From: Alphaproteobacteria bacterium
GTDB taxonomy: Bacteria; Pseudomonadota; Alphaproteobacteria; Rs-D84
Length of the DNA stretch: 64,000 nucleotides
NCBI GenBank assembly: GCA_033345195.1
Contig: JAWPOE010000008.1
Span: 181,048 to 245,047, forward strand
Direction of reading: 5' to 3'
Shown: one piece after another, positions 1-64,000 of the stretch
Layout of the letters: each line of letters begins with the position of its first letter
How positions within the stretch are numbered: the stretch's first letter is position 1
Notes under the pieces: generated by a model
What the model was told of the DNA's origin: nothing
Seen by the model: the letters and a program-made list of their open reading frames with translations, nothing else
Database searches by the model: none
Program-made: the position numbers and the translations under genes

Positions 1-2
1 CT

Positions 3-518
3 GATTTTGTTGATGATTCAATTGATGATCATTTTTTTGAAGATGACAGTGGTACAATGTCTTTTAATTTAACAGGCGGTATGCGATTTGGGGAATATGA
101 AAAAGTTTATAATGGTGGTGTCAGTGCGACATTTTCATATATGCCAAACCTGGGTGATTTAAGCGAGGGGTATAATAATCCATACTACATGGATGCGACA
201 ATAGATTTTTCAACATTTTATGTGACATATGATAACTATATCCGTGTTTCTGGTGACGCAAAATACAGAACAGACTTTATTGCATCAATTGGTTTGGGTA
301 TGGGTTGGTTGGACGAAGATTTAACCAGCGGTGTGTACCATGAATCGTATGAAGATGATGGAATGTTGATTGTGTTGAAACTTGGCTTTGGTGGTGAAAC
401 AGTGGTTCAAGGTTTAAGTTGGAATGCAACATTAAATGCAATTGCAATAAATGCAGAAGATGATGCGGACTTGCAGGGCGCAGGTGGCTTTGAATTTGGT
501 TTGAAATATACTTTCTAA
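3..518 (+). CDS. outer-membrane beta-barrel protein (5'-partial)
   Basis: Frame is open from the window edge. Alternating amphipathic strands and C-terminal FEFGLKYTF, a terminal-Phe beta-signal. Confidence 0.7.
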   Translation, partial: DFVDDSIDDHFFEDDSGTMSFNLTGGMRFGEYEKVYNGGVSATFSYMPNLGDLSEGYNNPYYMDATIDFSTFYVTYDNYIRVSGDAKYRTDFIASIGLGMGWLDEDLTSGVYHESYEDDGMLIVLKLGFGGETVVQGLSWNATLNAIAINAEDDADLQGAGGFEFGLKYTF

Positions 519-525
519 TGGAAAT

Positions 526-553
526 AAACACCGCCCGTTTGGGCGGTGTTTTT
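526..553. terminator. bidirectional intrinsic terminator
   Basis: AAACACCGCCC-GTTT-GGGCGGTGTTT hairpin between convergent genes. Confidence 0.8.
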
Positions 554-567
554 GTTGTTTTGTTATT

Positions 568-1125
568 CTAAAAACTATACGTCAGGCCCATGCCGTAAAA
601 TGCGTATGAATTATTTTCAGGTGCGGTGTTGCCATTGGACATATGTTGCATAAACAGTTCAATACCAACGCAATCGGTTATCTTGTACCCGGTACCCAGT
701 TTAAATCCAAACAGCAATTTTGAACCGATACGTTCATTTTGTTGGCCCTGCATGCCGACGCCCAGACCGGTATAGAAATACCAATCCTGCCAATCCGCCA
801 ATATTATATCTTCGGACAACATTACGATTGGAATTGTATAGCTGTCCCAATGCCAACCGTATTTTTTGCCATAACCGACATTCATAATTAAATTCAATGA
901 CTGACGTGCCTGTAATTTAAAGAATGTTGTTGGCTGGGAATATTGAAACTGAAACATTGTGTATGGCACAAATTGACTGGGCGGTGGGATTAAAAAACCA
1001 CTGTTGATGCCAGCGCCAACATTGAATGCAATTTGGTTTTCATAGCCGCTGAAAAACGGATTTGTTTCTGCGCGTGCAGTCGCCACCACAGATGATAATA
1101 ATAAAGCGTATGTGATTTTTCTCAT
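568..1125 (-). CDS. PagL-like lipid A 3-O-deacylase / acyloxyacyl hydrolase family barrel
   Basis: Signal peptide MRKITYALLLSSVVATARA, H-x-S-N motif (QHMSNG), terminal YSF. Start moved to ATG at 1125. Confidence 0.7.
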   Translation of the reverse strand: MRKITYALLLSSVVATARAETNPFFSGYENQIAFNVGAGINSGFLIPPPSQFVPYTMFQFQYSQPTTFFKLQARQSLNLIMNVGYGKKYGWHWDSYTIPIVMLSEDIILADWQDWYFYTGLGVGMQGQQNERIGSKLLFGFKLGTGYKITDCVGIELFMQHMSNGNTAPENNSYAFYGMGLTYSF

Positions 1126-1263
1126 AACGCGTATGATATCATATTTTGAGTAGGGGTTCAATGTTATATTCTTAAAAAAATTAATAATTGTAAACAAGAA
1201 TGAAGTCACAGGCGTTGTTTTGTCTTGCAATTGAAAAAAAGATTGTTATAATGCATGGCGTTT

Positions 1264-1338
1264 GGCAGCGTAGCTCAGTGGTAGAGCAGAGGAATCATAA
1301 TCCTTTGGTCGGGGGTCCGAATCCCTCCGCTGCTACCA
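1264..1338 (+). tRNA. tRNA-Met(CAT), elongator type
   Basis: Cloverleaf GGCAGCG...CGCTGCT-A-CCA; anticodon arm GAGGA-ATCATAA-TCCTT. T-loop is TCCGAAT. Confidence 0.9.
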
Positions 1339-1525
1339 GAATAAACAAACGACCCGATGGGTCGTTTTTTTATTCTGTGCGTCGGGGTGGTGATGGACAC
1401 ACAGATGGGGGGCCGACCCGCAGGCAAAAGGCAGACGGGCGTATGCCGGTCCCCCGAAGTTTTAACGAAGGGGGATTTGCCAAGGGGAATGAAGCGCAGC
1501 GGAATCAATCCCTCCGCTGCTACCA
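1339..1525 (+). repeat. tRNA-linked structured element ending in a 19-bp duplicate of the tRNA-Met 3' end
   Basis: AATCCCTCCGCTGCTACCA occurs at 1320-1338 and 1507-1525. Internal hairpins include TCCCCCGAAG-TTTTAA-CGAAGGGGGA. Confidence 0.8.
1347..1371 (+). terminator. intrinsic terminator after tRNA-Met
   Basis: AAACGACCC-GAT-GGGTCGTTTTTTT. Confidence 0.8.
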
Positions 1526-1610
1526 AAATTCAAACCGGGTTTATCCCGGTTTTAATTTTTAGTGTAGTTTTATACATAAAAAACACTGCCACAGGGGCAG
1601 TGTTAAATGA

Positions 1611-2669
1611 TTATCTGCGTTTTTGTTTTTGTGTTAGGTATTTTTTACGACCGTATATTGCGGCTGCTGTACCTAATGCGCCACCCAATGCGCCAAGTGC
1701 CAGATAGCCAAATGGATTGTGGGTGTTTTCGTTGTCTTGGTCTGTGGTTGTTGATTCTGTAATTTGTGGGTATTTTATACCATTTGAAACTTCTTGCCAG
1801 ATATATTCTGGGACAATATTTTTGACTGGTTTACAATATACTTGTACTTTTTTGCCACTGCCCAGGTTTAAAGTTACGGTTCTTGGCTGTTTCGCCTTTT
1901 CAATGTTTTCAGATATTTTTGAAAAATTCCATTCATAATAATTGTTTTTGTCACGCTTTGGCTTTTTGCCAGAGTAAACGAAAATGTCTTTATAGCCTAG
2001 GTTATAGCAACCTTCGGCGCGTAAATTTAATAAATCAGAAAAACTGATTTTGTCTGCCATTAATGCGGCAAAGAAATACATTCTGTTGGGTACACCGTTT
2101 TGTTTGCGCCAGCCTGTTAATGTTTTTGCCAGTTCTGCGCCAGTAACCCCGGCGTTTAATTGTTTTACAAATGATGATTTTTTGAAATTCTTGCCACCAA
2201 TGCAATATCTTAGCGCGCATGCAGCAATCAGGGTGTTTTTATCCATTGGAACATTGATATATTTTTTTATGTCTGGTAAAATTTCGTGTGTCAAATAGCG
2301 ACCTTTGAATTTATCAGATTCTTCAAGTGTTGGAATCTTGGTTTTTTTTGTTACTTTGTTACATGTTCCGTTGGCATTATACAGAACGGTAAGGCCGTGT
2401 CCTGTTGTCCAGGCTTCGCCACACCAATATACATGTGGATAATAGTTTTCAACCAATGCCAATGCGAATTTTATTTCGCTGCGTGATTGTTCGAACAGTG
2501 CAACGTTGCCGTGTGGGTCGTTTTGCGGTTTTGTCGAAACAACCTCTGTCTTTTCTTGGTTGTTGTCGTCGTTGTCTTGTTCTTTTGTTGTGCAACCTGA
2601 TAATCCGCTGGTTAATCCGCCAACCAGGATAGAACCAAGTAAAAATTTCTTTATATTGGTATTGTTCAT
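1611..2669 (-). CDS. lipoprotein with GH24 (phage-lysozyme-like) muramidase domain and C-terminal membrane anchor
   Basis: AGGAGG RBS before ATG 2669; lipobox LSGC; E-x8-C-x4-TTGHG motif (VENYYPHVYWCGEAWTTGHG); C-terminal hydrophobic helix followed by a basic tail. Confidence 0.6.
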   Translation of the reverse strand: MNNTNIKKFLLGSILVGGLTSGLSGCTTKEQDNDDNNQEKTEVVSTKPQNDPHGNVALFEQSRSEIKFALALVENYYPHVYWCGEAWTTGHGLTVLYNANGTCNKVTKKTKIPTLEESDKFKGRYLTHEILPDIKKYINVPMDKNTLIAACALRYCIGGKNFKKSSFVKQLNAGVTGAELAKTLTGWRKQNGVPNRMYFFAALMADKISFSDLLNLRAEGCYNLGYKDIFVYSGKKPKRDKNNYYEWNFSKISENIEKAKQPRTVTLNLGSGKKVQVYCKPVKNIVPEYIWQEVSNGIKYPQITESTTTDQDNENTHNPFGYLALGALGGALGTAAAIYGRKKYLTQKQKRR

Positions 2670-2824
2670 ATCTACCTCCTTAAATAACATATCTACACAT
2701 GATATTATAGTACAAAAAACAAAAGCGTCAATAGCTGTTGGTGTTTTTTTGTGGAACATTGGACTGTTGACTTTTTTTTTAATATTCAGAATAATGTTAA
2801 AAGTTATTAATGAAAGGGAAAGGT

Positions 2825-3322
2825 ATGCGAAAGTTTTTTCTGGCGTTGATTGCCATGCTGCCGGGGGGTGCGCTTGCAAATCCCGCGTGTCCGGTCTGTA
2901 CAATTGCGGTTGGTGTGGGATTGGATATTGCACGCCGTTTGGGGGTGCCAGATAGTGTCGTTGGTCTGTGGGCAGGGGCATTGTTGGCACTGTTGGGTTA
3001 TTGGTTTTTGAAATTTATGGACAAGAAAAATTGGCATTTCCGCGGTCGTGATACGATTGTGATTGTGTCATCTGTTGCCATGATTGGGTTTATTTATCTG
3101 GGAACGGTTAAGTATAATCCTGTCCCAATTTGTGGTGCATTTACAATGGACCCTGTTTTGTTCGGTACAATTTGTGGCGCATTGATATTTGTTTTAACTG
3201 GCATGTTATATCAATGGATGAAAAAGAAAAATGGTGGACATGCACATTTCCCATTTGAAAAGGTTGTTTTGCCGATTGTTGCATTGGCGTTGGCCAGTTG
3301 GGCAATGATGATTTGTTTTTAA
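2825..3322 (+). CDS. membrane protein with N-terminal CPVC motif
   Basis: Signal peptide, then ACPVCTIAVG, then about four hydrophobic segments ending HFPFEKVVLP. Confidence 0.75.
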   Translation: MRKFFLALIAMLPGGALANPACPVCTIAVGVGLDIARRLGVPDSVVGLWAGALLALLGYWFLKFMDKKNWHFRGRDTIVIVSSVAMIGFIYLGTVKYNPVPICGAFTMDPVLFGTICGALIFVLTGMLYQWMKKKNGGHAHFPFEKVVLPIVALALASWAMMICF

Positions 3323-3337
3323 TTAGGAGAAAAAGTG

Positions 3338-3883
3338 ATGAAAAAAATCGAAAATGTTCAGGAATTTGTTGAAAAATTAGATGCCGCAAAAAAAGTGAAT
3401 CCAAAGGATTTGTCATCTGACCAGGATTTAACAATTGGTATTATGAATCTGATTTCAATTGAAGAACACTTGATGTTTTCGGGTGCCAAGACTGGTAAGA
3501 CAGAATTTTATGACCTGATTAACGAAGTGCGCGAAATGCGTAAAAATGCAATGTTGAAAGTTATTCCATCATACGAAGGTGAAGTATGGTGTATTTCAAA
3601 GCATTTGCTTGCCGCATCCATGCGCGTATTCGAAGTGGGTACCAAGGCATTGGCTGCTGGTGATAAGCAGACTGCATATGACCTGTTTGATCAGTCTTAT
3701 GCCCTGTATTCAATGTTCTGGGGTTTGAATATGGGATTGTTGACGGGTGAAAACAAAGAATCAAAATCATCAAAAAAATCAGTTCCCACAAAAACCAAAG
3801 ATACCCCAGTTGCCAAAGATTCTGGTAAAGTGTCTAAGTTAAAGAGTTGGGTAAAAAATGCAGTAAATTGTTGTATAGAATAA
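3338..3883 (+). CDS. helical cytoplasmic hypothetical protein with EEH, WCxSKH and C-terminal CCIE motifs
   Basis: AGGAG RBS, 15 bp downstream of the previous gene, typical codon usage. Confidence 0.75.
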   Translation: MKKIENVQEFVEKLDAAKKVNPKDLSSDQDLTIGIMNLISIEEHLMFSGAKTGKTEFYDLINEVREMRKNAMLKVIPSYEGEVWCISKHLLAASMRVFEVGTKALAAGDKQTAYDLFDQSYALYSMFWGLNMGLLTGENKESKSSKKSVPTKTKDTPVAKDSGKVSKLKSWVKNAVNCCIE

Positions 3884-3908
3884 AAAATCCCCCAACAAGG
3901 GGATTTTA
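3884..3908 (+). terminator. intrinsic terminator
   Basis: AAAATCCCC...GGGGATTTT. Confidence 0.75.
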
Positions 3909-3972
3909 TTTATTGTATACTTTATTCTTGATTTTTGTTTATGTTCACGTATAATTGCGAAGAAGTTTCATA

Positions 3973-4046
3973 GCCCTAATAGTCTAGTGGTAAAACACGT
4001 CCTTGGTAAGGACGAGTCGCAAGTCCGATTCTTGCTTAGGGCACCA
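3973..4046 (+). tRNA. tRNA-Thr(GGT)
   Basis: GCCCTAA/TTAGGGC acceptor stem; CGTCC-TTGGTAA-GGACG anticodon arm; ACCA end. T-loop is TCCGATT. Confidence 0.9.
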
Positions 4047-4160
4047 TCCGCTTTCGCTTACGCTGCAGCGAGATTGGTTTCGCAGAAAGCAAGTGAAGGT
4101 GCGGGGTTAGGGAAACGGATGTCTCGCTGTAATGAACGAAGAGAATGAAAGCGGGCAGAA
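4047..4160 (+). other. nested-hairpin leader between tRNA-Thr and the GIY-YIG gene
   Basis: 4047-4055 pairs with 4147-4155, and 4064-4074 pairs with 4121-4131, with G-T wobbles on the + strand. Confidence 0.6.
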
Positions 4161-4400
4161 ATGTTTTATGTCTATATTTTACAAAGTATAAATTTTCAAG
4201 AACGTTTTTATGTCGGTTATACGGCTGATTTGAAAAAACGGTTGCGGGAACATAATGATGGGCGTTCTGTGCATACTAATAAATTTAGGCCGTGGTGTTT
4301 GTGTGGATATGTCGCGTTTGATAGTGAAGAAAAAGCGCAAAAGTTTGAAAAATATCTTAAAACAGGCAATGGGCGAATTTTTCAGAAAAAGTTTTTTTAG
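4161..4400 (+). CDS. small stand-alone GIY-YIG endonuclease
   Basis: FYVYIL...FYVGYT..LKKRLREHN...EKAQKFEKYLK; 79 aa. Confidence 0.9.
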   Translation: MFYVYILQSINFQERFYVGYTADLKKRLREHNDGRSVHTNKFRPWCLCGYVAFDSEEKAQKFEKYLKTGNGRIFQKKFF

Positions 4401-4460
4401 GCTTGGATTTTTGTTGATTTTGTGATTTTTATAAATTAATATCTATTACATTACAGGTGT

Positions 4461-4600
4461 GGGTGCGTTGAAGTGACTAACAACCACTGAGTGGTCATAG
4501 CTGTATATAAAAAGTTATAAATCAGGGTGGCACCGCGCAGCCATTTGACTTGCGCCCCTGAAATTTAACATTAATGTGGGTGCCGAAAATCCAAATCTTT
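4461..4600 (+). promoter_or_regulatory. T-box riboswitch-like leader (Asn/Asp) upstream of aspS
   Basis: T-box AAATCAGGGTGGCACCGCG. Antiterminator CAGGG/CCCTG plus 7-nt bulge TGGCACC plus GCGCA/TGCGC. Short Stem I with GA motifs at 4465-4492; Stem III-like hairpin ATAGCT/AGTTAT. Confidence 0.75.
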
Positions 4601-4631
4601 TTCGTTGCCCGATATAAAAAAGGGACCAAAA

Positions 4632-6401
4632 ATGTTATCTTTGAAATCAAAGTATAGAACACATACATGTGGCGAATTAAATACATCAAATGTTGGTGCG
4701 GTTGTGACATTGTCAGGCTGGGTTCATCGTAAACGTGACCATGGCGCGTTATTGTTTGTCGATTTGCGCGATAATTATGGTATTACCCAGGTTGTGTTTG
4801 ATGGTGGAAACGAGGCGTTGGAAAAAGTGCGCCCGGAATCTGTTATTAAGGTGACTGGGACTGTTGTTGCACGTGATGCGGCGGCGGTTAATGATAAAAT
4901 CCCAACCGGGGGAATCGAAATCCAAGCAGATAAATTTGAAGTTTTAACAAACTGTGATGTTTTGCCATTCCAGGTGTTCGGTGATGATGATTCTGTTGCA
5001 GAAGATTTGCGTTTGAAACATCGTTATATCGACCTGCGTCGTGAATCGTTGCATAACAACATTTTAATGCGCAATCGCATTATTAAGTTTATGCGTGATA
5101 AAATGTGGGATATGGGATTTTCGGAATTCCAAACACCGGTCTTGACCGCGTCCAGTCCAGAAGGTGCGCGTGACTTTATCGTCCCCAGTCGTAATCATCA
5201 TGGCATGTTCTATGCATTGCCCCAGGCACCACAGCAGTTTAAGCAGATTCTGCAAATCGCAGGATTTGATAGATATTTCCAGATTGCGCCATGTTTCCGT
5301 GACGAAGATTTGCGTGCAGACAGATTGCTGGAATTCTATCAGTTGGATATGGAAATGTCGTTTGTTGACCTGCCGGATATTCAGGCGGTTGGTAATGAAC
5401 TGATGCCGGCAATGATACGCGAATTTGTTCCAGATGCAATTATCGCCGAAGAAATTCCACATATTCCATTTGATGAAGCGATGTTGAAATATGGGTCTGA
5501 TAAACCAGATTTGCGTAATCCAATTGTTATCAGCGATGTGACAGATGTTTTCCGTGGGTCTGATTTTGGTATCTTTGCAAATGCAATTGAAAACGGCAGT
5601 GTTGTTCGTGCAATTCCTGCGCCAAATTCATCTGATAAACCACGTTCTTGGTTTGATAAACTGGGTGATTATGCGGTCAAAGAATTGGGATTGGGCGGAT
5701 TGGGCTATATCGTCTTTGCTGATGAAGCCAAGGGTCCAGTTGCCAAAAAATTAGATGCAGAACGTATTGCAAAACTGCGTGAAATCGCAGGTGATAATTC
5801 ATCGTTGTTCTTTGTGTGTGACGTGGCAGATTCTGCGGCCAAGGCAGCAGGTAAACTGCGTACCAAGTTGGGCGAAGATTTGGGATTAATTAATCCAAAA
5901 GAATTTCGTCTGTGCTGGATTGAATCGTTCCCATTCTTTGAAGCGGACGAAGAATCGCCAACAGGTATCGCGTTTACGCATAATCCATTTTCATACCCGA
6001 TGGCGACATTGGAAGAATTGTCAACGAAAAACCCATTGGAAATCAAGGCTGCACAATTTGACATGGTGTTAAATGGTGCCGAAATTTGCAGTGGTGGTTT
6101 GCGCAACTATAACCCAGATGTGATGGTTAAATGCTTTGAAATCACGGGGTATAGTGAAGATATCGTCAAAGAAAAATTTGGTGGTATGTACACTGCGTTC
6201 AAATACGGTGCACCACCGCACGGTGGATGTGCGTTCGGTATCGATCGATTGGTGCAAATCATGTTGGCAGAACCAAATTTGCGCGGGGTGGTTGCATTCC
6301 CAACAAATCAGCGTGGCCAGGATTTAATGCTGGGGGCGCCGACAAATGTGACGGAACAGCAATTACGCGAAGTGCATATTCAGGTTCGCAAAAAGAACTA
6401 A
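4632..6401 (+). CDS. aspS: aspartate--tRNA(Asp/Asn) ligase, likely non-discriminating
   Basis: YRTHTCG, RKRDHG (His typical of ND-AspRS), FYALPQAPQQFKQ, CFRDED, PPHGG.AFGIDR. Confidence 0.97.
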   Translation: MLSLKSKYRTHTCGELNTSNVGAVVTLSGWVHRKRDHGALLFVDLRDNYGITQVVFDGGNEALEKVRPESVIKVTGTVVARDAAAVNDKIPTGGIEIQADKFEVLTNCDVLPFQVFGDDDSVAEDLRLKHRYIDLRRESLHNNILMRNRIIKFMRDKMWDMGFSEFQTPVLTASSPEGARDFIVPSRNHHGMFYALPQAPQQFKQILQIAGFDRYFQIAPCFRDEDLRADRLLEFYQLDMEMSFVDLPDIQAVGNELMPAMIREFVPDAIIAEEIPHIPFDEAMLKYGSDKPDLRNPIVISDVTDVFRGSDFGIFANAIENGSVVRAIPAPNSSDKPRSWFDKLGDYAVKELGLGGLGYIVFADEAKGPVAKKLDAERIAKLREIAGDNSSLFFVCDVADSAAKAAGKLRTKLGEDLGLINPKEFRLCWIESFPFFEADEESPTGIAFTHNPFSYPMATLEELSTKNPLEIKAAQFDMVLNGAEICSGGLRNYNPDVMVKCFEITGYSEDIVKEKFGGMYTAFKYGAPPHGGCAFGIDRLVQIMLAEPNLRGVVAFPTNQRGQDLMLGAPTNVTEQQLREVHIQVRKKN

Positions 6402-6405
6402 AAAT

Positions 6406-6433
6406 AAAATCCCCCAAAAATGGGGGATTTTTT
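6406..6433 (+). terminator. intrinsic terminator
   Basis: AAAATCCCCC-AAAAAT-GGGGGATTTTTT. Confidence 0.8.
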
Positions 6434-6511
6434 ATGCGTATGATTTCATACCTGTTGGCAATTTGATTTTGCTGAATATAATTTCCTGCAAAATAACAAA
6501 GGGGATTGATT

Positions 6512-6862
6512 ATGCAGGAATATATAAACAATTTGTCGCAAAATTTGAATCTGAGCAATTATCAAACAAACAGATTAAAAAAAGATTATGATTTGTATAA
6601 TATTTCACGCATACAAAAACGCGGTGGGGTTTTATATGTGCCTTATTTATCACATGGGTTCTGGGGACGTGTCGGACGCGTTTTGTTTGGCGCGCGTGCG
6701 GATTTAATTGGACATGATAAAATTTTGTTGCGCGCACAACGTAATATTAAATTCTGTGCAAATGGATATCACTGTGTGCGTGTCGGTAAATATACATACT
6801 ATGCCAATTCATATGGCCAGGTTGTATCGCGTGATGAATTTTTGCGCGAAACAGAAATCTAA
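6512..6862 (+). CDS. hypothetical basic protein
   Basis: 116-aa ORF with GGGG RBS-like site, fills the intergenic space. Confidence 0.6.
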   Translation: MQEYINNLSQNLNLSNYQTNRLKKDYDLYNISRIQKRGGVLYVPYLSHGFWGRVGRVLFGARADLIGHDKILLRAQRNIKFCANGYHCVRVGKYTYYANSYGQVVSRDEFLRETEI

Positions 6863-9333
6863 AATTTCGTGTGCGTTTTGATAAAGGCGCGCATAAATCC
6901 AGGATCAATATTTTGCATTATTTCAGATAACGAATATTTCCGGTCGCCGTTTGGCAGAACGCTTAACGCAATGGTTGCGGGTTCTGGGGCTGTGCCGCGC
7001 AAGGTTAAATCGAATTCTGCGGTCATCATGCCGTCTGTGATTGCCAGACCACCAATGCCGTCTGTGTGGCGCATTGATAATTCAATTGGTTTGGTCGTTA
7101 TAAAGTTGTCGCGTTCATAGGTCCCAACCATATGCATCTTTTTTAATCGTGTTTCGCCGGTTGTTAATGCGTTGGCCAATGCATATTCTGCGTTTAATGT
7201 TGTTATGTTTTCGGCAGACGCATAGAAATTATCAAATGACATCCCAATTATATATCCATCGTTAAACGTCATATCCAGTGTGCCGGTCATGTTATAGTAA
7301 ATGTCGTGTGCAATTTGACCAGATGTTGACAGTGCAATTTCAGCCGTTATCATCGTGTCACGAATGTTTAGTGGCATGTCAGATGACAGTAATTTTCCAT
7401 TAATTACAAATTGGTTTAATTGAATGAATATATCGTAATTTGTTTTGTCTTGTTCAATCGTTGCCAATAAATTTCCGCGTGCAGAATCTGTGATTGAAAA
7501 TGTCTGTGTGCCGGGTTTTAGTGCGTATACAAAGTTCTGATATTCGTTCCCGTTATATATTAATGAATCTGCGGACAATGATATGTTTACTGGTAAATCG
7601 AATGGGATTAAAATTGGCGCATTGGTTAGAAATTCCAGTTCGGCAAAGTTATCCAGAAATGCCTGATTTGTAAATGTGTCCAGTGATAATGTTTTTGTGT
7701 GCAGTGTAATATTTTTCCCAGATACACTGCCGTTAAATTCGTGGCCTGAAACAGAAATATTCAGATTTGAGATTTTGTCGTCCTGGAAAAATCCAGATAT
7801 GATATAATCGTCATCGTTGATTGATTGTAAATCAATGCCAGGGAACCATGTCTTGAAACTGCGTCCAGTCAGGTAAAAATAATTGTCGTATGTTGATAGT
7901 TGCCATTGCTTGTTGTGTGGCGTGAATGTCAACATACCGTTTGCCCATGAAAAATTACCAACGTCTGATAACATGAATTCTGGCAAAAAGGGCAGGTTAA
8001 TATTTAGCCATTTTAATGTCTTGTTCTGGGCAAAGTTATATGATGGTGTTACACCGTTTGGGGTGATGGTATATGTGCCACCAATATCAGAAAACTGAAA
8101 CTTAATTGTGCCACGTTTGCCAAAGCGCGATACGATGTTCATTAATTTGTCATTTGTTGGCATTGGGGTGTCTGATTGAACTGTTACGTCAAATTTATCA
8201 CCGTTGACAGAAATGCTGCCGCTTAAATTTCCGTATGTAAATTCAGAACATGACCATTTTTCAGGTGTCCCAGAAAATAGACACATTACATTTGTGCCGT
8301 CATATGGCATCGTAATCAGTATGTTTTCGGCGCCATTTTGTGTGATTGTGCCACCTGTGATTGCAATGTCGTCTGCGATAATGTTTGCGATTTGAAATTT
8401 GTCGGATGTGCCGACTGCATCAATTTTTAGGTGTTTAAAATCACGGTCTGCGAATGTTAAATTGCCATATAAATCCAGATTGAATTTCGTTTTGTGTAAT
8501 ATCCTGTTTGGTTTTAGTAAAAATGAAAAATCAAATGTCATGTCGTTGGACACCAGTTGAATGTCCTTGTCACCGTTGGGCAGTATTTCAATGTTCCCAG
8601 AAAAGTTATCTGATTCGATATTCGTGAATTTATAGCCGGTGCCACCATCCCATTCAAAGTTTGTTGTTAGTTTAATTGGGCGGTTTATTTTTGGTTCTTT
8701 GAATCCAAACCATTCATTTATGTTTTTTGTTTCTATTGACATGTGACCACGGATTGAACCGTCGGAATAAAACTGGCCAGTGATGTCCAGGTTGTTGTTT
8801 TTGTTTTTTATGTAAAAGGTGTCGCCAATAAATTCGACGTCGTATTTGTGTTCCTTGGTGCGTATTGTGCCGTGGAATGCCCCATCGGTAAAGTCTGCAC
8901 GGACAATGTGGAATTTACGACCTTTGAATTTTATATTGCTGTTATAGATTTCAATGTTGTGATTAAAGTTTGCAGGTTCCAGTTTATCAACAGTTATGTC
9001 GGCGTCGTATATGACAACAGGACCATTTAACTTTGCGTTTTCGATATCAAAAAAACCGCGGAATGGGATTGAAAACATTACAGACCCAATTTTTGCCGTT
9101 GGAATAGTCACGTCGTGTGCAACAATTGTGGCGCCACCAATCAGACTGAAATGCAGACTGCCATTTAATTTTGCGGGGACGTGTGTTTGTTCATAAACAG
9201 ACTTCTCTATCATTGGTCTGAATTTGTTTAACGTTATCATTGGCGGAACAATTATTGCCACCAATACAAAGGCGCATATTGTGCATAAAATGGTTAGAAA
9301 AATTCTGCGTTTGATTTTGGGTTTTAATGCCAT
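6859..9333 (-). CDS. AsmA-like (bridge-like lipid transfer family) protein
   Basis: N-terminal membrane anchor, AsmA-like start (FRPMIEKSV...LNGSLHFSL), long beta-rich body. Confidence 0.6.
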   Translation of the reverse strand: MALKPKIKRRIFLTILCTICAFVLVAIIVPPMITLNKFRPMIEKSVYEQTHVPAKLNGSLHFSLIGGATIVAHDVTIPTAKIGSVMFSIPFRGFFDIENAKLNGPVVIYDADITVDKLEPANFNHNIEIYNSNIKFKGRKFHIVRADFTDGAFHGTIRTKEHKYDVEFIGDTFYIKNKNNNLDITGQFYSDGSIRGHMSIETKNINEWFGFKEPKINRPIKLTTNFEWDGGTGYKFTNIESDNFSGNIEILPNGDKDIQLVSNDMTFDFSFLLKPNRILHKTKFNLDLYGNLTFADRDFKHLKIDAVGTSDKFQIANIIADDIAITGGTITQNGAENILITMPYDGTNVMCLFSGTPEKWSCSEFTYGNLSGSISVNGDKFDVTVQSDTPMPTNDKLMNIVSRFGKRGTIKFQFSDIGGTYTITPNGVTPSYNFAQNKTLKWLNINLPFLPEFMLSDVGNFSWANGMLTFTPHNKQWQLSTYDNYFYLTGRSFKTWFPGIDLQSINDDDYIISGFFQDDKISNLNISVSGHEFNGSVSGKNITLHTKTLSLDTFTNQAFLDNFAELEFLTNAPILIPFDLPVNISLSADSLIYNGNEYQNFVYALKPGTQTFSITDSARGNLLATIEQDKTNYDIFIQLNQFVINGKLLSSDMPLNIRDTMITAEIALSTSGQIAHDIYYNMTGTLDMTFNDGYIIGMSFDNFYASAENITTLNAEYALANALTTGETRLKKMHMVGTYERDNFITTKPIELSMRHTDGIGGLAITDGMMTAEFDLTLRGTAPEPATIALSVLPNGDRKYSLSEIMQNIDPGFMRAFIKTHTKF

Positions 9334-9391
9334 TCTCTCTGTCCTTGTTTTTTTATTATAATGGATTATATTAAGGTTGCGAATAAAAAAA

Positions 9392-11383
9392 ATGAAAAAA
9401 GCAGAATTTTATCTTGAAAGTGATTATAAGCCCATGGGGGACCAGCCAACCGCAATTACAGAGTTGGTAGATGGCGTTAATTCCGGAAAACAATCCCAGG
9501 TTTTATTGGGGGTGACCGGGTCTGGTAAGACGTTTACAATGGCAAATGTGATTGAAAGACTTGGGCGGCCGGCGCTGATTATGGCGCCTAATAAAATTTT
9601 GGCGGCACAGCTGTATACGGAAATGAAGTCGTTCTTTCCGCGTAATCATGTCGAATATTTTGTGTCTTATTATGATTATTATCAGCCAGAGGCATACATG
9701 CCAACCACAGATACATATATTGATAAAGATGCGTCGATTAATGAACAATTGGACCGTATGCGACACAGTGCAACACGCGCAATGTTGGAAGAACGCGATG
9801 TTATTGTAGTGTCCAGTGTGTCTTCGATTTATGGTATGGGGTCGCCCGAACAATATGCAGGTATGAAATTGGTATTAAATGCCGGCGATATGGTTTCGAT
9901 GCGTGATGTGATGCGGGCGTTGGTCGATATTCAATATAAACGTAATGATACGGCGTTTGAACGTGGCGATTTTCGCGTGCGTGGTGATGTGATGGATATC
10001 TTTCCGTCCCATTCCCAGGACCGTGGGTGGAAGTTGTCTTTCTGGGGGGACGAGATAGAAGAAATCTGGGAATTTGATGTTTTAACGGGTGCAAAATTAA
10101 AAAAGATAGACAGGATTGCGGTCTATCCAAATACACACTATGCAACACCAATGCCCAGTGTTTTACAGGCGTTAACGCAAATTCGCGCGGATTTAAAAGA
10201 ACGATTGGAATACTTTCATGAAAATATGAAATATATCGAAGAACAGCGTTTGCGTGAACGTGTGAACTTTGATATCGAAATGATGGAAAGTACGGGTACG
10301 TGTCGTGGGGTGGAAAACTATTCGCGATATTTATCGGGGCGATTGCCAGGTCAGCCACCACCAACGTTATTTGAGTACTTGCCAAAAGATGCGGTCTTGT
10401 TTATCGATGAAAGCCATGTGACGGTTCCACAAATTGGCGCAATGAGTCGCGGTGACCGCGCACGTAAAGAGACGCTGTCGCAGTATGGGTTTCGATTGCC
10501 GGCCTGTGTTGATAATCGACCCTTGACGTTTGAAGAGTGGGATAATTTACGTCCCCAGACTATATTTGTTTCTGCAACGCCTGCGGAATGGGAATTGACG
10601 CAATCGGGTGGCGTCGTTTCAGAACAGGTTATTCGACCCACAGGGCTGTTAGACCCGATATGTGATGTTCGACCAATTGAACATCAGGTTGATGATTTGC
10701 TGGGCCAGGTAAAACATGTGTCGGGGCGTGTGTTGGTGACGACGCTGACCAAGAAAATGGCGGAACAGTTAACTGATTACTTTAATGAAAATGGTGTGCG
10801 CGCACGATATCTGCATAGCGATATTGAAACCTTGGAACGAATTGAGTTATTGCGTGATTTGCGCCTTGGAAAGTTTGATGTGTTGGTTGGAATTAATTTA
10901 TTACGCGAAGGATTAGACGTTCCAGAATGTGAATTGGTCGCAATTATGGATGCAGACAAAGAAGGGTTCTTGCGTTCGACGCGTTCACTTATTCAGACGA
11001 TTGGTCGTGCGGCACGTAATGCAAATGGGCGTGTGATTCTGTATGCGGATAAAATTACGGATTCTATGCGTGCGGCGTTGGATGAAACGGCGCGTCGACG
11101 CGAAAAACAAATGGCATATAATACAGAACATGGTATAACACCAAAAACAGTTAGCAAGGCAATCTTTGCAGAGGTTGGTGACAAACAAGAAAAGACTGAC
11201 AAGGCGCGTAGGTTTGTGTATGATAAGTCTGGTGGTGTTATGGATGCGGATTCAATTCGCAAGGAAATAAAACGTTTAACACGCGTAATGCATACACATG
11301 CGGAAAATCTGGAATTTGAAGATGCGGCCGCGGTTCGTGATGCAATTCATAAACTGGAAGATGATTTGTTGTTGGTGGAGTAG
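9392..11383 (+). CDS. uvrB: excinuclease ABC subunit B
   Basis: [45 protein letters not shown]-terminal UVR domain. Confidence 0.98.
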
Positions 11384-11387
11384 GGAT

Positions 11388-11786
11388 ATGAAAGAATTTA
11401 TTTTAGAAAATGTTGAACAAATGCGTGCATGGGCGCGTGAGTTTGCCAAGGGATTGTCTGCGCCGTGCGTTGTGGCGTTGCATGGTGATTTGGGGATGGG
11501 AAAATCTGAAATTGCGCGCGCAGTAATTCAAACGTTGCGTGGGGCGGATACTGTGGTGCCCAGTCCGACATTTACAATTGTGCAATCGTATGATGGGATT
11601 TCGCATTTCGATTTATATCGTGTCGAAGATGCGTCTGAATTAACAGAAATTGGTCTGGGACATGCAGTTGAAAATGATATTACATTAATCGAATGGCCGG
11701 AAATTGCCATGGATGTGTTGCCAGAAAATACGATTAATATTTTTATCACCCAGCATGGCGATGGACGACAGGTTGTAATTAAATAG
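11388..11786 (+). CDS. tsaE: t6A tRNA modification ATPase TsaE
   Basis: GDLGMGKS, VPSPTFTIVQ, HFDLYR, IEWPE. Confidence 0.95.
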   Translation: MKEFILENVEQMRAWAREFAKGLSAPCVVALHGDLGMGKSEIARAVIQTLRGADTVVPSPTFTIVQSYDGISHFDLYRVEDASELTEIGLGHAVENDITLIEWPEIAMDVLPENTINIFITQHGDGRQVVIK

Positions 11787-11921
11787 TTTGGGAAAAAGTA
11801 CCAATATGATTTGGGAATATGTTGCGCTATATTTATATACGCGGATACAATTCGCGATGCAGGCGTGCACGAAAACGGCTTTTATGGCCACGAACCCACA
11901 TCCCTATATGCATGGTTTGCA

Positions 11922-11951
11922 GAAATACACCCCAGTTGGGGTGTGTTTTTT
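11922..11951. terminator. bidirectional terminator-like hairpin
   Basis: AAATACACCCC-AGTT-GGGGTGTGTTTTTT. Confidence 0.7.
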
Positions 11952-13734
11952 ATGTGTTTGGAATATCTTTTTTTAACAGGCTGTGTACCGCCAATGGAAA
12001 ATCTGGGGATTTTGCAAGGTATGAACCGCTGACCAACATGTCGGCACCTGCGTCCCAGCATAACTTTGCAGTTCTGTCGTTTATGCCACCGTCAACAGAT
12101 ATAACAAATTTTAATCCGTATTTCTTTCTGGTTGCGGCCAAAACAGAAATTTTATGCAGGGCGTCTGGTTCAAAACTTTGACCGGCGGCCCCCGGTTCGA
12201 CGGACATAATCATAACCTCATCAATGTCGCGAAGAACGGGTTTTAATATAGATATAGAAGAACCAGGATTTAGCGCGATTCCAACGCGACGACCGGCATT
12301 TTTAACAATTTTTATTGCAGCACGCAGACCAGATGTGTTGGTTGATAGTATGACTGTATCTGCACCAGCAGCAATTGCGTCTGTTGCCCAGATGTTCGGG
12401 CTTTCTGTCATTAAATGTACATGCAGGTGCGCGTTTGTGTGTGCGCGAATTGTTTTTAATTCTTCGATGCTGCCGGCGATTCTGTCGACATAAAAACCGT
12501 CCATAATATCGACATGTATCATAGATATACCGCCGGATTTAAACAGGCTATATGTTTCAGGGCGATGCATATCAAAACACAATGTGCTGGGTAATATTGG
12601 AATAAAGCGGGTGTGATGTTTTCGTTTGCGCTTAAATAATTTATGAACCCAATTTGTGCGTTTCTGCCAGCGGTCGTGGCGCGCGATAAATGTTTCACGT
12701 TTGGGTTGCAGGCCACGCCATATATAGTCAGACAGGGCGCGGACGGTCGCGTCTGTGGGCATTGCGTCGGTTAATACGGCAAATGCGTTTTCGATAAAGT
12801 CACGCAGACCTTCGATTTCTGCGCCGCCACCAGTTAAAATTATCTTTGTTGGGTGGTATTTTGTAAATGCTTTCAGGCATTGGTCTTTGATTTGGCCGAT
12901 AATATCAACCAATATTGGAATTATGATGTCGTTAACGTCGGCACGTGAAAAATCATATGCGGTATCTGCCGGTGTAAAACGGTCCATTTCTTTTGGAATT
13001 AGTGATGCAACAGCGCGTTTAATTTGGTCAGCAGATTCAACAGATATATTTAATTGTTCAGAAATTGTGTTTGTTATGTCTGTGCCACCCAGTTTTATTT
13101 TTGTGTGAAAAACAGGGCCGCGGTCTGTCCAGATTGATGCACTGGTAAATTCTGCGCCAAAATCGATGAATAATGTTGGCTGTTTTTCTGTGCGGTAAAT
13201 TGCGTTCTGAATAAAATGTGGATCATAAAATGATGTTGGTTGAATAAATGCATCGCGCATGTGTTCATATATTTTATCAACCCCGGTGCGTGAATAATAA
13301 ATTATTCCAAAAATTGATACCAACTGATGGTCGATATGGCCAATCGGTGACAGCATATTGCGCGCATGTGGTGTGTCATATCGTAATGGAACAATATGCA
13401 TCGGAAAATAGCCATCTGGTGGTGTTATTCTTGAAATCTGTGTGCGTATGTCAGATGTTGTAATTTTGTGTTCCCCAGACCATGCATCATGTTGGGCAGA
13501 CATTTCAAATGCAGATGGGCCAAAGTTTCCGGTTATAAAGGCGTCGTCAAAATGTGAACCAATTTGTTTTTCCAGTTCATCAACAACAGACTTTATTGCA
13601 AATACGGTATCAAAACTGTCCATGCTGAAAAATGCAGAACGGTCAATTTGGGCGTTGCGTATACGATGCGCCATGCCACGTACACCGTACGTGCCAATAT
13701 CCAGACACAGAAAAGATGAATCGTATAAGTTCAT
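11950..13734 (-). CDS. ftsA: FtsA-like actin ATPase fused in frame to ribulose-phosphate 3-epimerase (Rpe)
   Basis: N-terminal part: LDIGT, IDFGA, GGTDIT..I, ILTGGGA. C-terminal part: HVDIMDG, HLM, MSVEPG..GQ.F, VDGGIN, GAD.LVSGS. Follows ftsQ. Confidence 0.85.
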   Translation of the reverse strand: MNLYDSSFLCLDIGTYGVRGMAHRIRNAQIDRSAFFSMDSFDTVFAIKSVVDELEKQIGSHFDDAFITGNFGPSAFEMSAQHDAWSGEHKITTSDIRTQISRITPPDGYFPMHIVPLRYDTPHARNMLSPIGHIDHQLVSIFGIIYYSRTGVDKIYEHMRDAFIQPTSFYDPHFIQNAIYRTEKQPTLFIDFGAEFTSASIWTDRGPVFHTKIKLGGTDITNTISEQLNISVESADQIKRAVASLIPKEMDRFTPADTAYDFSRADVNDIIIPILVDIIGQIKDQCLKAFTKYHPTKIILTGGGAEIEGLRDFIENAFAVLTDAMPTDATVRALSDYIWRGLQPKRETFIARHDRWQKRTNWVHKLFKRKRKHHTRFIPILPSTLCFDMHRPETYSLFKSGGISMIHVDIMDGFYVDRIAGSIEELKTIRAHTNAHLHVHLMTESPNIWATDAIAAGADTVILSTNTSGLRAAIKIVKNAGRRVGIALNPGSSISILKPVLRDIDEVMIMSVEPGAAGQSFEPDALHKISVLAATRKKYGLKFVISVDGGINDRTAKLCWDAGADMLVSGSYLAKSPDFPLAVHSLLKKDIPNT

Positions 13735-13743
13735 TTGCGTTTG

Positions 13744-14424
13744 CTATTTTACATAAGTGCGTGCGCTGTCACGCATGTCGATGACAGTGATGTCTTTGTG
13801 TAAAATGTTGTGATTTTTGTTAAGGGAAATTAAACTGGTAACTGCAGATATCGGATCTGTTTCTGGTAACATAACGGTTATTCCGCTGGTTGTGTGCAGA
13901 TTCCAACGACGGTCTTCAATCCATTCAAGATAGTCAAGGTCGCCAATCAGATTGCGTGCAACGCGTGTGATTTCTGAGATATCGTTGGGCAATTTGCCAC
14001 GAAATACAATGTTGCCTGTGTCGCGTGTATCGGTTGGTTTGTTTACAATTGTGCCATCGCCAGATAATGGGAAATAATTTTCGCCATCTGTCCACAGGGC
14101 GACCGCCTGATATAAAGATACCTCAACAGAAATATTTCCGTTTGGCATGCGTCGAACCGCAGATTTGCGTACGCCCGGGATTGCGCCAACGCGCGCGTTC
14201 ATTGCATTCAGGTCAACAGAATATGAATGTGTGCCGGGGGCAATTGTGGCCACAGTCGCCAGACCCGATAAGTCCGCATTTTTTATGTCGGCAGATATGG
14301 ATATATTTCGTACCAGTGATAATTTGCCGTGCCCAGTACCAGTCATAATAATACGTACAGAAAAATAGATTGCTAAGACAATAGCAATGATAAAACACAG
14401 CCAAAACCAGATTGAACGCTTCAT
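13744..14424 (-). CDS. ftsQ: cell division protein FtsQ/DivIB
   Basis: TM helix, POTRA-like segment (VRKSAVRR.PN..SVEV), RRWNL, C-terminal IDMR. Lies upstream of ftsA. Confidence 0.85.
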   Translation of the reverse strand: MKRSIWFWLCFIIAIVLAIYFSVRIIMTGTGHGKLSLVRNISISADIKNADLSGLATVATIAPGTHSYSVDLNAMNARVGAIPGVRKSAVRRMPNGNISVEVSLYQAVALWTDGENYFPLSGDGTIVNKPTDTRDTGNIVFRGKLPNDISEITRVARNLIGDLDYLEWIEDRRWNLHTTSGITVMLPETDPISAVTSLISLNKNHNILHKDITVIDMRDSARTYVK

Positions 14425-14470
14425 GGGCAATATTATACCATAAAAAAGTGTGTTTCGCAAAGATTGATTA

Positions 14471-14851
14471 TTACATTGCGCGTAATAAATAGCCGCGACG
14501 GAACATGCATTTGCGATAAGAGCCAACAGATTTTGATGTCGTGTTGCGGGGAACAGACATTAGACTGCGCTGGCCGACGTCACGATATTCGTTGGATTGA
14601 AATGTTACCCACAGACCGTCCCAGTCGGGCATCTGGCCGCTTTGATTCGGGGCCAATAATTTTGCAATGCGTGAACGTGGCTGGTGCGCGGGTCTTGTAA
14701 TGCCCAGGCAAGCCTTGTGGTCGCGAACGAATTGTTCGGTGGTGACGGCCTCATTCTCCCAATTCAAAATGGTGGCGTCATCAATACTGCCGCGATTGAC
14801 GGATGCGCATGATGCCAGGACCAAAAATAATGGTAAAAATTTTATTCTCAT
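14471..14851 (-). CDS. hypothetical lipoprotein
   Basis: Lipobox LASC; DHKAC...YRKCM..RGY Cys pair. Confidence 0.75.
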   Translation of the reverse strand: MRIKFLPLFLVLASCASVNRGSIDDATILNWENEAVTTEQFVRDHKACLGITRPAHQPRSRIAKLLAPNQSGQMPDWDGLWVTFQSNEYRDVGQRSLMSVPRNTTSKSVGSYRKCMFRRGYLLRAM

Positions 14852-14928
14852 GTTTTCTATTATAATTTATTTGCCTTTTGGTGGCAATAGTTTTTATAAT
14901 GTATAAAAAAGAGAGAAAGGACAAAGGA

Positions 14929-15252
14929 ATGGCTATTACCGTTCAACAATTTATTAAGTTGGCAAATTATTATAACCAAACAGTTATAACGATGTCTGCA
15001 ATTTGTGTGCAAAAGGGCGGAATTGCAATGGAAAACTATGTCGGGCGTTTCTATGGCGCAGATGTGCTGGAATTCGTTGTGGAATATGGGCGGCGCTTGC
15101 AGGCACAAAATAAAAATTTACAACCAGAAATTGTTGCGCTGATTAACCGTTTTAGTGCACAATATGAACGGGTCAAGGATTTGGTAACGCCAACACAAAA
15201 ACCATTCCATGAAATGACGTTGGAAGAATTTGAAAAGGTTATGAATATTTAA
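14929..15252 (+). CDS. hypothetical protein
   Basis: AAGGA RBS before ATG 14929. Confidence 0.65.
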   Translation: MAITVQQFIKLANYYNQTVITMSAICVQKGGIAMENYVGRFYGADVLEFVVEYGRRLQAQNKNLQPEIVALINRFSAQYERVKDLVTPTQKPFHEMTLEEFEKVMNI

Positions 15253-15271
15253 TAACTTAGGGAGATGTTTT

Positions 15272-16612
15272 ATGAAATTTGTTCAAAAGTATTTGTGTGG
15301 TTTTATTGCGTTGGGGGTGCTGCTTGTTTGTGTGGGGTGCACGAAAAAACAACAGCAGGCGCCATTGTATGATAATATAACTGTTGTTGATGAATTGGTG
15401 ATTGATTCTAATTCTGTGCCAATCTTTCCAAAAAAGGCGGCGTTGACAACAGATACGGCACGCAGATTTTCGATTGAGTTGCCAAAACGGTGCGAAGTAG
15501 ACTGGGATAATCAGAGTGTTGTTTCCGTCGTTCCATCTGAAAAGATAGAAATTATTCGCCTGAATACCGGTGATAAATTGCCTGAATTACAGGTGTCTGA
15601 TTATGAGTTTAAAGATTTAACTGTAAAGCGTGCGCTGGATAAATTGCTGGATGGGACAGATATTTCTGTGGTCGAAGACGAAAGTCTGTACGAGAAGATT
15701 ACAGGTACGATTTCATCGGGCGAATTGTCAGATGCGGTTGAACTGATGACGAAAATGGGACGCGTTTATTATTCGTATGATGAAAGTACGGGCGAATTAC
15801 ATTTGGCACATCGTGCAAAATGGTTGATAAAAATGCCACAAGATGAAACGATTATCATGGCACTGTTAGATGCAATGCATGGCGCAGATATGCGAAATCT
15901 GTTGGTCGATTGGGCAGACAAGACCGTTGTGTTCGAAGGTAATTATCAGACAGAACGTGAAGTGGCCAAGATTATCGCTGATATTTCTGGTAAAAAATAT
16001 ATGTTGGCGTGGGATATTGATGTATATCGTGTGTATCCACGCACAGATAATCCAATTGTTTGGATGAATCTGTTGCCGGCGTTTGGTGAAAAAAATATAA
16101 AAATGTCAATCCCAGGTGTTGTTGGGCGTGCGCTGGTTGTGGGGCCTGAAATTAACACAAAAACATTACAGGAATTCTTGGGACAACAGGCAAATGTTGT
16201 TTTGGTATCCCAGGGGACGTTTGCAATCCCAAATGGGTGGCAGTCGCGATTTGATATTGGGCAATGCGGTCGTGAAGAACGTCTGGAAACAGATTTGATT
16301 ATTGGTGCAACGGGTAAATATGCGGACTTTGCGGGGCGTAAAAAGATTGATGCGAAAATTGTTTTGCGTACGTCAAATGGGGAATTGTCATCCTTTAATA
16401 TTCCGTCCACGGTTGGTGATAACTATGTAATTGTTGGTATTCCAACTCATTCGTTTGTGACGACACCGGAAACATTGGTTTCACCATTTGCAGAACTGGT
16501 TGTCTTTATGTCGCCGCGTATAATTTCAATTGTTGATGGACCAACGGGTCATGATGATAATACCACGGATTTGGTTGGTGATGCATTGCGTGATTTTTTA
16601 AGTGAAGAATAG
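15272..16612 (+). CDS. secretin-like outer-membrane lipoprotein (PilN/BfpB-like)
   Basis: Lipobox-like CVGC; N-domain-like FKDLTVKRALDKLL; C-terminal ELVVFMSPRII resembles the secretin ELVIFITP motif. Confidence 0.5.
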   Translation: MKFVQKYLCGFIALGVLLVCVGCTKKQQQAPLYDNITVVDELVIDSNSVPIFPKKAALTTDTARRFSIELPKRCEVDWDNQSVVSVVPSEKIEIIRLNTGDKLPELQVSDYEFKDLTVKRALDKLLDGTDISVVEDESLYEKITGTISSGELSDAVELMTKMGRVYYSYDESTGELHLAHRAKWLIKMPQDETIIMALLDAMHGADMRNLLVDWADKTVVFEGNYQTEREVAKIIADISGKKYMLAWDIDVYRVYPRTDNPIVWMNLLPAFGEKNIKMSIPGVVGRALVVGPEINTKTLQEFLGQQANVVLVSQGTFAIPNGWQSRFDIGQCGREERLETDLIIGATGKYADFAGRKKIDAKIVLRTSNGELSSFNIPSTVGDNYVIVGIPTHSFVTTPETLVSPFAELVVFMSPRIISIVDGPTGHDDNTTDLVGDALRDFLSEE

Positions 16613-16624
16613 GGTGGTTTAATT

Positions 16625-17878
16625 ATGTTTTCAAAATTGGAAAGAAAGATTGCGTTTAGATATTTGGGGGCTAAAAAGCGTGGCTTTGGTTCGGTGATTT
16701 CATGGGTGTCGCTGATTGGTATTATGCTGGGGGTGGCGACGCTGATTGTGGTTATGTCTGTTATGGGCGGGTTTCATGATACGCTGTTGGGGCGTATCGT
16801 TGGAATGAATGGGCATGTGGTTGTTTATCACCAAGATGGTGCGATTTCTGATTTTGATTTCTTGATTGATAAAATGAAGCAGAACAAGGTTGTCGCCCAA
16901 CGTGCAACATCAATTGTGCCAATCGCCGAAGGGCAGGTTATGGCAACTGCCAATGGTAAAAATACAGGCGCAATGATACGTGGGATTCGAATGAACGATT
17001 TGGCGGCAAAAACGCAAACAGGAACACGTATATATGGCAAAAGTTTGTCTGAAATCAAAGATGGCGAATTGGTTGGTGGGTCGTCTTTGACACGCGCGTT
17101 GAATGTGACAATGGGGGACAAGATTTCGTTGGTGTCTGCCAATGGTGCAACGCCAACGCCATTTGGTTCAATGCCACGAATTATGTCTTACCCGGTGATG
17201 AGTTCGTTCTTTATGGGTATGTATGAATATGATTCTGGGTATATCTTTATGCCGTTGGAAACCGCGCAAAAGTATTTAAATATTGGCAATGGTGTGACGC
17301 ATATTGATTTATTCTTGGACAATCCAGAAGATACAACAGCGGTGGTCGAAAGTTTGTCGCGCCTGTTGCCAGAAGGCTTTGTTGTGCGTGATTGGCGTGA
17401 TTTAAATCGTGGCTTTGTCGGGGCATTACAGGTTGAATCAAATGTGATGTTTTTAATCTTGATGTTAATTGTTATTGTTGCGGCGTTTAACATTGTTTCC
17501 AGTCTGGTTATGTTGGTAAAGGACAAGAATAAAGATATCGCGGTTTTGCGTACGTTTGGTGTGTCGCGTAAATCAATGATGAAGATATTTATTTTGTCGG
17601 GGACATCAATCGGTGTGATTGGGGCGTTTTTCGGTACGATATTGGGTGTGTTGATTGCGATATATGTTGAACCGATACGTCAGTTTTTCCAATGGATGAC
17701 CGGACGTGATTTGTTCCCGTCAGAATTATATTATTTGTCTGAGCTGCCATCAAAGTTGGTCATAGGCGAGGTTGTTGGTATTGCCCTGATTGCGATTTTA
17801 TTGGCGTTCTTGGCAACATTGTATCCGGCATGGAAGGCGGCAAAAACCGACCCGGTAGAGGTGTTAAGGAATGAATAA
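16625..17878 (+). CDS. lolE: lipoprotein-releasing ABC permease LolC/E
   Basis: IAFRYL, LGVATLIVVMSVMGGF, AAFNIVSSLVMLVKDK..DIAVLRT, ATLYPAWKAA..DPVEVLR. Confidence 0.92.
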   Translation: MFSKLERKIAFRYLGAKKRGFGSVISWVSLIGIMLGVATLIVVMSVMGGFHDTLLGRIVGMNGHVVVYHQDGAISDFDFLIDKMKQNKVVAQRATSIVPIAEGQVMATANGKNTGAMIRGIRMNDLAAKTQTGTRIYGKSLSEIKDGELVGGSSLTRALNVTMGDKISLVSANGATPTPFGSMPRIMSYPVMSSFFMGMYEYDSGYIFMPLETAQKYLNIGNGVTHIDLFLDNPEDTTAVVESLSRLLPEGFVVRDWRDLNRGFVGALQVESNVMFLILMLIVIVAAFNIVSSLVMLVKDKNKDIAVLRTFGVSRKSMMKIFILSGTSIGVIGAFFGTILGVLIAIYVEPIRQFFQWMTGRDLFPSELYYLSELPSKLVIGEVVGIALIAILLAFLATLYPAWKAAKTDPVEVLRNE

Positions 17879-17893
17879 AAGAGTGTGAGCAAA

Positions 17894-18613
17894 ATGTCGA
17901 AGATTTTGGATTCTTTATCAAAGGTAAATCGTGGCGATGTGGTTATGTCGGTGCGTGATATAAAGCGGACGTTTGTCGAAGGGGGGCAACCGTTGCATAT
18001 CTTGCGCGGGGGCGGTTTTGATTTGCGTCGTGGCGAAATTATTGCCTTGGTTGGTGCGTCGGGGTCTGGGAAATCAACACTGTTGCAGTGTGTGGGGTTG
18101 CTGGACAGACCCAGTGGGGGCAGTATTATGATTGGTGGTGCGCCGATACAGAAAATGGACGAAGATATGCGTACGCAAATTCGTCGTAAAAAAATTGGAT
18201 TTGTTTATCAGCGTCATAATTTGCTGTCTGACTTTACCGCACTTGAAAATGTTATGTTGCCAATGTTGGCAAACGGTATGGGCGAAGATGCGGCACGTGC
18301 GCGCGCGATTAAATTGTTGCGTGCGGCAAATGTTGCGCATCGTGCGTCGCATCTGCCGGGGGAAATGAGTGGCGGCGAACAACAGCGTACCGCCGTTGCG
18401 CGTGCGTTGGCGAATAACCCGGATATTTTATTGGCAGACGAACCAACGGGCAGTTTGGACCCAATGCACGCGGGGGCGGTGTTTGATTTGCTGATGGATT
18501 TGGTGCGTAAAAACAAAATGGCAATGCTGTTTGTGACGCATGATATGAATTTGGCATCGCGTGCAGACCGCAGAATAACAATTAATAACGGTATTGTTGA
18601 ATCAATGCACTGA
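17894..18613 (+). CDS. lolD: lipoprotein-releasing ABC ATPase LolD
   Basis: GASGSGKSTLL, MSGGEQQR, LADEPTG, VTHD. Directly follows lolC/E. Confidence 0.92.
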   Translation: MSKILDSLSKVNRGDVVMSVRDIKRTFVEGGQPLHILRGGGFDLRRGEIIALVGASGSGKSTLLQCVGLLDRPSGGSIMIGGAPIQKMDEDMRTQIRRKKIGFVYQRHNLLSDFTALENVMLPMLANGMGEDAARARAIKLLRAANVAHRASHLPGEMSGGEQQRTAVARALANNPDILLADEPTGSLDPMHAGAVFDLLMDLVRKNKMAMLFVTHDMNLASRADRRITINNGIVESMH

Positions 18614-18665
18614 TTTATGATATAATGGTGTAGAAGCAACAGATTTTTGTTTTTAATAAAAAGGG

Positions 18666-19208
18666 ATGAAAATGAAAAAGTCAGAGGGAAAATTTGTAAA
18701 AGTTTTATGTTATGTCGCGACGTTTGTTGTCGGGGCAGGTATTGGTTTTTTTGCGTCGGAAATAACGGCAAAAAAAGGTATGCAATTATCTGATGCACAG
18801 TGTGCGGTCGTGCAAGAAAAAATCATTGAAAATGCAAAGTGTTATAGTTCGGTTTGTACAGAACACTTAAAGGAACTGTACGCGATTTATCGTGCCGATT
18901 GTGCAGGTCGCGTTGTGCCTGAAGAAGTATATGAAATGCGGTCTTGCGCCCAGATGGAAAAAATTATAAAAAAGCGTTTCGATGCGTCCAAGGAAACAAG
19001 TTCGTCTTATCGTGATCATATCAGTCTGGCAAGTTATTTTGTAAAGCTGGCAGTACATGCGTGTCCAGAAAATGTCGAAATGTATAATAATTTGGCATTG
19101 CGTGAAATAGAGGTTGTTAGTGCATTAACATCGGTTGAATATCTGGATATGGCAGATAAGCAAGAATTAAACCGCGTGTTAAAAGCGCTTAGCGAAAATA
19201 AGAAATAA
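18666..19208 (+). CDS. membrane-anchored protein with Cys-bracketed helical unit
   Basis: N-terminal TM; SCAQME...ACPEN..Y...A.RE unit shared with the next gene. Confidence 0.7.
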   Translation: MKMKKSEGKFVKVLCYVATFVVGAGIGFFASEITAKKGMQLSDAQCAVVQEKIIENAKCYSSVCTEHLKELYAIYRADCAGRVVPEEVYEMRSCAQMEKIIKKRFDASKETSSSYRDHISLASYFVKLAVHACPENVEMYNNLALREIEVVSALTSVEYLDMADKQELNRVLKALSENKK

Positions 19209-19235
19209 AAATAAATAAAACAGAGGAGAGAGCAA

Positions 19236-20006
19236 ATGAAAAAAGTAGAAAAACAATATCGTGTGGTTCATTCGCGTTCCCAGAAAATTTGGGGTATTGT
19301 TGCGTTGTTTGGGTTGTTTGCATGTGGACTGTTGGTTGGTTGGGGTATTAATGAAAAACGCAGTGCGCCAAAACAACTGGAAATGGAACAAATTGCAAAT
19401 CCAGCCCCACAGGTTGATGGTGATGTAAAGCCAGCCACAGAGCAAAATTCTGAACCAAAAGAAACGTGCCAGATTATCGAAGATTTGTTGTTGGAACGTT
19501 TGGCACCAGTTGATAGTCAGATAATAGATGAACATGAATACAACATAACAGTGTACGAAAAATTGGTGATGAATGGGTGTTCAGAAAATCAAATGAAATA
19601 TCACAAGGCGGCACAGCGTGAACGTGAAATTGTAAATGCGTTGCAACAGACAAACAGTTCGCAACAAACATGTGAGCAGATTGAAACGCTGTTGTTGGGG
19701 CAGATGCCATATGCAGATGGAAATTCAGATTATCGTATTGGCCGTGCAAAAATCTATGCGAATTTGTCTGAACGTGGCTGTCCAGAAAATAGTGCGAAAT
19801 ATGTTGAATTGGCAAAACAAGAACTGGAAATCGCACGTGCCTTGGAAGATGATGAATTTGATAATGATGAAACAATCGAAGTGGTCGAAACGTATAAACG
19901 TTTGAATATGCAGGCGGCTGCCGAAGAAATTTTTGAAACAGCGAAAAAACTGACCAACCCGGCGATTGATTTTATCTTGGAAGTTGAAAAAATAATTAAT
20001 GAATAA
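19236..20006 (+). CDS. membrane-anchored protein with two Cys-bracketed helical repeats
   Basis: AGGAG RBS; TM helix; repeats TCQIIE...GCSEN and TCEQIE...GCPEN. Confidence 0.8.
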   Translation: MKKVEKQYRVVHSRSQKIWGIVALFGLFACGLLVGWGINEKRSAPKQLEMEQIANPAPQVDGDVKPATEQNSEPKETCQIIEDLLLERLAPVDSQIIDEHEYNITVYEKLVMNGCSENQMKYHKAAQREREIVNALQQTNSSQQTCEQIETLLLGQMPYADGNSDYRIGRAKIYANLSERGCPENSAKYVELAKQELEIARALEDDEFDNDETIEVVETYKRLNMQAAAEEIFETAKKLTNPAIDFILEVEKIINE

Positions 20007-20023
20007 AAATTAGGGAACAAAGA

Positions 20024-20608
20024 ATGAAATTCTGGGTGGTTTTATTCGGATTGGTTTTAACAACAGGTGCATTTGCCACAGATGAGGCAACCGAAGATGT
20101 TGTCGAAGAAGAGGTTGTTGAAGAAGAGGCAGAAGCGTCTGTTGTAGAGCGCGTATCGTGTACAGATATTCAGGCGCAGATAACAGAATTGAGTGCCATA
20201 GAAGAACCGGATGAAGAAACGCAAGAAGAATTGGCAAATCTGAAGGCAACCCAACGTTCGAAATGTATGCGCAGTGCAGGAAAGCGACGTGCCACCGTGG
20301 GACGCAAAGCGCTGATTGCAGCATCAGAAGCGTCGACGACCACAGAAGAAGTTGTTGTCGAAGAGAGTGTAGATGACGAACCTGTAAAAGAAGAAACACC
20401 TGAAGCGGTTATTGTTGAACAGCCGTCTGCCCCAGAATTAACCCCGGAACAGGTTCAGGCAAATTTGGACGCAGGACTGTGTGCAGATGGTGCAAAACCG
20501 AATCGTTTTGGTTGTTGTGCGGATGAAATCTTTAAAGATATGGGGGGCATGGTTTTCGCATGTTGTCCAAAATCTGGGGGCGATTGTTTGCCACCAATAG
20601 GAAAATAG
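20024..20608 (+). CDS. secreted acidic protein with C-terminal 6-Cys domain
   Basis: Signal peptide ending AFA; Glu-rich linkers; CADG..P...GCC...CCP...C.PP. Confidence 0.8.
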   Translation: MKFWVVLFGLVLTTGAFATDEATEDVVEEEVVEEEAEASVVERVSCTDIQAQITELSAIEEPDEETQEELANLKATQRSKCMRSAGKRRATVGRKALIAASEASTTTEEVVVEESVDDEPVKEETPEAVIVEQPSAPELTPEQVQANLDAGLCADGAKPNRFGCCADEIFKDMGGMVFACCPKSGGDCLPPIGK

Positions 20609-20618
20609 GGTGTTAATA

Positions 20619-20864
20619 ATGAAAAAGTGTGTTAGTTCAACAACGGCGATAATTATATCTTTTTTTATAGGTTTTGGTTTGGGTATCTTGACCTGGGCAA
20701 ATCGTGACGCAATGTCCGCGTCATCCGCCACCTGTGCCGATGGTTCGCGACCAGACAAGCATGGTTGTTGTGCCGGCGAAATCTATACCGACATGGGGGA
20801 TTTAGGCTTCAATTGTTGTCCAGGGGATAGCGAGGATAGCGACTGTTTCCCTCCGCTAAAATAA
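20619..20864 (+). CDS. small exported protein consisting of the same 6-Cys domain
   Basis: Hydrophobic leader, then CADGSRPDKHGCC...CCP...CFPPLK, paralogous to the C-terminus of 20024-20608. Confidence 0.75.
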   Translation: MKKCVSSTTAIIISFFIGFGLGILTWANRDAMSASSATCADGSRPDKHGCCAGEIYTDMGDLGFNCCPGDSEDSDCFPPLK

Positions 20865-20961
20865 AATCTAATGGCATATCTATGAACGGTGCCGTCCCCT
20901 CATGTAGCGACATGTACACTACGGGGACGGCACTGTCCATATCTATACCATTATCTTTTAT
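20861..20961 (+). repeat. fixed-geometry hairpin element, copy A
   Basis: ATCT, arm 20882-20899, core TCATGTAGCGACATGTACACTAC, arm 20923-20940, ATCTA. Outer imperfect inverted repeat overlaps the upstream TAA. Confidence 0.85.
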
Positions 20962-21091
20962 TTTTAATAAATTATAATAATTAAATTATTCTATTTAATT
21001 TTCGCATGGCAAGGGGTGTGGGCAGGGCGAATTAATTATTCACTTGATTTTGTTTTCATTTAGTATATAATCACAAGGCTTTGAATTTGTT

Positions 21092-21166
21092 GCGGGCATA
21101 GTACAAAGGCTAGTATGCAAGCCTTCCAAGCTTGAAATGCGGGTTCGATTCCCGCTGCCCGCACCA
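21092..21166 (+). tRNA. tRNA-Gly(TCC)
   Basis: GCGGGCA/TGCCCGC acceptor stem; CAAGC-CTTCCAA-GCTTG anticodon arm; TTCGATT; ends A-CCA. Confidence 0.92.
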
Positions 21167-21172
21167 AGGATT

Positions 21173-21259
21173 GGGCGTGCGCCGGAGTTGGAGAGCCGGG
21201 GCAGACTGTAAATCTGTTGGCTTAAGCCTGAGCTGGTTCGAATCCAGCCACTCCCACCA
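21173..21259 (+). tRNA. tRNA-Tyr(GTA)
   Basis: GCAGA-CTGTAAA-TCTGT anticodon arm, long variable arm, TTCGAAT, ACCA. One acceptor-stem mismatch. Confidence 0.88.
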
Positions 21260-21449
21260 TTAAAACACCGACCCTTGTGGTCGGTTTTTTAATGGTCTGG
21301 TCAGGCTGAGATGAGAACCAGCGTTAAAGTCGCGCAGCGACGATTGGTTCGAGCCGTAGGCGAAAGGGACCCATAGAGCGATAGCGAATATGGGAATTAC
21401 AATCCAGCCACTGGCACCATTAAAATAACCTACCTTGTGTGGTTTTTTT
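21260..21449 (+). repeat. tRNA-linked structured element re-creating the tRNA-Tyr 3' end
   Basis: AATCCAGCCACT(CC/GG)CACCATTAAAA at 21241-21265 and 21401-21425 (160-bp period), with a degenerate inverted copy at about 21287-21319. Confidence 0.8.
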
Positions 21450-21508
21450 GTTTATATTTTTGAATAAATATATTTTTTTTGATAAAATGCCTCTAAAAGG
21501 GGGGTGCG

Positions 21509-22084
21509 GTGTATCTTTTGTTTTTGTTTGTGACTTTGCTTTTGTTGGCATTGTTGCTGTATATGTGGGGACGAATTATAGAATATATTTATTGCGTTGT
21601 TTGGAAAAGACAAGTGCCATTTGTTGCGTGCAGTTTTAGACATAAACGTGCAATAGTTGCGCAAATAAAACAATTTTATCCAAATGCAAAAAGTGTGGTA
21701 GAGGTTGGATCAGGCGATGGTGCGTTGGCACGGTATATTGCACGACATACCAAGGCAAGAGTTTATGCATTGGAAAATATGCCGTTTTGTATATTCTTGT
21801 CGCGAATTGGGGATTTTTTCTGTTTTGCAAAATCGAAAACTGTTTGGTGTGATGCGTTTGAATACTTAGATAAAACAGATAAAAAATTTGATATTGCTGT
21901 TGCCTATTTAGGACCAAAGTTAACGCCGAAATTGAAAAAATATAACAAAAAAATAAAAGTTTTGATTACGATGAATTTTGAAATACCAGATTTAACGCCA
22001 GTACGAACTGTTAATTTAAAATATGGCAGTGTGACATATAATGGTGTGAAATATCCGCATAAATTATTTGTTTATGAATTATAA
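21509..22084 (+). CDS. membrane-anchored class I SAM-dependent methyltransferase
   Basis: N-terminal TM, VPFV, VVEVGSGDG motif I. Confidence 0.8.
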   Translation: MYLLFLFVTLLLLALLLYMWGRIIEYIYCVVWKRQVPFVACSFRHKRAIVAQIKQFYPNAKSVVEVGSGDGALARYIARHTKARVYALENMPFCIFLSRIGDFFCFAKSKTVWCDAFEYLDKTDKKFDIAVAYLGPKLTPKLKKYNKKIKVLITMNFEIPDLTPVRTVNLKYGSVTYNGVKYPHKLFVYEL

Positions 22085-22110
22085 AAAAATGCCCTGTTTG
22101 GGGCATTTTT
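22083..22110. terminator. bidirectional terminator
   Basis: AAAAATGCCC-TGTTTG-GGGCATTTTT between convergent genes. Confidence 0.75.
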
Positions 22111-23710
22111 ATTCTTCGATTTCATATTCGTCGATGTATGAACGACTGACCGATTCGCGTTTGATTGGTTTATAGTTTTCAGATGTTATTGGGTCGCCAA
22201 CATCTTCGGGTAAAATTGCAACCAATGCACTTTTTTCAACTGTTGTGGTTGGGGTGATGTTTGTGCCGATTGTTTTGCTGCGATACTTGTCACGCAGGCG
22301 TTCAGGCAGGGTGATATAGTCATCAGGGTCAACGCCCGGTGTTTGTAATTCCATCGCATCTGCCGGCGATACATAATGTTCAGTAATCCGGTATAATGGT
22401 GTTATGAAACTGGTTGGGGCGGCCTTGATTATTCGTGGTGTGCCGGAACCATTTAGTTCAACAATGTTTAAACCACGTTCTGATGTGCCGTTTGGCATCA
22501 GACGGAACAGTCCGTCGGTGCCGATATAACCACTGGGGTTTAATAAGTATGCGCCGGCAGATTGCCCAGAATAAATCATATCAATTGCCATATTTGTGGC
22601 GTCGTATCCAAATGTTGCCATGCGATTTGGAATTGTGCCAGATACCAGTTCATAAACATTGGCAAAGTTTTGATTCATTTCTGGCAGTGTTGCAAACTTT
22701 GCGCCAGACATTGTAAAGTCTGATGCGATATCCGAACCATCCCACATGGTTGTGCCATAAAAACGTGCGTCGCGTGCGCCAACGTTATAATAACGCAAGA
22801 ATGATGCCAATGACTTTGTATCATTCCCGTTGCCCAAGAATAATATTGCATCATAGGGCAGGGGACCCAAAGCTTCGGTCTGGGATAGTTTGCCCAGTTG
22901 CGAATTTAGGTTTGATTTTTCAATTGCGGTCAGGCGTTCGTTGGTCAAGATATCTGATAATACATGGCGTGCACGTGTGTGTGCCATTGTGCGTGCGTTG
23001 TTCATTGATGCGGTGGCACTGGTTGCTTTTATAGAATCTGTGTCGCCTTCGTTATAAAAGAAAATACCGTTTAATGTTATATCGTATGCGTTTGATATAT
23101 TCTGGGCGGTGCCTGCCATCAGGTGGCCAGACTTGGTATCTGGGGCGATAATGATAAAGCGTTTTGTACCATCATTTTTCATTTCATTCATTATCATTTC
23201 AATGCCATTCGATGGCATTAATGCCATTGTCATAACGCCATCACCAATTGCAGTTGCATCAGATGTAAATGACAATACGGGTAAATTTGATGGCTTTGAT
23301 TCACGTACCAGGCGGGCATTATCTGCGAAAACAGGGCCGATAATGATTTTTGGATTTGTTGCCAAAACAGTATTTATTGTTTCGGACAAATTATTGTTCG
23401 TATCATAAAAATGTACAGACAGACCAGATGGCGCACGTTGTAAAACGGCCGTTTCAACAGATGCACGAATCGCTTTGCCAATTTGTGCGTTTTGTCCAGA
23501 TAGTGGTAATAATACCGCCATATTTTCTGTGCCGTCTGATGTTGCGCCATATCCGTCAGACAGGCGACCGTATTGTAATGTCGCGGGTGTGCCGGTAATC
23601 ATTGAATCATAGTTGTCAAACCATCCATCATCAGATGAAATGATTTGTTGTGTGCCGGCGCAACCACTTAAAAGAACTGTTGCGGCAAAGTATTTTAAAA
23701 TTCTGTTCAT
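22109..23710 (-). CDS. penicillin-binding protein activator LpoA-like lipoprotein
   Basis: Lipobox LSGC; AVLLPLSG, IIIGPVF, GYDA, GTDGLFRL..NG..ERGL. Divergent from rsmI, as in other Proteobacteria. Confidence 0.8.
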   Translation of the reverse strand: MNRILKYFAATVLLSGCAGTQQIISSDDGWFDNYDSMITGTPATLQYGRLSDGYGATSDGTENMAVLLPLSGQNAQIGKAIRASVETAVLQRAPSGLSVHFYDTNNNLSETINTVLATNPKIIIGPVFADNARLVRESKPSNLPVLSFTSDATAIGDGVMTMALMPSNGIEMIMNEMKNDGTKRFIIIAPDTKSGHLMAGTAQNISNAYDITLNGIFFYNEGDTDSIKATSATASMNNARTMAHTRARHVLSDILTNERLTAIEKSNLNSQLGKLSQTEALGPLPYDAILFLGNGNDTKSLASFLRYYNVGARDARFYGTTMWDGSDIASDFTMSGAKFATLPEMNQNFANVYELVSGTIPNRMATFGYDATNMAIDMIYSGQSAGAYLLNPSGYIGTDGLFRLMPNGTSERGLNIVELNGSGTPRIIKAAPTSFITPLYRITEHYVSPADAMELQTPGVDPDDYITLPERLRDKYRSKTIGTNITPTTTVEKSALVAILPEDVGDPITSENYKPIKRESVSRSYIDEYEIEE

Positions 23711-23764
23711 AAACATTGAAAAATCCATTTTATTCTGTATCATTTTACTATAAAAGGAATCTAA

Positions 23765-24565
23765 ATGCAATCAGGGCTTTATATTGTTGGTACGCCAATT
23801 GGTAATTTGTCTGATATGTCGCCACGTGCGATTGCTGTTTTGCAAGATGTGGACTTAATTGCCGCCGAAGATACGCGCGTGTTTGGCAAGTTGGCAAGTC
23901 ATTTTGATATTAAAACAAAACGTGTATCATGTCATGAGCATAATGAACGCGATGTTGTGCCGGATTTAATCGAAAAAATTCAAGGTGGTATGGCAATCGC
24001 TGTGGTCAGCGATGCAGGTATGCCGGGTATCAGTGACCCAGGTTTTCGTATCGTGCGTGCCGCGCGTGATGCGGGCGTTGATGTGTTCGTTGTGCCGGGA
24101 CCGGTCGCAGCGATATCTGCCTTGGTTTTGTCTGGTTTCCCAACAGACAGGTTTACGTTCTGTGGATTCGTGGACGAAAAAAAATTGCGTGATGATAATA
24201 AAATACCACATACGATTATTTATTATGAAAGTCCGAATCGGGTTATGGCGACAATTGCAAAAATGGCCCAGATTATGCCAGAACGAAAAATTGCAATTGT
24301 GCGTGAAATTACAAAAATACATGAACAGGCAATTATTGGTTATCCGGCAGAATTGATGTCTATGACGCCACCACGTGGGGAAATTGTTATTGTTGTTGCG
24401 CCACGACCAGAACATAAAATGTCAGATAGTGAAATTTCAGAAATTGTTAATGATATTGCTGCGACGTCTATGAAGTCTGCCGCAGCAGATTTGGCCGCGC
24501 GCACAGGAATTTCGAAAAAAGAAGCGTATAAACGACTGTTGGAAAAAGGGGGCGATGTTGATTAA
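23765..24565 (+). CDS. rsmI: 16S rRNA C1402 2'-O-methyltransferase
   Basis: LYIVGTPIGNL.D, AEDTR, VSDAGMPGISDPG, YESP.R, REITK.HE. Confidence 0.96.
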   Translation: MQSGLYIVGTPIGNLSDMSPRAIAVLQDVDLIAAEDTRVFGKLASHFDIKTKRVSCHEHNERDVVPDLIEKIQGGMAIAVVSDAGMPGISDPGFRIVRAARDAGVDVFVVPGPVAAISALVLSGFPTDRFTFCGFVDEKKLRDDNKIPHTIIYYESPNRVMATIAKMAQIMPERKIAIVREITKIHEQAIIGYPAELMSMTPPRGEIVIVVAPRPEHKMSDSEISEIVNDIAATSMKSAAADLAARTGISKKEAYKRLLEKGGDVD

Positions 24566-25112
24566 ATTTGTGGGCAGTTTTGAAACCGTGAAATCGTTGC
24601 CTAATTCGCATTTCGCAGAATATGCGTTTATTGGGCGCAGTAATGTTGGGAAATCATCGCTAATTAACGCGGTTGTCGGCGCGCCAATTGCACGTACATC
24701 AAATACGCCGGGGCGTACACAAAGTTTGAATCTGTTTAATCTGGATGACCGTGTAATGATTGTCGATTTGCCAGGCTATGGATATGCGCGTGTGTCCAAG
24801 GTTGATGCAATGCGTTGGTTGAAACGATTGGAAGAATATTTGTTAACGCGTCGTCAATTAAAGCGTCTGTTTATCTTGATTGATTCGCGAATTGGTGCGC
24901 GGGATTCGGATCTGGATTTGATGGATTTTTGTGATGCGAATGCAATTCAATATCAGATTGTTTATACAAAAAAAGATAAGCGTGTGCGTGAAGAAAAACA
25001 GCACGAAATAAAGCATACAGACCATGGGGCAATGTTGCCAGAAATATTGCAAACGTCTGCGGAAAAGAAAACAGGACTGGATTCGATAAGGGCGACACTT
25101 GGCATCAAATAA
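24555..25112 (+). CDS. engB: ribosome biogenesis GTPase YihA/EngB
   Basis: GRSNVGKSSLIN, TPGRTQ, DLPGYGY, TKKDK. Confidence 0.95.
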   Translation: MLIKFVGSFETVKSLPNSHFAEYAFIGRSNVGKSSLINAVVGAPIARTSNTPGRTQSLNLFNLDDRVMIVDLPGYGYARVSKVDAMRWLKRLEEYLLTRRQLKRLFILIDSRIGARDSDLDLMDFCDANAIQYQIVYTKKDKRVREEKQHEIKHTDHGAMLPEILQTSAEKKTGLDSIRATLGIK

Positions 25113-27594
25113 AAATATTTTTTATGCAACAAATCCAGCAAGAATTACAGATGCGTTATGGCAGGTGATGTGTGATGCAGGTGTTGATGTCGCAGATATG
25201 TTGATTTTTTTGCCCAGTCGTCGTGCAGTCAGAACTGTTGAAAAAATGATTGCAGAAAAGTCTGGTGGTGTTGCGATATTGCCAACGCTGGTTGCATTGG
25301 GCGAAGGCGTCGATGACCCAGACACAGATGAAATAGTTGCAGATGATGTCATTTCAAATACAGAACGTGTCGTTGTGTTGGCAAAATTATTAAGCGCAGA
25401 TTCAAATGTTGGAAATTTATCAACTGCATTGCCTGTGGCCCGCGATTTGGTGCGTATGCAGGATTATTTAGAGAATGAAGGGATTGATGCACGTGATATT
25501 TGTTGGGCTGAATTGATTGATGAAAAATATGCAACCCATTTTCAAAACAAGGCAAAGATATTAAATATATTGTCTGAATTTATGCCGGTATATGCAAATG
25601 GGCGAATTACATCGACCCAGGCGCGTAATCGCGATATTCGTGAATGGATTAAATATTTAGATAAGTATCGTTTGGTGATTGTGTGTTCGTCAACCGCCAG
25701 TGTGCCTGCGACGGCTGATTTAATGGTGGCGGTTGCAGAACGTGAAAATGGGCGAATAATATTGCCTGGTAAAATTTCGGGGCGTGTGGTTGATTTTGAA
25801 TTAAGTACAAATCCGTATAATTGTGAATATAAATTTTTGCAACGTATTGGTGTGGCGCCAGATGAAGTTCGTGAAATTGATGTTGGTGCGTCTGCGATTG
25901 ATTTTATGAATTATGCATTTGGTAATGATACAGCATTGCTAGATATAAATTGCGAATTGTCGCATTGTCATTTGATTGAATGTCCACGTGAAGCGGTTGA
26001 GGCAGAAACCGTCGCAGAAATCGCAACGTGTGCAATTGCAGATAAAAAATCTGTGTTGGTAATAACGCCGGATGCCGCCGGGAATCAGCGTATTGCCGTG
26101 TCGTTGGCGGCACGTGGAATTGATGCAGATTTTTCGGGTGGGCAATCTGGTGCAATGACAGATGCCGGACGTGCGGTGCTAAATTTGCTTGATTCATGGA
26201 TAGAAAACGAATCGAAATTGTTTGATAAAATATATGCAGAATCAGGTTTTGATTTATTTAATACAATTTCAAAAATTGTTGAAATGTATAGTGAGAACTT
26301 TATGCCGTATGTTGTCGTTGATGATAGTGTGTCAATTGCGATTTGGGGGGCGATTAAGGAATATTCAGATGCGTTGGCGTGTGCGGATGTTCGTTTGAAT
26401 TTGTTGGATGCGCGTGCGTTTGTCGCAGATGCGATTTCTGGGGTGTCGATACGTGGTGTGATGAATGACGGTGCGTCGGTTGTTGTGTTGGGAACAATCG
26501 AATCGCGTATGCAGACCGCAGATGTCGTGATTTTAACCGGTTTGAACGAGGGGATGTTCCCCGCACGTGGCTATGAAAACGCGTGGTTGCCACGGCATTT
26601 GTCAGAAAAGATTGGATTGCCGTCGCCAGACAGAAAGGTGGCTTTGCAGGCATTGGATTTTATGAATTTGTCGTGTGGCGCGAATGTGTTTTGGTTGCGC
26701 AGTATGGTTGCAGGCTCTGTTCAGACGACCGAATCGCGTTTTTTATCACGCGTGATTGCGCGACGCGGGCAATTTAAGACAGACACAGAAATATTAAACG
26801 GTGTATTGGCGCGTGATGATGTGCCGTATATGCCGTTGGATAATTCTGCGCCAAATCCGCCGTCTGATTGGTCCGATGTTTATGTGACGGCATTAGAATT
26901 GTTGATTCATAATCCATATGCGTTTTATGTGCGGCATATTTTGCGGTTAAAGGTCTTGGATGATTATTGGGTTGCACCTGATGCACGAAAGTTTGGGGAT
27001 TTGGTGCATTCTGTGATTGAAAACGGACACGGTTTTTCGCCAGATGCGCTGGTACATGAAATGGATAGGCGTGCATTAGAGGTCTTGGGACAGGGCAGTA
27101 TTGCGTTTCATTTCTGGCATAAAAGATTTGTTGAAATTGCGCCAATTATTGCGCGTGAATTAAATGCGATGCCGAATATGATGTCTGAAATTGCAGGTGC
27201 TGTTAAAATCGCGGGGCGTACGGTTCGTGCGCGTGCCGATGGTGTTTGGGATTCTGGCGTTATGGATATCAAGACGGGCGCCGCGCCGTCTAAATCACAG
27301 TTAGAGCAGGGAAATATGCCACAATTACCGTTAGAGGCATTTATGCTGCAATCTGGCGGTTTTGTGGGGATGTCGTCTGTTGCACGGCCGATTATGCGTT
27401 TCTTGCAGTTAAAAAACAATGATGTTCGGGTTATTGAATATGATGCCGATACCACTGCACAAATGATGAATGCCGCAATTGATAAGGTGACAGAATTATT
27501 TAATATTTATTCCGCGGGAAATGCACCATATGAATATCGTGAAACCAGTGAACAAAAATATAAAACTTATGATGATTTAGCGCGGGTGTTTTGA
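25099..27594 (+). CDS. addB: AddB-like double-strand break repair protein (PD-(D/E)XK nuclease)
   Basis: IFLPSRRA.R, GTIESRMQ..D.VIL.GLNEG, LE.L..NPY.FY...IL.L, RAD...DIKTG, QLPLEA. TTG start. Confidence 0.85.
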   Translation: MASNKNIFYATNPARITDALWQVMCDAGVDVADMLIFLPSRRAVRTVEKMIAEKSGGVAILPTLVALGEGVDDPDTDEIVADDVISNTERVVVLAKLLSADSNVGNLSTALPVARDLVRMQDYLENEGIDARDICWAELIDEKYATHFQNKAKILNILSEFMPVYANGRITSTQARNRDIREWIKYLDKYRLVIVCSSTASVPATADLMVAVAERENGRIILPGKISGRVVDFELSTNPYNCEYKFLQRIGVAPDEVREIDVGASAIDFMNYAFGNDTALLDINCELSHCHLIECPREAVEAETVAEIATCAIADKKSVLVITPDAAGNQRIAVSLAARGIDADFSGGQSGAMTDAGRAVLNLLDSWIENESKLFDKIYAESGFDLFNTISKIVEMYSENFMPYVVVDDSVSIAIWGAIKEYSDALACADVRLNLLDARAFVADAISGVSIRGVMNDGASVVVLGTIESRMQTADVVILTGLNEGMFPARGYENAWLPRHLSEKIGLPSPDRKVALQALDFMNLSCGANVFWLRSMVAGSVQTTESRFLSRVIARRGQFKTDTEILNGVLARDDVPYMPLDNSAPNPPSDWSDVYVTALELLIHNPYAFYVRHILRLKVLDDYWVAPDARKFGDLVHSVIENGHGFSPDALVHEMDRRALEVLGQGSIAFHFWHKRFVEIAPIIARELNAMPNMMSEIAGAVKIAGRTVRARADGVWDSGVMDIKTGAAPSKSQLEQGNMPQLPLEAFMLQSGGFVGMSSVARPIMRFLQLKNNDVRVIEYDADTTAQMMNAAIDKVTELFNIYSAGNAPYEYRETSEQKYKTYDDLARVF

Positions 27595-27627
27595 ATTTAA
27601 TAATTTTTATGATATAATACGCCAGAT

Positions 27628-28815
27628 ATGGCGAGAGATAAATATATTTCAGTAGGAAAGAAAGTTAGTGGATTTTCGTTTGCAAATCTGGGGTTCTTTA
27701 CAGGTTTTGCAGACGGTATTTATAATGCTGTATATTCCCTGGTTATTTTAGAGATATTTAAATCATCTGCAATTGTTGGTTTGTATGTGGGGTTGTATTC
27801 AATCTTTTGTTTTATTGTTGGGTTGTTTGCAAACGAAATATTTCGTCAGTTTTCAAAGGTGCGTGTGTTTTACTTTGTAATGCTGATGTTGGCGGTTTGT
27901 TACACGATGATGAGTTTTTCGATTCTGCCACGGACATTTATTATATTGGACTATACAACAGGTATTGCGATTACGTTGGTTGCGGTATTAATCCCGTTGT
28001 TTATGTCAGACTTTTCAAAAAATATTGGCATGGCGCGGTTAAATTCGCGATATCATTTATGGATGAATATTGGCGCTGTCTTTGCGCCAACAGTTGCGGT
28101 GTTGATTGCAAATCATTTTGGAAATAGGGCGGCATTCTTTGGGTCTGCATTGATTTATTTTGCGGGTTGGGTTCTATTCAAATGTTTGCGTGTCGTTCAA
28201 GAAGATAAACAGATAAAGTCGATGAATCCGCGTAAAACATTTGTTGGCTTGTGGAAGAATACCAAGGATTTCTTTCGATTGCCGGGTATGACACGTGCAT
28301 ACTTGGTGAATTTTGGTTATTATTCATTGCGTGCGATGCGTGTTTTATATGTGCCAATATTGGTGATTGAAAATGGTTTCAGCAAGGATACGCTTGGTTG
28401 GGTATTGACTTTGGGAATTGTGCCGTATTTGATATTAAGTGAATTTATGGGACGTGCGGTTCGTAAATATGGAAAAACCATTTGGTTGGTTTTGGGATTC
28501 GGGTCGTTTGCAGTGTTGTCTGCGATTGCAACGTTTGCGACAGGTGTGCCGTTGTTGGCGATATTTGTTGCATGGCAGGTTTCGGGCGCATTGATGGAAT
28601 CTGTGCATGATTTGCTATTCTTTGATGGTACGCAAAAATCACAACAGACAAGGTATTATGGTGTGTTCAGGACCAGTTCTAACCTGCCAAATGTTGTTGC
28701 GCCAATCTTGGGGGCGGGTATTATCGCGTTCTTTGGTACGACATCGGCCGTGTGGACGGTGACGGCGTTGGTTGGTGCGTTTAGTATTTTGGTGCTGGTG
28801 ACCAAAAGACGCTAA
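27628..28815 (+). CDS. MFS transporter
   Basis: About 12 hydrophobic segments in two halves, 395 aa. Confidence 0.8.
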   Translation: MARDKYISVGKKVSGFSFANLGFFTGFADGIYNAVYSLVILEIFKSSAIVGLYVGLYSIFCFIVGLFANEIFRQFSKVRVFYFVMLMLAVCYTMMSFSILPRTFIILDYTTGIAITLVAVLIPLFMSDFSKNIGMARLNSRYHLWMNIGAVFAPTVAVLIANHFGNRAAFFGSALIYFAGWVLFKCLRVVQEDKQIKSMNPRKTFVGLWKNTKDFFRLPGMTRAYLVNFGYYSLRAMRVLYVPILVIENGFSKDTLGWVLTLGIVPYLILSEFMGRAVRKYGKTIWLVLGFGSFAVLSAIATFATGVPLLAIFVAWQVSGALMESVHDLLFFDGTQKSQQTRYYGVFRTSSNLPNVVAPILGAGIIAFFGTTSAVWTVTALVGAFSILVLVTKRR

Positions 28816-28893
28816 AATTCTGGTTGCTTTATAACGCTTGCATTTTGTTGGGTTTATTTGTATGATTTTCCTGAGATTAAAGGGGAAATATAT

Positions 28894-29973
28894 ATGGCAA
28901 AAAAAGATATGGTAAAGGATGCAGGGGCTGGGAAAAATCCGGCGTTGGAATCTGCGTTGGCACAAATTCAAAAGCAATTCGGTAAAGAAGCCATCATGAA
29001 AATGGGTGATGGTTCGCAACAGAATATAGAGGCGATTTCTTCGGGCTCGCTGGGGTTGGATATTGCGTTGGGTATCGGTGGTTATCCAAAGGGGCGTATT
29101 GTTGAAATTTATGGACCTGAGAGTTCGGGTAAAACAACGTTGGCGTTGCATGCGGTTGCAGAATCACAGAAAAAGGGTGGTACGTGTGCGTATATCGATG
29201 CGGAAAATGCGCTGGACCCCAGTTATGCAAAAAAATTAGGCGTCGATGTTGCAAATTTAATTATTTCACAGCCTGATTCTGGGGAACAGGCGTTGGAAAT
29301 CGCAGATACGCTGATTAAATCTGGGGCGGTTGATGTTGTGGTTATCGATTCTGTTGCGGCATTGGTGCCAAAGGCAGAATTAGAAGGCAATATTGGTGAT
29401 TCTTTTGTTGGGACAACCGCACGTTTGATGTCGCAATCATTAAAGAAGTTGGCGGGTTCTGTATCGCGCAGTAATACATTGCTTATCTTTATCAATCAGA
29501 TTCGTATGAAGATTGGCGTTATGTTTGGTAACCCAGAAACAACATCTGGTGGTAATGCGTTGAAATTCTATGCGTCTGTGCGCCTTGATATTCGCCGTAC
29601 AGGACAGATTAAAGACAAAGAAAATATCATCGGTAATGAAACACGGGTCAAGGTTGTAAAAAATAAAGTTGCACCACCATTCCGTACAGTTGACTTTAAG
29701 ATTATGTATGGCGAAGGTATTTCAAGAATCAGTGAAATTCTGGATATGGGTGTGAAATATGACCTGATTGAAAAAGCCGGCAGTTTCTATTCTTATAATA
29801 GCGAACGTATGGGCCAGGGCGAAGCGAATGCCCGTGCATGGTTAAAAGACCATCCGGATGTTCAGCAGGCGTTGCTGGATAAAATTATGGCCCGGGCATC
29901 TGGTATCGCGGAAGAAATGACAACCGGACCAATTGATGATACAGAAGATGTTATGAACGAAATAGATGAATAG
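28894..29973 (+). CDS. recA: recombinase RecA
   Basis: [49 protein letters not shown]. Confidence 0.99.
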
Positions 29974-30034
29974 TAAAAAGGTCCCCAGTCATTGTGGCTG
30001 GGGTATTTTGTAAAATATAAAAAGGGGTGTAGAT

Positions 30035-30931
30035 ATGAATTTGGGACGTACATGGGCATTAACAAAAATTTTATTTCAATCGCATATATTTAACTGGCCG
30101 TGGCGGTCGCGTGAACATAGACGTGATGTTCGAACTGATGTATTGTCACGTGTTGCGCCAGAATATTTTAAGCGGTATTTGCCGGCGGTAAAATCTGTTC
30201 AGGAAACAGAGGTTATAAAAGACGACAAAAATGAAAAGATTTTTACAATTTGGCAACAGGGTGAAGAAAATGCCCCAGAACTGGTGAAGTCTTGTTTTCG
30301 CAGTATTCGTAAGCATTGTAAGCAAGAACTGGTTGTGTTGGATGACAAGACAATATTTGATTATATAACGTTGCCGGATGTAATTGTTGAAAAGTACAAG
30401 GCAGGAAAAATTCGTCGCGCGCATTTTGCAGATATTTGTCGTGTTGAATTGTTGTATCAATATGGCGGCATATGGTTGGATTCAACAGATTTTGTTGTGT
30501 CGCCAATTCCAAAATGGATAATTGATGAAGACTTCTTTATGTATTTGGTTGGTGATAAAGTAGGTCAGAAGTATATGTTTTGTCAGAATTGCTTTATTCG
30601 TGGACGTCGTGGGTCTTATTTGTTGGGGGCGTGGCGTGCAATGATTTTGGAATACTGGAAAAACGAAAATAAAAGTTTTGATTACTTTATGCATCAGATG
30701 TTGTTCCAGACGTTGGTTCAGAATGATGAAAGGGCAAAAAAGTATTTCGCCAAAATGCCACATGTTGACCAATATCCAACACATACATTATGGCATGAAT
30801 ATAAATATCAGCCATTTGACCAGAAAAAGTTTGATGAATTGACTGCGGATGCTTTCTTTCAGAAAACAGCCTATGCGGATGCGCCAAAGCCTGGCACGTT
30901 TTCAGAGGCAATCTGTAATATGAACAAATAA
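30035..30931 (+). CDS. capsular polysaccharide synthesis protein (Caps_synth / GT32-like)
   Basis: IFTIWQQG.ENAP.LV..C, HFADICRVELL..YGGIWLDST, DYF. Confidence 0.85.
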   Translation: MNLGRTWALTKILFQSHIFNWPWRSREHRRDVRTDVLSRVAPEYFKRYLPAVKSVQETEVIKDDKNEKIFTIWQQGEENAPELVKSCFRSIRKHCKQELVVLDDKTIFDYITLPDVIVEKYKAGKIRRAHFADICRVELLYQYGGIWLDSTDFVVSPIPKWIIDEDFFMYLVGDKVGQKYMFCQNCFIRGRRGSYLLGAWRAMILEYWKNENKSFDYFMHQMLFQTLVQNDERAKKYFAKMPHVDQYPTHTLWHEYKYQPFDQKKFDELTADAFFQKTAYADAPKPGTFSEAICNMNK

Positions 30932-30952
30932 AAAAATAAAAAGGGGTGTGTG

Positions 30953-31981
30953 ATGCCTGCAATTTCAATAATTATTCCGATTTATAATGTTGAAAAATAT
31001 TTACGTAGATGTTTGGATAGTGTATTAAATCAGACCTTTACCAATTGGGAGGCAATTTGTGTCAACGACGGCAGTCCAGATGATAGTTATAAAATCTTGG
31101 ACGAATATGCCGCCCGTGACAAGCGATTTAAAATCGTAAACAAAGAAAATGGCGGTTTGTCTGATGCACGTAATGCAGGTATGGCGGTCGCAACAGGTGA
31201 TTATATTCTGTATTTAGATAGTGATGATTTTATTCATCCGCAAACAATGGAAATTGCATATTTCCTGGCAAAGCGTGATGGTTCAGATATTGTGTCGTTT
31301 ACATATGACAGAATTTATCGTCCACAATTGATGGTGCGTCATGTTCTGGGACGTGATACGGATAATGTTATCCCAGGGCGTATTCACAAAAAATATAATC
31401 CGGGGCGTATCAAGACGTTGGTGACAGATGATATTTATGAATATGCAACAGAGCGTACACATAATGCACCAGGGCGTAAGAAAAAGTGGCTGGTAAAGCA
31501 TTGTCAGGTTTGGAAAAATATGTATAAACGTGAACTGATTGCAGATATTCCATTTATAAAGGGAATTTTGTTTGAAGACTTCCCATGGTGGAGCCAGGTC
31601 ATGTTACGTAATCCACGTACAACGATTGCGCCACTGCCGTTGTATTTCTATATACCAAACTTTGGCGGGATTGTGTTAAGTGCGAAACAGTTACGTATTA
31701 TGCAAAGTTTGTGTGTTGGAATAAAGACAGCCTATACAATTTACACAGAACGTGCGACAAAATATCAGATGCAAAAATGGTCTGAAAATTTCCAATGGTA
31801 TTTTATCAAATGGGCGTTTCGTAAAATAAAATATATTGATTCAGATGGTGATATGGAGGCTGCACGTGAATGTTTCCGTGAACTGGAACGTATTGGTGCG
31901 TTGGATAGGCCACCATACAGATGGGCAAAAAAACTGCGTATGGAAATATGCAAGTTTATTAAAACGTGTAGATATGAATAA
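30953..31981 (+). CDS. glycosyltransferase family 2
   Basis: SIIIPIYNVEKYL..CLDS, VNDGSPD, NGGLSDARN.G, LDSDD, FED. Confidence 0.92.
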   Translation: MPAISIIIPIYNVEKYLRRCLDSVLNQTFTNWEAICVNDGSPDDSYKILDEYAARDKRFKIVNKENGGLSDARNAGMAVATGDYILYLDSDDFIHPQTMEIAYFLAKRDGSDIVSFTYDRIYRPQLMVRHVLGRDTDNVIPGRIHKKYNPGRIKTLVTDDIYEYATERTHNAPGRKKKWLVKHCQVWKNMYKRELIADIPFIKGILFEDFPWWSQVMLRNPRTTIAPLPLYFYIPNFGGIVLSAKQLRIMQSLCVGIKTAYTIYTERATKYQMQKWSENFQWYFIKWAFRKIKYIDSDGDMEAARECFRELERIGALDRPPYRWAKKLRMEICKFIKTCRYE

Positions 31982-32009
31982 AAAAAATCCCGCATTCGCG
32001 GGATTTTTT
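31981..32009. terminator. bidirectional terminator
   Basis: AAAAAATCCCGC-ATTC-GCGGGATTTTTT. Confidence 0.8.
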
Positions 32010-33021
32010 ATTTTTCAAATTTGGATTTTTCTGGAAATCTTTCCGCCATAAATTTTGCATTGTCACGCAGTATTGTTTCATCTGTGTCGCGCGAATCGTT
32101 TATGCAAAATGTTGGTGCGCGCAACAGGGCGCTGCGTGCGCTGGATGTATCGGTGCAACAAACGGGCGAATTTTTTATCCACGGCATAAATATTGCATTG
32201 TAAATAAAATCTGTGATTTTATGTCGTGTATGCTTGCGCGCGCGACTGTGTATAAATACGGCACGGTCGTTTATTAAGTCGTACAGATTGAACAGCCAAC
32301 GTTGAACCTCGTTATTAGTTCTGAATTTGTTTCTGATTTGTTGGTCGATTTGACCGGTTATCATTGGGTGGTTGCGACACGCAATCCATGTTGATTTTAG
32401 GTATGGGTCAATGCCGTGCGATGGACGATATTTGTAAACTTTTTTGCCGAAAATGCGTTCGATAAATTGTGCAGATAGTATCAATGTTTGGGTGTATTCG
32501 TCAACGCGTTCCAACCAGGTACCTATGTTTTTACTGCGGTTGGAATGATTGCTGTATAATACACGTGCGCGTCCGTATTTGTCATAAAAGAAATCTGGTG
32601 TCAGTGGACGGTTAAAGAACATGTCGTCGTTCATTAATAGAAAGTGTTCTGATAGCCCCGGTATGTTTGGTATGCACATTTCGATTGCGGTCGCGTTAAA
32701 TGTTGGTATCGCGTCGGCCGGCATAATTTGTTCGTGTGGGACAATTGTGATTTTCGGATGTTTGGTGTTTAGCCATTTGGGAACCTGGTTAAAACCAGTC
32801 ACAATATAAATATGATTTACCCAAGGGGCAAATTTATCAACACTGCGTAATGAATACAGAAATTCACCGTTGTCGCGCCAGCGTGCCTCTATCGCGGCAT
32901 CTTTATAAACAGGGCGTTTGCCTTTGATAATTTTTAGCCATTTATCTTTTTCAGCGCGCCATTTTTTGTCGCGGTCGTCAACCCATAAATAAACGATATC
33001 GATTTTCATGTCTGGTATCAT
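32008..33021 (-). CDS. Stealth-family hexose-1-phosphate transferase (CpsY/SacB-like)
   Basis: CR1 IDIVYLWVD, CR2 RWRDNGE..YSLRS...LSEHFLLMNDDMFF, CR4 FCIND. Confidence 0.9.
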   Translation of the reverse strand: MIPDMKIDIVYLWVDDRDKKWRAEKDKWLKIIKGKRPVYKDAAIEARWRDNGEFLYSLRSVDKFAPWVNHIYIVTGFNQVPKWLNTKHPKITIVPHEQIMPADAIPTFNATAIEMCIPNIPGLSEHFLLMNDDMFFNRPLTPDFFYDKYGRARVLYSNHSNRSKNIGTWLERVDEYTQTLILSAQFIERIFGKKVYKYRPSHGIDPYLKSTWIACRNHPMITGQIDQQIRNKFRTNNEVQRWLFNLYDLINDRAVFIHSRARKHTRHKITDFIYNAIFMPWIKNSPVCCTDTSSARSALLRAPTFCINDSRDTDETILRDNAKFMAERFPEKSKFEK

Positions 33022-33022
33022 T

Positions 33023-33877
33023 TTACACCCCCGATTTTTTGAATCTGGTTGGAATTTTTATAATACGTTTTATGCCCAGCATGCCAGGCTTGTCCCAGGC
33101 ATAAATTGGGCGAAATATGCGTTGCATAACACGTGCAATGGTCAGCCATTTTTCACCATGCGCACGACGGTTCGTCACGTCATTTATTGTGCCGTTGCCA
33201 CGACGTTTCAGGTGGTTTACCCAGTCGGGACCGCGTGATGCGGCCTTGGTGACCAACATGTTCATATCAACTGCGCCAAAGTGCAATAGGTACAGGTTTT
33301 TATCAATGTGGAAATTGTGACCTTTGATACTGTGAAAGCCGCTGCCCCAACGGACAGGACGGTTTATAACAACGGGCTTGGTGTATCTGGTTGATAGTAA
33401 TGCGTATGAACGTTGGGTTAAAAATGGTTCGGACTGATTTAGTGTTTTTTCATGTTTTAAATGTTGACCAACGTCCAGCCCCAGACCAGATACAGTTGTA
33501 TTTATTTTTGTTTCAGATAAATATTGGGACAATGTTTTATTCAGGGCAGGGTCAACAATTAAAAATTCATCACAATCACAACCGATAACAATGTCGTATT
33601 CGTTTAGCAGTTTTTTCGCCAAATCGGACATTAATCCAATGCGATATTTGTCGCCGGCACTGCGTGACATGTCGGTGTGTGGCAATTTTGTGACGTGCGC
33701 AGAACCAACGTTCTTTGGCGTCTTTTGATCTGTACCATCCAGATAAATATACAGGTTTTCTGTGCCAAACTGGTTGCCGTAATAGCGTATCCAACGGGAC
33801 AGGAAAAATTCATCGTTTCGTGCCATCGTTATGGCGCAAATACGTTTGTGAAGATTCTTTTTATTTTTGGTTGTCAT
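33023..33877 (-). CDS. glycosyltransferase family 2-like (Glyco_tranf_2_4 type)
   Basis: TMARND..FL..WIRYY, DCDEFL, W..GFH, LLHF. Confidence 0.8.
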   Translation of the reverse strand: MTTKNKKNLHKRICAITMARNDEFFLSRWIRYYGNQFGTENLYIYLDGTDQKTPKNVGSAHVTKLPHTDMSRSAGDKYRIGLMSDLAKKLLNEYDIVIGCDCDEFLIVDPALNKTLSQYLSETKINTTVSGLGLDVGQHLKHEKTLNQSEPFLTQRSYALLSTRYTKPVVINRPVRWGSGFHSIKGHNFHIDKNLYLLHFGAVDMNMLVTKAASRGPDWVNHLKRRGNGTINDVTNRRAHGEKWLTIARVMQRIFRPIYAWDKPGMLGIKRIIKIPTRFKKSGV

Positions 33878-34737
33878 ATTCCCTCTATAAATAATTTATG
33901 AAATGCGTGGTTAATGTTTCTGAATATAATTTTTATCGGGTTGCGTGTTATCAGCCATTTAATATGATTTTCACCATATGTTGCGCGCGCAGACGATAAT
34001 ATTGCGTCGCGTGTATCAGAATCAATATTTCGCAATATGTATGAAATTTGGCGACCCAGTGCGCCATGATTGCGTGTAAATGCAACGCATTTTATAAATG
34101 GCATGCCGATTTTATAAAACTTCTTTACATTGTTGTATACGCTGCGTCCTGGGGCGTTGAATAGACAGCACCACGATAAATTATTTTCGGTGATCTGTTT
34201 TGAAAAGCCTTGCTCATATTGACGCGTGATTTCACCCTTGTGCGGTAATTTTGTAATTTGGTGCATAAATTGGTCATACCATCTGGATAAAAACACCGTT
34301 GGTGTCATACCGATAAACCATGATTGAATATGTGGGTGGTGGCGGTGTGGGTTCGCAACCAGACCAAATGCATCGCATGGCAGTGATTCCATGCGGGTAA
34401 AATAAGAATCCAGTGGATACAATGGACCATAAACCGAATCGTTTACCATATAGACGTAGTCGTATTCAGTCAGGTCTAAATTTTGAGTTGCCCATATGTA
34501 TGCACGTTTGTAAGAGCCAAAATCATATTCGCCGTGGCGCGCGCCGGTGGCGTATAGAGTGATGTTTTTTAATTTTGATAGTTCTGTTTTTGTGCAATCA
34601 GAATCCATGACTAAAATAATATCGCCAAATTGGGATAATTTTTTTGTATAATTTAATAATGCATTGTCGATTTTGCCCGCTTTGTCATAGCCGGCGAATA
34701 AGAACAGGCGTTTTATCCTAGAATTCTTTGGTTTCAT
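33874..34737 (-). CDS. RgpF-like rhamnan synthesis protein
   Basis: LFAGYD, YDFGSYK, NDSVYGPL, HIQSWF, YEQGFS. Confidence 0.8.
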   Translation of the reverse strand: MKPKNSRIKRLFLFAGYDKAGKIDNALLNYTKKLSQFGDIILVMDSDCTKTELSKLKNITLYATGARHGEYDFGSYKRAYIWATQNLDLTEYDYVYMVNDSVYGPLYPLDSYFTRMESLPCDAFGLVANPHRHHPHIQSWFIGMTPTVFLSRWYDQFMHQITKLPHKGEITRQYEQGFSKQITENNLSWCCLFNAPGRSVYNNVKKFYKIGMPFIKCVAFTRNHGALGRQISYILRNIDSDTRDAILSSARATYGENHIKWLITRNPIKIIFRNINHAFHKLFIEGI

Positions 34738-34789
34738 ATTATATAATTTACATAAAATATAATCATTTTGCAACCAAGGACTTTATTTT

Positions 34790-35986
34790 ATGTCAGTTAA
34801 GATTTATGCACCAGATTCTTATAAGAAATATTTCGATAAAAAAACCGCGGGTCAGTCTATTGTGTCGGGTCTGGATATAACAGTTGTGGATAATGGGGCG
34901 ATTGTTATTGACCCGCGCGATCATGGTTTTGGTGTTTTTGATGAACAGGGGCAATTTGTTAAGGCATCACTGCAAATGCGTAAAAATAATGGGCAATTTA
35001 TTCCAAAGGTTCCAGAAAATATGCCGTATGTTGATGATGATGTTTTGTATTTTGGGAATGTGTATCCGGCGTTTGGACATTTCTTGTTGGAACATATGAA
35101 TCGCGGTTGGGGATGGTTGCGTGATGAATATCGGCATTGCAAGGTTGTGCTGGTTAATAATAAGTTAATAAAAGATATTCCGGGGTATATGTTCGATTTG
35201 ATTGAGATATTGGGTGTAAAACGTGAAAATATAATTGTGTTAAATGAAAGTACAAAGTTTCGTCGTGTTGTTATTCCGCAACAGGCGTTTAATATTCCAA
35301 TTATGTCGTCAATTGAATTTGGTGAAACGTTTTCTGCAATGGCAGATAATGCACATGGTCCGTCCTATGACAAGGTATATTTGTCCCGTGACAAGTTAAA
35401 TATGCGACGCACATTGGGCGAGGCGCAAATTCAGAAAATCTTTGAAAAAAATGGTTTTAAGATAATTTACCCAGAAACATTGCCGCTGGAACAGCAGATT
35501 GCGGCGGTGAAAAACTGTCGTATGTTGGCGGGGTGTGCAGGAACCGCAATGCATTTGGCGCTGTTTATGCCACGTGGCGGAACTGTGATTCAGTTAAAGC
35601 GAAATTCAAAAGATGATTGCAGTGCGCCAACACAATATATGATAAACAACACGTTGGATTTAAAATCTGTCTTTATTTCGCCGTCGGTCGAAGAAACGCC
35701 AACAGGACATTTTACAAATGCACCACAAATTATCGCAGTAAATAAGTATATGAAGCAATTCTTGGATGACTATGGATTTAAATATACAGATGAAGATATT
35801 GCAGAAAACAAGGAAGTGTTGGCAGAATATCGTGCGCAAATGGTGGAGTATAAAAAGACCCAGGGCAGTGTGCGCGTAAATAAAATAAAACATGCATTGA
35901 TTAAATATTCCGCATGTCTGATACCGGGGCGCGAAAGACGTGGTCGTTATCGTGCGTATTTAAAATCGCGTTTTGTTGCGAAATAA
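34790..35986 (+). CDS. glycosyltransferase family 61
   Basis: FGHFLLE, KVYLSR, GF.II.PE.L..EQQI, GTAMH.ALF. Confidence 0.8.
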   Translation: MSVKIYAPDSYKKYFDKKTAGQSIVSGLDITVVDNGAIVIDPRDHGFGVFDEQGQFVKASLQMRKNNGQFIPKVPENMPYVDDDVLYFGNVYPAFGHFLLEHMNRGWGWLRDEYRHCKVVLVNNKLIKDIPGYMFDLIEILGVKRENIIVLNESTKFRRVVIPQQAFNIPIMSSIEFGETFSAMADNAHGPSYDKVYLSRDKLNMRRTLGEAQIQKIFEKNGFKIIYPETLPLEQQIAAVKNCRMLAGCAGTAMHLALFMPRGGTVIQLKRNSKDDCSAPTQYMINNTLDLKSVFISPSVEETPTGHFTNAPQIIAVNKYMKQFLDDYGFKYTDEDIAENKEVLAEYRAQMVEYKKTQGSVRVNKIKHALIKYSACLIPGRERRGRYRAYLKSRFVAK

Positions 35987-36014
35987 AGAACCGCCATTTG
36001 GCGGTTCTTTTTTT
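35985..36014. terminator. bidirectional terminator
   Basis: AAAGAACCGCC-ATTT-GGCGGTTCTTTTTT. Confidence 0.8.
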
Positions 36015-36022
36015 GTTTTTTA

Positions 36023-36454
36023 TTATTTTGATTGTGCCTGCTTTTGTTCATACAGTTGTGCGAAATCAACAGGTTGCATTGTGAATGCAGGGAATCCTGA
36101 TTCAGATGTCAAACGTGTAATCAAACTGCGGACCGCAGGGAACAACAATGTTGGAACATCAATCAATAATGTGCGTTTTTTTGCTTCTTCGTCTTTTTCT
36201 TCTTCCATTTGAACCAAGCCAGAATATGTTGATTCAATCAAGAAAATAGATTTTTCGTCTTTTTCCAATTTAGAATGTGTTTTTACAATCAGGTCAACCA
36301 TGAACAGGTTGTTTTCTGCGCCCTTGATTTGAATATCGATGTTGATTTCCAATTTTGCCTGGCCATTGTCTTGTTTAAAGAATAATTCTGGTACATTTGG
36401 GCTTTCAAAAGAAATGTCTTTTAAGAATTGAGAGATGATATTAAATTTTGCCAT
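36023..36454 (-). CDS. secB: protein-export chaperone SecB
   Basis: QFLKDISFESPN.P, LLFP..R..I..LT..SGFP, PVDF..LY. Confidence 0.93.
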   Translation of the reverse strand: MAKFNIISQFLKDISFESPNVPELFFKQDNGQAKLEINIDIQIKGAENNLFMVDLIVKTHSKLEKDEKSIFLIESTYSGLVQMEEEKDEEAKKRTLLIDVPTLLFPAVRSLITRLTSESGFPAFTMQPVDFAQLYEQKQAQSK

Positions 36455-36569
36455 TCTATTTTTCTCCTTCGGTCATATTATTGGCGAATGTAAGGTCTGG
36501 ACTTGTGTCCTGGTTTTATGTTAATATAGCATTATAAAAAGGTTTTACAAGTGGGGGGATTGATAAAAA

Positions 36570-37670
36570 ATGCGAATTTTTGAAAAAAACTTTATTGTGC
36601 GTGGTTTTTTTATGCTGGTTGGTGTATTTGCGTTGGCGTCGTGCGATTTGTCCAGCCCCAGTGTCGTGGGTGATAATTCCGTAATCCCATCGAATTTTAA
36701 GCGCGTATCGTATGCGCAATTGCCGGGTTGGCGCGATGATGATGTGCGATATGCATTACAGGCGTTTCGTAATTCGTGCAAGGCAAAAATTCAATATACG
36801 GGGCGTTTAATCCCAGACAGGGCGTTGTTCGAAGAAAAGTGTAATCGTTTGCCATCGGCGTCGGCAGATGTTGCGACGGTGCGTGCGTGGTTTGAATCTA
36901 ATTTCCAGCCGTATCAGATTTATACTGATGTTGGTGGTGACAGTGGTACATATACTGGGTATTATTCCCCAATTATTCCGGCGTGTCGTACCAAGACCGC
37001 GCAGTGTAATGAACCATTGATGGCGGTGCCACGTGATGGACGTAAATATAAGGGTGTTCCAAAAAAAGATATTGTTGAAAAGCAAATTGGGCGTGTGTTG
37101 TACTGGGCAAATATTGTCGATGTACAAAACTTGCAAATTCAAGGGTCTGGAAATTTAAGACTGGAAGATGGCACAGATGTAAAACTGAATTTTGGTGCTG
37201 TTAATGATATGCCGTTTAAGTCCATTGGGGAAGAATTGCGTAATCGCGGAATTCGCCCCACCGGTGGTTATTCGTCAGAGGCAGTATGGCAACACTTAAA
37301 GGCAAATCCGACGTTGGCGAGAGACGTGATTTATAAAAATCCACGATATGTCTATTTTTATGAATCTGTGCCACCAGATGTAATTGGTAAATTGGGTACG
37401 CCGTTGTCAAAAATACGCAGTATCGCGATGGACGATGACCTGTATACGTTGGGATTGCCGGTGTACGTCAGTACGAATTTGTCAGACGGTCGTCCGTTCC
37501 GTCGGCTGATGATTGCCCAAGATACAGGCAGTGCAATCCGTGGATGGATTCGTGCTGATATCTTCTTTGGCAAGGGGGACGAAGCATACAAGTTTGCCCA
37601 GGGACAACATGCCCAGGGTCAGATGTTTATCTTGATGCCCAAAGAATATAGTTATGTCAAACCACGATAA
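36570..37670 (+). CDS. mltA: membrane-bound lytic murein transglycosylase A
   Basis: Lipobox LASC, LPGW..D, TGYY.P, IQGSG, NPRYVYF, AQDTGSAIRG..RAD.F.G.G. Confidence 0.92.
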   Translation: MRIFEKNFIVRGFFMLVGVFALASCDLSSPSVVGDNSVIPSNFKRVSYAQLPGWRDDDVRYALQAFRNSCKAKIQYTGRLIPDRALFEEKCNRLPSASADVATVRAWFESNFQPYQIYTDVGGDSGTYTGYYSPIIPACRTKTAQCNEPLMAVPRDGRKYKGVPKKDIVEKQIGRVLYWANIVDVQNLQIQGSGNLRLEDGTDVKLNFGAVNDMPFKSIGEELRNRGIRPTGGYSSEAVWQHLKANPTLARDVIYKNPRYVYFYESVPPDVIGKLGTPLSKIRSIAMDDDLYTLGLPVYVSTNLSDGRPFRRLMIAQDTGSAIRGWIRADIFFGKGDEAYKFAQGQHAQGQMFILMPKEYSYVKPR

Positions 37671-37983
37671 AGATTTTTCAAAACGTATCGCGCGTCCCCA
37701 AACGTTGGGTGGGGCGCTGGGGGGATTAATTAAAATATTTGGTGTGCGTGCATCGGATGCAGATTTGGCGACGCGTTGGGCGGAAATTATGGGCGCAGAT
37801 ATCGCAATGATTGCGACACTTGCCGCGATAAAGAAAAATCGTGACGGGACATTTAATATTGTAATTCGACCAACAAATCCGGCGTATACATTGCAATTGT
37901 CGTATCAAAAAGATGAAATAATATCGCGTATCAATAAATATTTTGGTTATGACGCGGTTGGTAAAATAAGTTTTAGGAAATAA
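37654..37983 (+). CDS. DciA / DUF721 family protein
   Basis: RWAEIMG, LQLSY...II.RIN.YFGY.AV..I.F. Confidence 0.75.
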   Translation: MSNHDKDFSKRIARPQTLGGALGGLIKIFGVRASDADLATRWAEIMGADIAMIATLAAIKKNRDGTFNIVIRPTNPAYTLQLSYQKDEIISRINKYFGYDAVGKISFRK

Positions 37984-37997
37984 AAAGGGGATGAATC

Positions 37998-38423
37998 ATG
38001 AAATTTTTCTTGTGGGTGTTTGTATTAGTCTGTGTTTCGTCTGGATTGGATTTGTTTTTTGATTCATTAGGTTTTTCAAGGCTTTTAAAATATATATTTC
38101 TATTGCTGGTTGGTATTATGCTTTATATCTGGATTGCGGTGTTTACCAAACGTACGGAAATTATTACAGTTGCAAGCAAGGCAATATTGGTAAAAAAAAT
38201 TGGTAAATGGAAATTGATAAAATCGTCTGATGGTCGCATTTTTATTAATAATAATGATTGGTTGGTAAAACGGAATTCCAGGGATTTAGATAAAATATTA
38301 CAGGAAGGACATACGTATAAAATCGTATCATATAGTTATGGTTTTGGTCTGGAAAGAGTAATTTTATATGCGCATGAAATAAAAACGCCTATACGCAAGA
38401 AAACGGGGAAAAAATCAAAATGA
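37998..38423 (+). CDS. hypothetical membrane protein
   Basis: Two N-terminal hydrophobic helices, GGGG RBS, AT-rich. Confidence 0.6.
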   Translation: MKFFLWVFVLVCVSSGLDLFFDSLGFSRLLKYIFLLLVGIMLYIWIAVFTKRTEIITVASKAILVKKIGKWKLIKSSDGRIFINNNDWLVKRNSRDLDKILQEGHTYKIVSYSYGFGLERVILYAHEIKTPIRKKTGKKSK

Positions 38424-38902
38424 CAACACGTGTTTTGGGGATTGATCCGGGGTTGTTACATACAGGTTGGGCGGTTGTTGAATCGCATGGACAATCACGT
38501 AAATATATCGCCAGTGGCGTAATTTTACCAAAGCCGAAGTTAGAGATGTCCGTGCGTTTGGCAACAATTTTTCAAGAATTGACCAAGATTTGTGATGCAT
38601 TTGAACCCGATGAATGCAGTATCGAAATTATATTTGTAAATAAAAACCCAAAGACAACATTGTTGTTGGGTCAGGCACGTGCCGCCGCAATCGTTGCAGT
38701 TGCGAATAAGGGGGTGCCTGTATTTGAATATGAACCAAATGTTATAAAGAAAGCCCTGACAGGTGCAGGGCATGCAGATAAAACTGCGGTTGATAAAATG
38801 GTGCGGATGTTATTGCCAAATGCGCGTCCAAAAACACCGGACGAGGCAGACGCAATTGCAATTGCATTGGCGCATACGAATATGATGCGAATTATAAAGT
38901 AA
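38420..38902 (+). CDS. ruvC: Holliday junction resolvase
   Basis: LGIDPGL..TGW, IE..FV.KN..T.L.LGQAR, EY.P..IKKA.TG.G.A.K, DEADAIAIA. Confidence 0.95.
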   Translation: MTTRVLGIDPGLLHTGWAVVESHGQSRKYIASGVILPKPKLEMSVRLATIFQELTKICDAFEPDECSIEIIFVNKNPKTTLLLGQARAAAIVAVANKGVPVFEYEPNVIKKALTGAGHADKTAVDKMVRMLLPNARPKTPDEADAIAIALAHTNMMRIIK

Positions 38903-38905
38903 ATT

Positions 38906-39409
38906 TTATTTTTTGCCGAAATGCTTTTTTAGAATTTCATATGCAGTAGAAATGCGCGCAAATTCTGTGGTGGCGTTTTTCTTGTCTGTTGCCGTGTCGG
39001 GGTGGTATTTTTTTGCCAGTGCGCGGTATTTAACGCCAACCTCGCGCCAAGTGGCAGAAATGCCTAAATCGAACACCTTTAATGCAGAAACAACATTTGT
39101 TGGCAGTTTTGATTTTGCGGGTATCTTGTCAAATTTACTGCGCCCGGTAATAAAATCATTTATAAATTTTGCGTAATCTGTTGCGTCATTGTTTGCAGAT
39201 TCTTTATCTTTTAATGGTGCGCCAAATGTTTGACGTTCCCAGTCGGCCTCAATCTCGTCCGGGGTCATATCGGCATAATAATTCCAGTTTTTATTATATT
39301 CCGCGGCGTGTTCTTGGCAAAAAAACCAATAATCTTTCAGATCGCGTGATTTTGGGGCGCGACATGTTCCTGCCTTGCCACAGCCGGGTTTATCACATTT
39401 TTTTATCAT
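38906..39409 (-). CDS. alphaproteobacterial J-domain protein with N-terminal Cys/His motif
   Basis: CDKPGC...RAPKS...FC.EH..EYN..WNY; C-terminal YR.LAKKYHPD. Confidence 0.85.
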   Translation of the reverse strand: MIKKCDKPGCGKAGTCRAPKSRDLKDYWFFCQEHAAEYNKNWNYYADMTPDEIEADWERQTFGAPLKDKESANNDATDYAKFINDFITGRSKFDKIPAKSKLPTNVVSALKVFDLGISATWREVGVKYRALAKKYHPDTATDKKNATTEFARISTAYEILKKHFGKK

Positions 39410-39412
39410 TTT

Positions 39413-40273
39413 TTATTCTACCTTTGTATTTGCCAGGGGGTGATGATTTTCAACCGTTTGTTTCAAGCGTTCCGGTAATACATGCGTGTATATTTGTGTC
39501 GTTGAAATATCTTCGTGTCCCAGCATTGTTTGTATCGCGCGCAGGTTTGCGCCACCCGCCAACAGGTGTGACGCAAACGAATGACGCAGAACGTGTGGAC
39601 TGACCCGGTCTGGGTCAATGCCAGATAATATTGCGCATTTTTTTAGAATCTTGAAAAATCCATCGCGTGTGATATGGCCGGATTTCCCATTGGATGGAAA
39701 TACATATTTGGATTCAATATCGCCACGCAGGTTTAGCCATTTGTTCAATGCGGTTATTGCGCCGTCGTGCATTGGTACCAGGCGTTCTTTGGCGCCTTTG
39801 CCATGAATTAATAGTTTGTCGCCCAGAATCGCCGTCATTGGTAATTCGCATAATTCTGATACACGCAGACCAGATGCGTACAGCAGTTCAATCATTGCAC
39901 GCAGACGTGTCGAATTTTTTATGTCACCCGCAGATGATATTAATAAATCGATTTCGTCGATAGATAAAAATTTGGGCAGGACGCGTTCACGCTTTGGCAA
40001 TTCCAGATTCTTGGTCGGATTGGTTTTTATAATTTTTTCCAACATTAAAAATTTATAAAATCCACGTAATGCAGACGCCTTGCGTGCAATTGATGATGCC
40101 TTGTCCGGCAGGTTGGATAGATAATTTTGTATTGCGGTTTCGTCTGCATTCATCAGTCCGCCGTCAATCGCGTCGTTCGCCAAGCGCAGGTCTGATTCAT
40201 AACTGGATAGCGTTTTGTTGCTGCAACCTTTTTCTGCGGAAAGTGCTTCTAAAAAAATATCTATATAGTTCAT
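39413..40273 (-). CDS. xerD: tyrosine recombinase XerD
   Basis: LLYASGLRVSEL, GKGAKERLVP, SPHVLRHSFASHLL.GGA.LR.IQ.MLGH.DISTTQIYTHV. Confidence 0.92.
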   Translation of the reverse strand: MNYIDIFLEALSAEKGCSNKTLSSYESDLRLANDAIDGGLMNADETAIQNYLSNLPDKASSIARKASALRGFYKFLMLEKIIKTNPTKNLELPKRERVLPKFLSIDEIDLLISSAGDIKNSTRLRAMIELLYASGLRVSELCELPMTAILGDKLLIHGKGAKERLVPMHDGAITALNKWLNLRGDIESKYVFPSNGKSGHITRDGFFKILKKCAILSGIDPDRVSPHVLRHSFASHLLAGGANLRAIQTMLGHEDISTTQIYTHVLPERLKQTVENHHPLANTKVE

Positions 40274-40404
40274 GGATATACCACAATTTCTGTCATATAT
40301 TGGGTCGCAGGAAAAGATATTATCATCAATACCATCAGGGTGGCAATTAATGCCCAGATTAAGATTTTACGAAAATTTGTTTTTTTCTTGCGCTTTAATG
40401 GCAT
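40270..40404 (-). CDS. small (44 aa) single-pass membrane protein
   Basis: MPLKRKKK followed by a hydrophobic helix; its stop overlaps the xerD start. Confidence 0.55.
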   Translation of the reverse strand: MPLKRKKKTNFRKILIWALIATLMVLMIISFPATQYMTEIVVYP

Positions 40405-40420
40405 GAAAGACGTCCTATGT

Positions 40421-41479
40421 TTATATTGTATCAAAACTGGTGATGAATATGCCGGCGCCGGCAATGATAATCAGCGGTGGTGCGATTATAGATAGCATTG
40501 GTGGCAGGGTACCCGTCGCCCCCAGTGCATTAAACATGTTTATTAGAAAATATACTGCAAAACATGTGATAATGCCCAGGCTGAATTTTACGCCAAAACT
40601 GTAATTTCGACGCTGTTTCGTCTGGGAAAATGCAATTCCCAACATTGCCATTGATATCATTGTCAGGGGCAGAAACAATAGTGTCCACAATTGTACCATA
40701 TGACCGCGGACAGGGGCGCCAATCGTTTCCATGCGTTTTATAAATTCAGGTAATTCCCAGAAAGATATTTGGTCTGGTTGCAGATATCTGTCCAAGACGG
40801 TTTGTGGATTTAATAATGTTTTTGCAGACCAATCCTTGGTTCGTAATATTCCATTTGCGTCCCAGGTTTGTGCGTTGTGCGCAGATAGACCCGCATCAGA
40901 CAGGGTGACGGTGTCGGCCTGAACGCGTTCGGTTAATTTAAATTTTTTGTCCTGGGTGTATATTATTGCGTCTTCAAATATTAAAAGTTCGCCAGATTTA
41001 TGTACGTCTTGGGCATTCATTGTGATAACGCCATTGTCTGATTCTTCGCGCAGCCAGATTACTTCGTCAACAGATTGCAGTTTTTCAATTGTTATGTTTT
41101 CTGTGCTGACACTGACAGAATATGGATTTATTACGGTTGTTGCAAATACGCCAATTAAAAATGCGCCAACCAAGAATGGACGTGCAGATTGAAATGGTGA
41201 TAGGCCGGCGCTGGATACAATAATGCTTTCGCTGGATTTGGTTAAATTATATGATGTTAACAACGTTCCCATAAATACAGCCAATGGCAAGAACATCGGT
41301 ACATATTCCAACAGGCGTATCCAGGAATCGTAAAATGCGCTGATTGCGTCCGGATTTGATGGCAGACGTTCAACAAATGTAACCGCCAAGATTATGCCAC
41401 ATACGACCAGCATAACAAGACCAACGCCGGAAAAAAATCGGCGCATTAAAAAGCGGGTTAAGATATTTAGCCTAAACAT
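40421..41479 (-). CDS. LPS export permease LptF/LptG family
   Basis: 3 TM, beta-jellyroll, 3 TM; SE......AG.S motif. Confidence 0.85.
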   Translation of the reverse strand: MFRLNILTRFLMRRFFSGVGLVMLVVCGIILAVTFVERLPSNPDAISAFYDSWIRLLEYVPMFLPLAVFMGTLLTSYNLTKSSESIIVSSAGLSPFQSARPFLVGAFLIGVFATTVINPYSVSVSTENITIEKLQSVDEVIWLREESDNGVITMNAQDVHKSGELLIFEDAIIYTQDKKFKLTERVQADTVTLSDAGLSAHNAQTWDANGILRTKDWSAKTLLNPQTVLDRYLQPDQISFWELPEFIKRMETIGAPVRGHMVQLWTLLFLPLTMISMAMLGIAFSQTKQRRNYSFGVKFSLGIITCFAVYFLINMFNALGATGTLPPMLSIIAPPLIIIAGAGIFITSFDTI

Positions 41480-41567
41480 ATCAATGAAACTATACCCTGT
41501 AAATTTGACAATTGCAAAATTAAAATGTATGCGTATAATCTGAAAAATAAAGGAATAGGGTAAAATT

Positions 41568-42038
41568 ATGGAAAAAAAACCAATTTCGCGTGCCGGATTT
41601 GACATGCTGTTAAAAGAATTAAAGGATTTAAAAGAGGTTCAACGCCCAGAAATACTGAAAACTGTTCAGTGGGCACGTTCCTTGGGTGATTTGTCTGAAA
41701 ATGCAGATTATAGCGCGGCGCGTGAAAAACAGCGTCAGATTGATAATCGTATTCGGTTTATCGAAGGTGTAATTGAAAATGCGGCGGTAATTGATATTGA
41801 TTCGCTGTCTGGAAATCGTGTCGTGTTTGGCGCGCGTGTTGTTGCCGAAGATGAAGATGGTAATAAAATGCAATGTCGTATTTTGTCTGATATCGAATCG
41901 GATGGGCGTACGGTTATTTCGTGTACGTCGCCGGTTGGACGGGCGATGATTGGGCGTTGTGTGGGTGATACATGTATTGTAAAATTGCCCAGTGGTGAAA
42001 AAGAATATGAAATCTTGGAAGTGACGTTCAAAGAATAA
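41568..42038 (+). CDS. greA: transcription elongation factor GreA/GreB family
   Basis: AR.LGDLSENADYSAARE.Q, VVFGA.V, SPVGRA.IG. Confidence 0.9.
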   Translation: MEKKPISRAGFDMLLKELKDLKEVQRPEILKTVQWARSLGDLSENADYSAAREKQRQIDNRIRFIEGVIENAAVIDIDSLSGNRVVFGARVVAEDEDGNKMQCRILSDIESDGRTVISCTSPVGRAMIGRCVGDTCIVKLPSGEKEYEILEVTFKE

Positions 42039-42050
42039 GGTGTTTTTGTC

Positions 42051-43802
42051 GTGGCTGTTCGCGTATTGCCGGATTATCTGATTAATCAAATTGCCGCAGG
42101 CGAGGTGGTGGAACGACCCGCCAGTGTGGTCAAGGAACTGGTGGAAAATGCGCTGGACGCGGGTGCAGACCAAATTGTTATTGATGTTGTTGATGGGGGG
42201 CGTACGTCAATCAGTGTAATTGATAATGGGTGTGGGATGTCGCGTGATGATTTGGCGCGTGCGATTACACGTCATGCAACGTCAAAATTACCCACAGATG
42301 ATTTGTTGAATATTAATTTTATGGGTTTTCGTGGCGAAGCGTTGCCGTCAATCGCATCTGTATCTGATATGACAATTGATACGTGTAATGGCGCAGATGA
42401 AAATGGTTGGCAAATTGATTGCACTACGCATGAAATAAGGCCGTCTGATTGGGAAAGTGGAACCAGAATACGTGTTCAAAATTTATTCGCAAAAACGCCG
42501 GCGCGATTAAAGTTTCTGCGTGGTGACAGGGCAGAAATGATGTCTGTCTTGGATGTTGTAAAACGTTTGGCAATGGCGCGGCCTGATGTTGGCTTTATAT
42601 TGAATAACAAGTGGCGTTTCCCAAAAAATGAAGATATGTTGGCGCGTATAGAAAGTGTTATGGGTGACGATGTTCGTGGACGTATGCTGGATGTTGATGC
42701 GGTGTCGCGTTCGTCGGCTGATATGAAGCTGTCGGGTTTTATTTCAGAGGCAACATTACGACGTGCGTCATCAATTGATCAATTTTTGTTTGTAAATGGT
42801 CGTCCGGTAAAGGACAAGGTCTTGGTCGGGGCATTGCGTGCCGCATATATGGATGTTATGCATGCGCGTGAATTTCCGTTGTGTGCGCTGTATTTGACGG
42901 TGCCAACAGGGGCGGTTGATGTTAATGTGTCGCCTGCAAAAACCGAAGTACATTTTCTGGAACCGACGCATGTGCGTTCTTTTATAATAAAGACACTGCG
43001 CGATAGGTTGTCGCAAACAATGGTTTCGCCCCAGGTTGTTGTGTCACAACAGTCAAGTGTAAATAACGTGCCAACCCCAACAAAATTTGATTTTGGAATT
43101 AAGCGTGATGTTTTTCAGGTTCGCGATAGTGTTGCGCCAGTCATGCCAAATATGTTTGCAAGTTCGGCGGCCAAGCCTGTGGTGCGCGACGTTTCCGAAC
43201 ATAGCGTCCCCATACCAAATGATACGGTTGTTGTTGATATGCCGTTGGGGCGTGTGGTGGGGCAGGTTGGAAATAAATATATAATTGCCCAGAAAGATGA
43301 CAATATGGTTATTGTTGATCAACATGCTGGGCATGAACGTATAACATATGAAAAATTGCGTGCATATAAAATAAAGTCACAGCCATTGTTGACGCCAATT
43401 ATCGTAAAGTTACGCGATGAAGATGTGGCGGCGGTTTTATCTATCGCGGAAGAGTTAAAAAAATCTGGATTGCATGTCGATGCGTTTGGTGATGACGCGG
43501 TTGCAATTTTTGAAAAGCCGGCAGATTGGGATATGAACTGGGGTGATGTGTTACGTGCCATCGCGGACGAGGTTCGCGAAAACGGACATTCATCACAATT
43601 GAATGAAAGGTTGCATTTAAAGTTGGCAAACTATGCATGTCATCATTCTGTGCGGGCAGGGCAAAAGTTGGACTATGCCCAGATGGATGCATTGTTGCGT
43701 GATATTGAGCGGACAGAACGTGCGGGACAATGTAATCACGGACGGCCTGTGTATAAATTTATTCCAATGACAGAAATTGATGCCTGGTTCGAACGGTTGT
43801 GA
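42051..43802 (+). CDS. mutL: DNA mismatch repair endonuclease MutL
   Basis: NQIAAGEVVERPASVVKELVEN, GFRGEAL, DQHAGHER, CNHGRP. Confidence 0.97.
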   Translation: MAVRVLPDYLINQIAAGEVVERPASVVKELVENALDAGADQIVIDVVDGGRTSISVIDNGCGMSRDDLARAITRHATSKLPTDDLLNINFMGFRGEALPSIASVSDMTIDTCNGADENGWQIDCTTHEIRPSDWESGTRIRVQNLFAKTPARLKFLRGDRAEMMSVLDVVKRLAMARPDVGFILNNKWRFPKNEDMLARIESVMGDDVRGRMLDVDAVSRSSADMKLSGFISEATLRRASSIDQFLFVNGRPVKDKVLVGALRAAYMDVMHAREFPLCALYLTVPTGAVDVNVSPAKTEVHFLEPTHVRSFIIKTLRDRLSQTMVSPQVVVSQQSSVNNVPTPTKFDFGIKRDVFQVRDSVAPVMPNMFASSAAKPVVRDVSEHSVPIPNDTVVVDMPLGRVVGQVGNKYIIAQKDDNMVIVDQHAGHERITYEKLRAYKIKSQPLLTPIIVKLRDEDVAAVLSIAEELKKSGLHVDAFGDDAVAIFEKPADWDMNWGDVLRAIADEVRENGHSSQLNERLHLKLANYACHHSVRAGQKLDYAQMDALLRDIERTERAGQCNHGRPVYKFIPMTEIDAWFERL

Positions 43803-43873
43803 ATTTTCTGTATTTTTTCTTTACTTTTTGGGTCTTATTTACTATCGTGGACGTATTAAATAAGGAGAAATAT

Positions 43874-44191
43874 ATGGAAGAAACAGCAGTTGTTGTCGAA
43901 AATGTTGCGCAGAATGCGCCTGCAAATGCACCCCAGGGCAGTACGTGGGGCTTGGTTTTGTACTGTATCGTTGTTTTTGCGATTATTTATTTCTTGATGG
44001 TGCGACCAAACAAAAAACGTATGGCGGAATATCAAAAAATGCTGGATTCATTACAGGTCGGCAATCGTGTATTGGCGGCCGGTATTTATGGCGTAATCAA
44101 AAAAATTAATGAAAAAACAATTGAACTAGAGATTGCCAAGGGCGTTGTTATCGAGGTTAATAAAAACGCAGTGGCAGGGGTCGAAGAATAA
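43874..44191 (+). CDS. yajC: preprotein translocase subunit YajC
   Basis: AAGGAG RBS; YFLMVRP.KKR, L..G..V...GIYG.I. Precedes secD. Confidence 0.92.
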   Translation: MEETAVVVENVAQNAPANAPQGSTWGLVLYCIVVFAIIYFLMVRPNKKRMAEYQKMLDSLQVGNRVLAAGIYGVIKKINEKTIELEIAKGVVIEVNKNAVAGVEE

Positions 44192-44206
44192 TAAAAGGGT
44201 TGTGGT

Positions 44207-45769
44207 ATGTTTAAAAAGTTGGCGATTGTATTTGTCGCGGTGTTTTGTGTATTGTTGGCGGTGCCAACAATGTCGCCAAAGTTGGCACCTTATTTCCCGT
44301 CTTGGATTCAGCCGGTTCCATTGGGGTTGGATTTAAAAGGTGGGGCACAATTGTTGTTAGAGGTTGATACAACAACAATGTTCCAAGAAAAGTCAGAACA
44401 GTTATATGAAGAAACGCGTTCTGCATTGATTGATAGAAACAAGGGCGTTATTCGTTTTTCTAATTTGCATAACAATGATGGTGTTGTGTCGCTGGTCGTG
44501 CGTAATGAAGATGAAGTGTCAGATGCCAAGGGGCGCTTAAAAAGTGTGTTTGGCAGTACGGTTGATATTGCGTCTGATGGAAAAAAGATAACGTTGTCTT
44601 ATTCTGATAAGCAAAAAGAAGAAATGGTAAAGGATGCGTTGGCGCGCAGTATTGAAATTGTTCGTCGTCGTATTGATGCGCTGGGGACCAAGGAACCGTC
44701 AATTCAAAGTCAGGGTGGAAAATATATCTTGGTTCAGTTGCCGGGCGTTGATAATCCAGAGCGTATCAAGGAGTTGATTGGTCAGACCGCAAAAATGACA
44801 TTCCATTTGGTTAATGAAAATGTTAGTCAAGAACAGGTTGCGTCTGGTCGTGCGCCCAGTGGTACAGAATTCTTGCCGTATATCGATTCGCCAGGGTCTG
44901 TGATACCGGTTTATTCCAGGGTAGAAGTGTCGGGTGAATCATTGAAGGATTCCCAGGCAGAATTTGATCAAAATAATATGCCGGTTGTGTCCACTGTGTT
45001 TGATGCATCGGGGGCGCGTCGTTTTGCAAAGTTGACAACAGAACATGTTAATGAACGCTTTGCAATTGTTCTGGACGGCAAGGTTTTGTCTGCGCCGGTA
45101 ATTCGTGAACCAATCCCAGGTGGACGTGGTCAGATTTCTGGTGGGTTTACATTGCAGGGTGCAAAAGATTTGGCGGTGTTGTTGCGTTCAGGCGCATTGC
45201 CGGCCCCATTACAGGTTATCGAAGAACGTGTTGTTGGTGCGGGATTGGGTGCCGATACAATTGCCGGTGGTAAAATCGGTGCGATTGCAGGTGTTTGTTT
45301 AATCTTTATTTTCTTGTTGCTGGTATATCGTGGGTTCGGTGTAATTGCGATGATATCACTGATGGTGAATTTGGGTATGATTGTTGGACTGACTGCATTG
45401 TTTGGTGCGACATTAACATTGCCTGGTATTGCGGGTATTGTGTTGACGTTGGGTATGGCGGTGGACGCAAACGTGTTGCCATTTGAACGCATCCGTGACG
45501 AAGTACGACAAGGAACGCCGACGCTGCGTGCAACAAATCTGGGGTTTGATCGTGCGATGAAGGCGGTGTTGGACGGGAACTTAACAACATTGATTTGTGG
45601 TTTGGTGTTGTTCCAGTTCGGTGCCGGTCCAATCCGTGGGTTTGCAGTGACATTGTCAATTGGTATTCTGACAACGCTGTTCACGTGTGTATGCTTGACC
45701 AAGGTATTGGTGGATTGGTACATGAATGGCAAAAATAAAAAGATTGGTTTTGTCGGTGGTGGCAAATAA
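44207..45769 (+). CDS. secD: protein translocase subunit SecD
   Basis: LGLDLKGG, RRIDALG..EP.I, LRSGALPA, TLTLPGIAG..L..GMAVDANV. Confidence 0.97.
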   Translation: MFKKLAIVFVAVFCVLLAVPTMSPKLAPYFPSWIQPVPLGLDLKGGAQLLLEVDTTTMFQEKSEQLYEETRSALIDRNKGVIRFSNLHNNDGVVSLVVRNEDEVSDAKGRLKSVFGSTVDIASDGKKITLSYSDKQKEEMVKDALARSIEIVRRRIDALGTKEPSIQSQGGKYILVQLPGVDNPERIKELIGQTAKMTFHLVNENVSQEQVASGRAPSGTEFLPYIDSPGSVIPVYSRVEVSGESLKDSQAEFDQNNMPVVSTVFDASGARRFAKLTTEHVNERFAIVLDGKVLSAPVIREPIPGGRGQISGGFTLQGAKDLAVLLRSGALPAPLQVIEERVVGAGLGADTIAGGKIGAIAGVCLIFIFLLLVYRGFGVIAMISLMVNLGMIVGLTALFGATLTLPGIAGIVLTLGMAVDANVLPFERIRDEVRQGTPTLRATNLGFDRAMKAVLDGNLTTLICGLVLFQFGAGPIRGFAVTLSIGILTTLFTCVCLTKVLVDWYMNGKNKKIGFVGGGK

Positions 45770-45790
45770 AGAATGCAAAGGGGAAGTATT

Positions 45791-46654
45791 ATGAAATTGC
45801 AGGTTATGAAATATCGTAAGGTATCGTACATTGTTTCAGGGTTATTTATTCTGTTGTCGATATTTTCGTTGTTGGTGCGTGGTTTGAATTATGGTATTGA
45901 CTTTTCAGGCGGTATCGCGATGGAGGTTAAACCAATCGTTCAGAACTATGGCATTGAACAAATGCGTTCTGCATTGGACGAATTTAATCCAGAATTACAG
46001 ACTGTTGATGGTGATGCAATTCTGATTCGTGTCGGATTGCCAAAGGGGTCGACAGATGCACAGCAAAATGAACGCGTGACAGAAATTAAAAATATTCTGG
46101 GTGAAAATGTTCAGTATGAACAAGTACAAATCGTTGGACCAAAAATTGGTAGCGAATTGGTACGTGGTGGTATCTTGGCAATATTGTTTGCGTTTATTAT
46201 GATGGCAATCTATGTATGGATTCGATACAAGGGTGGATATGCGGTTGGTGCGTTTGTATCGTTGTTCTTGGACTTTGTGTTGATGTTTGGATTTTTCTCA
46301 ATCACAGGGTTGGAATTTAACCAGACGGCGATTGCGGTTATCTTGACGGGTATTGGTTATTCAATTAATGACAAGATTGTTAACTATGACCGAATTGATG
46401 AAAACGTGAAAAAATATCATAAAATGCCAATGGGTGACTTAATTGATTTGTCGGTTAATGAAATGTTGCGTCGTACAATGTTGACCAGTGTTTCAACATT
46501 GCTGGCGATGATTGGTTTGTCGATATTTGGTGGTCAACTGTTGCGTGAATTTGCATATGCAATGGCATTTAGTGTAATTATGGGTACGTTTACCAGTATT
46601 TATATTTCAAATATTATGCTGTATCACTTTAATTTGCGTGATACAGATAAATAA
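45791..46654 (+). CDS. secF: protein translocase subunit SecF
   Basis: GIDFSGG, VGPKIGSEL, IGYSIND.IV.YDRI.E. Alternative start at 45773. Confidence 0.95.
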   Translation: MKLQVMKYRKVSYIVSGLFILLSIFSLLVRGLNYGIDFSGGIAMEVKPIVQNYGIEQMRSALDEFNPELQTVDGDAILIRVGLPKGSTDAQQNERVTEIKNILGENVQYEQVQIVGPKIGSELVRGGILAILFAFIMMAIYVWIRYKGGYAVGAFVSLFLDFVLMFGFFSITGLEFNQTAIAVILTGIGYSINDKIVNYDRIDENVKKYHKMPMGDLIDLSVNEMLRRTMLTSVSTLLAMIGLSIFGGQLLREFAYAMAFSVIMGTFTSIYISNIMLYHFNLRDTDK

Positions 46655-46689
46655 AAAAATTGTGCCGCAACCAGGGGGAGGAAACGCGT

Positions 46690-48198
46690 ATGAGAATGAA
46701 AAATTTCTTGGTATGGATGTCAATTGTCCTGGGGGCGGTGCCGTGCGCATATGCAGACAGTTTGTTCTTTGAAGATGAGCCGGTCCAAGATGGTTTACAT
46801 GTGTTCGATGTTTCAAAAACATTTGCAGAAATTTATGAAAAATTAGACGGTATTAATTGGGCGGGCAAAAGTCTGAATGTTGCGATTGAAAGTCTGGAAA
46901 ACTTAAATCCAAATGCGCATATTGCTGCAACAGATGAACGTGTTGTCTTGGTTTGGGGCGATAATATAATTGCAAATTATCCACGACCTGAAAATAAAGA
47001 CTGGGATGGGTTTGGCGAAATTACAACTGCGCTGATATTGAAAATGCGCGCAAATGATATGGGATTGCGCAGATTGTCAGAAAGTGAAATGTATCAGGTC
47101 GTTGTTGATAGCTTGATGCGTGGTGTTGATGAAAATGGTCGCTATATATTTTCTAAAAAGGCAGAAATTGCCGAAGATGGCAGAATTTTAACCAGTGTTG
47201 GACTGGAAGGGGCACGTGATAATCGTGGTAATTTCCGTGTTACGGGTGTTTACAAAGGTGCGCCTGCAGATACCGCCGGGATTCGTGCAGGTGATTTAAT
47301 TGCACAAATTAATGGTCGTGCAGTTCCAGAAATGTCAGATGCAGAATTGGCCGCAGTGATGAGTGGTTTTAATTCTGGAACATCAAAAATAAAATTGTTA
47401 ACACCGTCTGGGAACAAGGATGTTGTTTTGCGTCGTGCGACAATTGTGTTGGCGGATGCAGACGTTGTTCATCGCAGTGACCCAGATACGGGCGGTTTGT
47501 TGGAAATTGTTGTACATGAAATTACACCAGGTGCGGTTGATATCGTGAACGAAGCGTTGGCACGTTTTCCTGATATATCTGGAATTGTGTTGGATTTGCG
47601 CGCAACAACCGGTGATGATGAACGCGCCGCGGCAAAATTTGGTGGGCTGTTTATTGGTAAAACACCGGTTATGCGTATCGTTGAAACAGCCCGTGATGAA
47701 GTAGAGGTTGTCCCAGGTGGCGATGCGGTCACAGAAGTTCCTGTGGTTGTTTTGATGTCTGATATGACGCGTGGCACGGCCGAGGCATTAGTCGCCGCTT
47801 TCTATGAAAATCAGCGTGGTGTTTTGGTTGGTACACCAACCGCAGGCAACGCACGTATCGCGTCGCGTATTGACCTGGATAATGGTGGGGCGTTGGAATT
47901 GTTGAATAAATCAATTAAGACAGGGCAGGGACGTGTTATTGATGGACGTGGCATTTTCCCGATTGTATGTCTGTCAAATATCAGAACCAGTCAGCAACAA
48001 AATGCGTTTTTCTTGAATGTTATTAATAATGACTTTAATGCCCAAGATTTAAACAAAAGAACAGATTTAAAAACGGCAGATATTCATCGGGGATGTCCGG
48101 TGATTACAAATGGTGCAGATGAAGATGCCGTTGCAACCGCGGTTTCGGTTAAAATTTTAACAGATAAAAAAGTTTATAATAAACTAATCGCAGAATGA
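46690..48198 (+). CDS. S41/CtpA-like PDZ-containing protein lacking the catalytic residues
   Basis: Signal peptide; PDZ (GAPADTAGIRAGD.I..ING); IVLDLR; TRGTAE and TAGNA where S41 has SASASE and TFGKG. Confidence 0.7.
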   Translation: MRMKNFLVWMSIVLGAVPCAYADSLFFEDEPVQDGLHVFDVSKTFAEIYEKLDGINWAGKSLNVAIESLENLNPNAHIAATDERVVLVWGDNIIANYPRPENKDWDGFGEITTALILKMRANDMGLRRLSESEMYQVVVDSLMRGVDENGRYIFSKKAEIAEDGRILTSVGLEGARDNRGNFRVTGVYKGAPADTAGIRAGDLIAQINGRAVPEMSDAELAAVMSGFNSGTSKIKLLTPSGNKDVVLRRATIVLADADVVHRSDPDTGGLLEIVVHEITPGAVDIVNEALARFPDISGIVLDLRATTGDDERAAAKFGGLFIGKTPVMRIVETARDEVEVVPGGDAVTEVPVVVLMSDMTRGTAEALVAAFYENQRGVLVGTPTAGNARIASRIDLDNGGALELLNKSIKTGQGRVIDGRGIFPIVCLSNIRTSQQQNAFFLNVINNDFNAQDLNKRTDLKTADIHRGCPVITNGADEDAVATAVSVKILTDKKVYNKLIAE

Positions 48199-48219
48199 TT
48201 ATAAAAAAGGGGTGTGGGT

Positions 48220-48900
48220 ATGTTTTTAACAACAAATAATAAAATATTATGGGGGCGTATGGCGTTGGGCGCGTTGGTGACAGCGGTCTTGGTTGCGTCT
48301 GGGGTTTTGTGGTTTGATAAGCCTGTGTTTTTGTTCTTGCGTCAATTTGATTGTGCAGCATGGCCGATATTGGGCAAGATTACAGATGGCAAGGTTTGGA
48401 TTATTGCGTCATTTATTGCGGTGTTGGTATTTTGTGCCAGAAAGTGTGTAAAGACAGATTGCGAATTTTTAATTAATAAAAAGCACAGGGGAATTTTGGC
48501 ATATTTGCGCAATTTATTTGCAAATATGCGTACAAATAATGCATTTTTGATTTTTTGCAGTGTTTTGTCTGCGGGTGTTATTGTTAAGGTGTTAAAGTGT
48601 TGTATTGGTCGTGCGCGTCCTGTGTTTTTCGAAGCGTTGGATATGACAGGATTCTTTCCGCCGTCATTAGAGTGGGCATTTAATTCCATGCCGTCGGGAC
48701 ATACAACGGTTAGTTTTGCAGGCCTGGTTATGATTGGTATGTTGGCGCCAAAGTACAAGGTGTTAACGTGGACGTTTGCGATTGTTATTGGTTTTTCACG
48801 CGTTGCAATGGGTGTACATTGGCCATCGGATGTTATATTTGGTGCCTTTATTGGTATGGTTGTTGCAGATATCGTAAAGGGAACATTGTTAAAGAAATAA
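48220..48900 (+). CDS. PAP2-family membrane phosphatase (LpxE/LpxF/undecaprenyl-PP phosphatase-like)
   Basis: K...GRARP, PSGH, SRV.MGVHWPSDV..G. Confidence 0.88.
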   Translation: MFLTTNNKILWGRMALGALVTAVLVASGVLWFDKPVFLFLRQFDCAAWPILGKITDGKVWIIASFIAVLVFCARKCVKTDCEFLINKKHRGILAYLRNLFANMRTNNAFLIFCSVLSAGVIVKVLKCCIGRARPVFFEALDMTGFFPPSLEWAFNSMPSGHTTVSFAGLVMIGMLAPKYKVLTWTFAIVIGFSRVAMGVHWPSDVIFGAFIGMVVADIVKGTLLKK

Positions 48901-48928
48901 AAAATCCGCCATTTGGCGGTTTTTTTTT
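48899..48928 (+). terminator. intrinsic terminator
   Basis: CCGCC-ATTT-GGCGG followed by a T run. Confidence 0.75.
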
Positions 48929-48957
48929 GTCATTTTTTATGATAAAATACATACGTT

Positions 48958-51213
48958 ATGGCAAAAGAATCTAAATTTTTACCACAGCGCATATCCGATG
49001 CGTTAAAGAGTTTGCTGGCCCGTGTGTTCGGGGCGGTTGTTTGTGTTTTAGGAATTTGGGCAACGTTTGCATTGCTGTTTTATAATCCGTATTTAGATGG
49101 TTTTGGCGTTGCCAGTTCGTTCGGTGACCAATCATTGATGGGGCATGTTGTTGGCATGGTGCGATATGCGGTTGGTGTGATACCGGGGCTGTTTGTGTTT
49201 TTATGTGTTGCGCGTTGTGGGGCTGCAACCGTGATTGGGTTAGATAGTGGTGATGCACCGGAATATAATTTCTTGCGTGGGTTTATTGCAGTATGCATGG
49301 GGGCGGCTGGTTTTGGATTGTTGGTGCCGTCGGCATCGTTTGGTGGTATGTTTGGCGCGATTGTGGCCAGTGATGTTAGTTCACTGATTGGTTCCTGGGC
49401 GGTGATTCCTGGGATTTTCTGTGTGTTGGGATTTTTGGTAATGGGGGGTATGCTGTTGCATGTAAAATGGGCGCATGTTCGTGGTGCGTTGCGTATGTTT
49501 GTGCGTTGGTTGCGCTGGATTGCGTCTGCGTTCCATTTGGTGCGTATCGAACAGAATGACAATGAAGAGCCTGTGGCCGAAGAAACAGATGAAGAATATG
49601 ACGAAGAAGAAGCCGAAGAAGAAGAGGAAGAAGAAAAGCCAAAGCGTGGTTTGTTGGGTAAAAAAGTTGCAAAGCCTGTCAAGGCCACGACATCGGTTGC
49701 CGCGGTTAAGATACGTAATGCGGGTGCATATGAATTGCCGGACCCGAAATTCTTGGAACGTTCTAATTTCAGTAAATGTTCTGTCACTAATGATTTGAAA
49801 CAAAACGCCAAGAATATGGAGGTGCATTTTGCACAATATGGTGTCTATGGCAAAGTGGTTGGTATTAAGCCGGGACCTGTGGTGACATTGTATGAATTTA
49901 TGCCAGACGATGGTACGCGTATGACGGACGTTAACAAGACTGTGACAGATATGGTGCGTGCAATGGCCACAGAAAATATTCGTATTGCACATATTCCGCG
50001 TACACAGTTGATTGGTGTTGAAATGGTAAATCTGAACCGTCAGACGGTACGCTATCGTGGGTTGGTTGAAAATCCGTTGTTTACAGAATCAAAGTACAAG
50101 ATTCCATTGGCGTTGGGTGTTGATATTGGTGGAAATCCAATGTATTTTGATTTGGCAAAAATGCCACATATGCTGATTGCAGGGCGTACTGGGTCTGGTA
50201 AGTCTGTATTTGTTCAGTCGTTGATTACATCGATTGTTTATCATTTTACGCCAGATAAGTGCAAGTTGATGATTATCGACCCAAAGGGTGTTGATTTCGG
50301 ATTCTGGGACGATATTCCACACTTGATTACACCGATTGTAAAGTTGGACCCAGGGGCGGCGGTGAATGCACTAAAATGGGCAGTACGGGAAATGGAAGAA
50401 CGTTATAAACAACTGCAATTATTAAATGCACGAAATATCGAAAGTTATAACGAAATGGCGGCGGAAAAACGCGCGTCTGGTGAAAAATTAACCAAACAGG
50501 TTGCCGTTGGGACAGACGAAGAAACCGGTGAATTGCTATTCGAAACCCAAGAAGTCGACTTGTCTGATATGTCATATATCGTAATTATTATTGACGAGGT
50601 TGCAGACCTGATGAGTTTGGCGCGTAAAGAGGTTGAATCATGTGTTCAACGTATCGCACAAAAGGCGCGTGCCGCCGGTATTCACCTGATTATGGCGACG
50701 CAAAGACCCGACGCGACAACAATTACCGGTGTTATCAAGGCGAATTTCCCAACACGTGTTTCGTTCCAGGCGCGCAGTCGTATCGACAGTACAACATGTC
50801 TGGGCGAAGGTGGCGCAGAAAATCTGCTTGCAATGGGTGATATGCTGTTTAGCGAGGCAGGGCGTATCCCTGTCCGTATACATGGCGCATTTATTGATGA
50901 CAGTGAATTAACACGTATTGGTAATTTCTTGCGCGCCCAGGGCGAACCAGAATATGCATCTGGCGTCACAGATGGCGAAGAGAATACGGATGCTGCACCG
51001 GCACCGTCTGCATCAGAGGTTAGGGTAGAAAAAAATGCCGATATGTATGAACAGGCCAAAGAAATCGTTGTTCGTGATAAAAAGCCAACAATTTCATATA
51101 TTCAGCGCAGGCTGGGTATCGGTTATAACAAGGCGGCCGGGTTTATAGAGCGCATGGAACAAGAAGGTGTTGTGTCTGCGCCTGACGCGAATAACAAACG
51201 CCACATTCTGTAA
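48958..51213 (+). CDS. ftsK: DNA translocase FtsK
   Basis: N-terminal TM domain, PHMLIAGRTGSGKSV, IIDEVADLM, ARAAGIHLIMATQRP, gamma domain IQRRLGIGYNKA. Confidence 0.97.
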   Translation: MAKESKFLPQRISDALKSLLARVFGAVVCVLGIWATFALLFYNPYLDGFGVASSFGDQSLMGHVVGMVRYAVGVIPGLFVFLCVARCGAATVIGLDSGDAPEYNFLRGFIAVCMGAAGFGLLVPSASFGGMFGAIVASDVSSLIGSWAVIPGIFCVLGFLVMGGMLLHVKWAHVRGALRMFVRWLRWIASAFHLVRIEQNDNEEPVAEETDEEYDEEEAEEEEEEEKPKRGLLGKKVAKPVKATTSVAAVKIRNAGAYELPDPKFLERSNFSKCSVTNDLKQNAKNMEVHFAQYGVYGKVVGIKPGPVVTLYEFMPDDGTRMTDVNKTVTDMVRAMATENIRIAHIPRTQLIGVEMVNLNRQTVRYRGLVENPLFTESKYKIPLALGVDIGGNPMYFDLAKMPHMLIAGRTGSGKSVFVQSLITSIVYHFTPDKCKLMIIDPKGVDFGFWDDIPHLITPIVKLDPGAAVNALKWAVREMEERYKQLQLLNARNIESYNEMAAEKRASGEKLTKQVAVGTDEETGELLFETQEVDLSDMSYIVIIIDEVADLMSLARKEVESCVQRIAQKARAAGIHLIMATQRPDATTITGVIKANFPTRVSFQARSRIDSTTCLGEGGAENLLAMGDMLFSEAGRIPVRIHGAFIDDSELTRIGNFLRAQGEPEYASGVTDGEENTDAAPAPSASEVRVEKNADMYEQAKEIVVRDKKPTISYIQRRLGIGYNKAAGFIERMEQEGVVSAPDANNKRHIL

Positions 51214-51318
51214 AATTAAATATAATAATTCATCTGCGCACGAACCCGAAACCTCATGTAGCGTCTGTACACTACGGTTTCGGGTTCGTGCGTATCTAAA
51301 TCATTCTATTTAATTTTT
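51211..51318 (+). repeat. fixed-geometry hairpin element, copy B1
   Basis: AAAATTAAATATAATAATT-CATCT, arm 51236-51253, TCATGTAGCGTCTGTACACTAC, arm 51276-51293, ATCT-AAATCATTCTATTTAATTTT. Confidence 0.88.
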
Positions 51319-51319
51319 C

Positions 51320-51413
51320 TAATGTTGTATCTGCTTGTGGTCGGCGCGCTCATGTAACTTCTGTACACTACGCCATTTCCAACCCGTTTATCTATACCAT
51401 TATTTTTTATTTT
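51320..51413 (+). repeat. hairpin element copy B2 (arms unpaired)
   Basis: Core TCATGTAACTTCTGTACACTAC at 51350-51371, then GCCATTTCCAACCCGTTT-ATCTATACCATTAT shared with C2 and, in part, with the A flank. Confidence 0.75.
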
Positions 51414-51496
51414 ATCCCATTGCAAGAGGGCGATTATTTTTATTTTTGTCTTTTATTCTTTTTGTTTTTATGTTAAAATTAACGGTAAGAGAGAAA

Positions 51497-53911
51497 ATGA
51501 AGCGCTTTATTCATGTTTTTTTATTAATGTTTTGCGCCATGCCAGGGTTGGCATTGGCACAGGTTGCAACCACCGCAGGCAGTAATCTTACCGCCTGGAA
51601 TGGTAATATGGGGGCAACAAATAATAATGAATGGAATCAAATGATGAATCCGCGTGGTGGCGGGGGGGCTGGTGCAAATGCGCCTGCGGCGGATTTTGGT
51701 AATTGTAATGCATTGATATTGCGCTGTGCGCAACCAAAATGTTCGGGCTGTACAACAATGGATGTGGCGCGCCCGATTGTTGCAGGTTGTGTGAACAGTA
51801 ATGCGACATGTAAAAAACATGGTGATGCATTGATTGATTATATAACGGCACAAATGGTGTCAACCGCAAATTCCAGGGCGCAAGAGGCACAAATGCAGGC
51901 CCAGGCGGCAGCTGCCCAGGCAGCAGCGGCAGAAAGCAATGCGCAAATGCAACAAATGCAAATGCAGATGCAACAGATGCAGGCGCAAATGGCGGAACAA
52001 AATCAACAGCAAATGCAACAAATGCAGGCGGCGCTGGAACAACAAAAAGCAATGACAGATGCCGCATTGGCAGAAGCTGCCGCCGCGGCGCAACAACAGG
52101 TGGCGCCGGTTGCAACATCGACATCGTCAGGTGGGACTGTGGGTGATGGATCTGTCGGTGGGGGATTGACTGCGGCACAACAACAGGCCGCCGCCGCCGG
52201 GGTTGAGGCAGATATTTTGGTTCGTGAACAGATTTCTGGGCAAATTTTAACCAAGATAGAAGATGCAGAAATTGCGTTAAAAAAACTGAATGCACAAATG
52301 CAAGAGACGTTTAGATATGCCGGTTGTGATGTGTTTGGTAATAACTGTGCCGGACCAAAGCGTGTAAAAAAATTCAAGGAAATGGCGTTGGAATATTTCC
52401 GCCCATATGATGAAGTGGTTGATAATGCGTATGAAGCATTGGAAATGGCATTGGCGGTTGGCGTTGACGTGTCTGATGTTATTATGATGTTAAGCGGTGC
52501 GTGTAATCGTTGGGGTAAATTCTTGTGCAATATGCCACAGACCAAGAATAAAGAAAATGCGCCGTATCCACGATATGATTCCACAAATTGTCGTGGCGAA
52601 AAGTCTGTAAAGGGTGCGTTGGCACGTGCCTCGGCAGGGGGCAAGACTTTTGAAACAACATTGCGTGGTGGGTTTGAATGTTCACCTGGTATGGTGGTGC
52701 CACCCCAGGACGATGTTCAGTGTACATTGGTTTCATTCGTTGGTGGCGAAGGCGAAGGTGACGAAGTCTTGCGTGAATGGTTGCTGGAAGGGGAAGAGGG
52801 TGATGGTATGACCCGTGTTGGTTGTGCGACATCTGCGCTGGATACGTTGCCGATGTTTGGTCGCCGCAGCAGTCGTCGTGATTCCAGTTCGACATTGGAT
52901 TTGGATACACTGGAACGTATCTTGGTTCAGGACGCGCCAGAGGTGGTTGGTCAAAACAGATTTATGCGTTCAAATTCGGAAACACCAGAAACGTCACGTT
53001 TGAAGTATTGTGCGATGACCCCACGCGGTTACGAAACATTGCGTGGCGTGTTAAGCAGCAAGAAATTACCGAAAAAGATTTGCGTCCCATATGATACGTT
53101 GGCGCGTTCATATGAAACCCAGGGTTCCATATCGATTGATTATAATGGTGCCAGTGGGCTGATGGCCAGTGGTGTTATGCCGGCGGATGTGAATAAGTAT
53201 ACTTGTGATAATTTTCTTACAAGTGGGAAAAATGGGGTGCCACCGGTGTGTAATGCTCGATGGGTTGGCACTGAAACAGTGGGGTCATGTCAATATAACG
53301 CAACAAATTGTGTGCTTGAATATGGTAGTGATGGTATAAAAGCTTTGCGTGAATTGTCGTTGGACGAAAAGAGGGAACGGGGCTGTCGCGCAAGCGAAAG
53401 TGGTGGCACATGGAATGCGTCTGCAAAAAAATGTGATTGTCCATCGGGTAAAAAAGTACGTGAAAATACTTCGTACCAGTGTGTCAGTGCAGAAGCTATT
53501 ACGGACGCTGATTGTAAAGCATTTGCCAAAGAAATGGGTGCTGATGATGCTAATGCCAGGGTTAATGGTGATGGTACATGCGTTGCGAAAAATTACCAAT
53601 TGATTAATTATGGTTATTGTGATGTGCGTAAATGCAATGGTGACGGCGTCAGAAAACGCAAAATATCTGAAGGTGGTTCTTATAATTATAATGTCTGCTG
53701 TTGGTGTAGCAAAGGTGCTGGTTATGCATTTAATCCAGACAGCGGTTCATGTACAGATTCCGGTGGGGGGATAGTGTCTTCGGCTGCGTTTATGAATGCT
53801 ATTGGATCAAATCCTTTTAATTTGCCATTATTAAATAATGGTACAGCTTCGAATGCTGGGGGGCTGAGCAATTTAAAATTGGGCGTTAAAACCTCGTTTG
53901 GAGACTTTTAG
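51497..53911 (+). CDS. large secreted Cys-rich protein with Q/M/A-rich coiled-coil region
   Basis: Signal peptide ending ALA-Q, many Cys, QMQQMQ tract, EGF-like Cys modules near the C-terminus. Confidence 0.8.
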   Translation: MKRFIHVFLLMFCAMPGLALAQVATTAGSNLTAWNGNMGATNNNEWNQMMNPRGGGGAGANAPAADFGNCNALILRCAQPKCSGCTTMDVARPIVAGCVNSNATCKKHGDALIDYITAQMVSTANSRAQEAQMQAQAAAAQAAAAESNAQMQQMQMQMQQMQAQMAEQNQQQMQQMQAALEQQKAMTDAALAEAAAAAQQQVAPVATSTSSGGTVGDGSVGGGLTAAQQQAAAAGVEADILVREQISGQILTKIEDAEIALKKLNAQMQETFRYAGCDVFGNNCAGPKRVKKFKEMALEYFRPYDEVVDNAYEALEMALAVGVDVSDVIMMLSGACNRWGKFLCNMPQTKNKENAPYPRYDSTNCRGEKSVKGALARASAGGKTFETTLRGGFECSPGMVVPPQDDVQCTLVSFVGGEGEGDEVLREWLLEGEEGDGMTRVGCATSALDTLPMFGRRSSRRDSSSTLDLDTLERILVQDAPEVVGQNRFMRSNSETPETSRLKYCAMTPRGYETLRGVLSSKKLPKKICVPYDTLARSYETQGSISIDYNGASGLMASGVMPADVNKYTCDNFLTSGKNGVPPVCNARWVGTETVGSCQYNATNCVLEYGSDGIKALRELSLDEKRERGCRASESGGTWNASAKKCDCPSGKKVRENTSYQCVSAEAITDADCKAFAKEMGADDANARVNGDGTCVAKNYQLINYGYCDVRKCNGDGVRKRKISEGGSYNYNVCCWCSKGAGYAFNPDSGSCTDSGGGIVSSAAFMNAIGSNPFNLPLLNNGTASNAGGLSNLKLGVKTSFGDF

Positions 53912-53916
53912 ATATA

Positions 53917-54669
53917 ATGAAAAAATTGAAAAATATTTTTATTGGATTTTTTGTGGTCTGTGCTGTGACACTGGCACCGGTGTTTGCCGCGGATAATGGT
54001 TGTGATGACCCGGACAATGATGCAATTGTGGCGGAATTGGCACTGTGTTCAACGCATGCGTATAATATTGGTGTAACACAAAATCCAACCGGCGCGGATC
54101 GGGAATTGATGCGCGAAGTTGTCGCAATGAAAACAACCCTGATTACACAACAAATGTACAAGCAATATCAACAGATGGAATCGATGTTGCGTCGATTGAA
54201 AACGCAATTGCAAAAGGCGGTATTGAATACGAAATTACAGGTCGCCGGTGCAGACAGCAGTTCGGGCGGTTCCGGTGGTTCTGGTGGACGGTTTGAATCC
54301 AGCGATAGAAATGTTTATCTGGCTGGTATAGAAAATTGTATGAATTTATATGATGATGAAAAGATATTGGAATGTTATCAAAAGAATTTGACGACATTGG
54401 TGAATTCATCAAAACAGGGCAGTGATCCAAGTCCAGAAATAAAAAAACAGTTGGCAAATGATTACACGAATTTAAAAGCTATTGTATTTGGTGGTGAAAA
54501 AAGTGCGTGTACAGAATATTCTGATGGTAGTGATGGAAAAGATTTGTGTGTAAATTCAAAAATGAAGAACAAGGAATTTAAAGATACTTGTTTGAACAGA
54601 ATGCGTACGTGCTTGCAAAATCAAACGCGTGCATATAGAAATAATCAGGCAAAGTTAAGCAAAGATTAA
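53917..54669 (+). CDS. secreted helical Cys-containing protein
   Basis: Signal peptide ending VFA; ELALCSTHAYNIG, coiled coil, GS linker, then a Cys-containing domain. Confidence 0.8.
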   Translation: MKKLKNIFIGFFVVCAVTLAPVFAADNGCDDPDNDAIVAELALCSTHAYNIGVTQNPTGADRELMREVVAMKTTLITQQMYKQYQQMESMLRRLKTQLQKAVLNTKLQVAGADSSSGGSGGSGGRFESSDRNVYLAGIENCMNLYDDEKILECYQKNLTTLVNSSKQGSDPSPEIKKQLANDYTNLKAIVFGGEKSACTEYSDGSDGKDLCVNSKMKNKEFKDTCLNRMRTCLQNQTRAYRNNQAKLSKD

Positions 54670-54761
54670 AAATCCCCTAACTGGTATTCACGGTTGTATA
54701 TCTTTGTCACTCCTGCGCAGGGGTGGCAAAGGTGAGCGGGGAACTTTTAACCCCTGGGAAC

Positions 54762-55310
54762 TTAAAAACTATATCGAAATCCAGTGCCAATAAAGTTAAA
54801 GCCGTGATTTGTTTCTGTGAAATCGCCGTTCGAAAAGTGCAGGGTGAATATTTCTGCATTAATTCGGTTGTTAAATCGATAGCCAATAAATACGCGTTCG
54901 CCAAAGACCAGACGACTGGTGACATAGTCGTCGCCACTGTCGCGCATGTATGGCCCCAGGCCCGCGCCCAGGTAAAAATCACACCATGATAAAAACGCAA
55001 TGTCCCATGATATACCAATCGCGCCAAACGAACGGCCGTCGGAACTGTCATAGGCAAAGTTTTGCAGTGCGTGTATGTTTATGCGCCCCGGCAGGCGCAA
55101 TAGATTAATCGGCTGGCTGTATTCCAGCATTATTGTGGTCATGGGTTCAATTCGCCAGTCTGCCGGCATTATCAGATGTCCCAGGTCGCCGTGGCCGGTG
55201 CTTTGTGCGATATGTATGCCGATTGAATTTTGTTTGTTGTCACCAAACATCGGGTTGGCAAATGTGTAAAATGGAAAAAGCGTCATGAAAATGTATGCAA
55301 ATTTTTTCAT
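54762..55310 (-). CDS. PagL-like lipid A 3-O-deacylase, second paralog
   Basis: Signal peptide ending TFA-NPMF; LHFSNG; YSF terminus. Similar to 568-1125 (NPFF..., YSQP..). Confidence 0.7.
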   Translation of the reverse strand: MKKFAYIFMTLFPFYTFANPMFGDNKQNSIGIHIAQSTGHGDLGHLIMPADWRIEPMTTIMLEYSQPINLLRLPGRINIHALQNFAYDSSDGRSFGAIGISWDIAFLSWCDFYLGAGLGPYMRDSGDDYVTSRLVFGERVFIGYRFNNRINAEIFTLHFSNGDFTETNHGFNFIGTGFRYSF

Positions 55311-55511
55311 AATAAGAATTATATATTTTCGTGTGTCTGTTTTGCAATTTGACAAAAAGCCTATGAAAAACAATTGTGCCGTATAAATAAACGTGTTTAC
55401 ATGACGCGAAAAAATTGATATAATTAAGTAAATAGAAGGTGTATTTTGCATGGGGCGAATATGCCGAAAGGTTGGGTTTCTGGGCGTTTCCCAGAACACA
55501 GGGAGAGTTTT

Positions 55512-58433
55512 ATGAGAAGTCAAAAAATCGCAAATTCTATCAAGAATGCAATGGGGACGGTGTTCCTGTTGGCGGGGGCGTTTTTTGTTTGTTCAACTTT
55601 ATTGTCAATGCGTGCGGTCTTGGCGGACCCAATCGCGCCGGTGTATGACACGGTTATGGCACCCCAGGCGACGGTTGCGGGTGCAACATCGCGTGCGTCA
55701 AATGGGCGTGCAACAACATCGCGTGCCAATCCGCGTGGTAATGGCGCAACATCGCGTACAACGGTTGCGCGGACCGCAACAAATGTAAGTAATTCACGTG
55801 CGACAACGGCGCGTAATGTATCGAATGCCCGTGCAACAACAAACGCGCGTGCGGTTTCAAATCGTGCGGTTGCGTCACGTGGTAATGTGACAACACGTGG
55901 GACGGTCACAACGCGTGCTAATACGCCAACGCGTAATGTTGTGTCGCGCGCTAATGCGGTAACAAATCGTGCAAATGCAACAAATACGCGTTCTGTGCGT
56001 GCGCGTACGGCAACAACAGATGCGGTGTCAAATGCGCGTATATCCCTGCAGGGCAGTGCAATTCGTGGCAGTAAATCAACCCCAACAACATCGTATTCAT
56101 ATTTGACCAGCAAATTGTATACCGGTAATTATTCAAATATTATTGATTCAACCACAGGTCTGATTTCGAACGAGGCATTTACAAACTGTATGGAATCATA
56201 TTATACATGTATGGACGAAATTTGTACGGCGCGTAATTCTGCCCAGCGTCGCTGTGCGTGTGCTGGTCGTGTCAAAGCATTTGCAGAGGCGGAAACAGCC
56301 CTGGAATCTGCAAATGAAGAATTGATAAAGGTGTCTGGTGAATTGGCGCTGTTGATTGCAAACAAGGGTAAAGATGTTTCTGATGCGTTCCAGTTGACAG
56401 AGGCAGAACAAGTTATGAACTGTGTTTCGTGGCAGGATGTCACAAATCAATATGGTGCAAATTCGGAAGAGGCGATTGAATGGTGCTATGCCCACGGGAT
56501 TTATGGTTCAAATGGGGCAAACCTAAGTACATGTTCAAAACCGTCTTATTGTACGTCATCTGGTAATAATTTTGGGTTTGATGTTTCAAACCTGGATGGC
56601 AGTGGTTCTGATATTATGGCGTCTTTGCAATCATGGGCAGATGCCAAGGAAAAAACACTGACAATTATGACAGATGATACAGTTTCTTTGACCAGTGCGT
56701 TTGATAATTTGTCATCTGTGGTCAGTGGAATGGCTGGGATTGATGGTGCGTTAACAAATGCCGAAGATTTAAAGGATTCCTTGGCGGAAACATGGGGATA
56801 TGAATTGTTTGAATATGCGCACAACAATGTTTGTGGTCGCGTGTTGGATTCTTGTTTTAATGGAATATATGAGGCATGTGGTACACCGCCATCTGGTGGA
56901 CGCAAATGTTCAAATGGTGCGTCACAATGTCCATATAATTATAACAGTACAATTACTGTAAACAATACTGGTACATACGAATTGAATTTTGTGACCGCCA
57001 GCAGTGGCTATACATCATCGAATTCTGCGTCTTGTTTTGGTTATGCATCGACATCTGGTGATCCGTATTCAAATTTGCGTGGGCCGGTTGCAGATGCGCG
57101 TCGCAGCATTATGCAAAAGTATGCGTTGGATGCAAATGCAGACTGTGATGCGTATGGTGAACAGTTGCGTACAACCGCGCAAAATATCGGTTATCAAAAG
57201 GTTGCCGCCCAACAGGCATTGCAGCAAAAACGTCTGGAATTTGCCCAGGAAGAAGAAGAAACAACATTGGCCGCTGCGATAGAGGCAGGTACAAACTTTA
57301 ACGAATGTCTAAGCGAGATTTATGATTGTTATGAAACGCAGTCTTCGTCAAATCCAAACTGGCCAGATGCGCGTATCAAGACATATTGCGCCCAGATTGC
57401 AAATGTTCCGCATTGCTATGAAGAAATGATTTGTAATCCATCTGTGTCAAAATTCAAGGCGGTTATTGATGACGCAGACAGCGCCCAGTGCAATAATACC
57501 CAGGATTATACAACCAATACATGTCGCAATATTGTGACATTGAATGAAATCTTGAATGGTACGGGTGCAGAATTTGGCGCAGGATTTGACCCACGAACCA
57601 GCACAGATTCTGTGGCAATACGTGAACAATGCTTGCGTGATGCAGGGGTCGAAGATATACGTGTATGGTCGACGGATGTTGCAACAAACGTTCGTTGTAC
57701 AGTTGCAGAAACAGCAGCGGTTGATAAGAATGCTGAGCTTGCATATCGTGACGCAAAAGGTGGCGAATGTATTGTTACGCGGTGTCATGCTGGATTTACG
57801 TTGGAAAATGGCAGATGCGTATCAAATGCGATTGATTGTACATCTGAAATAAAGCATGCAACCAAGGCCGCGCGTACGGTATCTGATGGTAAAATGAATA
57901 CATGTTATGTTTCAGAATGTGAAGAAAATTGGACGCCGAATGAAAATAAAACTGCGTGTGTGGGTGTGAAGCGCGCGTGTTCTGGGGTTGAATTATATGT
58001 GGTTGGTGCGCTATCTGGAACAACAACATGGGGTGAAGATGGTTGGGCGGCGTGTCTGCCAACAGCGTGTCCAAATAATACTGTAATGGAAAATGGACAG
58101 TGTTCAACGACCAAGGATTGTACAGCTGAAATAGAACATGCAACCAAGGCAGAAAAGAAATATGAATCTGGTGGTAACTGGGGTCTTTGTGTGGCAACAG
58201 CTTGTGAAAATGGTTATCATATTTCTGGTAATTGGTGTGTACAAGATTGTGAGCCAGGTTCGTATTTGCCCGCAGGAAGTGTGGAATGTAAGATCTGTCC
58301 AGCAGGCAGTTATTGTGCTGGTGGTAATTTTGATTATTCTGGATATGGCGATCAGGGCAAACAGTATTGTATGAACGGTTATACGTCTGCAACTGGTGCA
58401 GAAATTGAAGAGGATTGTTTTGTAAATTTGTAG
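55512..58433 (+). CDS. large secreted Cys-rich protein with R/T/A-rich N-terminal tract and repeated C-terminal Cys modules
   Basis: GGGAG RBS; signal anchor; SRA/TTR low-complexity tract; CM..YY.CMD.IC...RRCAC; C-terminal CEPGSY...CKICPAGSYC.GG (ephrin-receptor-like/GCC2-GCC3-like). Confidence 0.8.
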   Translation: MRSQKIANSIKNAMGTVFLLAGAFFVCSTLLSMRAVLADPIAPVYDTVMAPQATVAGATSRASNGRATTSRANPRGNGATSRTTVARTATNVSNSRATTARNVSNARATTNARAVSNRAVASRGNVTTRGTVTTRANTPTRNVVSRANAVTNRANATNTRSVRARTATTDAVSNARISLQGSAIRGSKSTPTTSYSYLTSKLYTGNYSNIIDSTTGLISNEAFTNCMESYYTCMDEICTARNSAQRRCACAGRVKAFAEAETALESANEELIKVSGELALLIANKGKDVSDAFQLTEAEQVMNCVSWQDVTNQYGANSEEAIEWCYAHGIYGSNGANLSTCSKPSYCTSSGNNFGFDVSNLDGSGSDIMASLQSWADAKEKTLTIMTDDTVSLTSAFDNLSSVVSGMAGIDGALTNAEDLKDSLAETWGYELFEYAHNNVCGRVLDSCFNGIYEACGTPPSGGRKCSNGASQCPYNYNSTITVNNTGTYELNFVTASSGYTSSNSASCFGYASTSGDPYSNLRGPVADARRSIMQKYALDANADCDAYGEQLRTTAQNIGYQKVAAQQALQQKRLEFAQEEEETTLAAAIEAGTNFNECLSEIYDCYETQSSSNPNWPDARIKTYCAQIANVPHCYEEMICNPSVSKFKAVIDDADSAQCNNTQDYTTNTCRNIVTLNEILNGTGAEFGAGFDPRTSTDSVAIREQCLRDAGVEDIRVWSTDVATNVRCTVAETAAVDKNAELAYRDAKGGECIVTRCHAGFTLENGRCVSNAIDCTSEIKHATKAARTVSDGKMNTCYVSECEENWTPNENKTACVGVKRACSGVELYVVGALSGTTTWGEDGWAACLPTACPNNTVMENGQCSTTKDCTAEIEHATKAEKKYESGGNWGLCVATACENGYHISGNWCVQDCEPGSYLPAGSVECKICPAGSYCAGGNFDYSGYGDQGKQYCMNGYTSATGAEIEEDCFVNL
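57834..58150 (+). repeat. intragenic duplication with 282-bp period
   Basis: GATTGTACA(T/G)CTGAAATA(AAG/GAA)CATGCAACCAAGGC at 57834-57868 and 58116-58150. Confidence 0.8.
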
Positions 58434-58441
58434 CCTGATCA

Positions 58442-58780
58442 GTGTGTATATTTTCTTATGGTTCTGTTTCGGTGGGTGATTGTGCGCAGGCGTGTATCGA
58501 TGGGCCATCACAATATAATTCTAGGCTGGGTGCCACTTTGGCAAATGCTGGGATTTGTGGCCATAGCTATTTCCCTGGTGGCAGGTATGGTTATGTGTCA
58601 GAGCCGTTTAATGGTGTGGAAACGTGTGGTAGCAAAGTTCCATCATTAGATTATGTCACAGGCTGTGTTGATGCGCAAGAGGCGTGCGTCCAGTCTGGCG
58701 GTGGGTGGATTTCCAGTTCTAGGGAATGTCATTGTCCAACGGGAAAGACCCTGATTAATGGCTGGTGCAGAGCGGATTAA
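58442..58780 (+). pseudogene. orphan or detached Cys-rich C-terminal module
   Basis: No ATG, RBS or signal peptide; begins 8 bp after the TAG. CVQSGGGW...CHCPTGK resembles a module in 51497-53911. Confidence 0.45.
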
Positions 58781-58803
58781 AAATCCCCCGTTTGGGGGAT
58801 TTT
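58779..58803 (+). terminator. intrinsic terminator
   Basis: AAAATCCCCC-GTTT-GGGGGATTTT. Confidence 0.8.
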
Positions 58804-58893
58804 AAATTTCTGGAAACTTAGGCAAATGGGGCAATTTATTCTTTTTTATATAATCTTTTTGTGATATAATTTTAGCAAAAGGAGAATTATACA

Positions 58894-60168
58894 ATGATGA
58901 AAAAATTATCTTTGTTTGCCGTGCTGGCGGTTGTTGTATTGCCGGCGGTGGCTGATACAAATTGGGGAACGCGTGCCGGTTCCAGTGCAGATTTATCAAG
59001 TGCGCCTGCAACACGTACACGTCAAAATGTTAACTATGAAAAATATCAAACACGTACGTTGACCAAGACATATGAATCAAAAGATGCAGGGGATTTGTAT
59101 TACATAAAGCCACAAAATCGCAGTGCGCTGTATAAACAGTATGAAGGGGCAAATTCATCGTCCGCGCGTGCAATGAAAACAACATCACGTACATCACGTT
59201 CTGAACAGTTTACAAGCCGTATGAAACGTAAGTATTATTTGGCGCATCCGTTCTTTCAACCATTACAGGGAAAGTTTGGTTCGATTACAGATGTATCATA
59301 TACCGATACAGGTTATGATATAACATTGCCAAATACCAATTCTGGGATTTATGATTCGGCTGGAACAGCGCTTTCTTTCAATGGCGTGACGGGCAGTTGG
59401 GACGCATCAACTGTCATAGTCAAGGAAGATTTTAGTTATGGTATTACAGACCGTATCGCATTGGTCGCAATGGCACAATATGATAAAAGTGATTATGAAT
59501 TCAAGTGGGACGATGGGGCGCCGTCTGATAAAATGGATGATGATGGTTTGAATCTGTTTGGTATCGGTGGTCAGTGGCGTTTCGTTGATAACACAGAATG
59601 GATTGGGACTGTGGCTGCCTATTATCAGCATCAAAAAGATACCTCAAATAATCTGTTGTTAGAATTAAAGGGTGGGTACAAGGTTTCAAGATCAACCATC
59701 TATGCATTGGCGCGTGGTTGGTATCTGGACTTTGATGGCGATATTTATGGAAACGGTGTCAGTGGCAAGGATGCAAACGGTTATGATTCTGTGTTGTTGT
59801 TGGCATATGGTGACGAAGGTGACACCATGTATCTGGAAGCGGGCCTGGGCGTATTCAGTGTTTTGAACGAAGATTGGACATTGAATGTCGAAGGTGTATT
59901 TGGTGACTATGACTGGTTCAACCAGGCAACGATTAAGGGTGCAATTGGTTGGCAGCCAAATGACTGGTTTGCGTTGAATCTGTATGCGCGTGCATCGATA
60001 TACAGTGGTGCAGATGGTAAGGAATTGGATACGTATTTCTGGCGCGCAGATTCTTATTTAGATGATGCAGGTGAAGAACCTTTAACTGGCTTATGGCCTA
60101 TTGGTAAAACAGAAATAGATAAATATTCTGAATATTCAATCGGTGCACAGGTTATATTCCAGTTTTAG
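58894..60168 (+). CDS. outer-membrane beta-barrel protein
   Basis: AGGAG RBS, signal peptide, amphipathic strands, terminal QVIFQF. Confidence 0.8.
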   Translation: MMKKLSLFAVLAVVVLPAVADTNWGTRAGSSADLSSAPATRTRQNVNYEKYQTRTLTKTYESKDAGDLYYIKPQNRSALYKQYEGANSSSARAMKTTSRTSRSEQFTSRMKRKYYLAHPFFQPLQGKFGSITDVSYTDTGYDITLPNTNSGIYDSAGTALSFNGVTGSWDASTVIVKEDFSYGITDRIALVAMAQYDKSDYEFKWDDGAPSDKMDDDGLNLFGIGGQWRFVDNTEWIGTVAAYYQHQKDTSNNLLLELKGGYKVSRSTIYALARGWYLDFDGDIYGNGVSGKDANGYDSVLLLAYGDEGDTMYLEAGLGVFSVLNEDWTLNVEGVFGDYDWFNQATIKGAIGWQPNDWFALNLYARASIYSGADGKELDTYFWRADSYLDDAGEEPLTGLWPIGKTEIDKYSEYSIGAQVIFQF

Positions 60169-60234
60169 TTAATTGGAAAAATTATTGTTGCCCCCATTAT
60201 CGGGGGCAATGTGTCTGAAATAAGGGGGGATTTT

Positions 60235-60966
60235 ATGCGTAAATTTTTATCTGTCTTTATGTTGATTTGTTTGTTTGCGGCGCCGTCATTCGCAAATGAT
60301 TTGGCGCGCGATACATCAGACCCATTGTTCTTGGAACAAGATAATGAAATCTTTACAAAAACATCTTTGACATATTGGGATCACATTTTGCGTGGCGGGC
60401 AATCTGTATCTTATGGTTTAAACGACAGATTAAGTATTGGTGCAAATGTTCATTATCAGCACGATTTTAATGGTGACGAGGATGGTTTTTCTGCAATTGA
60501 CTTGGGTGGCGTTTATCGTATGGGGTTGGCGGAAAATAATGATGCGCATGTAATCTCTGACGTATTGTTTGGATTTAAATTTGGTGGCAGTTCACAGGTG
60601 CGTACCCCAGATTATGCAGATTCAACGTATTATGTCGGGTTGCGTATCGGTCGTCAGTGGACAGGTATGACATTATCTGCAACAGTAAAATCAACATGGG
60701 TTTTTGATGATGAACGTGGCGTTGCGTTCTTGGACTTTACCCCAGAATCTTATTTCCGCATTGCGCCAGATTGGCGTATCGGTGCCGGATTTACAATTCG
60801 CAAGGCAACACACAAAGACCCAATTTATCATACCGACTATGACCAGGAATGGTTGCATTTTAAATTGGTTCGTCAATATGGGCGCACCCAATACATTGGA
60901 CATGTTGACTATGAATTTGAATCAGATGATGCCCAGGTTGGTGCGCGCGTCAATATTCTATTCTAA
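60235..60966 (+). CDS. outer-membrane beta-barrel protein, paralogous to the upstream gene
   Basis: Signal peptide ending SFA; DPLF/HPFF and SYG..DR motifs shared with the upstream gene; terminal VNILF. Confidence 0.8.
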   Translation: MRKFLSVFMLICLFAAPSFANDLARDTSDPLFLEQDNEIFTKTSLTYWDHILRGGQSVSYGLNDRLSIGANVHYQHDFNGDEDGFSAIDLGGVYRMGLAENNDAHVISDVLFGFKFGGSSQVRTPDYADSTYYVGLRIGRQWTGMTLSATVKSTWVFDDERGVAFLDFTPESYFRIAPDWRIGAGFTIRKATHKDPIYHTDYDQEWLHFKLVRQYGRTQYIGHVDYEFESDDAQVGARVNILF

Positions 60967-61073
60967 AAAATTAAATATAATAATTCATCTATAACCAAAA
61001 ACACCGGCTCATGTAGCGTCTGTACACTACGCCGGTGTTTTTGGTTGTATCTAAATCATTCTATTTAATTTTT
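60964..61073 (+). repeat. fixed-geometry hairpin element, copy C1
   Basis: Same outer flanks and core as B1; arms 60991-61008 and 61031-61048 have a different sequence. Confidence 0.88.
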
Positions 61074-61170
61074 CGCATGGCAAGGGGTGTGGTGGCGCCG
61101 GCTCATGTAGCGTCTGTACACTACGCCATTTCCAACCCGTTTATCTATATCATTATCTTTTATTTTTTTA
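61074..61170 (+). repeat. hairpin element copy C2 (arms unpaired)
   Basis: CGCATGGCAAGGGGTGTGG (also at 21003-21021), core at 61103-61124, then GCCATTTCCAACCCGTTT-ATCTA. Confidence 0.75.
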
Positions 61171-61191
61171 CTGCAAGGAGGTGGGGTGACT

Positions 61192-62463
61192 TTAATCTTT
61201 GTTATTAATTTTTCCGCGTAAGTTGTCCCAATAATCTAAACGCTTTTTTATTTCGCGTTCAAAGCCACGCTCAATTGGATAATAGAATTTTTGACGCCCC
61301 ATACTTTCTGGGAAACAGTTTTGACCAGAAAAACCATTCGGTGTGTCCGGGTCATATATATAACCGGCATTATATCCCATGTCGCGCATCATTTTTGTCG
61401 GTGCGTTTAAGATGTTTTTTGGGGGTGGAACGCTGCCTGTTTCACGGGCGGCGGCGTATGCGGCCTTTTGTGCCTTGTAATTTCCGACGCTTTTTGGTGC
61501 CGTCCCCAGATATATAACCAATTCTGTTAACGCCAAGTCTCCTTCGGGACTGCCCAGTCTTTCGTAAACCTGCCATGCAGAAATTGCCATGTGCATTGCG
61601 TTGGGATCAGCCAGTCCAATGTCTTCGACGGCAAATCGTGTCAAACGACGAAAAATATACATTGGATCTTGTCCTGATGTCATCATGCGTGCAACCCAAT
61701 AAAGCGCCGCGTCTGTATCGCTGGCACGCAGGGATTTATGAACCGCAGATATTAAATTATAATGTTCGTCGCCATGCTTGTCAGACATGGGTGCCCGCTT
61801 GTGTACGGCGGAAATCAACGTATGCGCCGTTAATGGTGTTTTAAAATTTGCATTAATAAGGTATTCAACAGTATTTAATAAAAAGCGTGCGTCACCATCG
61901 GACATCTGGGCCAACAGTATGCGTGCATCGCTGTCCAATGGCAGTTTTTTGTTTAAAAATTCTTCGGCACGCGACATCAGTGTTAATAAATCTTCACTGG
62001 CCAATGGTTGCAAAACACCAATGTGACAACGTGATAATAATGCGTTATTCAAATTAAAACTGGGGTTTTCGGTTGTTGCGCCCATAAATACGACCGTGCC
62101 ATCTTCTAAATATGGTAACAGGGTATCTTGTTGCGTTTTATTAAAGCGATGAATTTCGTCGATAAACAACAAAGTGTTGCGACCAATGTCGCGGTTCATA
62201 CGCGCGGCATCCATTGCCTTTTTTATGTCTGCGGTGCCAGAAAATACTGCGGACATCGGAACAAAGTCCATATCAACAGAATTTGCCAATGCGCGCGCAA
62301 TTGTTGTCTTGCCACAGCCCGGGGGACCCCATAAAATCAAATTAGATAACTTTTTATTATCGACCATGCGACGAACCAGACCGTTTTCGCCCAATAATGT
62401 TGTTTGCCCCACGACATCATCAATCGTGTTCGGGCGCATTAAATCGGCAAGTGGTCGTGTCAT
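61192..62463 (-). CDS. rarA: replication-associated recombination protein A (AAA+)
   Basis: PLAD.MRP, WGPPGCGKTT, FIDEIHRFNK.QQD, GATTENPSF, EDIGLADP.A, G.PEG.LAL. Confidence 0.96.
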   Translation of the reverse strand: MTRPLADLMRPNTIDDVVGQTTLLGENGLVRRMVDNKKLSNLILWGPPGCGKTTIARALANSVDMDFVPMSAVFSGTADIKKAMDAARMNRDIGRNTLLFIDEIHRFNKTQQDTLLPYLEDGTVVFMGATTENPSFNLNNALLSRCHIGVLQPLASEDLLTLMSRAEEFLNKKLPLDSDARILLAQMSDGDARFLLNTVEYLINANFKTPLTAHTLISAVHKRAPMSDKHGDEHYNLISAVHKSLRASDTDAALYWVARMMTSGQDPMYIFRRLTRFAVEDIGLADPNAMHMAISAWQVYERLGSPEGDLALTELVIYLGTAPKSVGNYKAQKAAYAAARETGSVPPPKNILNAPTKMMRDMGYNAGYIYDPDTPNGFSGQNCFPESMGRQKFYYPIERGFEREIKKRLDYWDNLRGKINNKD

Positions 62464-62646
62464 TTCTGTGGCTTTTATTTAGTGTTATTTTATGATATAA
62501 TTATCTTATTAAATTATAAGGGAATTGGCAAGTTGGTAAAGAAAAATCTGAACTGATGTGGTTGGTTGTCATGTGGGGTGTGGCGTCGGCATATATATGC
62601 CAAGCCTTTAAAAATTATATATAACTGTAATAAGGGAGAAAATAAA

Positions 62647-63852
62647 ATGCCAATAAAAAAATCGATTTCAAAAGAACAACTGGCGTGTTGGTTGCTTATG
62701 GCCAGTGTTTTGTTGGGTGGCAGTGGGCTGCTTGAAAAAAATAATGAATATCCCGACGAAGGGGCAGGGAAAATAGCACGTGTTGAAAATAAAAAAATAC
62801 AAAAAGATACGATTGCACGGGCAGAAATAAAAACAGTTAATCCAGATTCTGAAAATTTTGTGGATTCTTTGTTGGCAGAATGTTGGCCAGAGATAGCCGT
62901 CGGTTTGACGGAATTTGAGACATATCGTGCGGTGTCAAAACGCCATGGTTCAGAACGACGCGAAACAAATGGCTTGGGATGCACCTATCATTATAGATAT
63001 GATAAAAATGGTGTTTTGCGACAGTATCCAAATATACTTGGCCAGACAAAAAGATGGTCCAAAGATAAAAATTATGAACAATGTAAACTGTATCTGGAAT
63101 ATGCGTTGTTGCCAAAGTTGCAAAAGGCATTGAAGGGTAAACAAAATATAAACGTGCGACAGATAATTGCAATTTTGTGGTCAGGATATCAGCGACCAGC
63201 AGAAATGGATGATATTGCGCAACGTATATCTGATGCAAAAGATATGCAACAGATTGCAGATGCATTCGCGTATACGTCTGTTAGAGCTAAATGGCGTACT
63301 GGCACATTAAAGCGTCGGTGGTGGTGCGCGGCCTATGCAGTTGGATTGATTAGTACTAATGATTTCTTGTCACTAAATCCAGATGGATTTGCAGAAATTA
63401 AGTTGAATGACGTTTATAAAAACGGGCACTTTTTGCTAGATACCGAGACTGTGGCGTATGCTATGAAAAAAGCAGGAACAAGGGAAGGGACGGTTGGAGA
63501 GTTTTTGGCTGATTTTTCAGAAGGTAAAAAAATATTAACTTTTGTAAAAACGTCCGTGTTTGAAATTGAAAACAAAGATATTGCTAAGAATAAAGCAGAA
63601 ATAAAATCAAAGGGATTGTTGAATGATAAAAATAATCTTGTCGCCAAGAATCATTTAGCATCGACGTCGTCAGAAAATGCTATCAATTATAAAAAGGCAA
63701 TAAATAATCTGAAATTAAAAACGCCTAAGGGAAAATCAAATAGTTCAACACGTTATTTGGCGTATAAAAAAGGTGTTGGTTATATAAGACAAGAAAGAGA
63801 TAAAAAAAGTATATTGCTAGACAAAAGAAAAAATAACGAAGGCATATCATAG
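62647..63852 (+). CDS. exported GH24-like muramidase paralog with basic C-terminal tail
   Basis: GGGAG RBS; hydrophobic leader; TEFETYRA...ETNGLG.T; RRWWCAAY..G.IS..DFL.L parallels NRMYFFAAL...ISFSDLLNL in 1611-2669. Confidence 0.5.
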   Translation: MPIKKSISKEQLACWLLMASVLLGGSGLLEKNNEYPDEGAGKIARVENKKIQKDTIARAEIKTVNPDSENFVDSLLAECWPEIAVGLTEFETYRAVSKRHGSERRETNGLGCTYHYRYDKNGVLRQYPNILGQTKRWSKDKNYEQCKLYLEYALLPKLQKALKGKQNINVRQIIAILWSGYQRPAEMDDIAQRISDAKDMQQIADAFAYTSVRAKWRTGTLKRRWWCAAYAVGLISTNDFLSLNPDGFAEIKLNDVYKNGHFLLDTETVAYAMKKAGTREGTVGEFLADFSEGKKILTFVKTSVFEIENKDIAKNKAEIKSKGLLNDKNNLVAKNHLASTSSENAINYKKAINNLKLKTPKGKSNSSTRYLAYKKGVGYIRQERDKKSILLDKRKNNEGIS

Positions 63853-63861
63853 GGGTTGGGT

Positions 63862-64000
63862 ATGAAGGTATATATTGATGTACATGATAAACGTTGGAAT
63901 AAGTATAAGATAGATTTTGATAAAATCGTCTGTACGGCGGTTTCTGGCGTATACAAGGATTCAGAAGTTTCGATTGTTTTGACAAATGACAAAGAAATTC
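63862..64000 (+). CDS. ybeY: rRNA maturation endoribonuclease YbeY (3'-partial)
   Basis: Manual translation MKVYIDVHDKRW...SEVSIVLTNDKEI matches the YbeY N-terminal EVSI.L.DD..I motif. Runs off the window. Confidence 0.6.
   Translation, partial: MKVYIDVHDKRWNKYKIDFDKIVCTAVSGVYKDSEVSIVLTNDKEI

What the first reader, a model, noticed from the sequence alone, without database searches (positions are those of the whole stretch)
4461..4631. Minimal T-box riboswitch upstream of a non-discriminating aspS in an apparent Alphaproteobacterium
Seen: a textbook T-box antiterminator. CAGGG (4523-27) pairs with CCCTG (4556-60), the 7-nt bulge is TGGCACC (4528-34), and GCGCA (4535-39) pairs with TGCGC (4551-55). 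It is preceded by a Stem III-like hairpin and a very short Stem I candidate: GC-GTT-GA-AGTG-[ACTAACAAC]-CACT-GA-GT (4465-4492). No Stem II is evident. Established: the bulge UGGN pairs with the tRNA NCCA end, so UGGC reads a G73 discriminator, as in tRNA-Asp and tRNA-Asn. T-boxes are mainly known from Firmicutes and Actinobacteria, and ultrashort Stem I forms from actinobacterial ileS leaders. The RDHG His marks ND-AspRS. Inference: the loop codon AAC (Asn) would let the leader sense tRNA-Asn, matching the ND enzyme. No clean terminator follows, and CCCT could pair with the AGGG RBS (4621-24), so control may be translational. This would be an unusually small T-box in a lineage not known for them.
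Basis: partly seen in the sequence, partly recalled or inferred. Interest (0 to 1): 0.85.

Follow-up and report, generated by a model that had tools for sequence, protein, structure and literature searches.

The report
Minimal T-box riboswitch before aspS
The leader of the aspartyl-tRNA synthetase gene in this small gut alphaproteobacterium is a real but unusually stripped-down tRNA-sensing T-box riboswitch, in a bacterial group and with an architecture not described for T-boxes.

Summary
Window 4452-4560 is a T-box leader. It has a K-turn, a 4-bp helix and a 9-nt terminal loop carrying AAC (4479-4481). A short purine-rich linker follows, then the canonical T-box helix with bulge UGGCACC (4528-4534).

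Rfam's T-box model matches only below threshold (27-32 bits against 93). A model built from relatives finds one strong copy per genome in 106 of 107 same-genus genomes, always before aspS. Pairing is about 96%, and 12-14 of 20 pairs show compensatory changes.

The specifier position reads only GAC (55) or AAC (11) in 67 unique leaders. tRNA-Asp (own genome) and tRNA-Asn (four relatives) both have G73, which matches UGGC. The genome has gatA and gatB but no asnS.

The distal Stem I platform, Stem II, the IIA/B pseudoknot and Stem III are all missing. More distant relatives keep Stem II, IIA/B and Stem III.

No terminator follows, so control is probably translational. A conserved downstream element, GGGUGCCG (4578-4585), is complementary to the whole bulge and ends like a tRNA 3' end. 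In sister genera the same element is the Shine-Dalgarno region. The switching mechanism is inferred, not shown.

T-box matches were found in 1 of 149 other alphaproteobacterial families sampled.

The parts
4414..4442 (+). Putative sigma-70-like promoter: -35 TTGATT 4414-4419, 17-nt spacer, -10 TAATAT 4437-4442. This would start the RNA near 4449, just before Stem I.
   Evidence: Read by eye. It matches 8 of 12 positions, so the scan (threshold 9 of 12) does not list it. Similar TTGNNN-17-TANNNT pairs sit at the same place in several relatives' leaders (by eye). In other relatives tRNA-Thr ends a few bases before Stem I. Inferred; the start site is not mapped.
4452..4505 (+). Stem I, an interrupted helix. 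Lower helices are 4452-4456/4501-4505 and 4458-4462/4495-4499. The C-stem is 4464-4466/4491-4493. Above it sit the K-turn, a 4-bp helix and the terminal loop.
   Evidence: MFE fold. The five C-stem pairs and three of the four upper-helix pairs change on both sides across relatives.
4467..4490 (+). K-turn (GA motif) and upper helix. The 3-nt bulge is GUU 4467-4469. G4470-A4471 lies opposite G4489-A4490. The helix is AGUG 4472-4475 / CACU 4485-4488.
   Evidence: U-G-A on the 5' side and A on the 3' side are invariant, and the 3' G is nearly invariant, in 35 leaders. Helix pairs covary. The K-turn assignment rests on the sequence pattern, not on a structure.
4476..4484 (+). 9-nt terminal specifier loop ACUAACAAC. 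The specifier AAC (Asn) is at 4479-4481, followed by the conserved purine A4482.
   Evidence: Loop positions 4-6 are GAC in 55, AAC in 11 and unparsed in 1 of 67 unique leaders. Position 7 is A or G.
4506..4522 (+). Single-stranded A-rich linker with a nearly invariant AAG at 4512-4514. This may correspond to the RAG motif that contacts the tRNA 3' end in known T-boxes. It takes the place of Stem II, IIA/B and Stem III.
   Evidence: The conservation line marks A54 A55 G56 as 90% or more. No covarying hairpin is present. The RAG motif is described in PMC11297988 (passages). The equivalence is inferred.
4523..4560 (+). T-box discriminator (antiterminator/antisequestrator). A1 is 4523-4527/4556-4560. 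The bulge UGGCACC is 4528-4534. A2 is 4535-4540/4549-4555.
   Evidence: RF00230 alignment. A1 pairs in 100% of cells and A2 in 95%, and 2-3 pairs in each change on both sides.
4578..4585 (+). Element X, GGGUGCCG. GGUGCCG (4579-4585) is complementary to all 7 bulge bases, and its GCCR end resembles a tRNA 3' GCCA. GGGUGC (4578-4583) is also complementary to the T-box 3' strand GCGCCC (4552-4557).
   Evidence: GGUG[CU][CU] is present in 65 of 67 unique leaders and is followed by a purine in 64 of 65. The chance expectation is 0.05 per 75 nt in this genome. In sister genera the same element is the Shine-Dalgarno region.
4603..4610 (+). Element Y, CGUUGCCC. It is the variable 3' strand of the X:Y hairpin (about 4574-4614). 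It can pair with the Shine-Dalgarno region when X is engaged elsewhere.
   Evidence: The X:Y hairpin appears in the MFE. Y varies among relatives while X does not.
4620..4634 (+). Ribosome binding site AAGGGACC (4620-4627) and the aspS start codon ATG (4632-4634).
   Evidence: ORF list and sequence. A-rich run plus GGG is conserved in all leaders.
4632..6401 (+). aspS, a bacterial-type aspartyl-tRNA synthetase of 589 aa. It is probably non-discriminating.
   Evidence: NF001750 at 736.7 bits (cut-off 443). No asnS scores over the cut-off, and gatB and gatA are present.

Best explanation
Window 4452-4560 is the tRNA-binding part of a minimal T-box riboswitch in the aspS leader.

Shown by sequence and comparison:
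- A short Stem I (K-turn, 4-bp helix, 9-nt terminal loop) presents the codon AAC.
- An unpaired linker of about 17 nt follows.
- The canonical T-box helix presents UGGC, which matches the G73-C-C-A end shared by tRNA-Asn and tRNA-Asp.
- The distal Stem I platform, Stem II, the IIA/B pseudoknot and Stem III are absent.

Inferred:
- Uncharged tRNA-Asn pairs by its anticodon with AAC and by its 3' end with the bulge, and this raises aspS expression. tRNA-Asn is a substrate of this presumably non-discriminating AspRS.
- Most relatives read tRNA-Asp through GAC instead.
- Output is at translation initiation, because no terminator follows.

Most likely switch (inferred): the conserved element X (4578-4585) competes with the tRNA 3' end for the bulge.
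- With tRNA bound, X pairs with Y (4603-4610) and the ribosome binding site (4620-4627) is open.
- Without tRNA, X docks on the bulge. Y and the freed CCCU strand (4556-4559) then cover the ribosome binding site.
For: - **Identity:** the RF00230 match is centred on the T-box helix.
- **One copy per genome:** the custom model R1 scores 88.3 bits in the own genome, and the next best hit scores 14.3.
- **Conservation:** 106 of 107 same-genus genomes and 12 of 14 genomes of other genera in the family have a match.
- **Always before aspS:** 24 of 24 same-genus loci.
- **Covariation:** 96.3% of cells pair and 12 of 20 pairs change on both sides. Slid controls give 37-58% pairing. On 68 distinct rows, 95.7% pair and 14 of 20 pairs change on both sides.
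- **Specifier:** only GAC (55) or AAC (11) among 67 unique leaders.
- **Discriminator base:** G73 in tRNA-Asp and in tRNA-Asn of 4 relatives.
- **Indirect Asn pathway:** no asnS, and gatA and gatB present.
- **The missing domains are a real loss:** relatives at order and class level carry the S-turn, F-box and Stem III. They score 41-56 bits with RF00230.
- **No terminator**.
- **Element X:** present in 65 of 67 leaders. In seven sister-genus leaders it is the Shine-Dalgarno region itself.
- **Sister-genus energetics:** bulge:SD pairing is the MFE in 5 of the 6 such leaders folded. It is more stable than the T-box fold in 7 of 7 (-19.2 against -14.8 kcal/mol). States that leave the T-box 5' strand free are much weaker (-7.9).
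- **Own leader:** the predicted chance that the SD GGG is unpaired falls from 0.95 (T-box fold) to 0.04 (bulge:X forced).
- **All leaders with the X:Y layout:** the mean falls from 0.75 to 0.13 across 58 leaders, and 47 of 58 switch.
Against: - The Rfam score is a third of the gathering score.
- No binding or expression data exist, and the transcription start is unmapped. Metatranscriptome contigs covering 4050-4622 cannot show starts.
- No tRNA-Asn gene is in this 8-contig assembly.
- In the window's genus the T-box plus X:Y fold is predicted more stable than bulge:X. The mean is -30.1 against -26.5, and bulge:X wins in only 6 of 58 leaders. For the own leader the values are -47.6 against -42.0. 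The 'off' state is therefore not the thermodynamic default unless a pseudoknot that keeps A1 forms, or folding is kinetic.
- The actual SD, GGGACC, is not itself complementary to the bulge.
- Composition explains part of the relay. Shuffled spacers still leave the SD unpaired with probability only 0.37, against 0.13 observed.
- Bulge, X and the T-box 3' strand are all invariant, so covariation cannot decide which partner X uses.
- Known T-boxes that lack the elbow contact depend on Stem II (PMC11297988, PMC7583486, passages). Whether two contacts suffice is unproven.
Confidence: 0.62

Rival explanations
1. It is the same T-box, but with the canonical translational switch that the first reader proposed. 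The 3' strand of helix A1 (CCCU 4556-4559) is the anti-SD and pairs directly with AGGG (4621-4624) when tRNA is absent. The X:Y hairpin is only a spacer that brings the two together.
For: - Forcing this pairing costs only 2 kcal/mol against the MFE (-45.6 against -47.6).
- RNAfold chooses it in 3 of the 6 same-genus leaders folded: L012, L014 and L020.
- Full-size relatives L182 and L184 have an SD, AAGGA, that is complementary to their A1 3' strand UCCUU. L031 has UAAGG complementary to CCUUA (by eye).
Against: - Only 4 base pairs are involved.
- When A1 changes to CCCGA in L023, L028, L029, L039 and L040, the SD flank does not change with it.
- This model does not explain why X is nearly invariant while its partner Y varies.
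- It does not explain why X is the SD in sister genera.
- In those genera, states without the T-box 5' strand are weak (-7.9 against -14.8 kcal/mol).
Confidence: 0.2
2. It is the same T-box, but its output is not translation initiation. Output would be transcription attenuation without a canonical terminator (for example Rho-dependent), or control of mRNA decay or processing at the A/U-rich stretches.
For: - Most known T-boxes act on transcription.
- The predicted default fold leaves the SD open, which a translational off-switch should not do.
- In several relatives the leader directly follows tRNA-Thr, so processing occurs nearby.
Against: - No hairpin followed by a U-run lies between 4560 and 4632. 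By eye, none of the 35 aligned leaders has one either.
- The X:Y hairpin is followed by an A-run.
- Short Stem I T-boxes are the translational kind in the literature (PMC7583486, section 6.2).
Confidence: 0.12
3. It is a decayed or chance T-box-like sequence with no regulatory role. Alternatively the loop triplet is not a specifier.
For: - The Rfam score is below threshold.
- Four domains are missing.
- The 10-mer alone is no more frequent than its reversed control.
Against: - There is one copy per genome in 106 of 107 genus genomes, at the same gene.
- Compensatory changes occur in all four helices.
- The specifier is restricted to the two codons of the enzyme's two tRNA substrates.
Confidence: 0.03

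Closest known systems
Ultrashort (US) translational ileS T-boxes of Actinobacteria (Sherwood et al. 2015, recalled; described in passages of bioRxiv 10.1101/2023.02.28.530422 and PMC7583486)
   Same: - A short Stem I replaces the long one.
- The specifier sits in the terminal loop.
- There is no elbow-binding platform.
- The T-box helix and bulge are the same.
- Control is at the ribosome binding site rather than a terminator.
   Different: - The known US T-boxes keep Stem II (S-turn), the IIA/B pseudoknot and Stem III. These compensate for the lost elbow contact. Here all three are absent.
- The 2023 preprint says all members of that class regulate ileS and read tRNA-Ile. This one regulates aspS and reads Asn or Asp codons.
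- The host is an alphaproteobacterium, not an actinobacterium.
glyQS T-boxes (Bacillus and relatives)
   Same: They naturally lack Stem II and the IIA/B pseudoknot (PMC11297988 and PMC7583486, passages).
   Different: They have a long Stem I with the elbow-binding double T-loop platform, a Stem III and an intrinsic terminator. They rely on the strong GGC:GCC codon-anticodon pair.
Asn-specific T-box controlling the tRNA-dependent asparagine pathway in Clostridium acetobutylicum (Saad et al. 2012 and 2013; only the titles were seen, in the reference list of PMC4206432; content is recalled)
   Same: A T-box links expression of a non-discriminating AspRS to tRNA-Asn.
   Different: It is a Firmicute, full-size, transcriptional T-box. 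I could not read these papers because they are not held.
Full-size aspS T-boxes of related gut alphaproteobacteria found here (L066, L031, L033, L034, G267/L166, L178, L179)
   Same: - Same gene.
- Same GAC/AAC specifier in a short Stem I.
- Same UGGCACC bulge.
   Different: They retain the Stem II S-turn, the F-box pseudoknot and Stem III. They score 41-56 bits with RF00230 where scored. They look like the ancestral form from which the window's type lost about 60 nt.
leuA T-boxes of Geobacter and Pelobacter, the only proteobacterial T-boxes in the 2008 survey (PMC2494555, passage)
   Same: They are T-boxes outside the Gram-positive phyla.
   Different: That paper describes them as typical T-box elements. 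They occur in delta-proteobacteria, upstream of a biosynthetic gene.

Membership tests
T-box leader (RF00230) | T-box sequence AGGGUGGNACCGCG, folded as helices A1 and A2 around a 7-nt bulge | tested here: met
   4522-4560 aligns to the model's T-box helix at high posterior probability. A1 pairs in 100% of cells and A2 in 95%, with compensatory changes.
T-box leader (RF00230) | The fourth bulge base (UGGN) is complementary to the discriminator base of the cognate tRNA | tested here: met
   UGGC matches G73 of the genome's tRNA-Asp and of tRNA-Asn in 4 same-genus genomes. tRNA-Asn was not found in the own assembly.
T-box leader (RF00230) | Stem I carries a specifier codon that matches the regulated gene, followed by a purine | tested here: met
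   AAC 4479-4481 plus A4482. The same position is GAC in 55 and AAC in 11 of 67 unique leaders. These are the codons of the two substrates of a non-discriminating AspRS.
T-box leader (RF00230) | K-turn (GA motif) at the base of Stem I | tested here: met
   A 3-nt bulge is followed by invariant GA, opposite a conserved GA. This rests on the sequence pattern only.
T-box leader (RF00230) | Distal Stem I platform (AG bulge and distal loop) that binds the tRNA elbow | tested here: not met
   Stem I ends in the 9-nt specifier loop after 4 bp. RF00230 deletes 78 model positions there.
T-box leader (RF00230) | Stem II S-turn, IIA/B pseudoknot (F-box) and Stem III | tested here: not met
   Only 17 unpaired nt (4506-4522) separate Stem I from A1. 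Relatives such as L066 align all three elements.
T-box leader (RF00230) | A competing terminator or sequestrator helix | tested here: inconclusive
   No terminator was found. Three candidate sequestrations lie within 2-6 kcal/mol of the MFE. Comparative support for bulge:X is indirect.
T-box leader (RF00230) | Score at or above Rfam's gathering threshold | tested here: not met
   27.3 and 32.4 bits against 93. There is no match at the gathering threshold.
T-box leader (RF00230) | Binding of uncharged cognate tRNA, with induction of the downstream gene | not testable with these tools
   This needs binding assays and reporter or toeprint assays.
Ultrashort translational T-box class (Actinobacteria ileS) | Specifier in the terminal loop of a short Stem I | tested here: met
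   The class definition comes from a passage of bioRxiv 10.1101/2023.02.28.530422.
Ultrashort translational T-box class (Actinobacteria ileS) | Regulates ileS and responds to tRNA-Ile; the decoding module includes Stem II and IIA/B | tested here: not met
   The gene is aspS, the specifier is AAC or GAC, and there is no Stem II or IIA/B.

The most novel reading that the evidence does not exclude
This may be the smallest natural T-box. It spans about 100 nt and touches the tRNA only at the anticodon and the 3' end. Its expression platform may work by molecular mimicry: a conserved ribosome-binding-site-linked element, GGUGCCR, would occupy the whole 7-nt T-box bulge in cis, ending in the same GCCR as the tRNA. 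The tRNA 3' end and the message's own RBS element would then compete directly for one docking site. In the window's genus a duplicated RBS and a variable hairpin strand (Y) would relay that competition to the real start site.
Probability: 0.35. Interest if true: 0.88.

Novelty: new variant of a known kind. Interest (0 to 1): 0.8.

Why it matters
- **Taxonomic range.** T-boxes are treated as a Gram-positive device. In the papers I could read, the only proteobacterial cases are leuA leaders of delta-proteobacteria (PMC2494555). The TBDB short-Stem-I model was run on Actinobacteria only (PMC7778990). [quoted passage not shown]

- **Minimal requirements.** The window's form lacks every accessory tRNA contact that current structural work calls necessary: either the elbow platform or Stem II/IIA-B. 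If it binds tRNA, it sets a new lower limit for specific tRNA recognition by an mRNA. It would also be a compact part for engineered tRNA sensors.

- **Specifier switching.** The repeated GAC/AAC change across relatives is a natural experiment on which substrate of a dual-specificity synthetase is monitored.

- **Possible new switch.** The bulge-complementary RBS element suggests a switching principle different from the strand-exchange model.

Tried and rejected
- **Rfam at gathering threshold** found only four tRNAs in the window.

- **Other genomic copies of GGGTGGCACC** (C3:25116, C8:168229, C8:233743) are no more frequent than the reversed control. Neither RF00230 nor R1 picks them up, so I dropped them as chance.

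- **Naive whole-leader folding with X blocked** gave no consistent effect on the SD (means 0.30 against 0.37). Upstream sequence mispaired with the SD. I replaced it with forced-state folds of the T-box-to-AUG segment.

- **A2 loop pairing with the downstream linker.** It looked striking in one subclade: 8 bp in L015, L024, L043 and L044, and 7 bp in L175. It is not general. Cognate pairs average -1.53 and non-cognate pairs -1.32 kcal/mol, and the own leader gives -1.0.

- **A second codon in the loop.** Positions 7-9 are often AAC or GAC, but they are AAA, ACC, GCC or AAU in others and are not followed by a purine. I did not accept them as a specifier.

- **Sequencing runs.** One metatranscriptome (X2) has contigs over 4050-4539 and 4510-4622, and a second (X19) has pieces up to 4525. 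Contigs cannot show a start, a strand or a level, and DNA may be present in such libraries. No conclusion on the transcription start or read-through was drawn.

- **The hole at 4652-4745 in X2** proves nothing.

- **The anti-SD of actinobacterial ileS T-boxes.** I could not check where it lies. Sherwood 2015 is not held, and the passages read do not say.

- **Supplementary files** of TBDB (PMC7778990) and other papers were not opened. Their phylum tables could list proteobacterial T-boxes that I did not see.

- **Literature searches behind the 'not in print' statement** are. I saw listings plus passages of PMC7583486, PMC7778990, PMC2494555, PMC11297988, PMC12306168, PMC4206432 and bioRxiv 10.1101/2023.02.28.530422.
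Full report
**1. What is in the sequence**

- CAGGG 4523-4527 pairs with CCCTG 4556-4560.
- The bulge TGGCACC is at 4528-4534.
- GCGCA 4535-4539 pairs with TGCGC 4551-4555.
- Upstream lies GC-GTT-GA-AGTG-[ACTAACAAC]-CACT-GA-GT at 4465-4492.
- aspS starts at ATG 4632 and is a bacterial-type aspartate--tRNA ligase (NF001750, 736.7 bits).

Rfam finds no T-box at its gathering score. With E-value reporting, RF00230 matches 4384-4562 at 27.3 bits (E 2.2e-4 for 351 bases). Nearly all of the score comes from the T-box helix, and 78 model positions of Stem I are deleted. On the whole 898-kb genome this is the only RF00230 match (32.4 bits, E 6.6e-6).

The MFE fold of 4440-4640 shows three elements:
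- a long interrupted Stem I at 4452-4505;
- the T-box helix;
- a further hairpin around 4574-4614.

Its energy is not unusual for the composition (z = -0.55). Folding energy alone therefore proves nothing.

**2. Organism and metabolic setting**

The window is G000:C8:181048-245047. The genome is 898 kb in 8 contigs and 97% complete.

The nearest aspS loci in named records are gut and rumen MAGs titled 'uncultured Alphaproteobacteria bacterium'. Two are titled 'Candidatus Enterousia sp.'. Ordinary Rhodospirillales and similar groups follow at 53-58% identity. A paper on these bacteria (PMC12306168, passages) places Enterousia in order Rs-D84, with genomes under 1 Mb that lack amino-acid synthesis. 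It does not mention riboswitches.

Findings on the tRNAs and the asparagine pathway:
- The genome has tRNA-Asp(GTC) ending G73-CCA.
- It has gatB and gatA.
- No asnS scores over the cut-off. Only AspRS and a 521-aa frame give weak cross-matches, and I take the 521-aa frame to be LysRS without testing it.
- It has no tRNA-Asn gene by ARAGORN, pattern search or blastn.
- 20 of 24 same-genus genomes have a match to the tRNA-Asn-type pattern, often at contig ends. In the four I fetched, the gene ends G73-CCA. The gene is probably in an assembly gap, but that is an inference.

So UGGC fits both tRNAs, and the enzyme must serve both. This supports 'non-discriminating'. The meaning of the His in RDHG is recalled, not tested.

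**3. Conservation and covariation**

- All 24 same-genus aspS loci fetched carry the T-box core 100-140 nt before the start.
- Of 5 loci from other families of the order, 3 have it (L031, L033, L034), 1 lacks it (L032), and 1 is cut at a contig end (L035).
- In 80 named aspS loci, 13 have NGGTGGNACC within 500 nt upstream. Twelve of these are close relatives and one is L066, a deer-colon MAG. The other 67 have none.

I aligned 35 leaders with MAFFT (A2) and named one structure with four helices: the C-stem, the upper Stem I helix, A1 and A2.
- 96.3% of cells pair.
- 12 of 20 pairs change on both sides.
- 0 of 500 shuffles reach the observed values.
- Slid controls pair at 37-58%.

A covariance model from this alignment (R1) gave these results:
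- One strong hit in the own genome at 88.3 bits, with the next hit at 14.3.
- Hits in 106 of 107 same-genus genomes and in 12 of 14 genomes of other genera in the family.
- Few and weak hits in other families: f2 2 of 4, f3 1 of 19, f4 0 of 1, f5 2 of 2, f6 1 of 3.
- On 75 hits aligned to the model (68 distinct rows), 95.7% pair and 14 of 20 pairs change on both sides. This alignment leans towards the model.

**4. Anatomy**

- **Stem I base.** It has the K-turn pattern: a covarying C-stem, a 3-nt bulge, invariant GA opposite GA, and a 4-bp helix.
- **Specifier loop.** The terminal loop has 9 nt. Positions 4-6 read GAC in 55 and AAC in 11 of 67 unique leaders. One was unparsed and reads GAC by eye. 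Position 7 is always a purine.
- **The window reads AAC,** as do L011, L020, L027, L040 and most leaders of sister genera. AAC and GAC are scattered across leaders whose AspRS is 74-90% identical to the window's. The switch has therefore probably happened more than once. This is an inference, since I built no tree.
- **Linker.** Stem I and A1 are separated by only 17 nt of A-rich single strand. It has a nearly invariant AAG (4512-4514), which may be the RAG motif that reads the tRNA's terminal A in known T-boxes (PMC11297988).
- **Missing domains.** There is no room for Stem II, IIA/B or Stem III, and no covarying hairpin. In relatives whose leader starts a few bases after tRNA-Thr, nothing can lie upstream either.
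- **The loss is real.** L066, L031, L033 and L034, G267 from another family of the class, and the family members L178 and L179 all show a short Stem I. It is followed by an AGUA S-turn stem, an F-box pseudoknot (CGGGNAAGCCCGUNA) and a Stem III. They score 41-56 bits with RF00230 where scored.

**5. Related finding**

In this order the same kind of T-box also precedes a second, ~440-aa synthetase. This enzyme is an archaeal-type aspartate--tRNA(Asn) ligase (NF003483, 452 and 429 bits). Its T-boxes again carry GAC or AAC (L172, L175, L180, L182, L184).

**6. Rarity**

RF00230 at E <= 0.001 gave these counts:
- 1 of 149 genomes from other alphaproteobacterial families. That genome is G267, and the match is also before aspS with an AAC specifier.
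- 0 of 150 other genomes sampled from the phylum.

The same search rang in Bacillus, Lactococcus, Corynebacterium, Thermus and Deinococcus controls.

**7. Expression platform**

No terminator-like site lies between the T-box and aspS. Three facts stand out.

(a) A downstream element X, GGGUGCCG at 4578-4585, is nearly invariant.
- GGUG[CU][CU] occurs in 65 of 67 leaders and is followed by a purine in 64 of 65.
- Its hairpin partner Y (4603-4610) varies freely. X is therefore constrained by something other than Y.
- The chance of such a 7-mer in 75 nt of this genome is about 0.05.

(b) X plus the purine is complementary to all seven bulge bases and ends GCCR, like the tRNA's GCCA. GGGUGC can also pair with the T-box 3' strand GCGCCC. 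Mean duplex energies are -11.7 for the bulge and -10.6 kcal/mol for the 3' strand. The bulge is clearly favoured where X begins with U.

(c) In sister genera with the same minimal Stem I, the element is the Shine-Dalgarno region itself (AAAGGGUGCCAAAAUG and variants). For these leaders:
- RNAfold's MFE pairs the bulge with the SD in 5 of 6 folded.
- The bulge:SD state beats the T-box fold in 7 of 7 (-19.2 against -14.8).
- States that leave the T-box 5' strand unpaired, as in the canonical strand-exchange scheme, reach only -7.9.

In the window's genus an insertion of about 45 nt has added Y and a second RBS, AAAGGGACC.
- With the T-box fold forced, the SD GGG is predicted unpaired at 0.75 on average. 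With bulge:X forced, this falls to 0.13. 47 of 58 leaders switch, and the own leader goes from 0.95 to 0.04.
- In the own leader, Y (4604-4610) then pairs with 4622-4626.
- Shuffling the spacer raises 0.13 to 0.37, and the observed value is lower in 53 of 58 leaders. Composition and the freed CCCU strand therefore explain part of the effect.

Against the model:
- In this genus the T-box plus X:Y fold is predicted more stable than bulge:X. The means are -30.1 against -26.5, and the own leader gives -47.6 against -42.0.
- The model therefore needs either a pseudoknot that keeps A1, which RNAfold cannot score, or kinetic capture of the bulge by X before Y is made.

**8. Comparison with what is known**

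- The review PMC7583486 (section 6.2 and passages) and PMC11297988 (passages) state that Stem I is obligatory. Stem II and IIA/B are absent only in glycine T-boxes, which have the long Stem I.
- They state that short-Stem-I translational T-boxes compensate for the lost elbow contact through Stem II and IIA/B.
- bioRxiv 10.1101/2023.02.28.530422 (passage) says all ultrashort T-boxes regulate ileS.
- The 2008 survey found proteobacterial T-boxes only at leuA of Geobacter and Pelobacter (PMC2494555).
- TBDB ran its short-stem model on Actinobacteria only (PMC7778990).
- My searches found no report of an alphaproteobacterial T-box. Subscription papers and supplements were not visible.

The element is a T-box by its core features. 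It is not a member of any described architectural class, because it combines the two known reductions.

**9. Verdict**

- The element is a new variant of a known kind.
- It is of high interest to RNA biologists.
- The switching mechanism is still inferred.

Noticed in passing
window 4161-4400 (+): A 79-aa GIY-YIG domain ORF (PF01541, E 3.2e-15) sits between tRNA-Thr (3973-4046) and the aspS leader. In several relatives tRNA-Thr is directly followed by the leader. The ORF therefore looks like an insertion in this lineage.
   Followed up: partly
G000, whole assembly: ARAGORN finds no tRNA-Asn(GTT) and no tRNA-Thr(TGT) gene among 43 tRNAs. For tRNA-Asn, pattern search and blastn also find none. 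Several contigs share identical ends: C1/C2, C3/C6, C5/C6 and C7/C8. The assembly therefore breaks at repeats, and the genes may lie in gaps.
   Followed up: partly
L172 (G147), L175 (G153), L180/L188 (G036), L182 (G055), L184 (G113): Relatives carry a second T-box of the same clan before a ~440-aa archaeal-type aspartate--tRNA(Asn) ligase (NF003483). The specifier is GAC or AAC. G113 has both a strong match to the minimal aspS-type model and a full-size T-box on this second enzyme.
   Followed up: partly
L015, L024, L025, L027, L043, L044; L175: In one subclade the A2 terminal loop (AAAUCUUA) is perfectly complementary to UAAGAUUU just downstream of the T-box. L175 has a different 7-bp pair in the same places. 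This is not general across leaders and is absent in the window.
   Followed up: yes
L019 (G003): One same-genus leader lacks the X:Y hairpin altogether. Its T-box is followed after about 13 nt by AAAAAAGGGACC and the start codon. It is a natural deletion variant that would be useful for testing the role of X and Y.
   Followed up: no
L015 and L023, between Y and the SD: An extra GC-rich hairpin of about 30 nt (for example UCCCAC...GUGGGA) is inserted between Y and the ribosome binding site in two leaders. Its function is unknown.
   Followed up: no
window 4476-4484 and the aligned loops: Most loops read NNU-GAC-AAC, which is an Asp codon directly followed by an Asn codon. Several AAC-type loops read AAC-GAC. 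The second triplet is not universally a codon of either amino acid, and I did not accept it as a specifier. Dual reading is not excluded.
   Followed up: partly
window 4546-4614, DNA run X1: One metagenome contig joins 4546 to 4614 and skips 67 bases (table 5). It is probably a related strain with a different or shorter segment between the T-box loop and the ribosome binding site.
   Followed up: no

Follow-up and report, generated by a model that had tools for sequence, protein, structure and literature searches.

Modular palindromic repeats at the terminator position of leading-strand genes in uncultured gut Alphaproteobacteria

We analysed a 64,000-nt stretch of alphaproteobacterial DNA, here referred to as the window, together with related genomes, and identified a family of modular palindromic intergenic repeats that lie where terminators do, at the 3′ ends of leading-strand genes. 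We tentatively prefer the explanation of a modular repeat that takes the place of terminators, with recombination between copies reshuffling it and replication polarity constraining it. A well-defined and covariation-rich repeat family is hereby added to an uncultured gut lineage with reduced genomes, for which a literature search found no paper mentioning repeats.

Repeat units in the window

Three hairpin loci, all on the + strand, had been described in a first-pass annotation, and their layout was recovered when the window sequence was re-read. The first full unit (20857–20965; R1 119.6 bits, E 1.5e-23, G000:C8:201903-202015, where G000 is the genome of the window) has type-B flanks and consists of ATCT (20878–20881), an arm (20882–20899), the core (20900–20922), the other arm (20923–20940), ATCT (20941–20944) and a T-rich right flank, while its left flank contains the TAA stop (20862–20864) of a small Cys-rich ORF. 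It is followed on the same strand by a type-A unit shell at 20966–21030, which lacks the ATCT-arm-core-arm-ATCT part and then has the G-rich box CGCATGGCAAGGGGTGTGGGCAGGGCG (right-flank-A and G-box matches at C8 202026 and 202056).

The second full unit (51211–51318, +, R1 121 bits), with type-A flanks, begins on the TAA (51211–51213) of ftsK, a gene recognised by its Pfam domains. Its ATCT boxes are at 51232–51235 and 51294–51297, its arms at 51236–51253 and 51276–51293, and its core at 51254–51275, with the right flank behind. Next to it lies a chimeric unit (51319–51432, +), in which a left half of the TGCTTGTGGTCGGC arm family and a core at 51350–51371 are joined to the right arm GCCATTTCCAACCCGTTT (51372–51389), a type-B right flank and a G-box-like tail. 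Its arms are unpaired, with 3 of 18 positions in Watson-Crick register, and the same site in the relative G023 holds a complete unit of the GCCATTTCC family.

The third full unit (60964–61073, +, R1 119.7 bits) also has type-A flanks and begins on the TAA (60964–60966) of a 251-aa ORF that showed no Pfam match. It consists of ATCT (60987–60990), arm (60991–61008), core (61009–61030), arm (61031–61048), ATCT (61049–61052) and right flank. A half unit follows (61074–61188, +), at which a G-rich box (61074–61102) replaces the left flank and arm ahead of the core (61103–61124), the right arm GCCATTTCCAACCCGTTT (61125–61142), ATCT (61143–61146), a type-B right flank and the terminal G-box ACTGCAAGGAGGTGGGGTG. 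The units with cores at 51350–51371 and 61103–61124, both with an unpaired left arm, had not been singled out before.

At the three loci the 18-nt left arms are ATGAACGGTGCCGTCCCC, GCGCACGAACCCGAAACC and ATAACCAAAAACACCGGC, respectively, and the core is TCATGTAGCG(ACA/TC)TGTACACTAC. The earlier reading that each arm pairs with its own partner, and that an outer inverted repeat starts on the TAA of the upstream + strand ORF (20862–20864, 51211–51213 and 60964–60966), was confirmed; the exceptions to pairing are one G.T and one A.C at locus 1, one G.T at locus 2 and one T.G at locus 3. The core pattern gave 1+4 matches in the window, against 0.00–0.01 expected from shuffles.

Geometry and covariation

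A full unit forms one long hairpin of about 110 nt. The A/T-rich outer stem, of about 19 pairs beyond the inner stem, starts on the upstream TAA; the two ATCT boxes then stand opposed and unpaired, as 2x2 mismatches; the inner stem is G+C-rich and 18–19 bp long, with its pairing kept and its sequence not; and the loop of 22–23 nt is asymmetric and about 98% conserved. A T-rich tail comes after the hairpin, often with a G-rich box further on, which is present after 74 of 207 distinct right flanks and lies 30–33 nt from the right-flank ATCT in 67 of these 74 cases.

The fixed geometry claimed from the window holds genus-wide among 116 distinct full copies, themselves selected by a model built on this same geometry: the distance from ATCT to core is 18 nt in 95, 19 in 20 and 17 in 1, and from core to ATCT 18 in 90, 19 in 24, 17 in 1 and 12 in 1. 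Covariation is overwhelming. Over 43 pairs, 89.2% of the cells are paired, compared with 37–45% after sliding the partners, both sides change in 29 of the 43, and the observed values were reached in 0 of 500 shuffles. Mean pairwise identity is 0.976 at conserved core positions, 0.63–0.66 in the flanks and 0.45–0.47 in the arms. As first proposed, the structure, length and loop of the hairpin are conserved, and its stem sequence can be exchanged. Within the loop, the consensus letters ATGTA and GTACA-T-C are invariant, GTAG sits after a TCAT bulge, and TAGCG(T/A) is found in at least 90 of the 116 distinct copies, with TAACT or TACGT variants common. A search of Rfam matched microRNA hairpins alone, all below threshold.

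Position behind stop codons

All units come after a co-oriented gene. When open frames of at least 54 codons are counted, the first unit of an array lies no more than 32 nt past the stop of a co-oriented frame in 63 of 68 cases in relatives and 10 of 11 in G000, and the stop is TAA in 72 of these 73, against 596 of 813 called ORFs genome-wide. The first TAA of the outer stem is the stop codon of the gene, or abuts it. The upstream genes include those for S13 (rpsM), EF-P (efp), DnaN (dnaN), S18 (rpsR), a T2SS-F protein and FtsK (ftsK).

The same places can be taken by ordinary terminators. Among element-free congeners, 4 of 5 have an ordinary stem and T-run directly 3′ of ftsK, and at 3879–3913 of the window an ordinary terminator is present in G000 where G023 has a unit; new sites do arise, and for this an insertion or a complete replacement is required. 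Where genes converge, the opposite gene has its ordinary terminator past the unit. The units probably stand in for gene-end terminators, and we infer that each may be the Rho-independent terminator or 3′-end hairpin of the upstream gene. A simple terminator scan called 0 units at the three loci: with more than 8 nt the loop is too long for it, and the inner stem has no T-run within 2 nt, the T-rich tail coming after the outer stem instead. The possibility, raised in the first-pass annotation, that all copies are fixed in relatives and act only as terminators is borne out in one part: sites are often shared and terminators are replaced at them, but the occupant changes. Moreover, the conserved asymmetries (ATCT boxes, C.A mismatches and loop) all weaken the sense RNA hairpin and strengthen the antisense one, which is odd for a plain terminator, and the roughly 98% conservation of the loop is unexplained by a terminator role.

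Replication polarity

The strand bearing TCATGTAGCG is always the leading, G-rich strand. After coding-strand correction, 77 of 77 units lie on it, in 65 loci of 3.8–8 kb where the gene background is 330 leading versus 137 lagging, and the local skew is positive in 62 of 67 arrays, among them 16 of the 19 that lie between convergent genes. All of the 51 units compared have their more stable fold on the minus strand (−53.2 versus −42.6 kcal/mol for the plus strand with RNA parameters, −29.9 versus −25.8 with DNA parameters). This difference in folding strength may be the reason for the polarity, since the orientation that is tolerated, or the sole one able to arise, would be that in which the weaker of the two hairpins forms on the single-stranded lagging-strand template. 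Alternatively, the polarity could come from a bias to highly expressed genes, most of which lie on the leading strand. Because the polarity is absolute and no Y1 transposase accompanies it, a fork-linked constraint can be separated from RAYT-type mobilisation.

Arm families and exchange between units

The arms had been taken as freely variable, and indeed there are 99 distinct arm pairs among 115 copies, but these form 27 clusters that recur across species. Nor are they unconstrained or templated elsewhere, as was also suggested; they are inherited families, identical across species including their mismatches. A search for arm matches outside the elements gave none except for two ordinary terminators in G000, whose A-tract and stem are 16–17/18 identical to one arm family. 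An arm cluster is shared at orthologous loci in 11 of 83 genome pairs and at different loci of one genome in 25 of 216, with a background of 97 of 1654. Single families have been amplified lineage-specifically to 3–4 loci of one genome.

The view of a recombining or mobile family is upheld by orthologous sites with different arm families, by chimeras joined at the loop and by the recurrence of one arm family at several loci per genome. As far as aligned sequences can tell, evolution by copy-and-replace between units is shown. The process would be gene conversion, unequal crossing-over or slippage. Its breakpoints lie in conserved modules of about 22–25 nt (left flank, loop and right flank), so that both arms move together and loop-joined chimeras and tandem half-units also result. 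Chimeras and half-units are joined at conserved modules, and the G000/G023 differences at the ftsK and leuS-type loci start and stop at ATCT, TCAT or the core. The sites at 72.8 kb of contig C1 in G000 and at 60965 of the window have a unit and the start of the next half-unit in common, with 1 mismatch in 112 nt, and in G023 both sites carry another arm family. Type-A and type-B flanks substitute for each other at one site, a replacement that leaves only about 10 nt of common A/T-rich ends, too short for ordinary homologous recombination. Whole units also occur in tandem arrays with TAAAAT...ATTTTA ends, and species with ftsK DNA about 90% identical differ in the presence or absence of units. 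Since ordinary terminators are replaced at orthologous gene ends, the idea of a mobile terminator is directly testable. The units also break assemblies, and they are usable as strain markers.

Distribution and search for an enzyme

Of 100 other genomes of the genus, 81 contain the family. It amounts to about 8–20 chromosomal units per genome and is confined to this genus and its close kin within one bacterial family; no units were found in 29 genomes of sister families or in viral contigs and phages, and plasmids gave one short unrelated match. It had been noted that no cognate enzyme gene adjoins the units, and this was supported. The suggested RAYT/Y1 partner was not recovered: PF01797 is found in 0 of 1 for the own genome and in 1 of 101 genomes of the genus, and the sole Y1_Tnp gene, in G044, is not flanked by a unit (the best R1 E-value there is 0.44). 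IS110 is present in 0 of 101 genomes. RVT_1 (35 of 101) and DUF559 (39 of 101) are uncorrelated with the units, the former being absent from the element-rich G000, G004, G021 and G024, and the element-rich G023, G066 and G092 hold only two integrase-family (Phage_integrase) genes. Searches for Y1, integrase, IS110 and RVT_1 genes and of viral contigs thus found no autonomous relative of the element. Metagenome bins often lose insertion sequences, and a missing enzyme gene is for this reason weak evidence. No clean target duplication was seen; the sole filled/empty pair is a replacement rather than an insertion, and no duplication could be resolved in the A/T-rich ends, at which inverted TAAAAT...ATTTTA sequences are present.

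Alternative explanations

The polarity, the amplification of one arm family at 3–4 loci per genome, the presence/absence differences between close species and the tandem arrays would also be expected of a REPIN/MITE-like non-autonomous element, which would be mobilised in trans while folded as single-stranded DNA on the lagging-strand template, any terminator function being secondary. Replication polarity is reported for IS200/IS605-type elements (available part of PMC6006769), and restriction to one bacterial family points the same way, as do the conserved strand-specific mismatches and the bulged loop, neither of which benefits RNA stability. The unrecognised enzyme may be one of the host's proteins, or its gene may lie on DNA left unbinned in these assemblies, but the results for Y1_Tnp, IS110, RVT_1, DUF559 and integrase-family genes, the viral, phage and plasmid searches and the replacement without clean target duplication argue against such an origin, which we regard as the main rival, possible but less likely than the preferred reading. 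Less probable again, and frankly speculative, is that the units are chromosomal single-strand signals on the lagging-strand template, read by a host enzyme (RNA polymerase or primase, XerCD, or an unrecognised nuclease) and spread transposase-free by fork-linked copying; the loop and the unpaired ATCT boxes would be recognition marks and the 18-bp stem a neutral, exchangeable spacer. If true, this would be a new replication-coupled propagation of a non-coding element, marking leading-strand gene ends.

The greater stability of the minus strand, where ATCT/ATCT becomes tandem G.A pairs, C.A becomes G.U and the core forms GUAGUG/CGCUAC with a 4-nt bulge, raises the question of whether that strand is the functional molecule, either as a candidate antisense RNA gene with its own hairpin and U-tail or as a terminator for transcription from downstream. 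In the former case the reverse complement of the G-box, fixed in its spacing, would be a putative −35 and that of the right flank a −10, and a scan found TTGCCA-16/17-AAT(A/G)AT on the minus strand at 2 of 3 window loci. However, promoter-like matches are at chance (0–2 versus about 1 expected), the G-box follows only about a third of the right flanks, and the left flank abutting a co-oriented stop codon would be unexplained, so that we consider a minus-strand function very doubtful. Hardly probable is a chromosomal signal resembling a single-strand origin, with the lagging-template hairpin directing or limiting primer synthesis as ssoA does on rolling-circle plasmids. The TAGCG(T/A) of the loop equals the CS-6 motif, which is located in the sso loop and terminates primer RNA (available parts of PMC4598088 and PMC8860593); on the lagging-strand template it is the TAGCG strand that is exposed, and both hairpins are long, imperfect, strand-specific and of similar size. 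But this 6-mer match was found after the fact and is weak, other letters of the loop are better conserved and the motif has common variants, no RSB-like box lies 5′ of TAGCG on that strand, and the stop-codon adjacency is left unexplained. Least probable of all, to the point of near dismissal, is an attC-like site, whose folded strand would be recognised by a tyrosine recombinase (integron-type or XerCD). Conservation of structure rather than sequence, mismatched boxes like an unpaired spacer, one orientation throughout and a place directly after ORFs suit it, but it is the loop that is conserved and not the base, and element-rich genomes have few integrase-family genes. The attC logic proposed at first is largely refuted, as the consensus has no RYYYAAC/GTTRRRY boxes and the upstream genes are core genes, not cassettes.

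Comparison with known systems

We consider the family a variant of REP-like palindromic repeats. REP/BIME and REPIN-RAYT repeats are described, in the available part of PMC3733652, as extragenic hairpins mostly downstream of ORFs that sometimes supply the stop codon, with sub-families of alternative complementary stem residues, G.T pairs and mosaic clusters. The present units likewise are extragenic, mostly downstream of ORFs and clustered, and they share the stem sub-families, G.T pairs, mosaic clusters and occasional supply of a stop codon. They differ in size, REP/REPIN being 20–40 nt and these about 110 nt with a 37-pair hairpin, and in GTAG, which is an unpaired tag at one end of REP and lies inside the loop here (same part of PMC3733652). 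Furthermore, the 22-nt loop is conserved and the stem variable, the reverse of most REP-like families; the polarity is strictly leading-strand; and the cognate Y1 gene of REPIN-RAYT, usually flanked by repeats, has here a single unflanked counterpart in 101 genomes.

Like ssoA, the units form a long strand-specific hairpin whose terminal loop contains TAGCGT, as far as the parts of the sources cited above describe it, but they are chromosomal, follow stop codons, have no Rep gene or double-strand origin nearby and do not strictly keep TAGCGT; in those same parts RSB lies 5′ of CS-6, whereas here, by eye, RSB-like letters occur only on the other arm or strand. With attC, recognition by fold or geometry is a plausible likeness, beside the mismatched internal boxes and the single orientation just after ORFs. 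The R''/R' boxes of attC lie at the hairpin base, whereas the 51-unit consensus has, by eye, ATCT boxes and A/T-rich flanks instead, and attC goes with IntI and promoterless cassettes, whereas the units follow the essential genes ftsK, efp, dnaN, rpsM and rpsR.

Correia/NEMIS-type and other MITEs are palindromic, about 100–150 nt long, with terminal inverted repeats, are transcribed with their neighbours and can terminate. The units resemble them in being palindromic and intergenic with inverted-repeat ends, but are without a demonstrable target duplication or related transposase and have a covarying internal stem and one orientation. Rickettsia palindromic elements, to which the core had been likened, are likewise palindromic repeats in a reduced alphaproteobacterial genome; those insert in frame inside ORFs, whereas the units described here lie after or on the stop codon.

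Occurrence of the hairpin units

The three loci of the first-pass annotation (units at 20857–20965, 51211–51318 after ftsK, and 60964–61073) agree exactly in sequence with the description given there. The core pattern was detected 5 times in the window, against 0.00–0.01 expected, and two of the five cores belong to second units of short arrays (51350–71 and 61103–24). In total, some 20 units at about 13 loci were counted in the source genome (898 kb, 42% G+C, 8 contigs). Related records with the same core were all metagenome bins from ruminant and horse guts, with titles naming either Alphaproteobacteria bacterium or Candidatus Enterousia. Within the genus, a covariance model matched 81 of 100 further genomes and, in an order-level draw, 45/54 genomes within the genus, 2/7 from other genera of the family and 0/29 from other families.

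No units were found in viral contigs, phages gave no match, and plasmids gave a single unrelated 42-nt match, nothing meaningful. Rfam searches of the window returned 4 tRNAs and nothing else at the gathering threshold, and sub-threshold microRNA-hairpin matches only in E-value mode. In a paper on reduced-genome gut lineages (PMC12306168), as far as its text was covered by term searches, the terms repeat, palindrom, transpos and mobile were absent.

Structure of the unit

A full unit opens with TAA and an A/T-rich left flank (mainly of type AAAATTAAATATAATAATTC or type AAATAAAATCTAATGGCAT), followed by ATCT, an arm of 18–19 nt and the core TCATGTA-(6–8 nt)-GTACACTAC; its 3′ half consists of the complementary arm, ATCT and a T-rich right flank. 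The geometry is nearly fixed: among 116 copies, ATCT and the core are separated by 18 nt in 95 copies and 19 nt in 20, the core and the second ATCT by 18 nt in 90 copies and 19 nt in 24, and core length is 22 nt (97 copies) or 23 nt (19 copies). Pairwise identity averaged 0.976 at conserved core positions, 0.63–0.66 in the flanks and 0.45–0.47 in the arms.

Alignment of 51 units with MAFFT followed by RNAalifold recovered the 18-bp stem, with 17 of 22 pairs changed on both sides. A 43-pair structure including the outer stem was written out by hand and then tested; 89.2% of its cells pair, versus 37–45% with the partners slid, and 29 pairs show changes on both sides, values that none of 500 shuffles reached. 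Covariation extends to the outer stem: columns 8/109, for instance, read UA in 26 units and AU in 22 units, and columns 19/98 show AU and GC in 23 units each.

The minus strand gave the more stable fold in 51/51 units. On this strand, the two ATCT boxes turn into tandem G.A pairs and the C.A mismatches of the outer stem into G.U pairs, and the stem is prolonged by the core (GUAGUG/CGCUAC, including a 4-nt bulge). Thus, the weaker fold lies on the strand exposed as lagging-strand template. The stable minus-strand fold could also suit a minus-strand RNA, which we consider less likely. Among 61 unique arm pairs, G.T outnumbers A.C on the plus strand (51 versus 23); we set this excess aside as proof of an RNA role, since the copies are related and an excess of this sign is also expected from the leading-strand mutation bias.

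Shells of the element lacking the inner arm-core-arm were seen at 20966–21001 in the window and on contig C1 of the source genome (45018–45073; positions 219–274 of the extracted locus L095). In the C1 shell, just GTGTGT separates ATCT from the complementary AGAT.

Arm families

The arms, at first taken to be unconstrained, fall into 27 recurring clusters, with 99 distinct arm pairs among 115 copies. An identical arm pair can recur across species with its own mismatches intact, as in ATGAACGGTGCCGTCCCC/GGGGACGGCACTGTCCAT. Left arms are purine-rich and right arms pyrimidine-rich, with several families resembling a G+C stem between an A-tract and a T-tract. One family is identical at 16–17 of 18 positions to the A-tract and stem of two ordinary terminators of the source genome (C8 92860 and C8 111950).

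The suggestion that arms are templated from elsewhere was rejected. When the 27 arms of the source genome were searched against that genome with the units masked, allowing up to 2 mismatches, 16 matches were obtained versus 1–4 for shuffled arms; all but about five were opposite arms or units missed by the mask, and the residue comprised the two ordinary terminators plus isolated coding-DNA matches that look like chance. Diversification by hypermutation or a DGR-like process was ruled out because, where the arm family is shared, orthologous units do not differ between close species, and the lack of correlation between reverse transcriptases and units also speaks against it.

Turnover and arrays

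An arm cluster was common to orthologous loci in 11 of 83 genome pairs and to different loci of one genome in 25 of 216 pairs, against a background of 97/1654. Orthologous sites differ in their occupant. In congener G023, with about 90% DNA identity at ftsK, that gene is followed by a single complete GCCATTTCC-family unit; in the source genome it is followed by a different complete unit and then by a chimera joining the left half of a third family to a right half of the GCCATTTCC family. At a leuS-type locus, the divergence between the two genomes starts and stops exactly at ATCT and TCAT. Two loci of the source genome are nearly identical over the unit and the start of the next half unit, and G023 carries another family at both.

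In half units, a G-rich box replaces the left flank and arm, and these half units build arrays with a period of about 90 nt. Of 207 distinct right flanks, 74 have this G-box after them, and in 67 of the 74 cases it lies 30–33 nt past the right-flank ATCT. The idea of a universal left arm pairing through wobbles was abandoned, since G-box and right arm of the same unit, compared in 38 half units, form 7.1 Watson-Crick pairs and 4.0 G.T pairs, little better than the 6.4 and 3.9 formed with the right arms of other units; in one array of congener G004, pairing was counted by eye at 15 of 18 positions. The G-box variant GGGGTGTGGTG (61085–61095) equals 11 letters of the F-type plasmid oriT nic region as given in a table of PMC13274134. 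This likeness is probably due to chance, as other G-box variants differ and the tract is G/T-rich.

Relation to terminators

Four of five element-free congeners have an ordinary stem and T-run directly after ftsK. Conversely, where the source genome has an ordinary terminator (3879–3913), G023 has a unit, a difference that is a replacement rather than a clean insertion. At another site, a unit in the source genome corresponds to a DUF559 gene in G023, with a small downstream hairpin kept in both. That gene (122 aa; positions 1050–1500 of locus L098, on contig C35 of G023) lies between the stop codon and the small hairpin, with a TTCCCCTCCCACGGAGGGG inverted repeat on both sides. Perhaps the units themselves terminate transcription.

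The ordinary intrinsic terminators of the window (3879–3913, 6401–6435, 31979–32013, 35985–36013, 48896–48930 and 58775–58809) form a few near-identical families with an A-run, a CCCCC or CCGCC stem and a T-run. In a gut metatranscriptome run (X1), 0.36 of the sampled words were present; for 43000–62900 it yielded contigs only, with neither strand nor ends, which are no proof of transcription. One strain variant among these contigs differs in its right arm at 61040.

Placement and replication polarity

Units that come first in an array follow a long co-oriented open frame in 63/68 cases in relatives and 10/11 in the source genome. The stop codon, TAA in 72 of 73, lies 9–32 nt before ATCT, so the last few codons of the reading frame can lie within the left flank. 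Genes upstream of units include the core genes for S13, EF-P, DnaN, S18, a T2SS-F protein and FtsK. Two small paralogous ORFs lie side by side at 20024–20864 of the window and encode 194 and 84 aa; both start with a signal-peptide-like segment and have a Cys-rich C-terminal block in common, and the second is without a Pfam match.

All 77 units examined in 65 loci of 3.8–8 kb from many genomes are carried by the strand found to be G-rich once coding strand is corrected for, a count that overstates the number of events because kin are not independent; genes in these loci are oriented 330 leading versus 137 lagging. Local skew was positive for 62/67 arrays, again including kin, and for 16/19 arrays in convergent gene pairs, at which either gene could have hosted the unit. 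Of 48 twenty-kb windows of the source genome, 22 have |skew| of at least 0.13, and all 13 loci fall within these. The single clear unit in the opposite replication orientation (L038, G016:C53:5195–6115) has flanks forming a perfect palindrome, with AGAT in place of ATCT on the right side.

About half of the source genome has coding-corrected GC skew near zero (C3; C4 0–180 kb; C8 0–140 kb, which includes none of the window); the remainder shows |skew| of 0.13–0.22, with sharp transitions inside contigs. Its units are confined to the skewed part, where dnaN also sits.

Candidate enzymes and origin of the family

The reading we tentatively favour is of a modular palindromic repeat that takes the place of terminators and is reshuffled by recombination between copies. 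The comparisons establish the structure, geometry, placement, polarity and turnover of the units and the lack of known transposases; termination activity, the mechanism of recombination and the cause of the polarity are inferred. Recombination would take place at the conserved modules of about 22–25 nt, and one orientation relative to the fork would be the only one tolerated, or the only one created. The first-pass annotation had proposed a mobile or recombination element recognised by structure and length; the conserved structure and exchange between copies are borne out, and free or templated arms and a RAYT partner are not.

The main rival, a REPIN-like single-strand element actively mobilised by an unrecognised enzyme, appears to us somewhat less likely. 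Y1_Tnp was found in 1 of 101 genomes, in a gene not flanked by units, and IS110 in none. Phage_integrase occurs in 101/101, with only two copies in the element-rich G023, G066 and G092; an attC-like site is less likely than this rival. The missing enzyme gene is weak evidence, since metagenome bins lose mobile DNA. The occurrence of CS-6 in the loop would fit an sso-like priming signal, an explanation also less likely than the main rival.

RVT_1 matched 35/101 genomes and was absent from several element-rich ones. These reverse-transcriptase genes are mostly open frames of about 330–390 aa, like retron-type or defence-type enzymes, and genomes have or lack them independently of the hairpin units. 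The DUF559 nuclease was rejected as a partner, being present in 39/101 genomes (up to 9 matches in one genome of the genus) with no correlation with units.

Comparison with REP families

According to the parts of PMC3733652 consulted, GTAG/CGTC REP families are placed downstream of genes, donate stop codons and have sub-families with complementary stems. The units described here share all three features; they differ from these REPs in unit size, tag position and the link to RAYT, and the REP families tabulated in that paper could include a closer relative.
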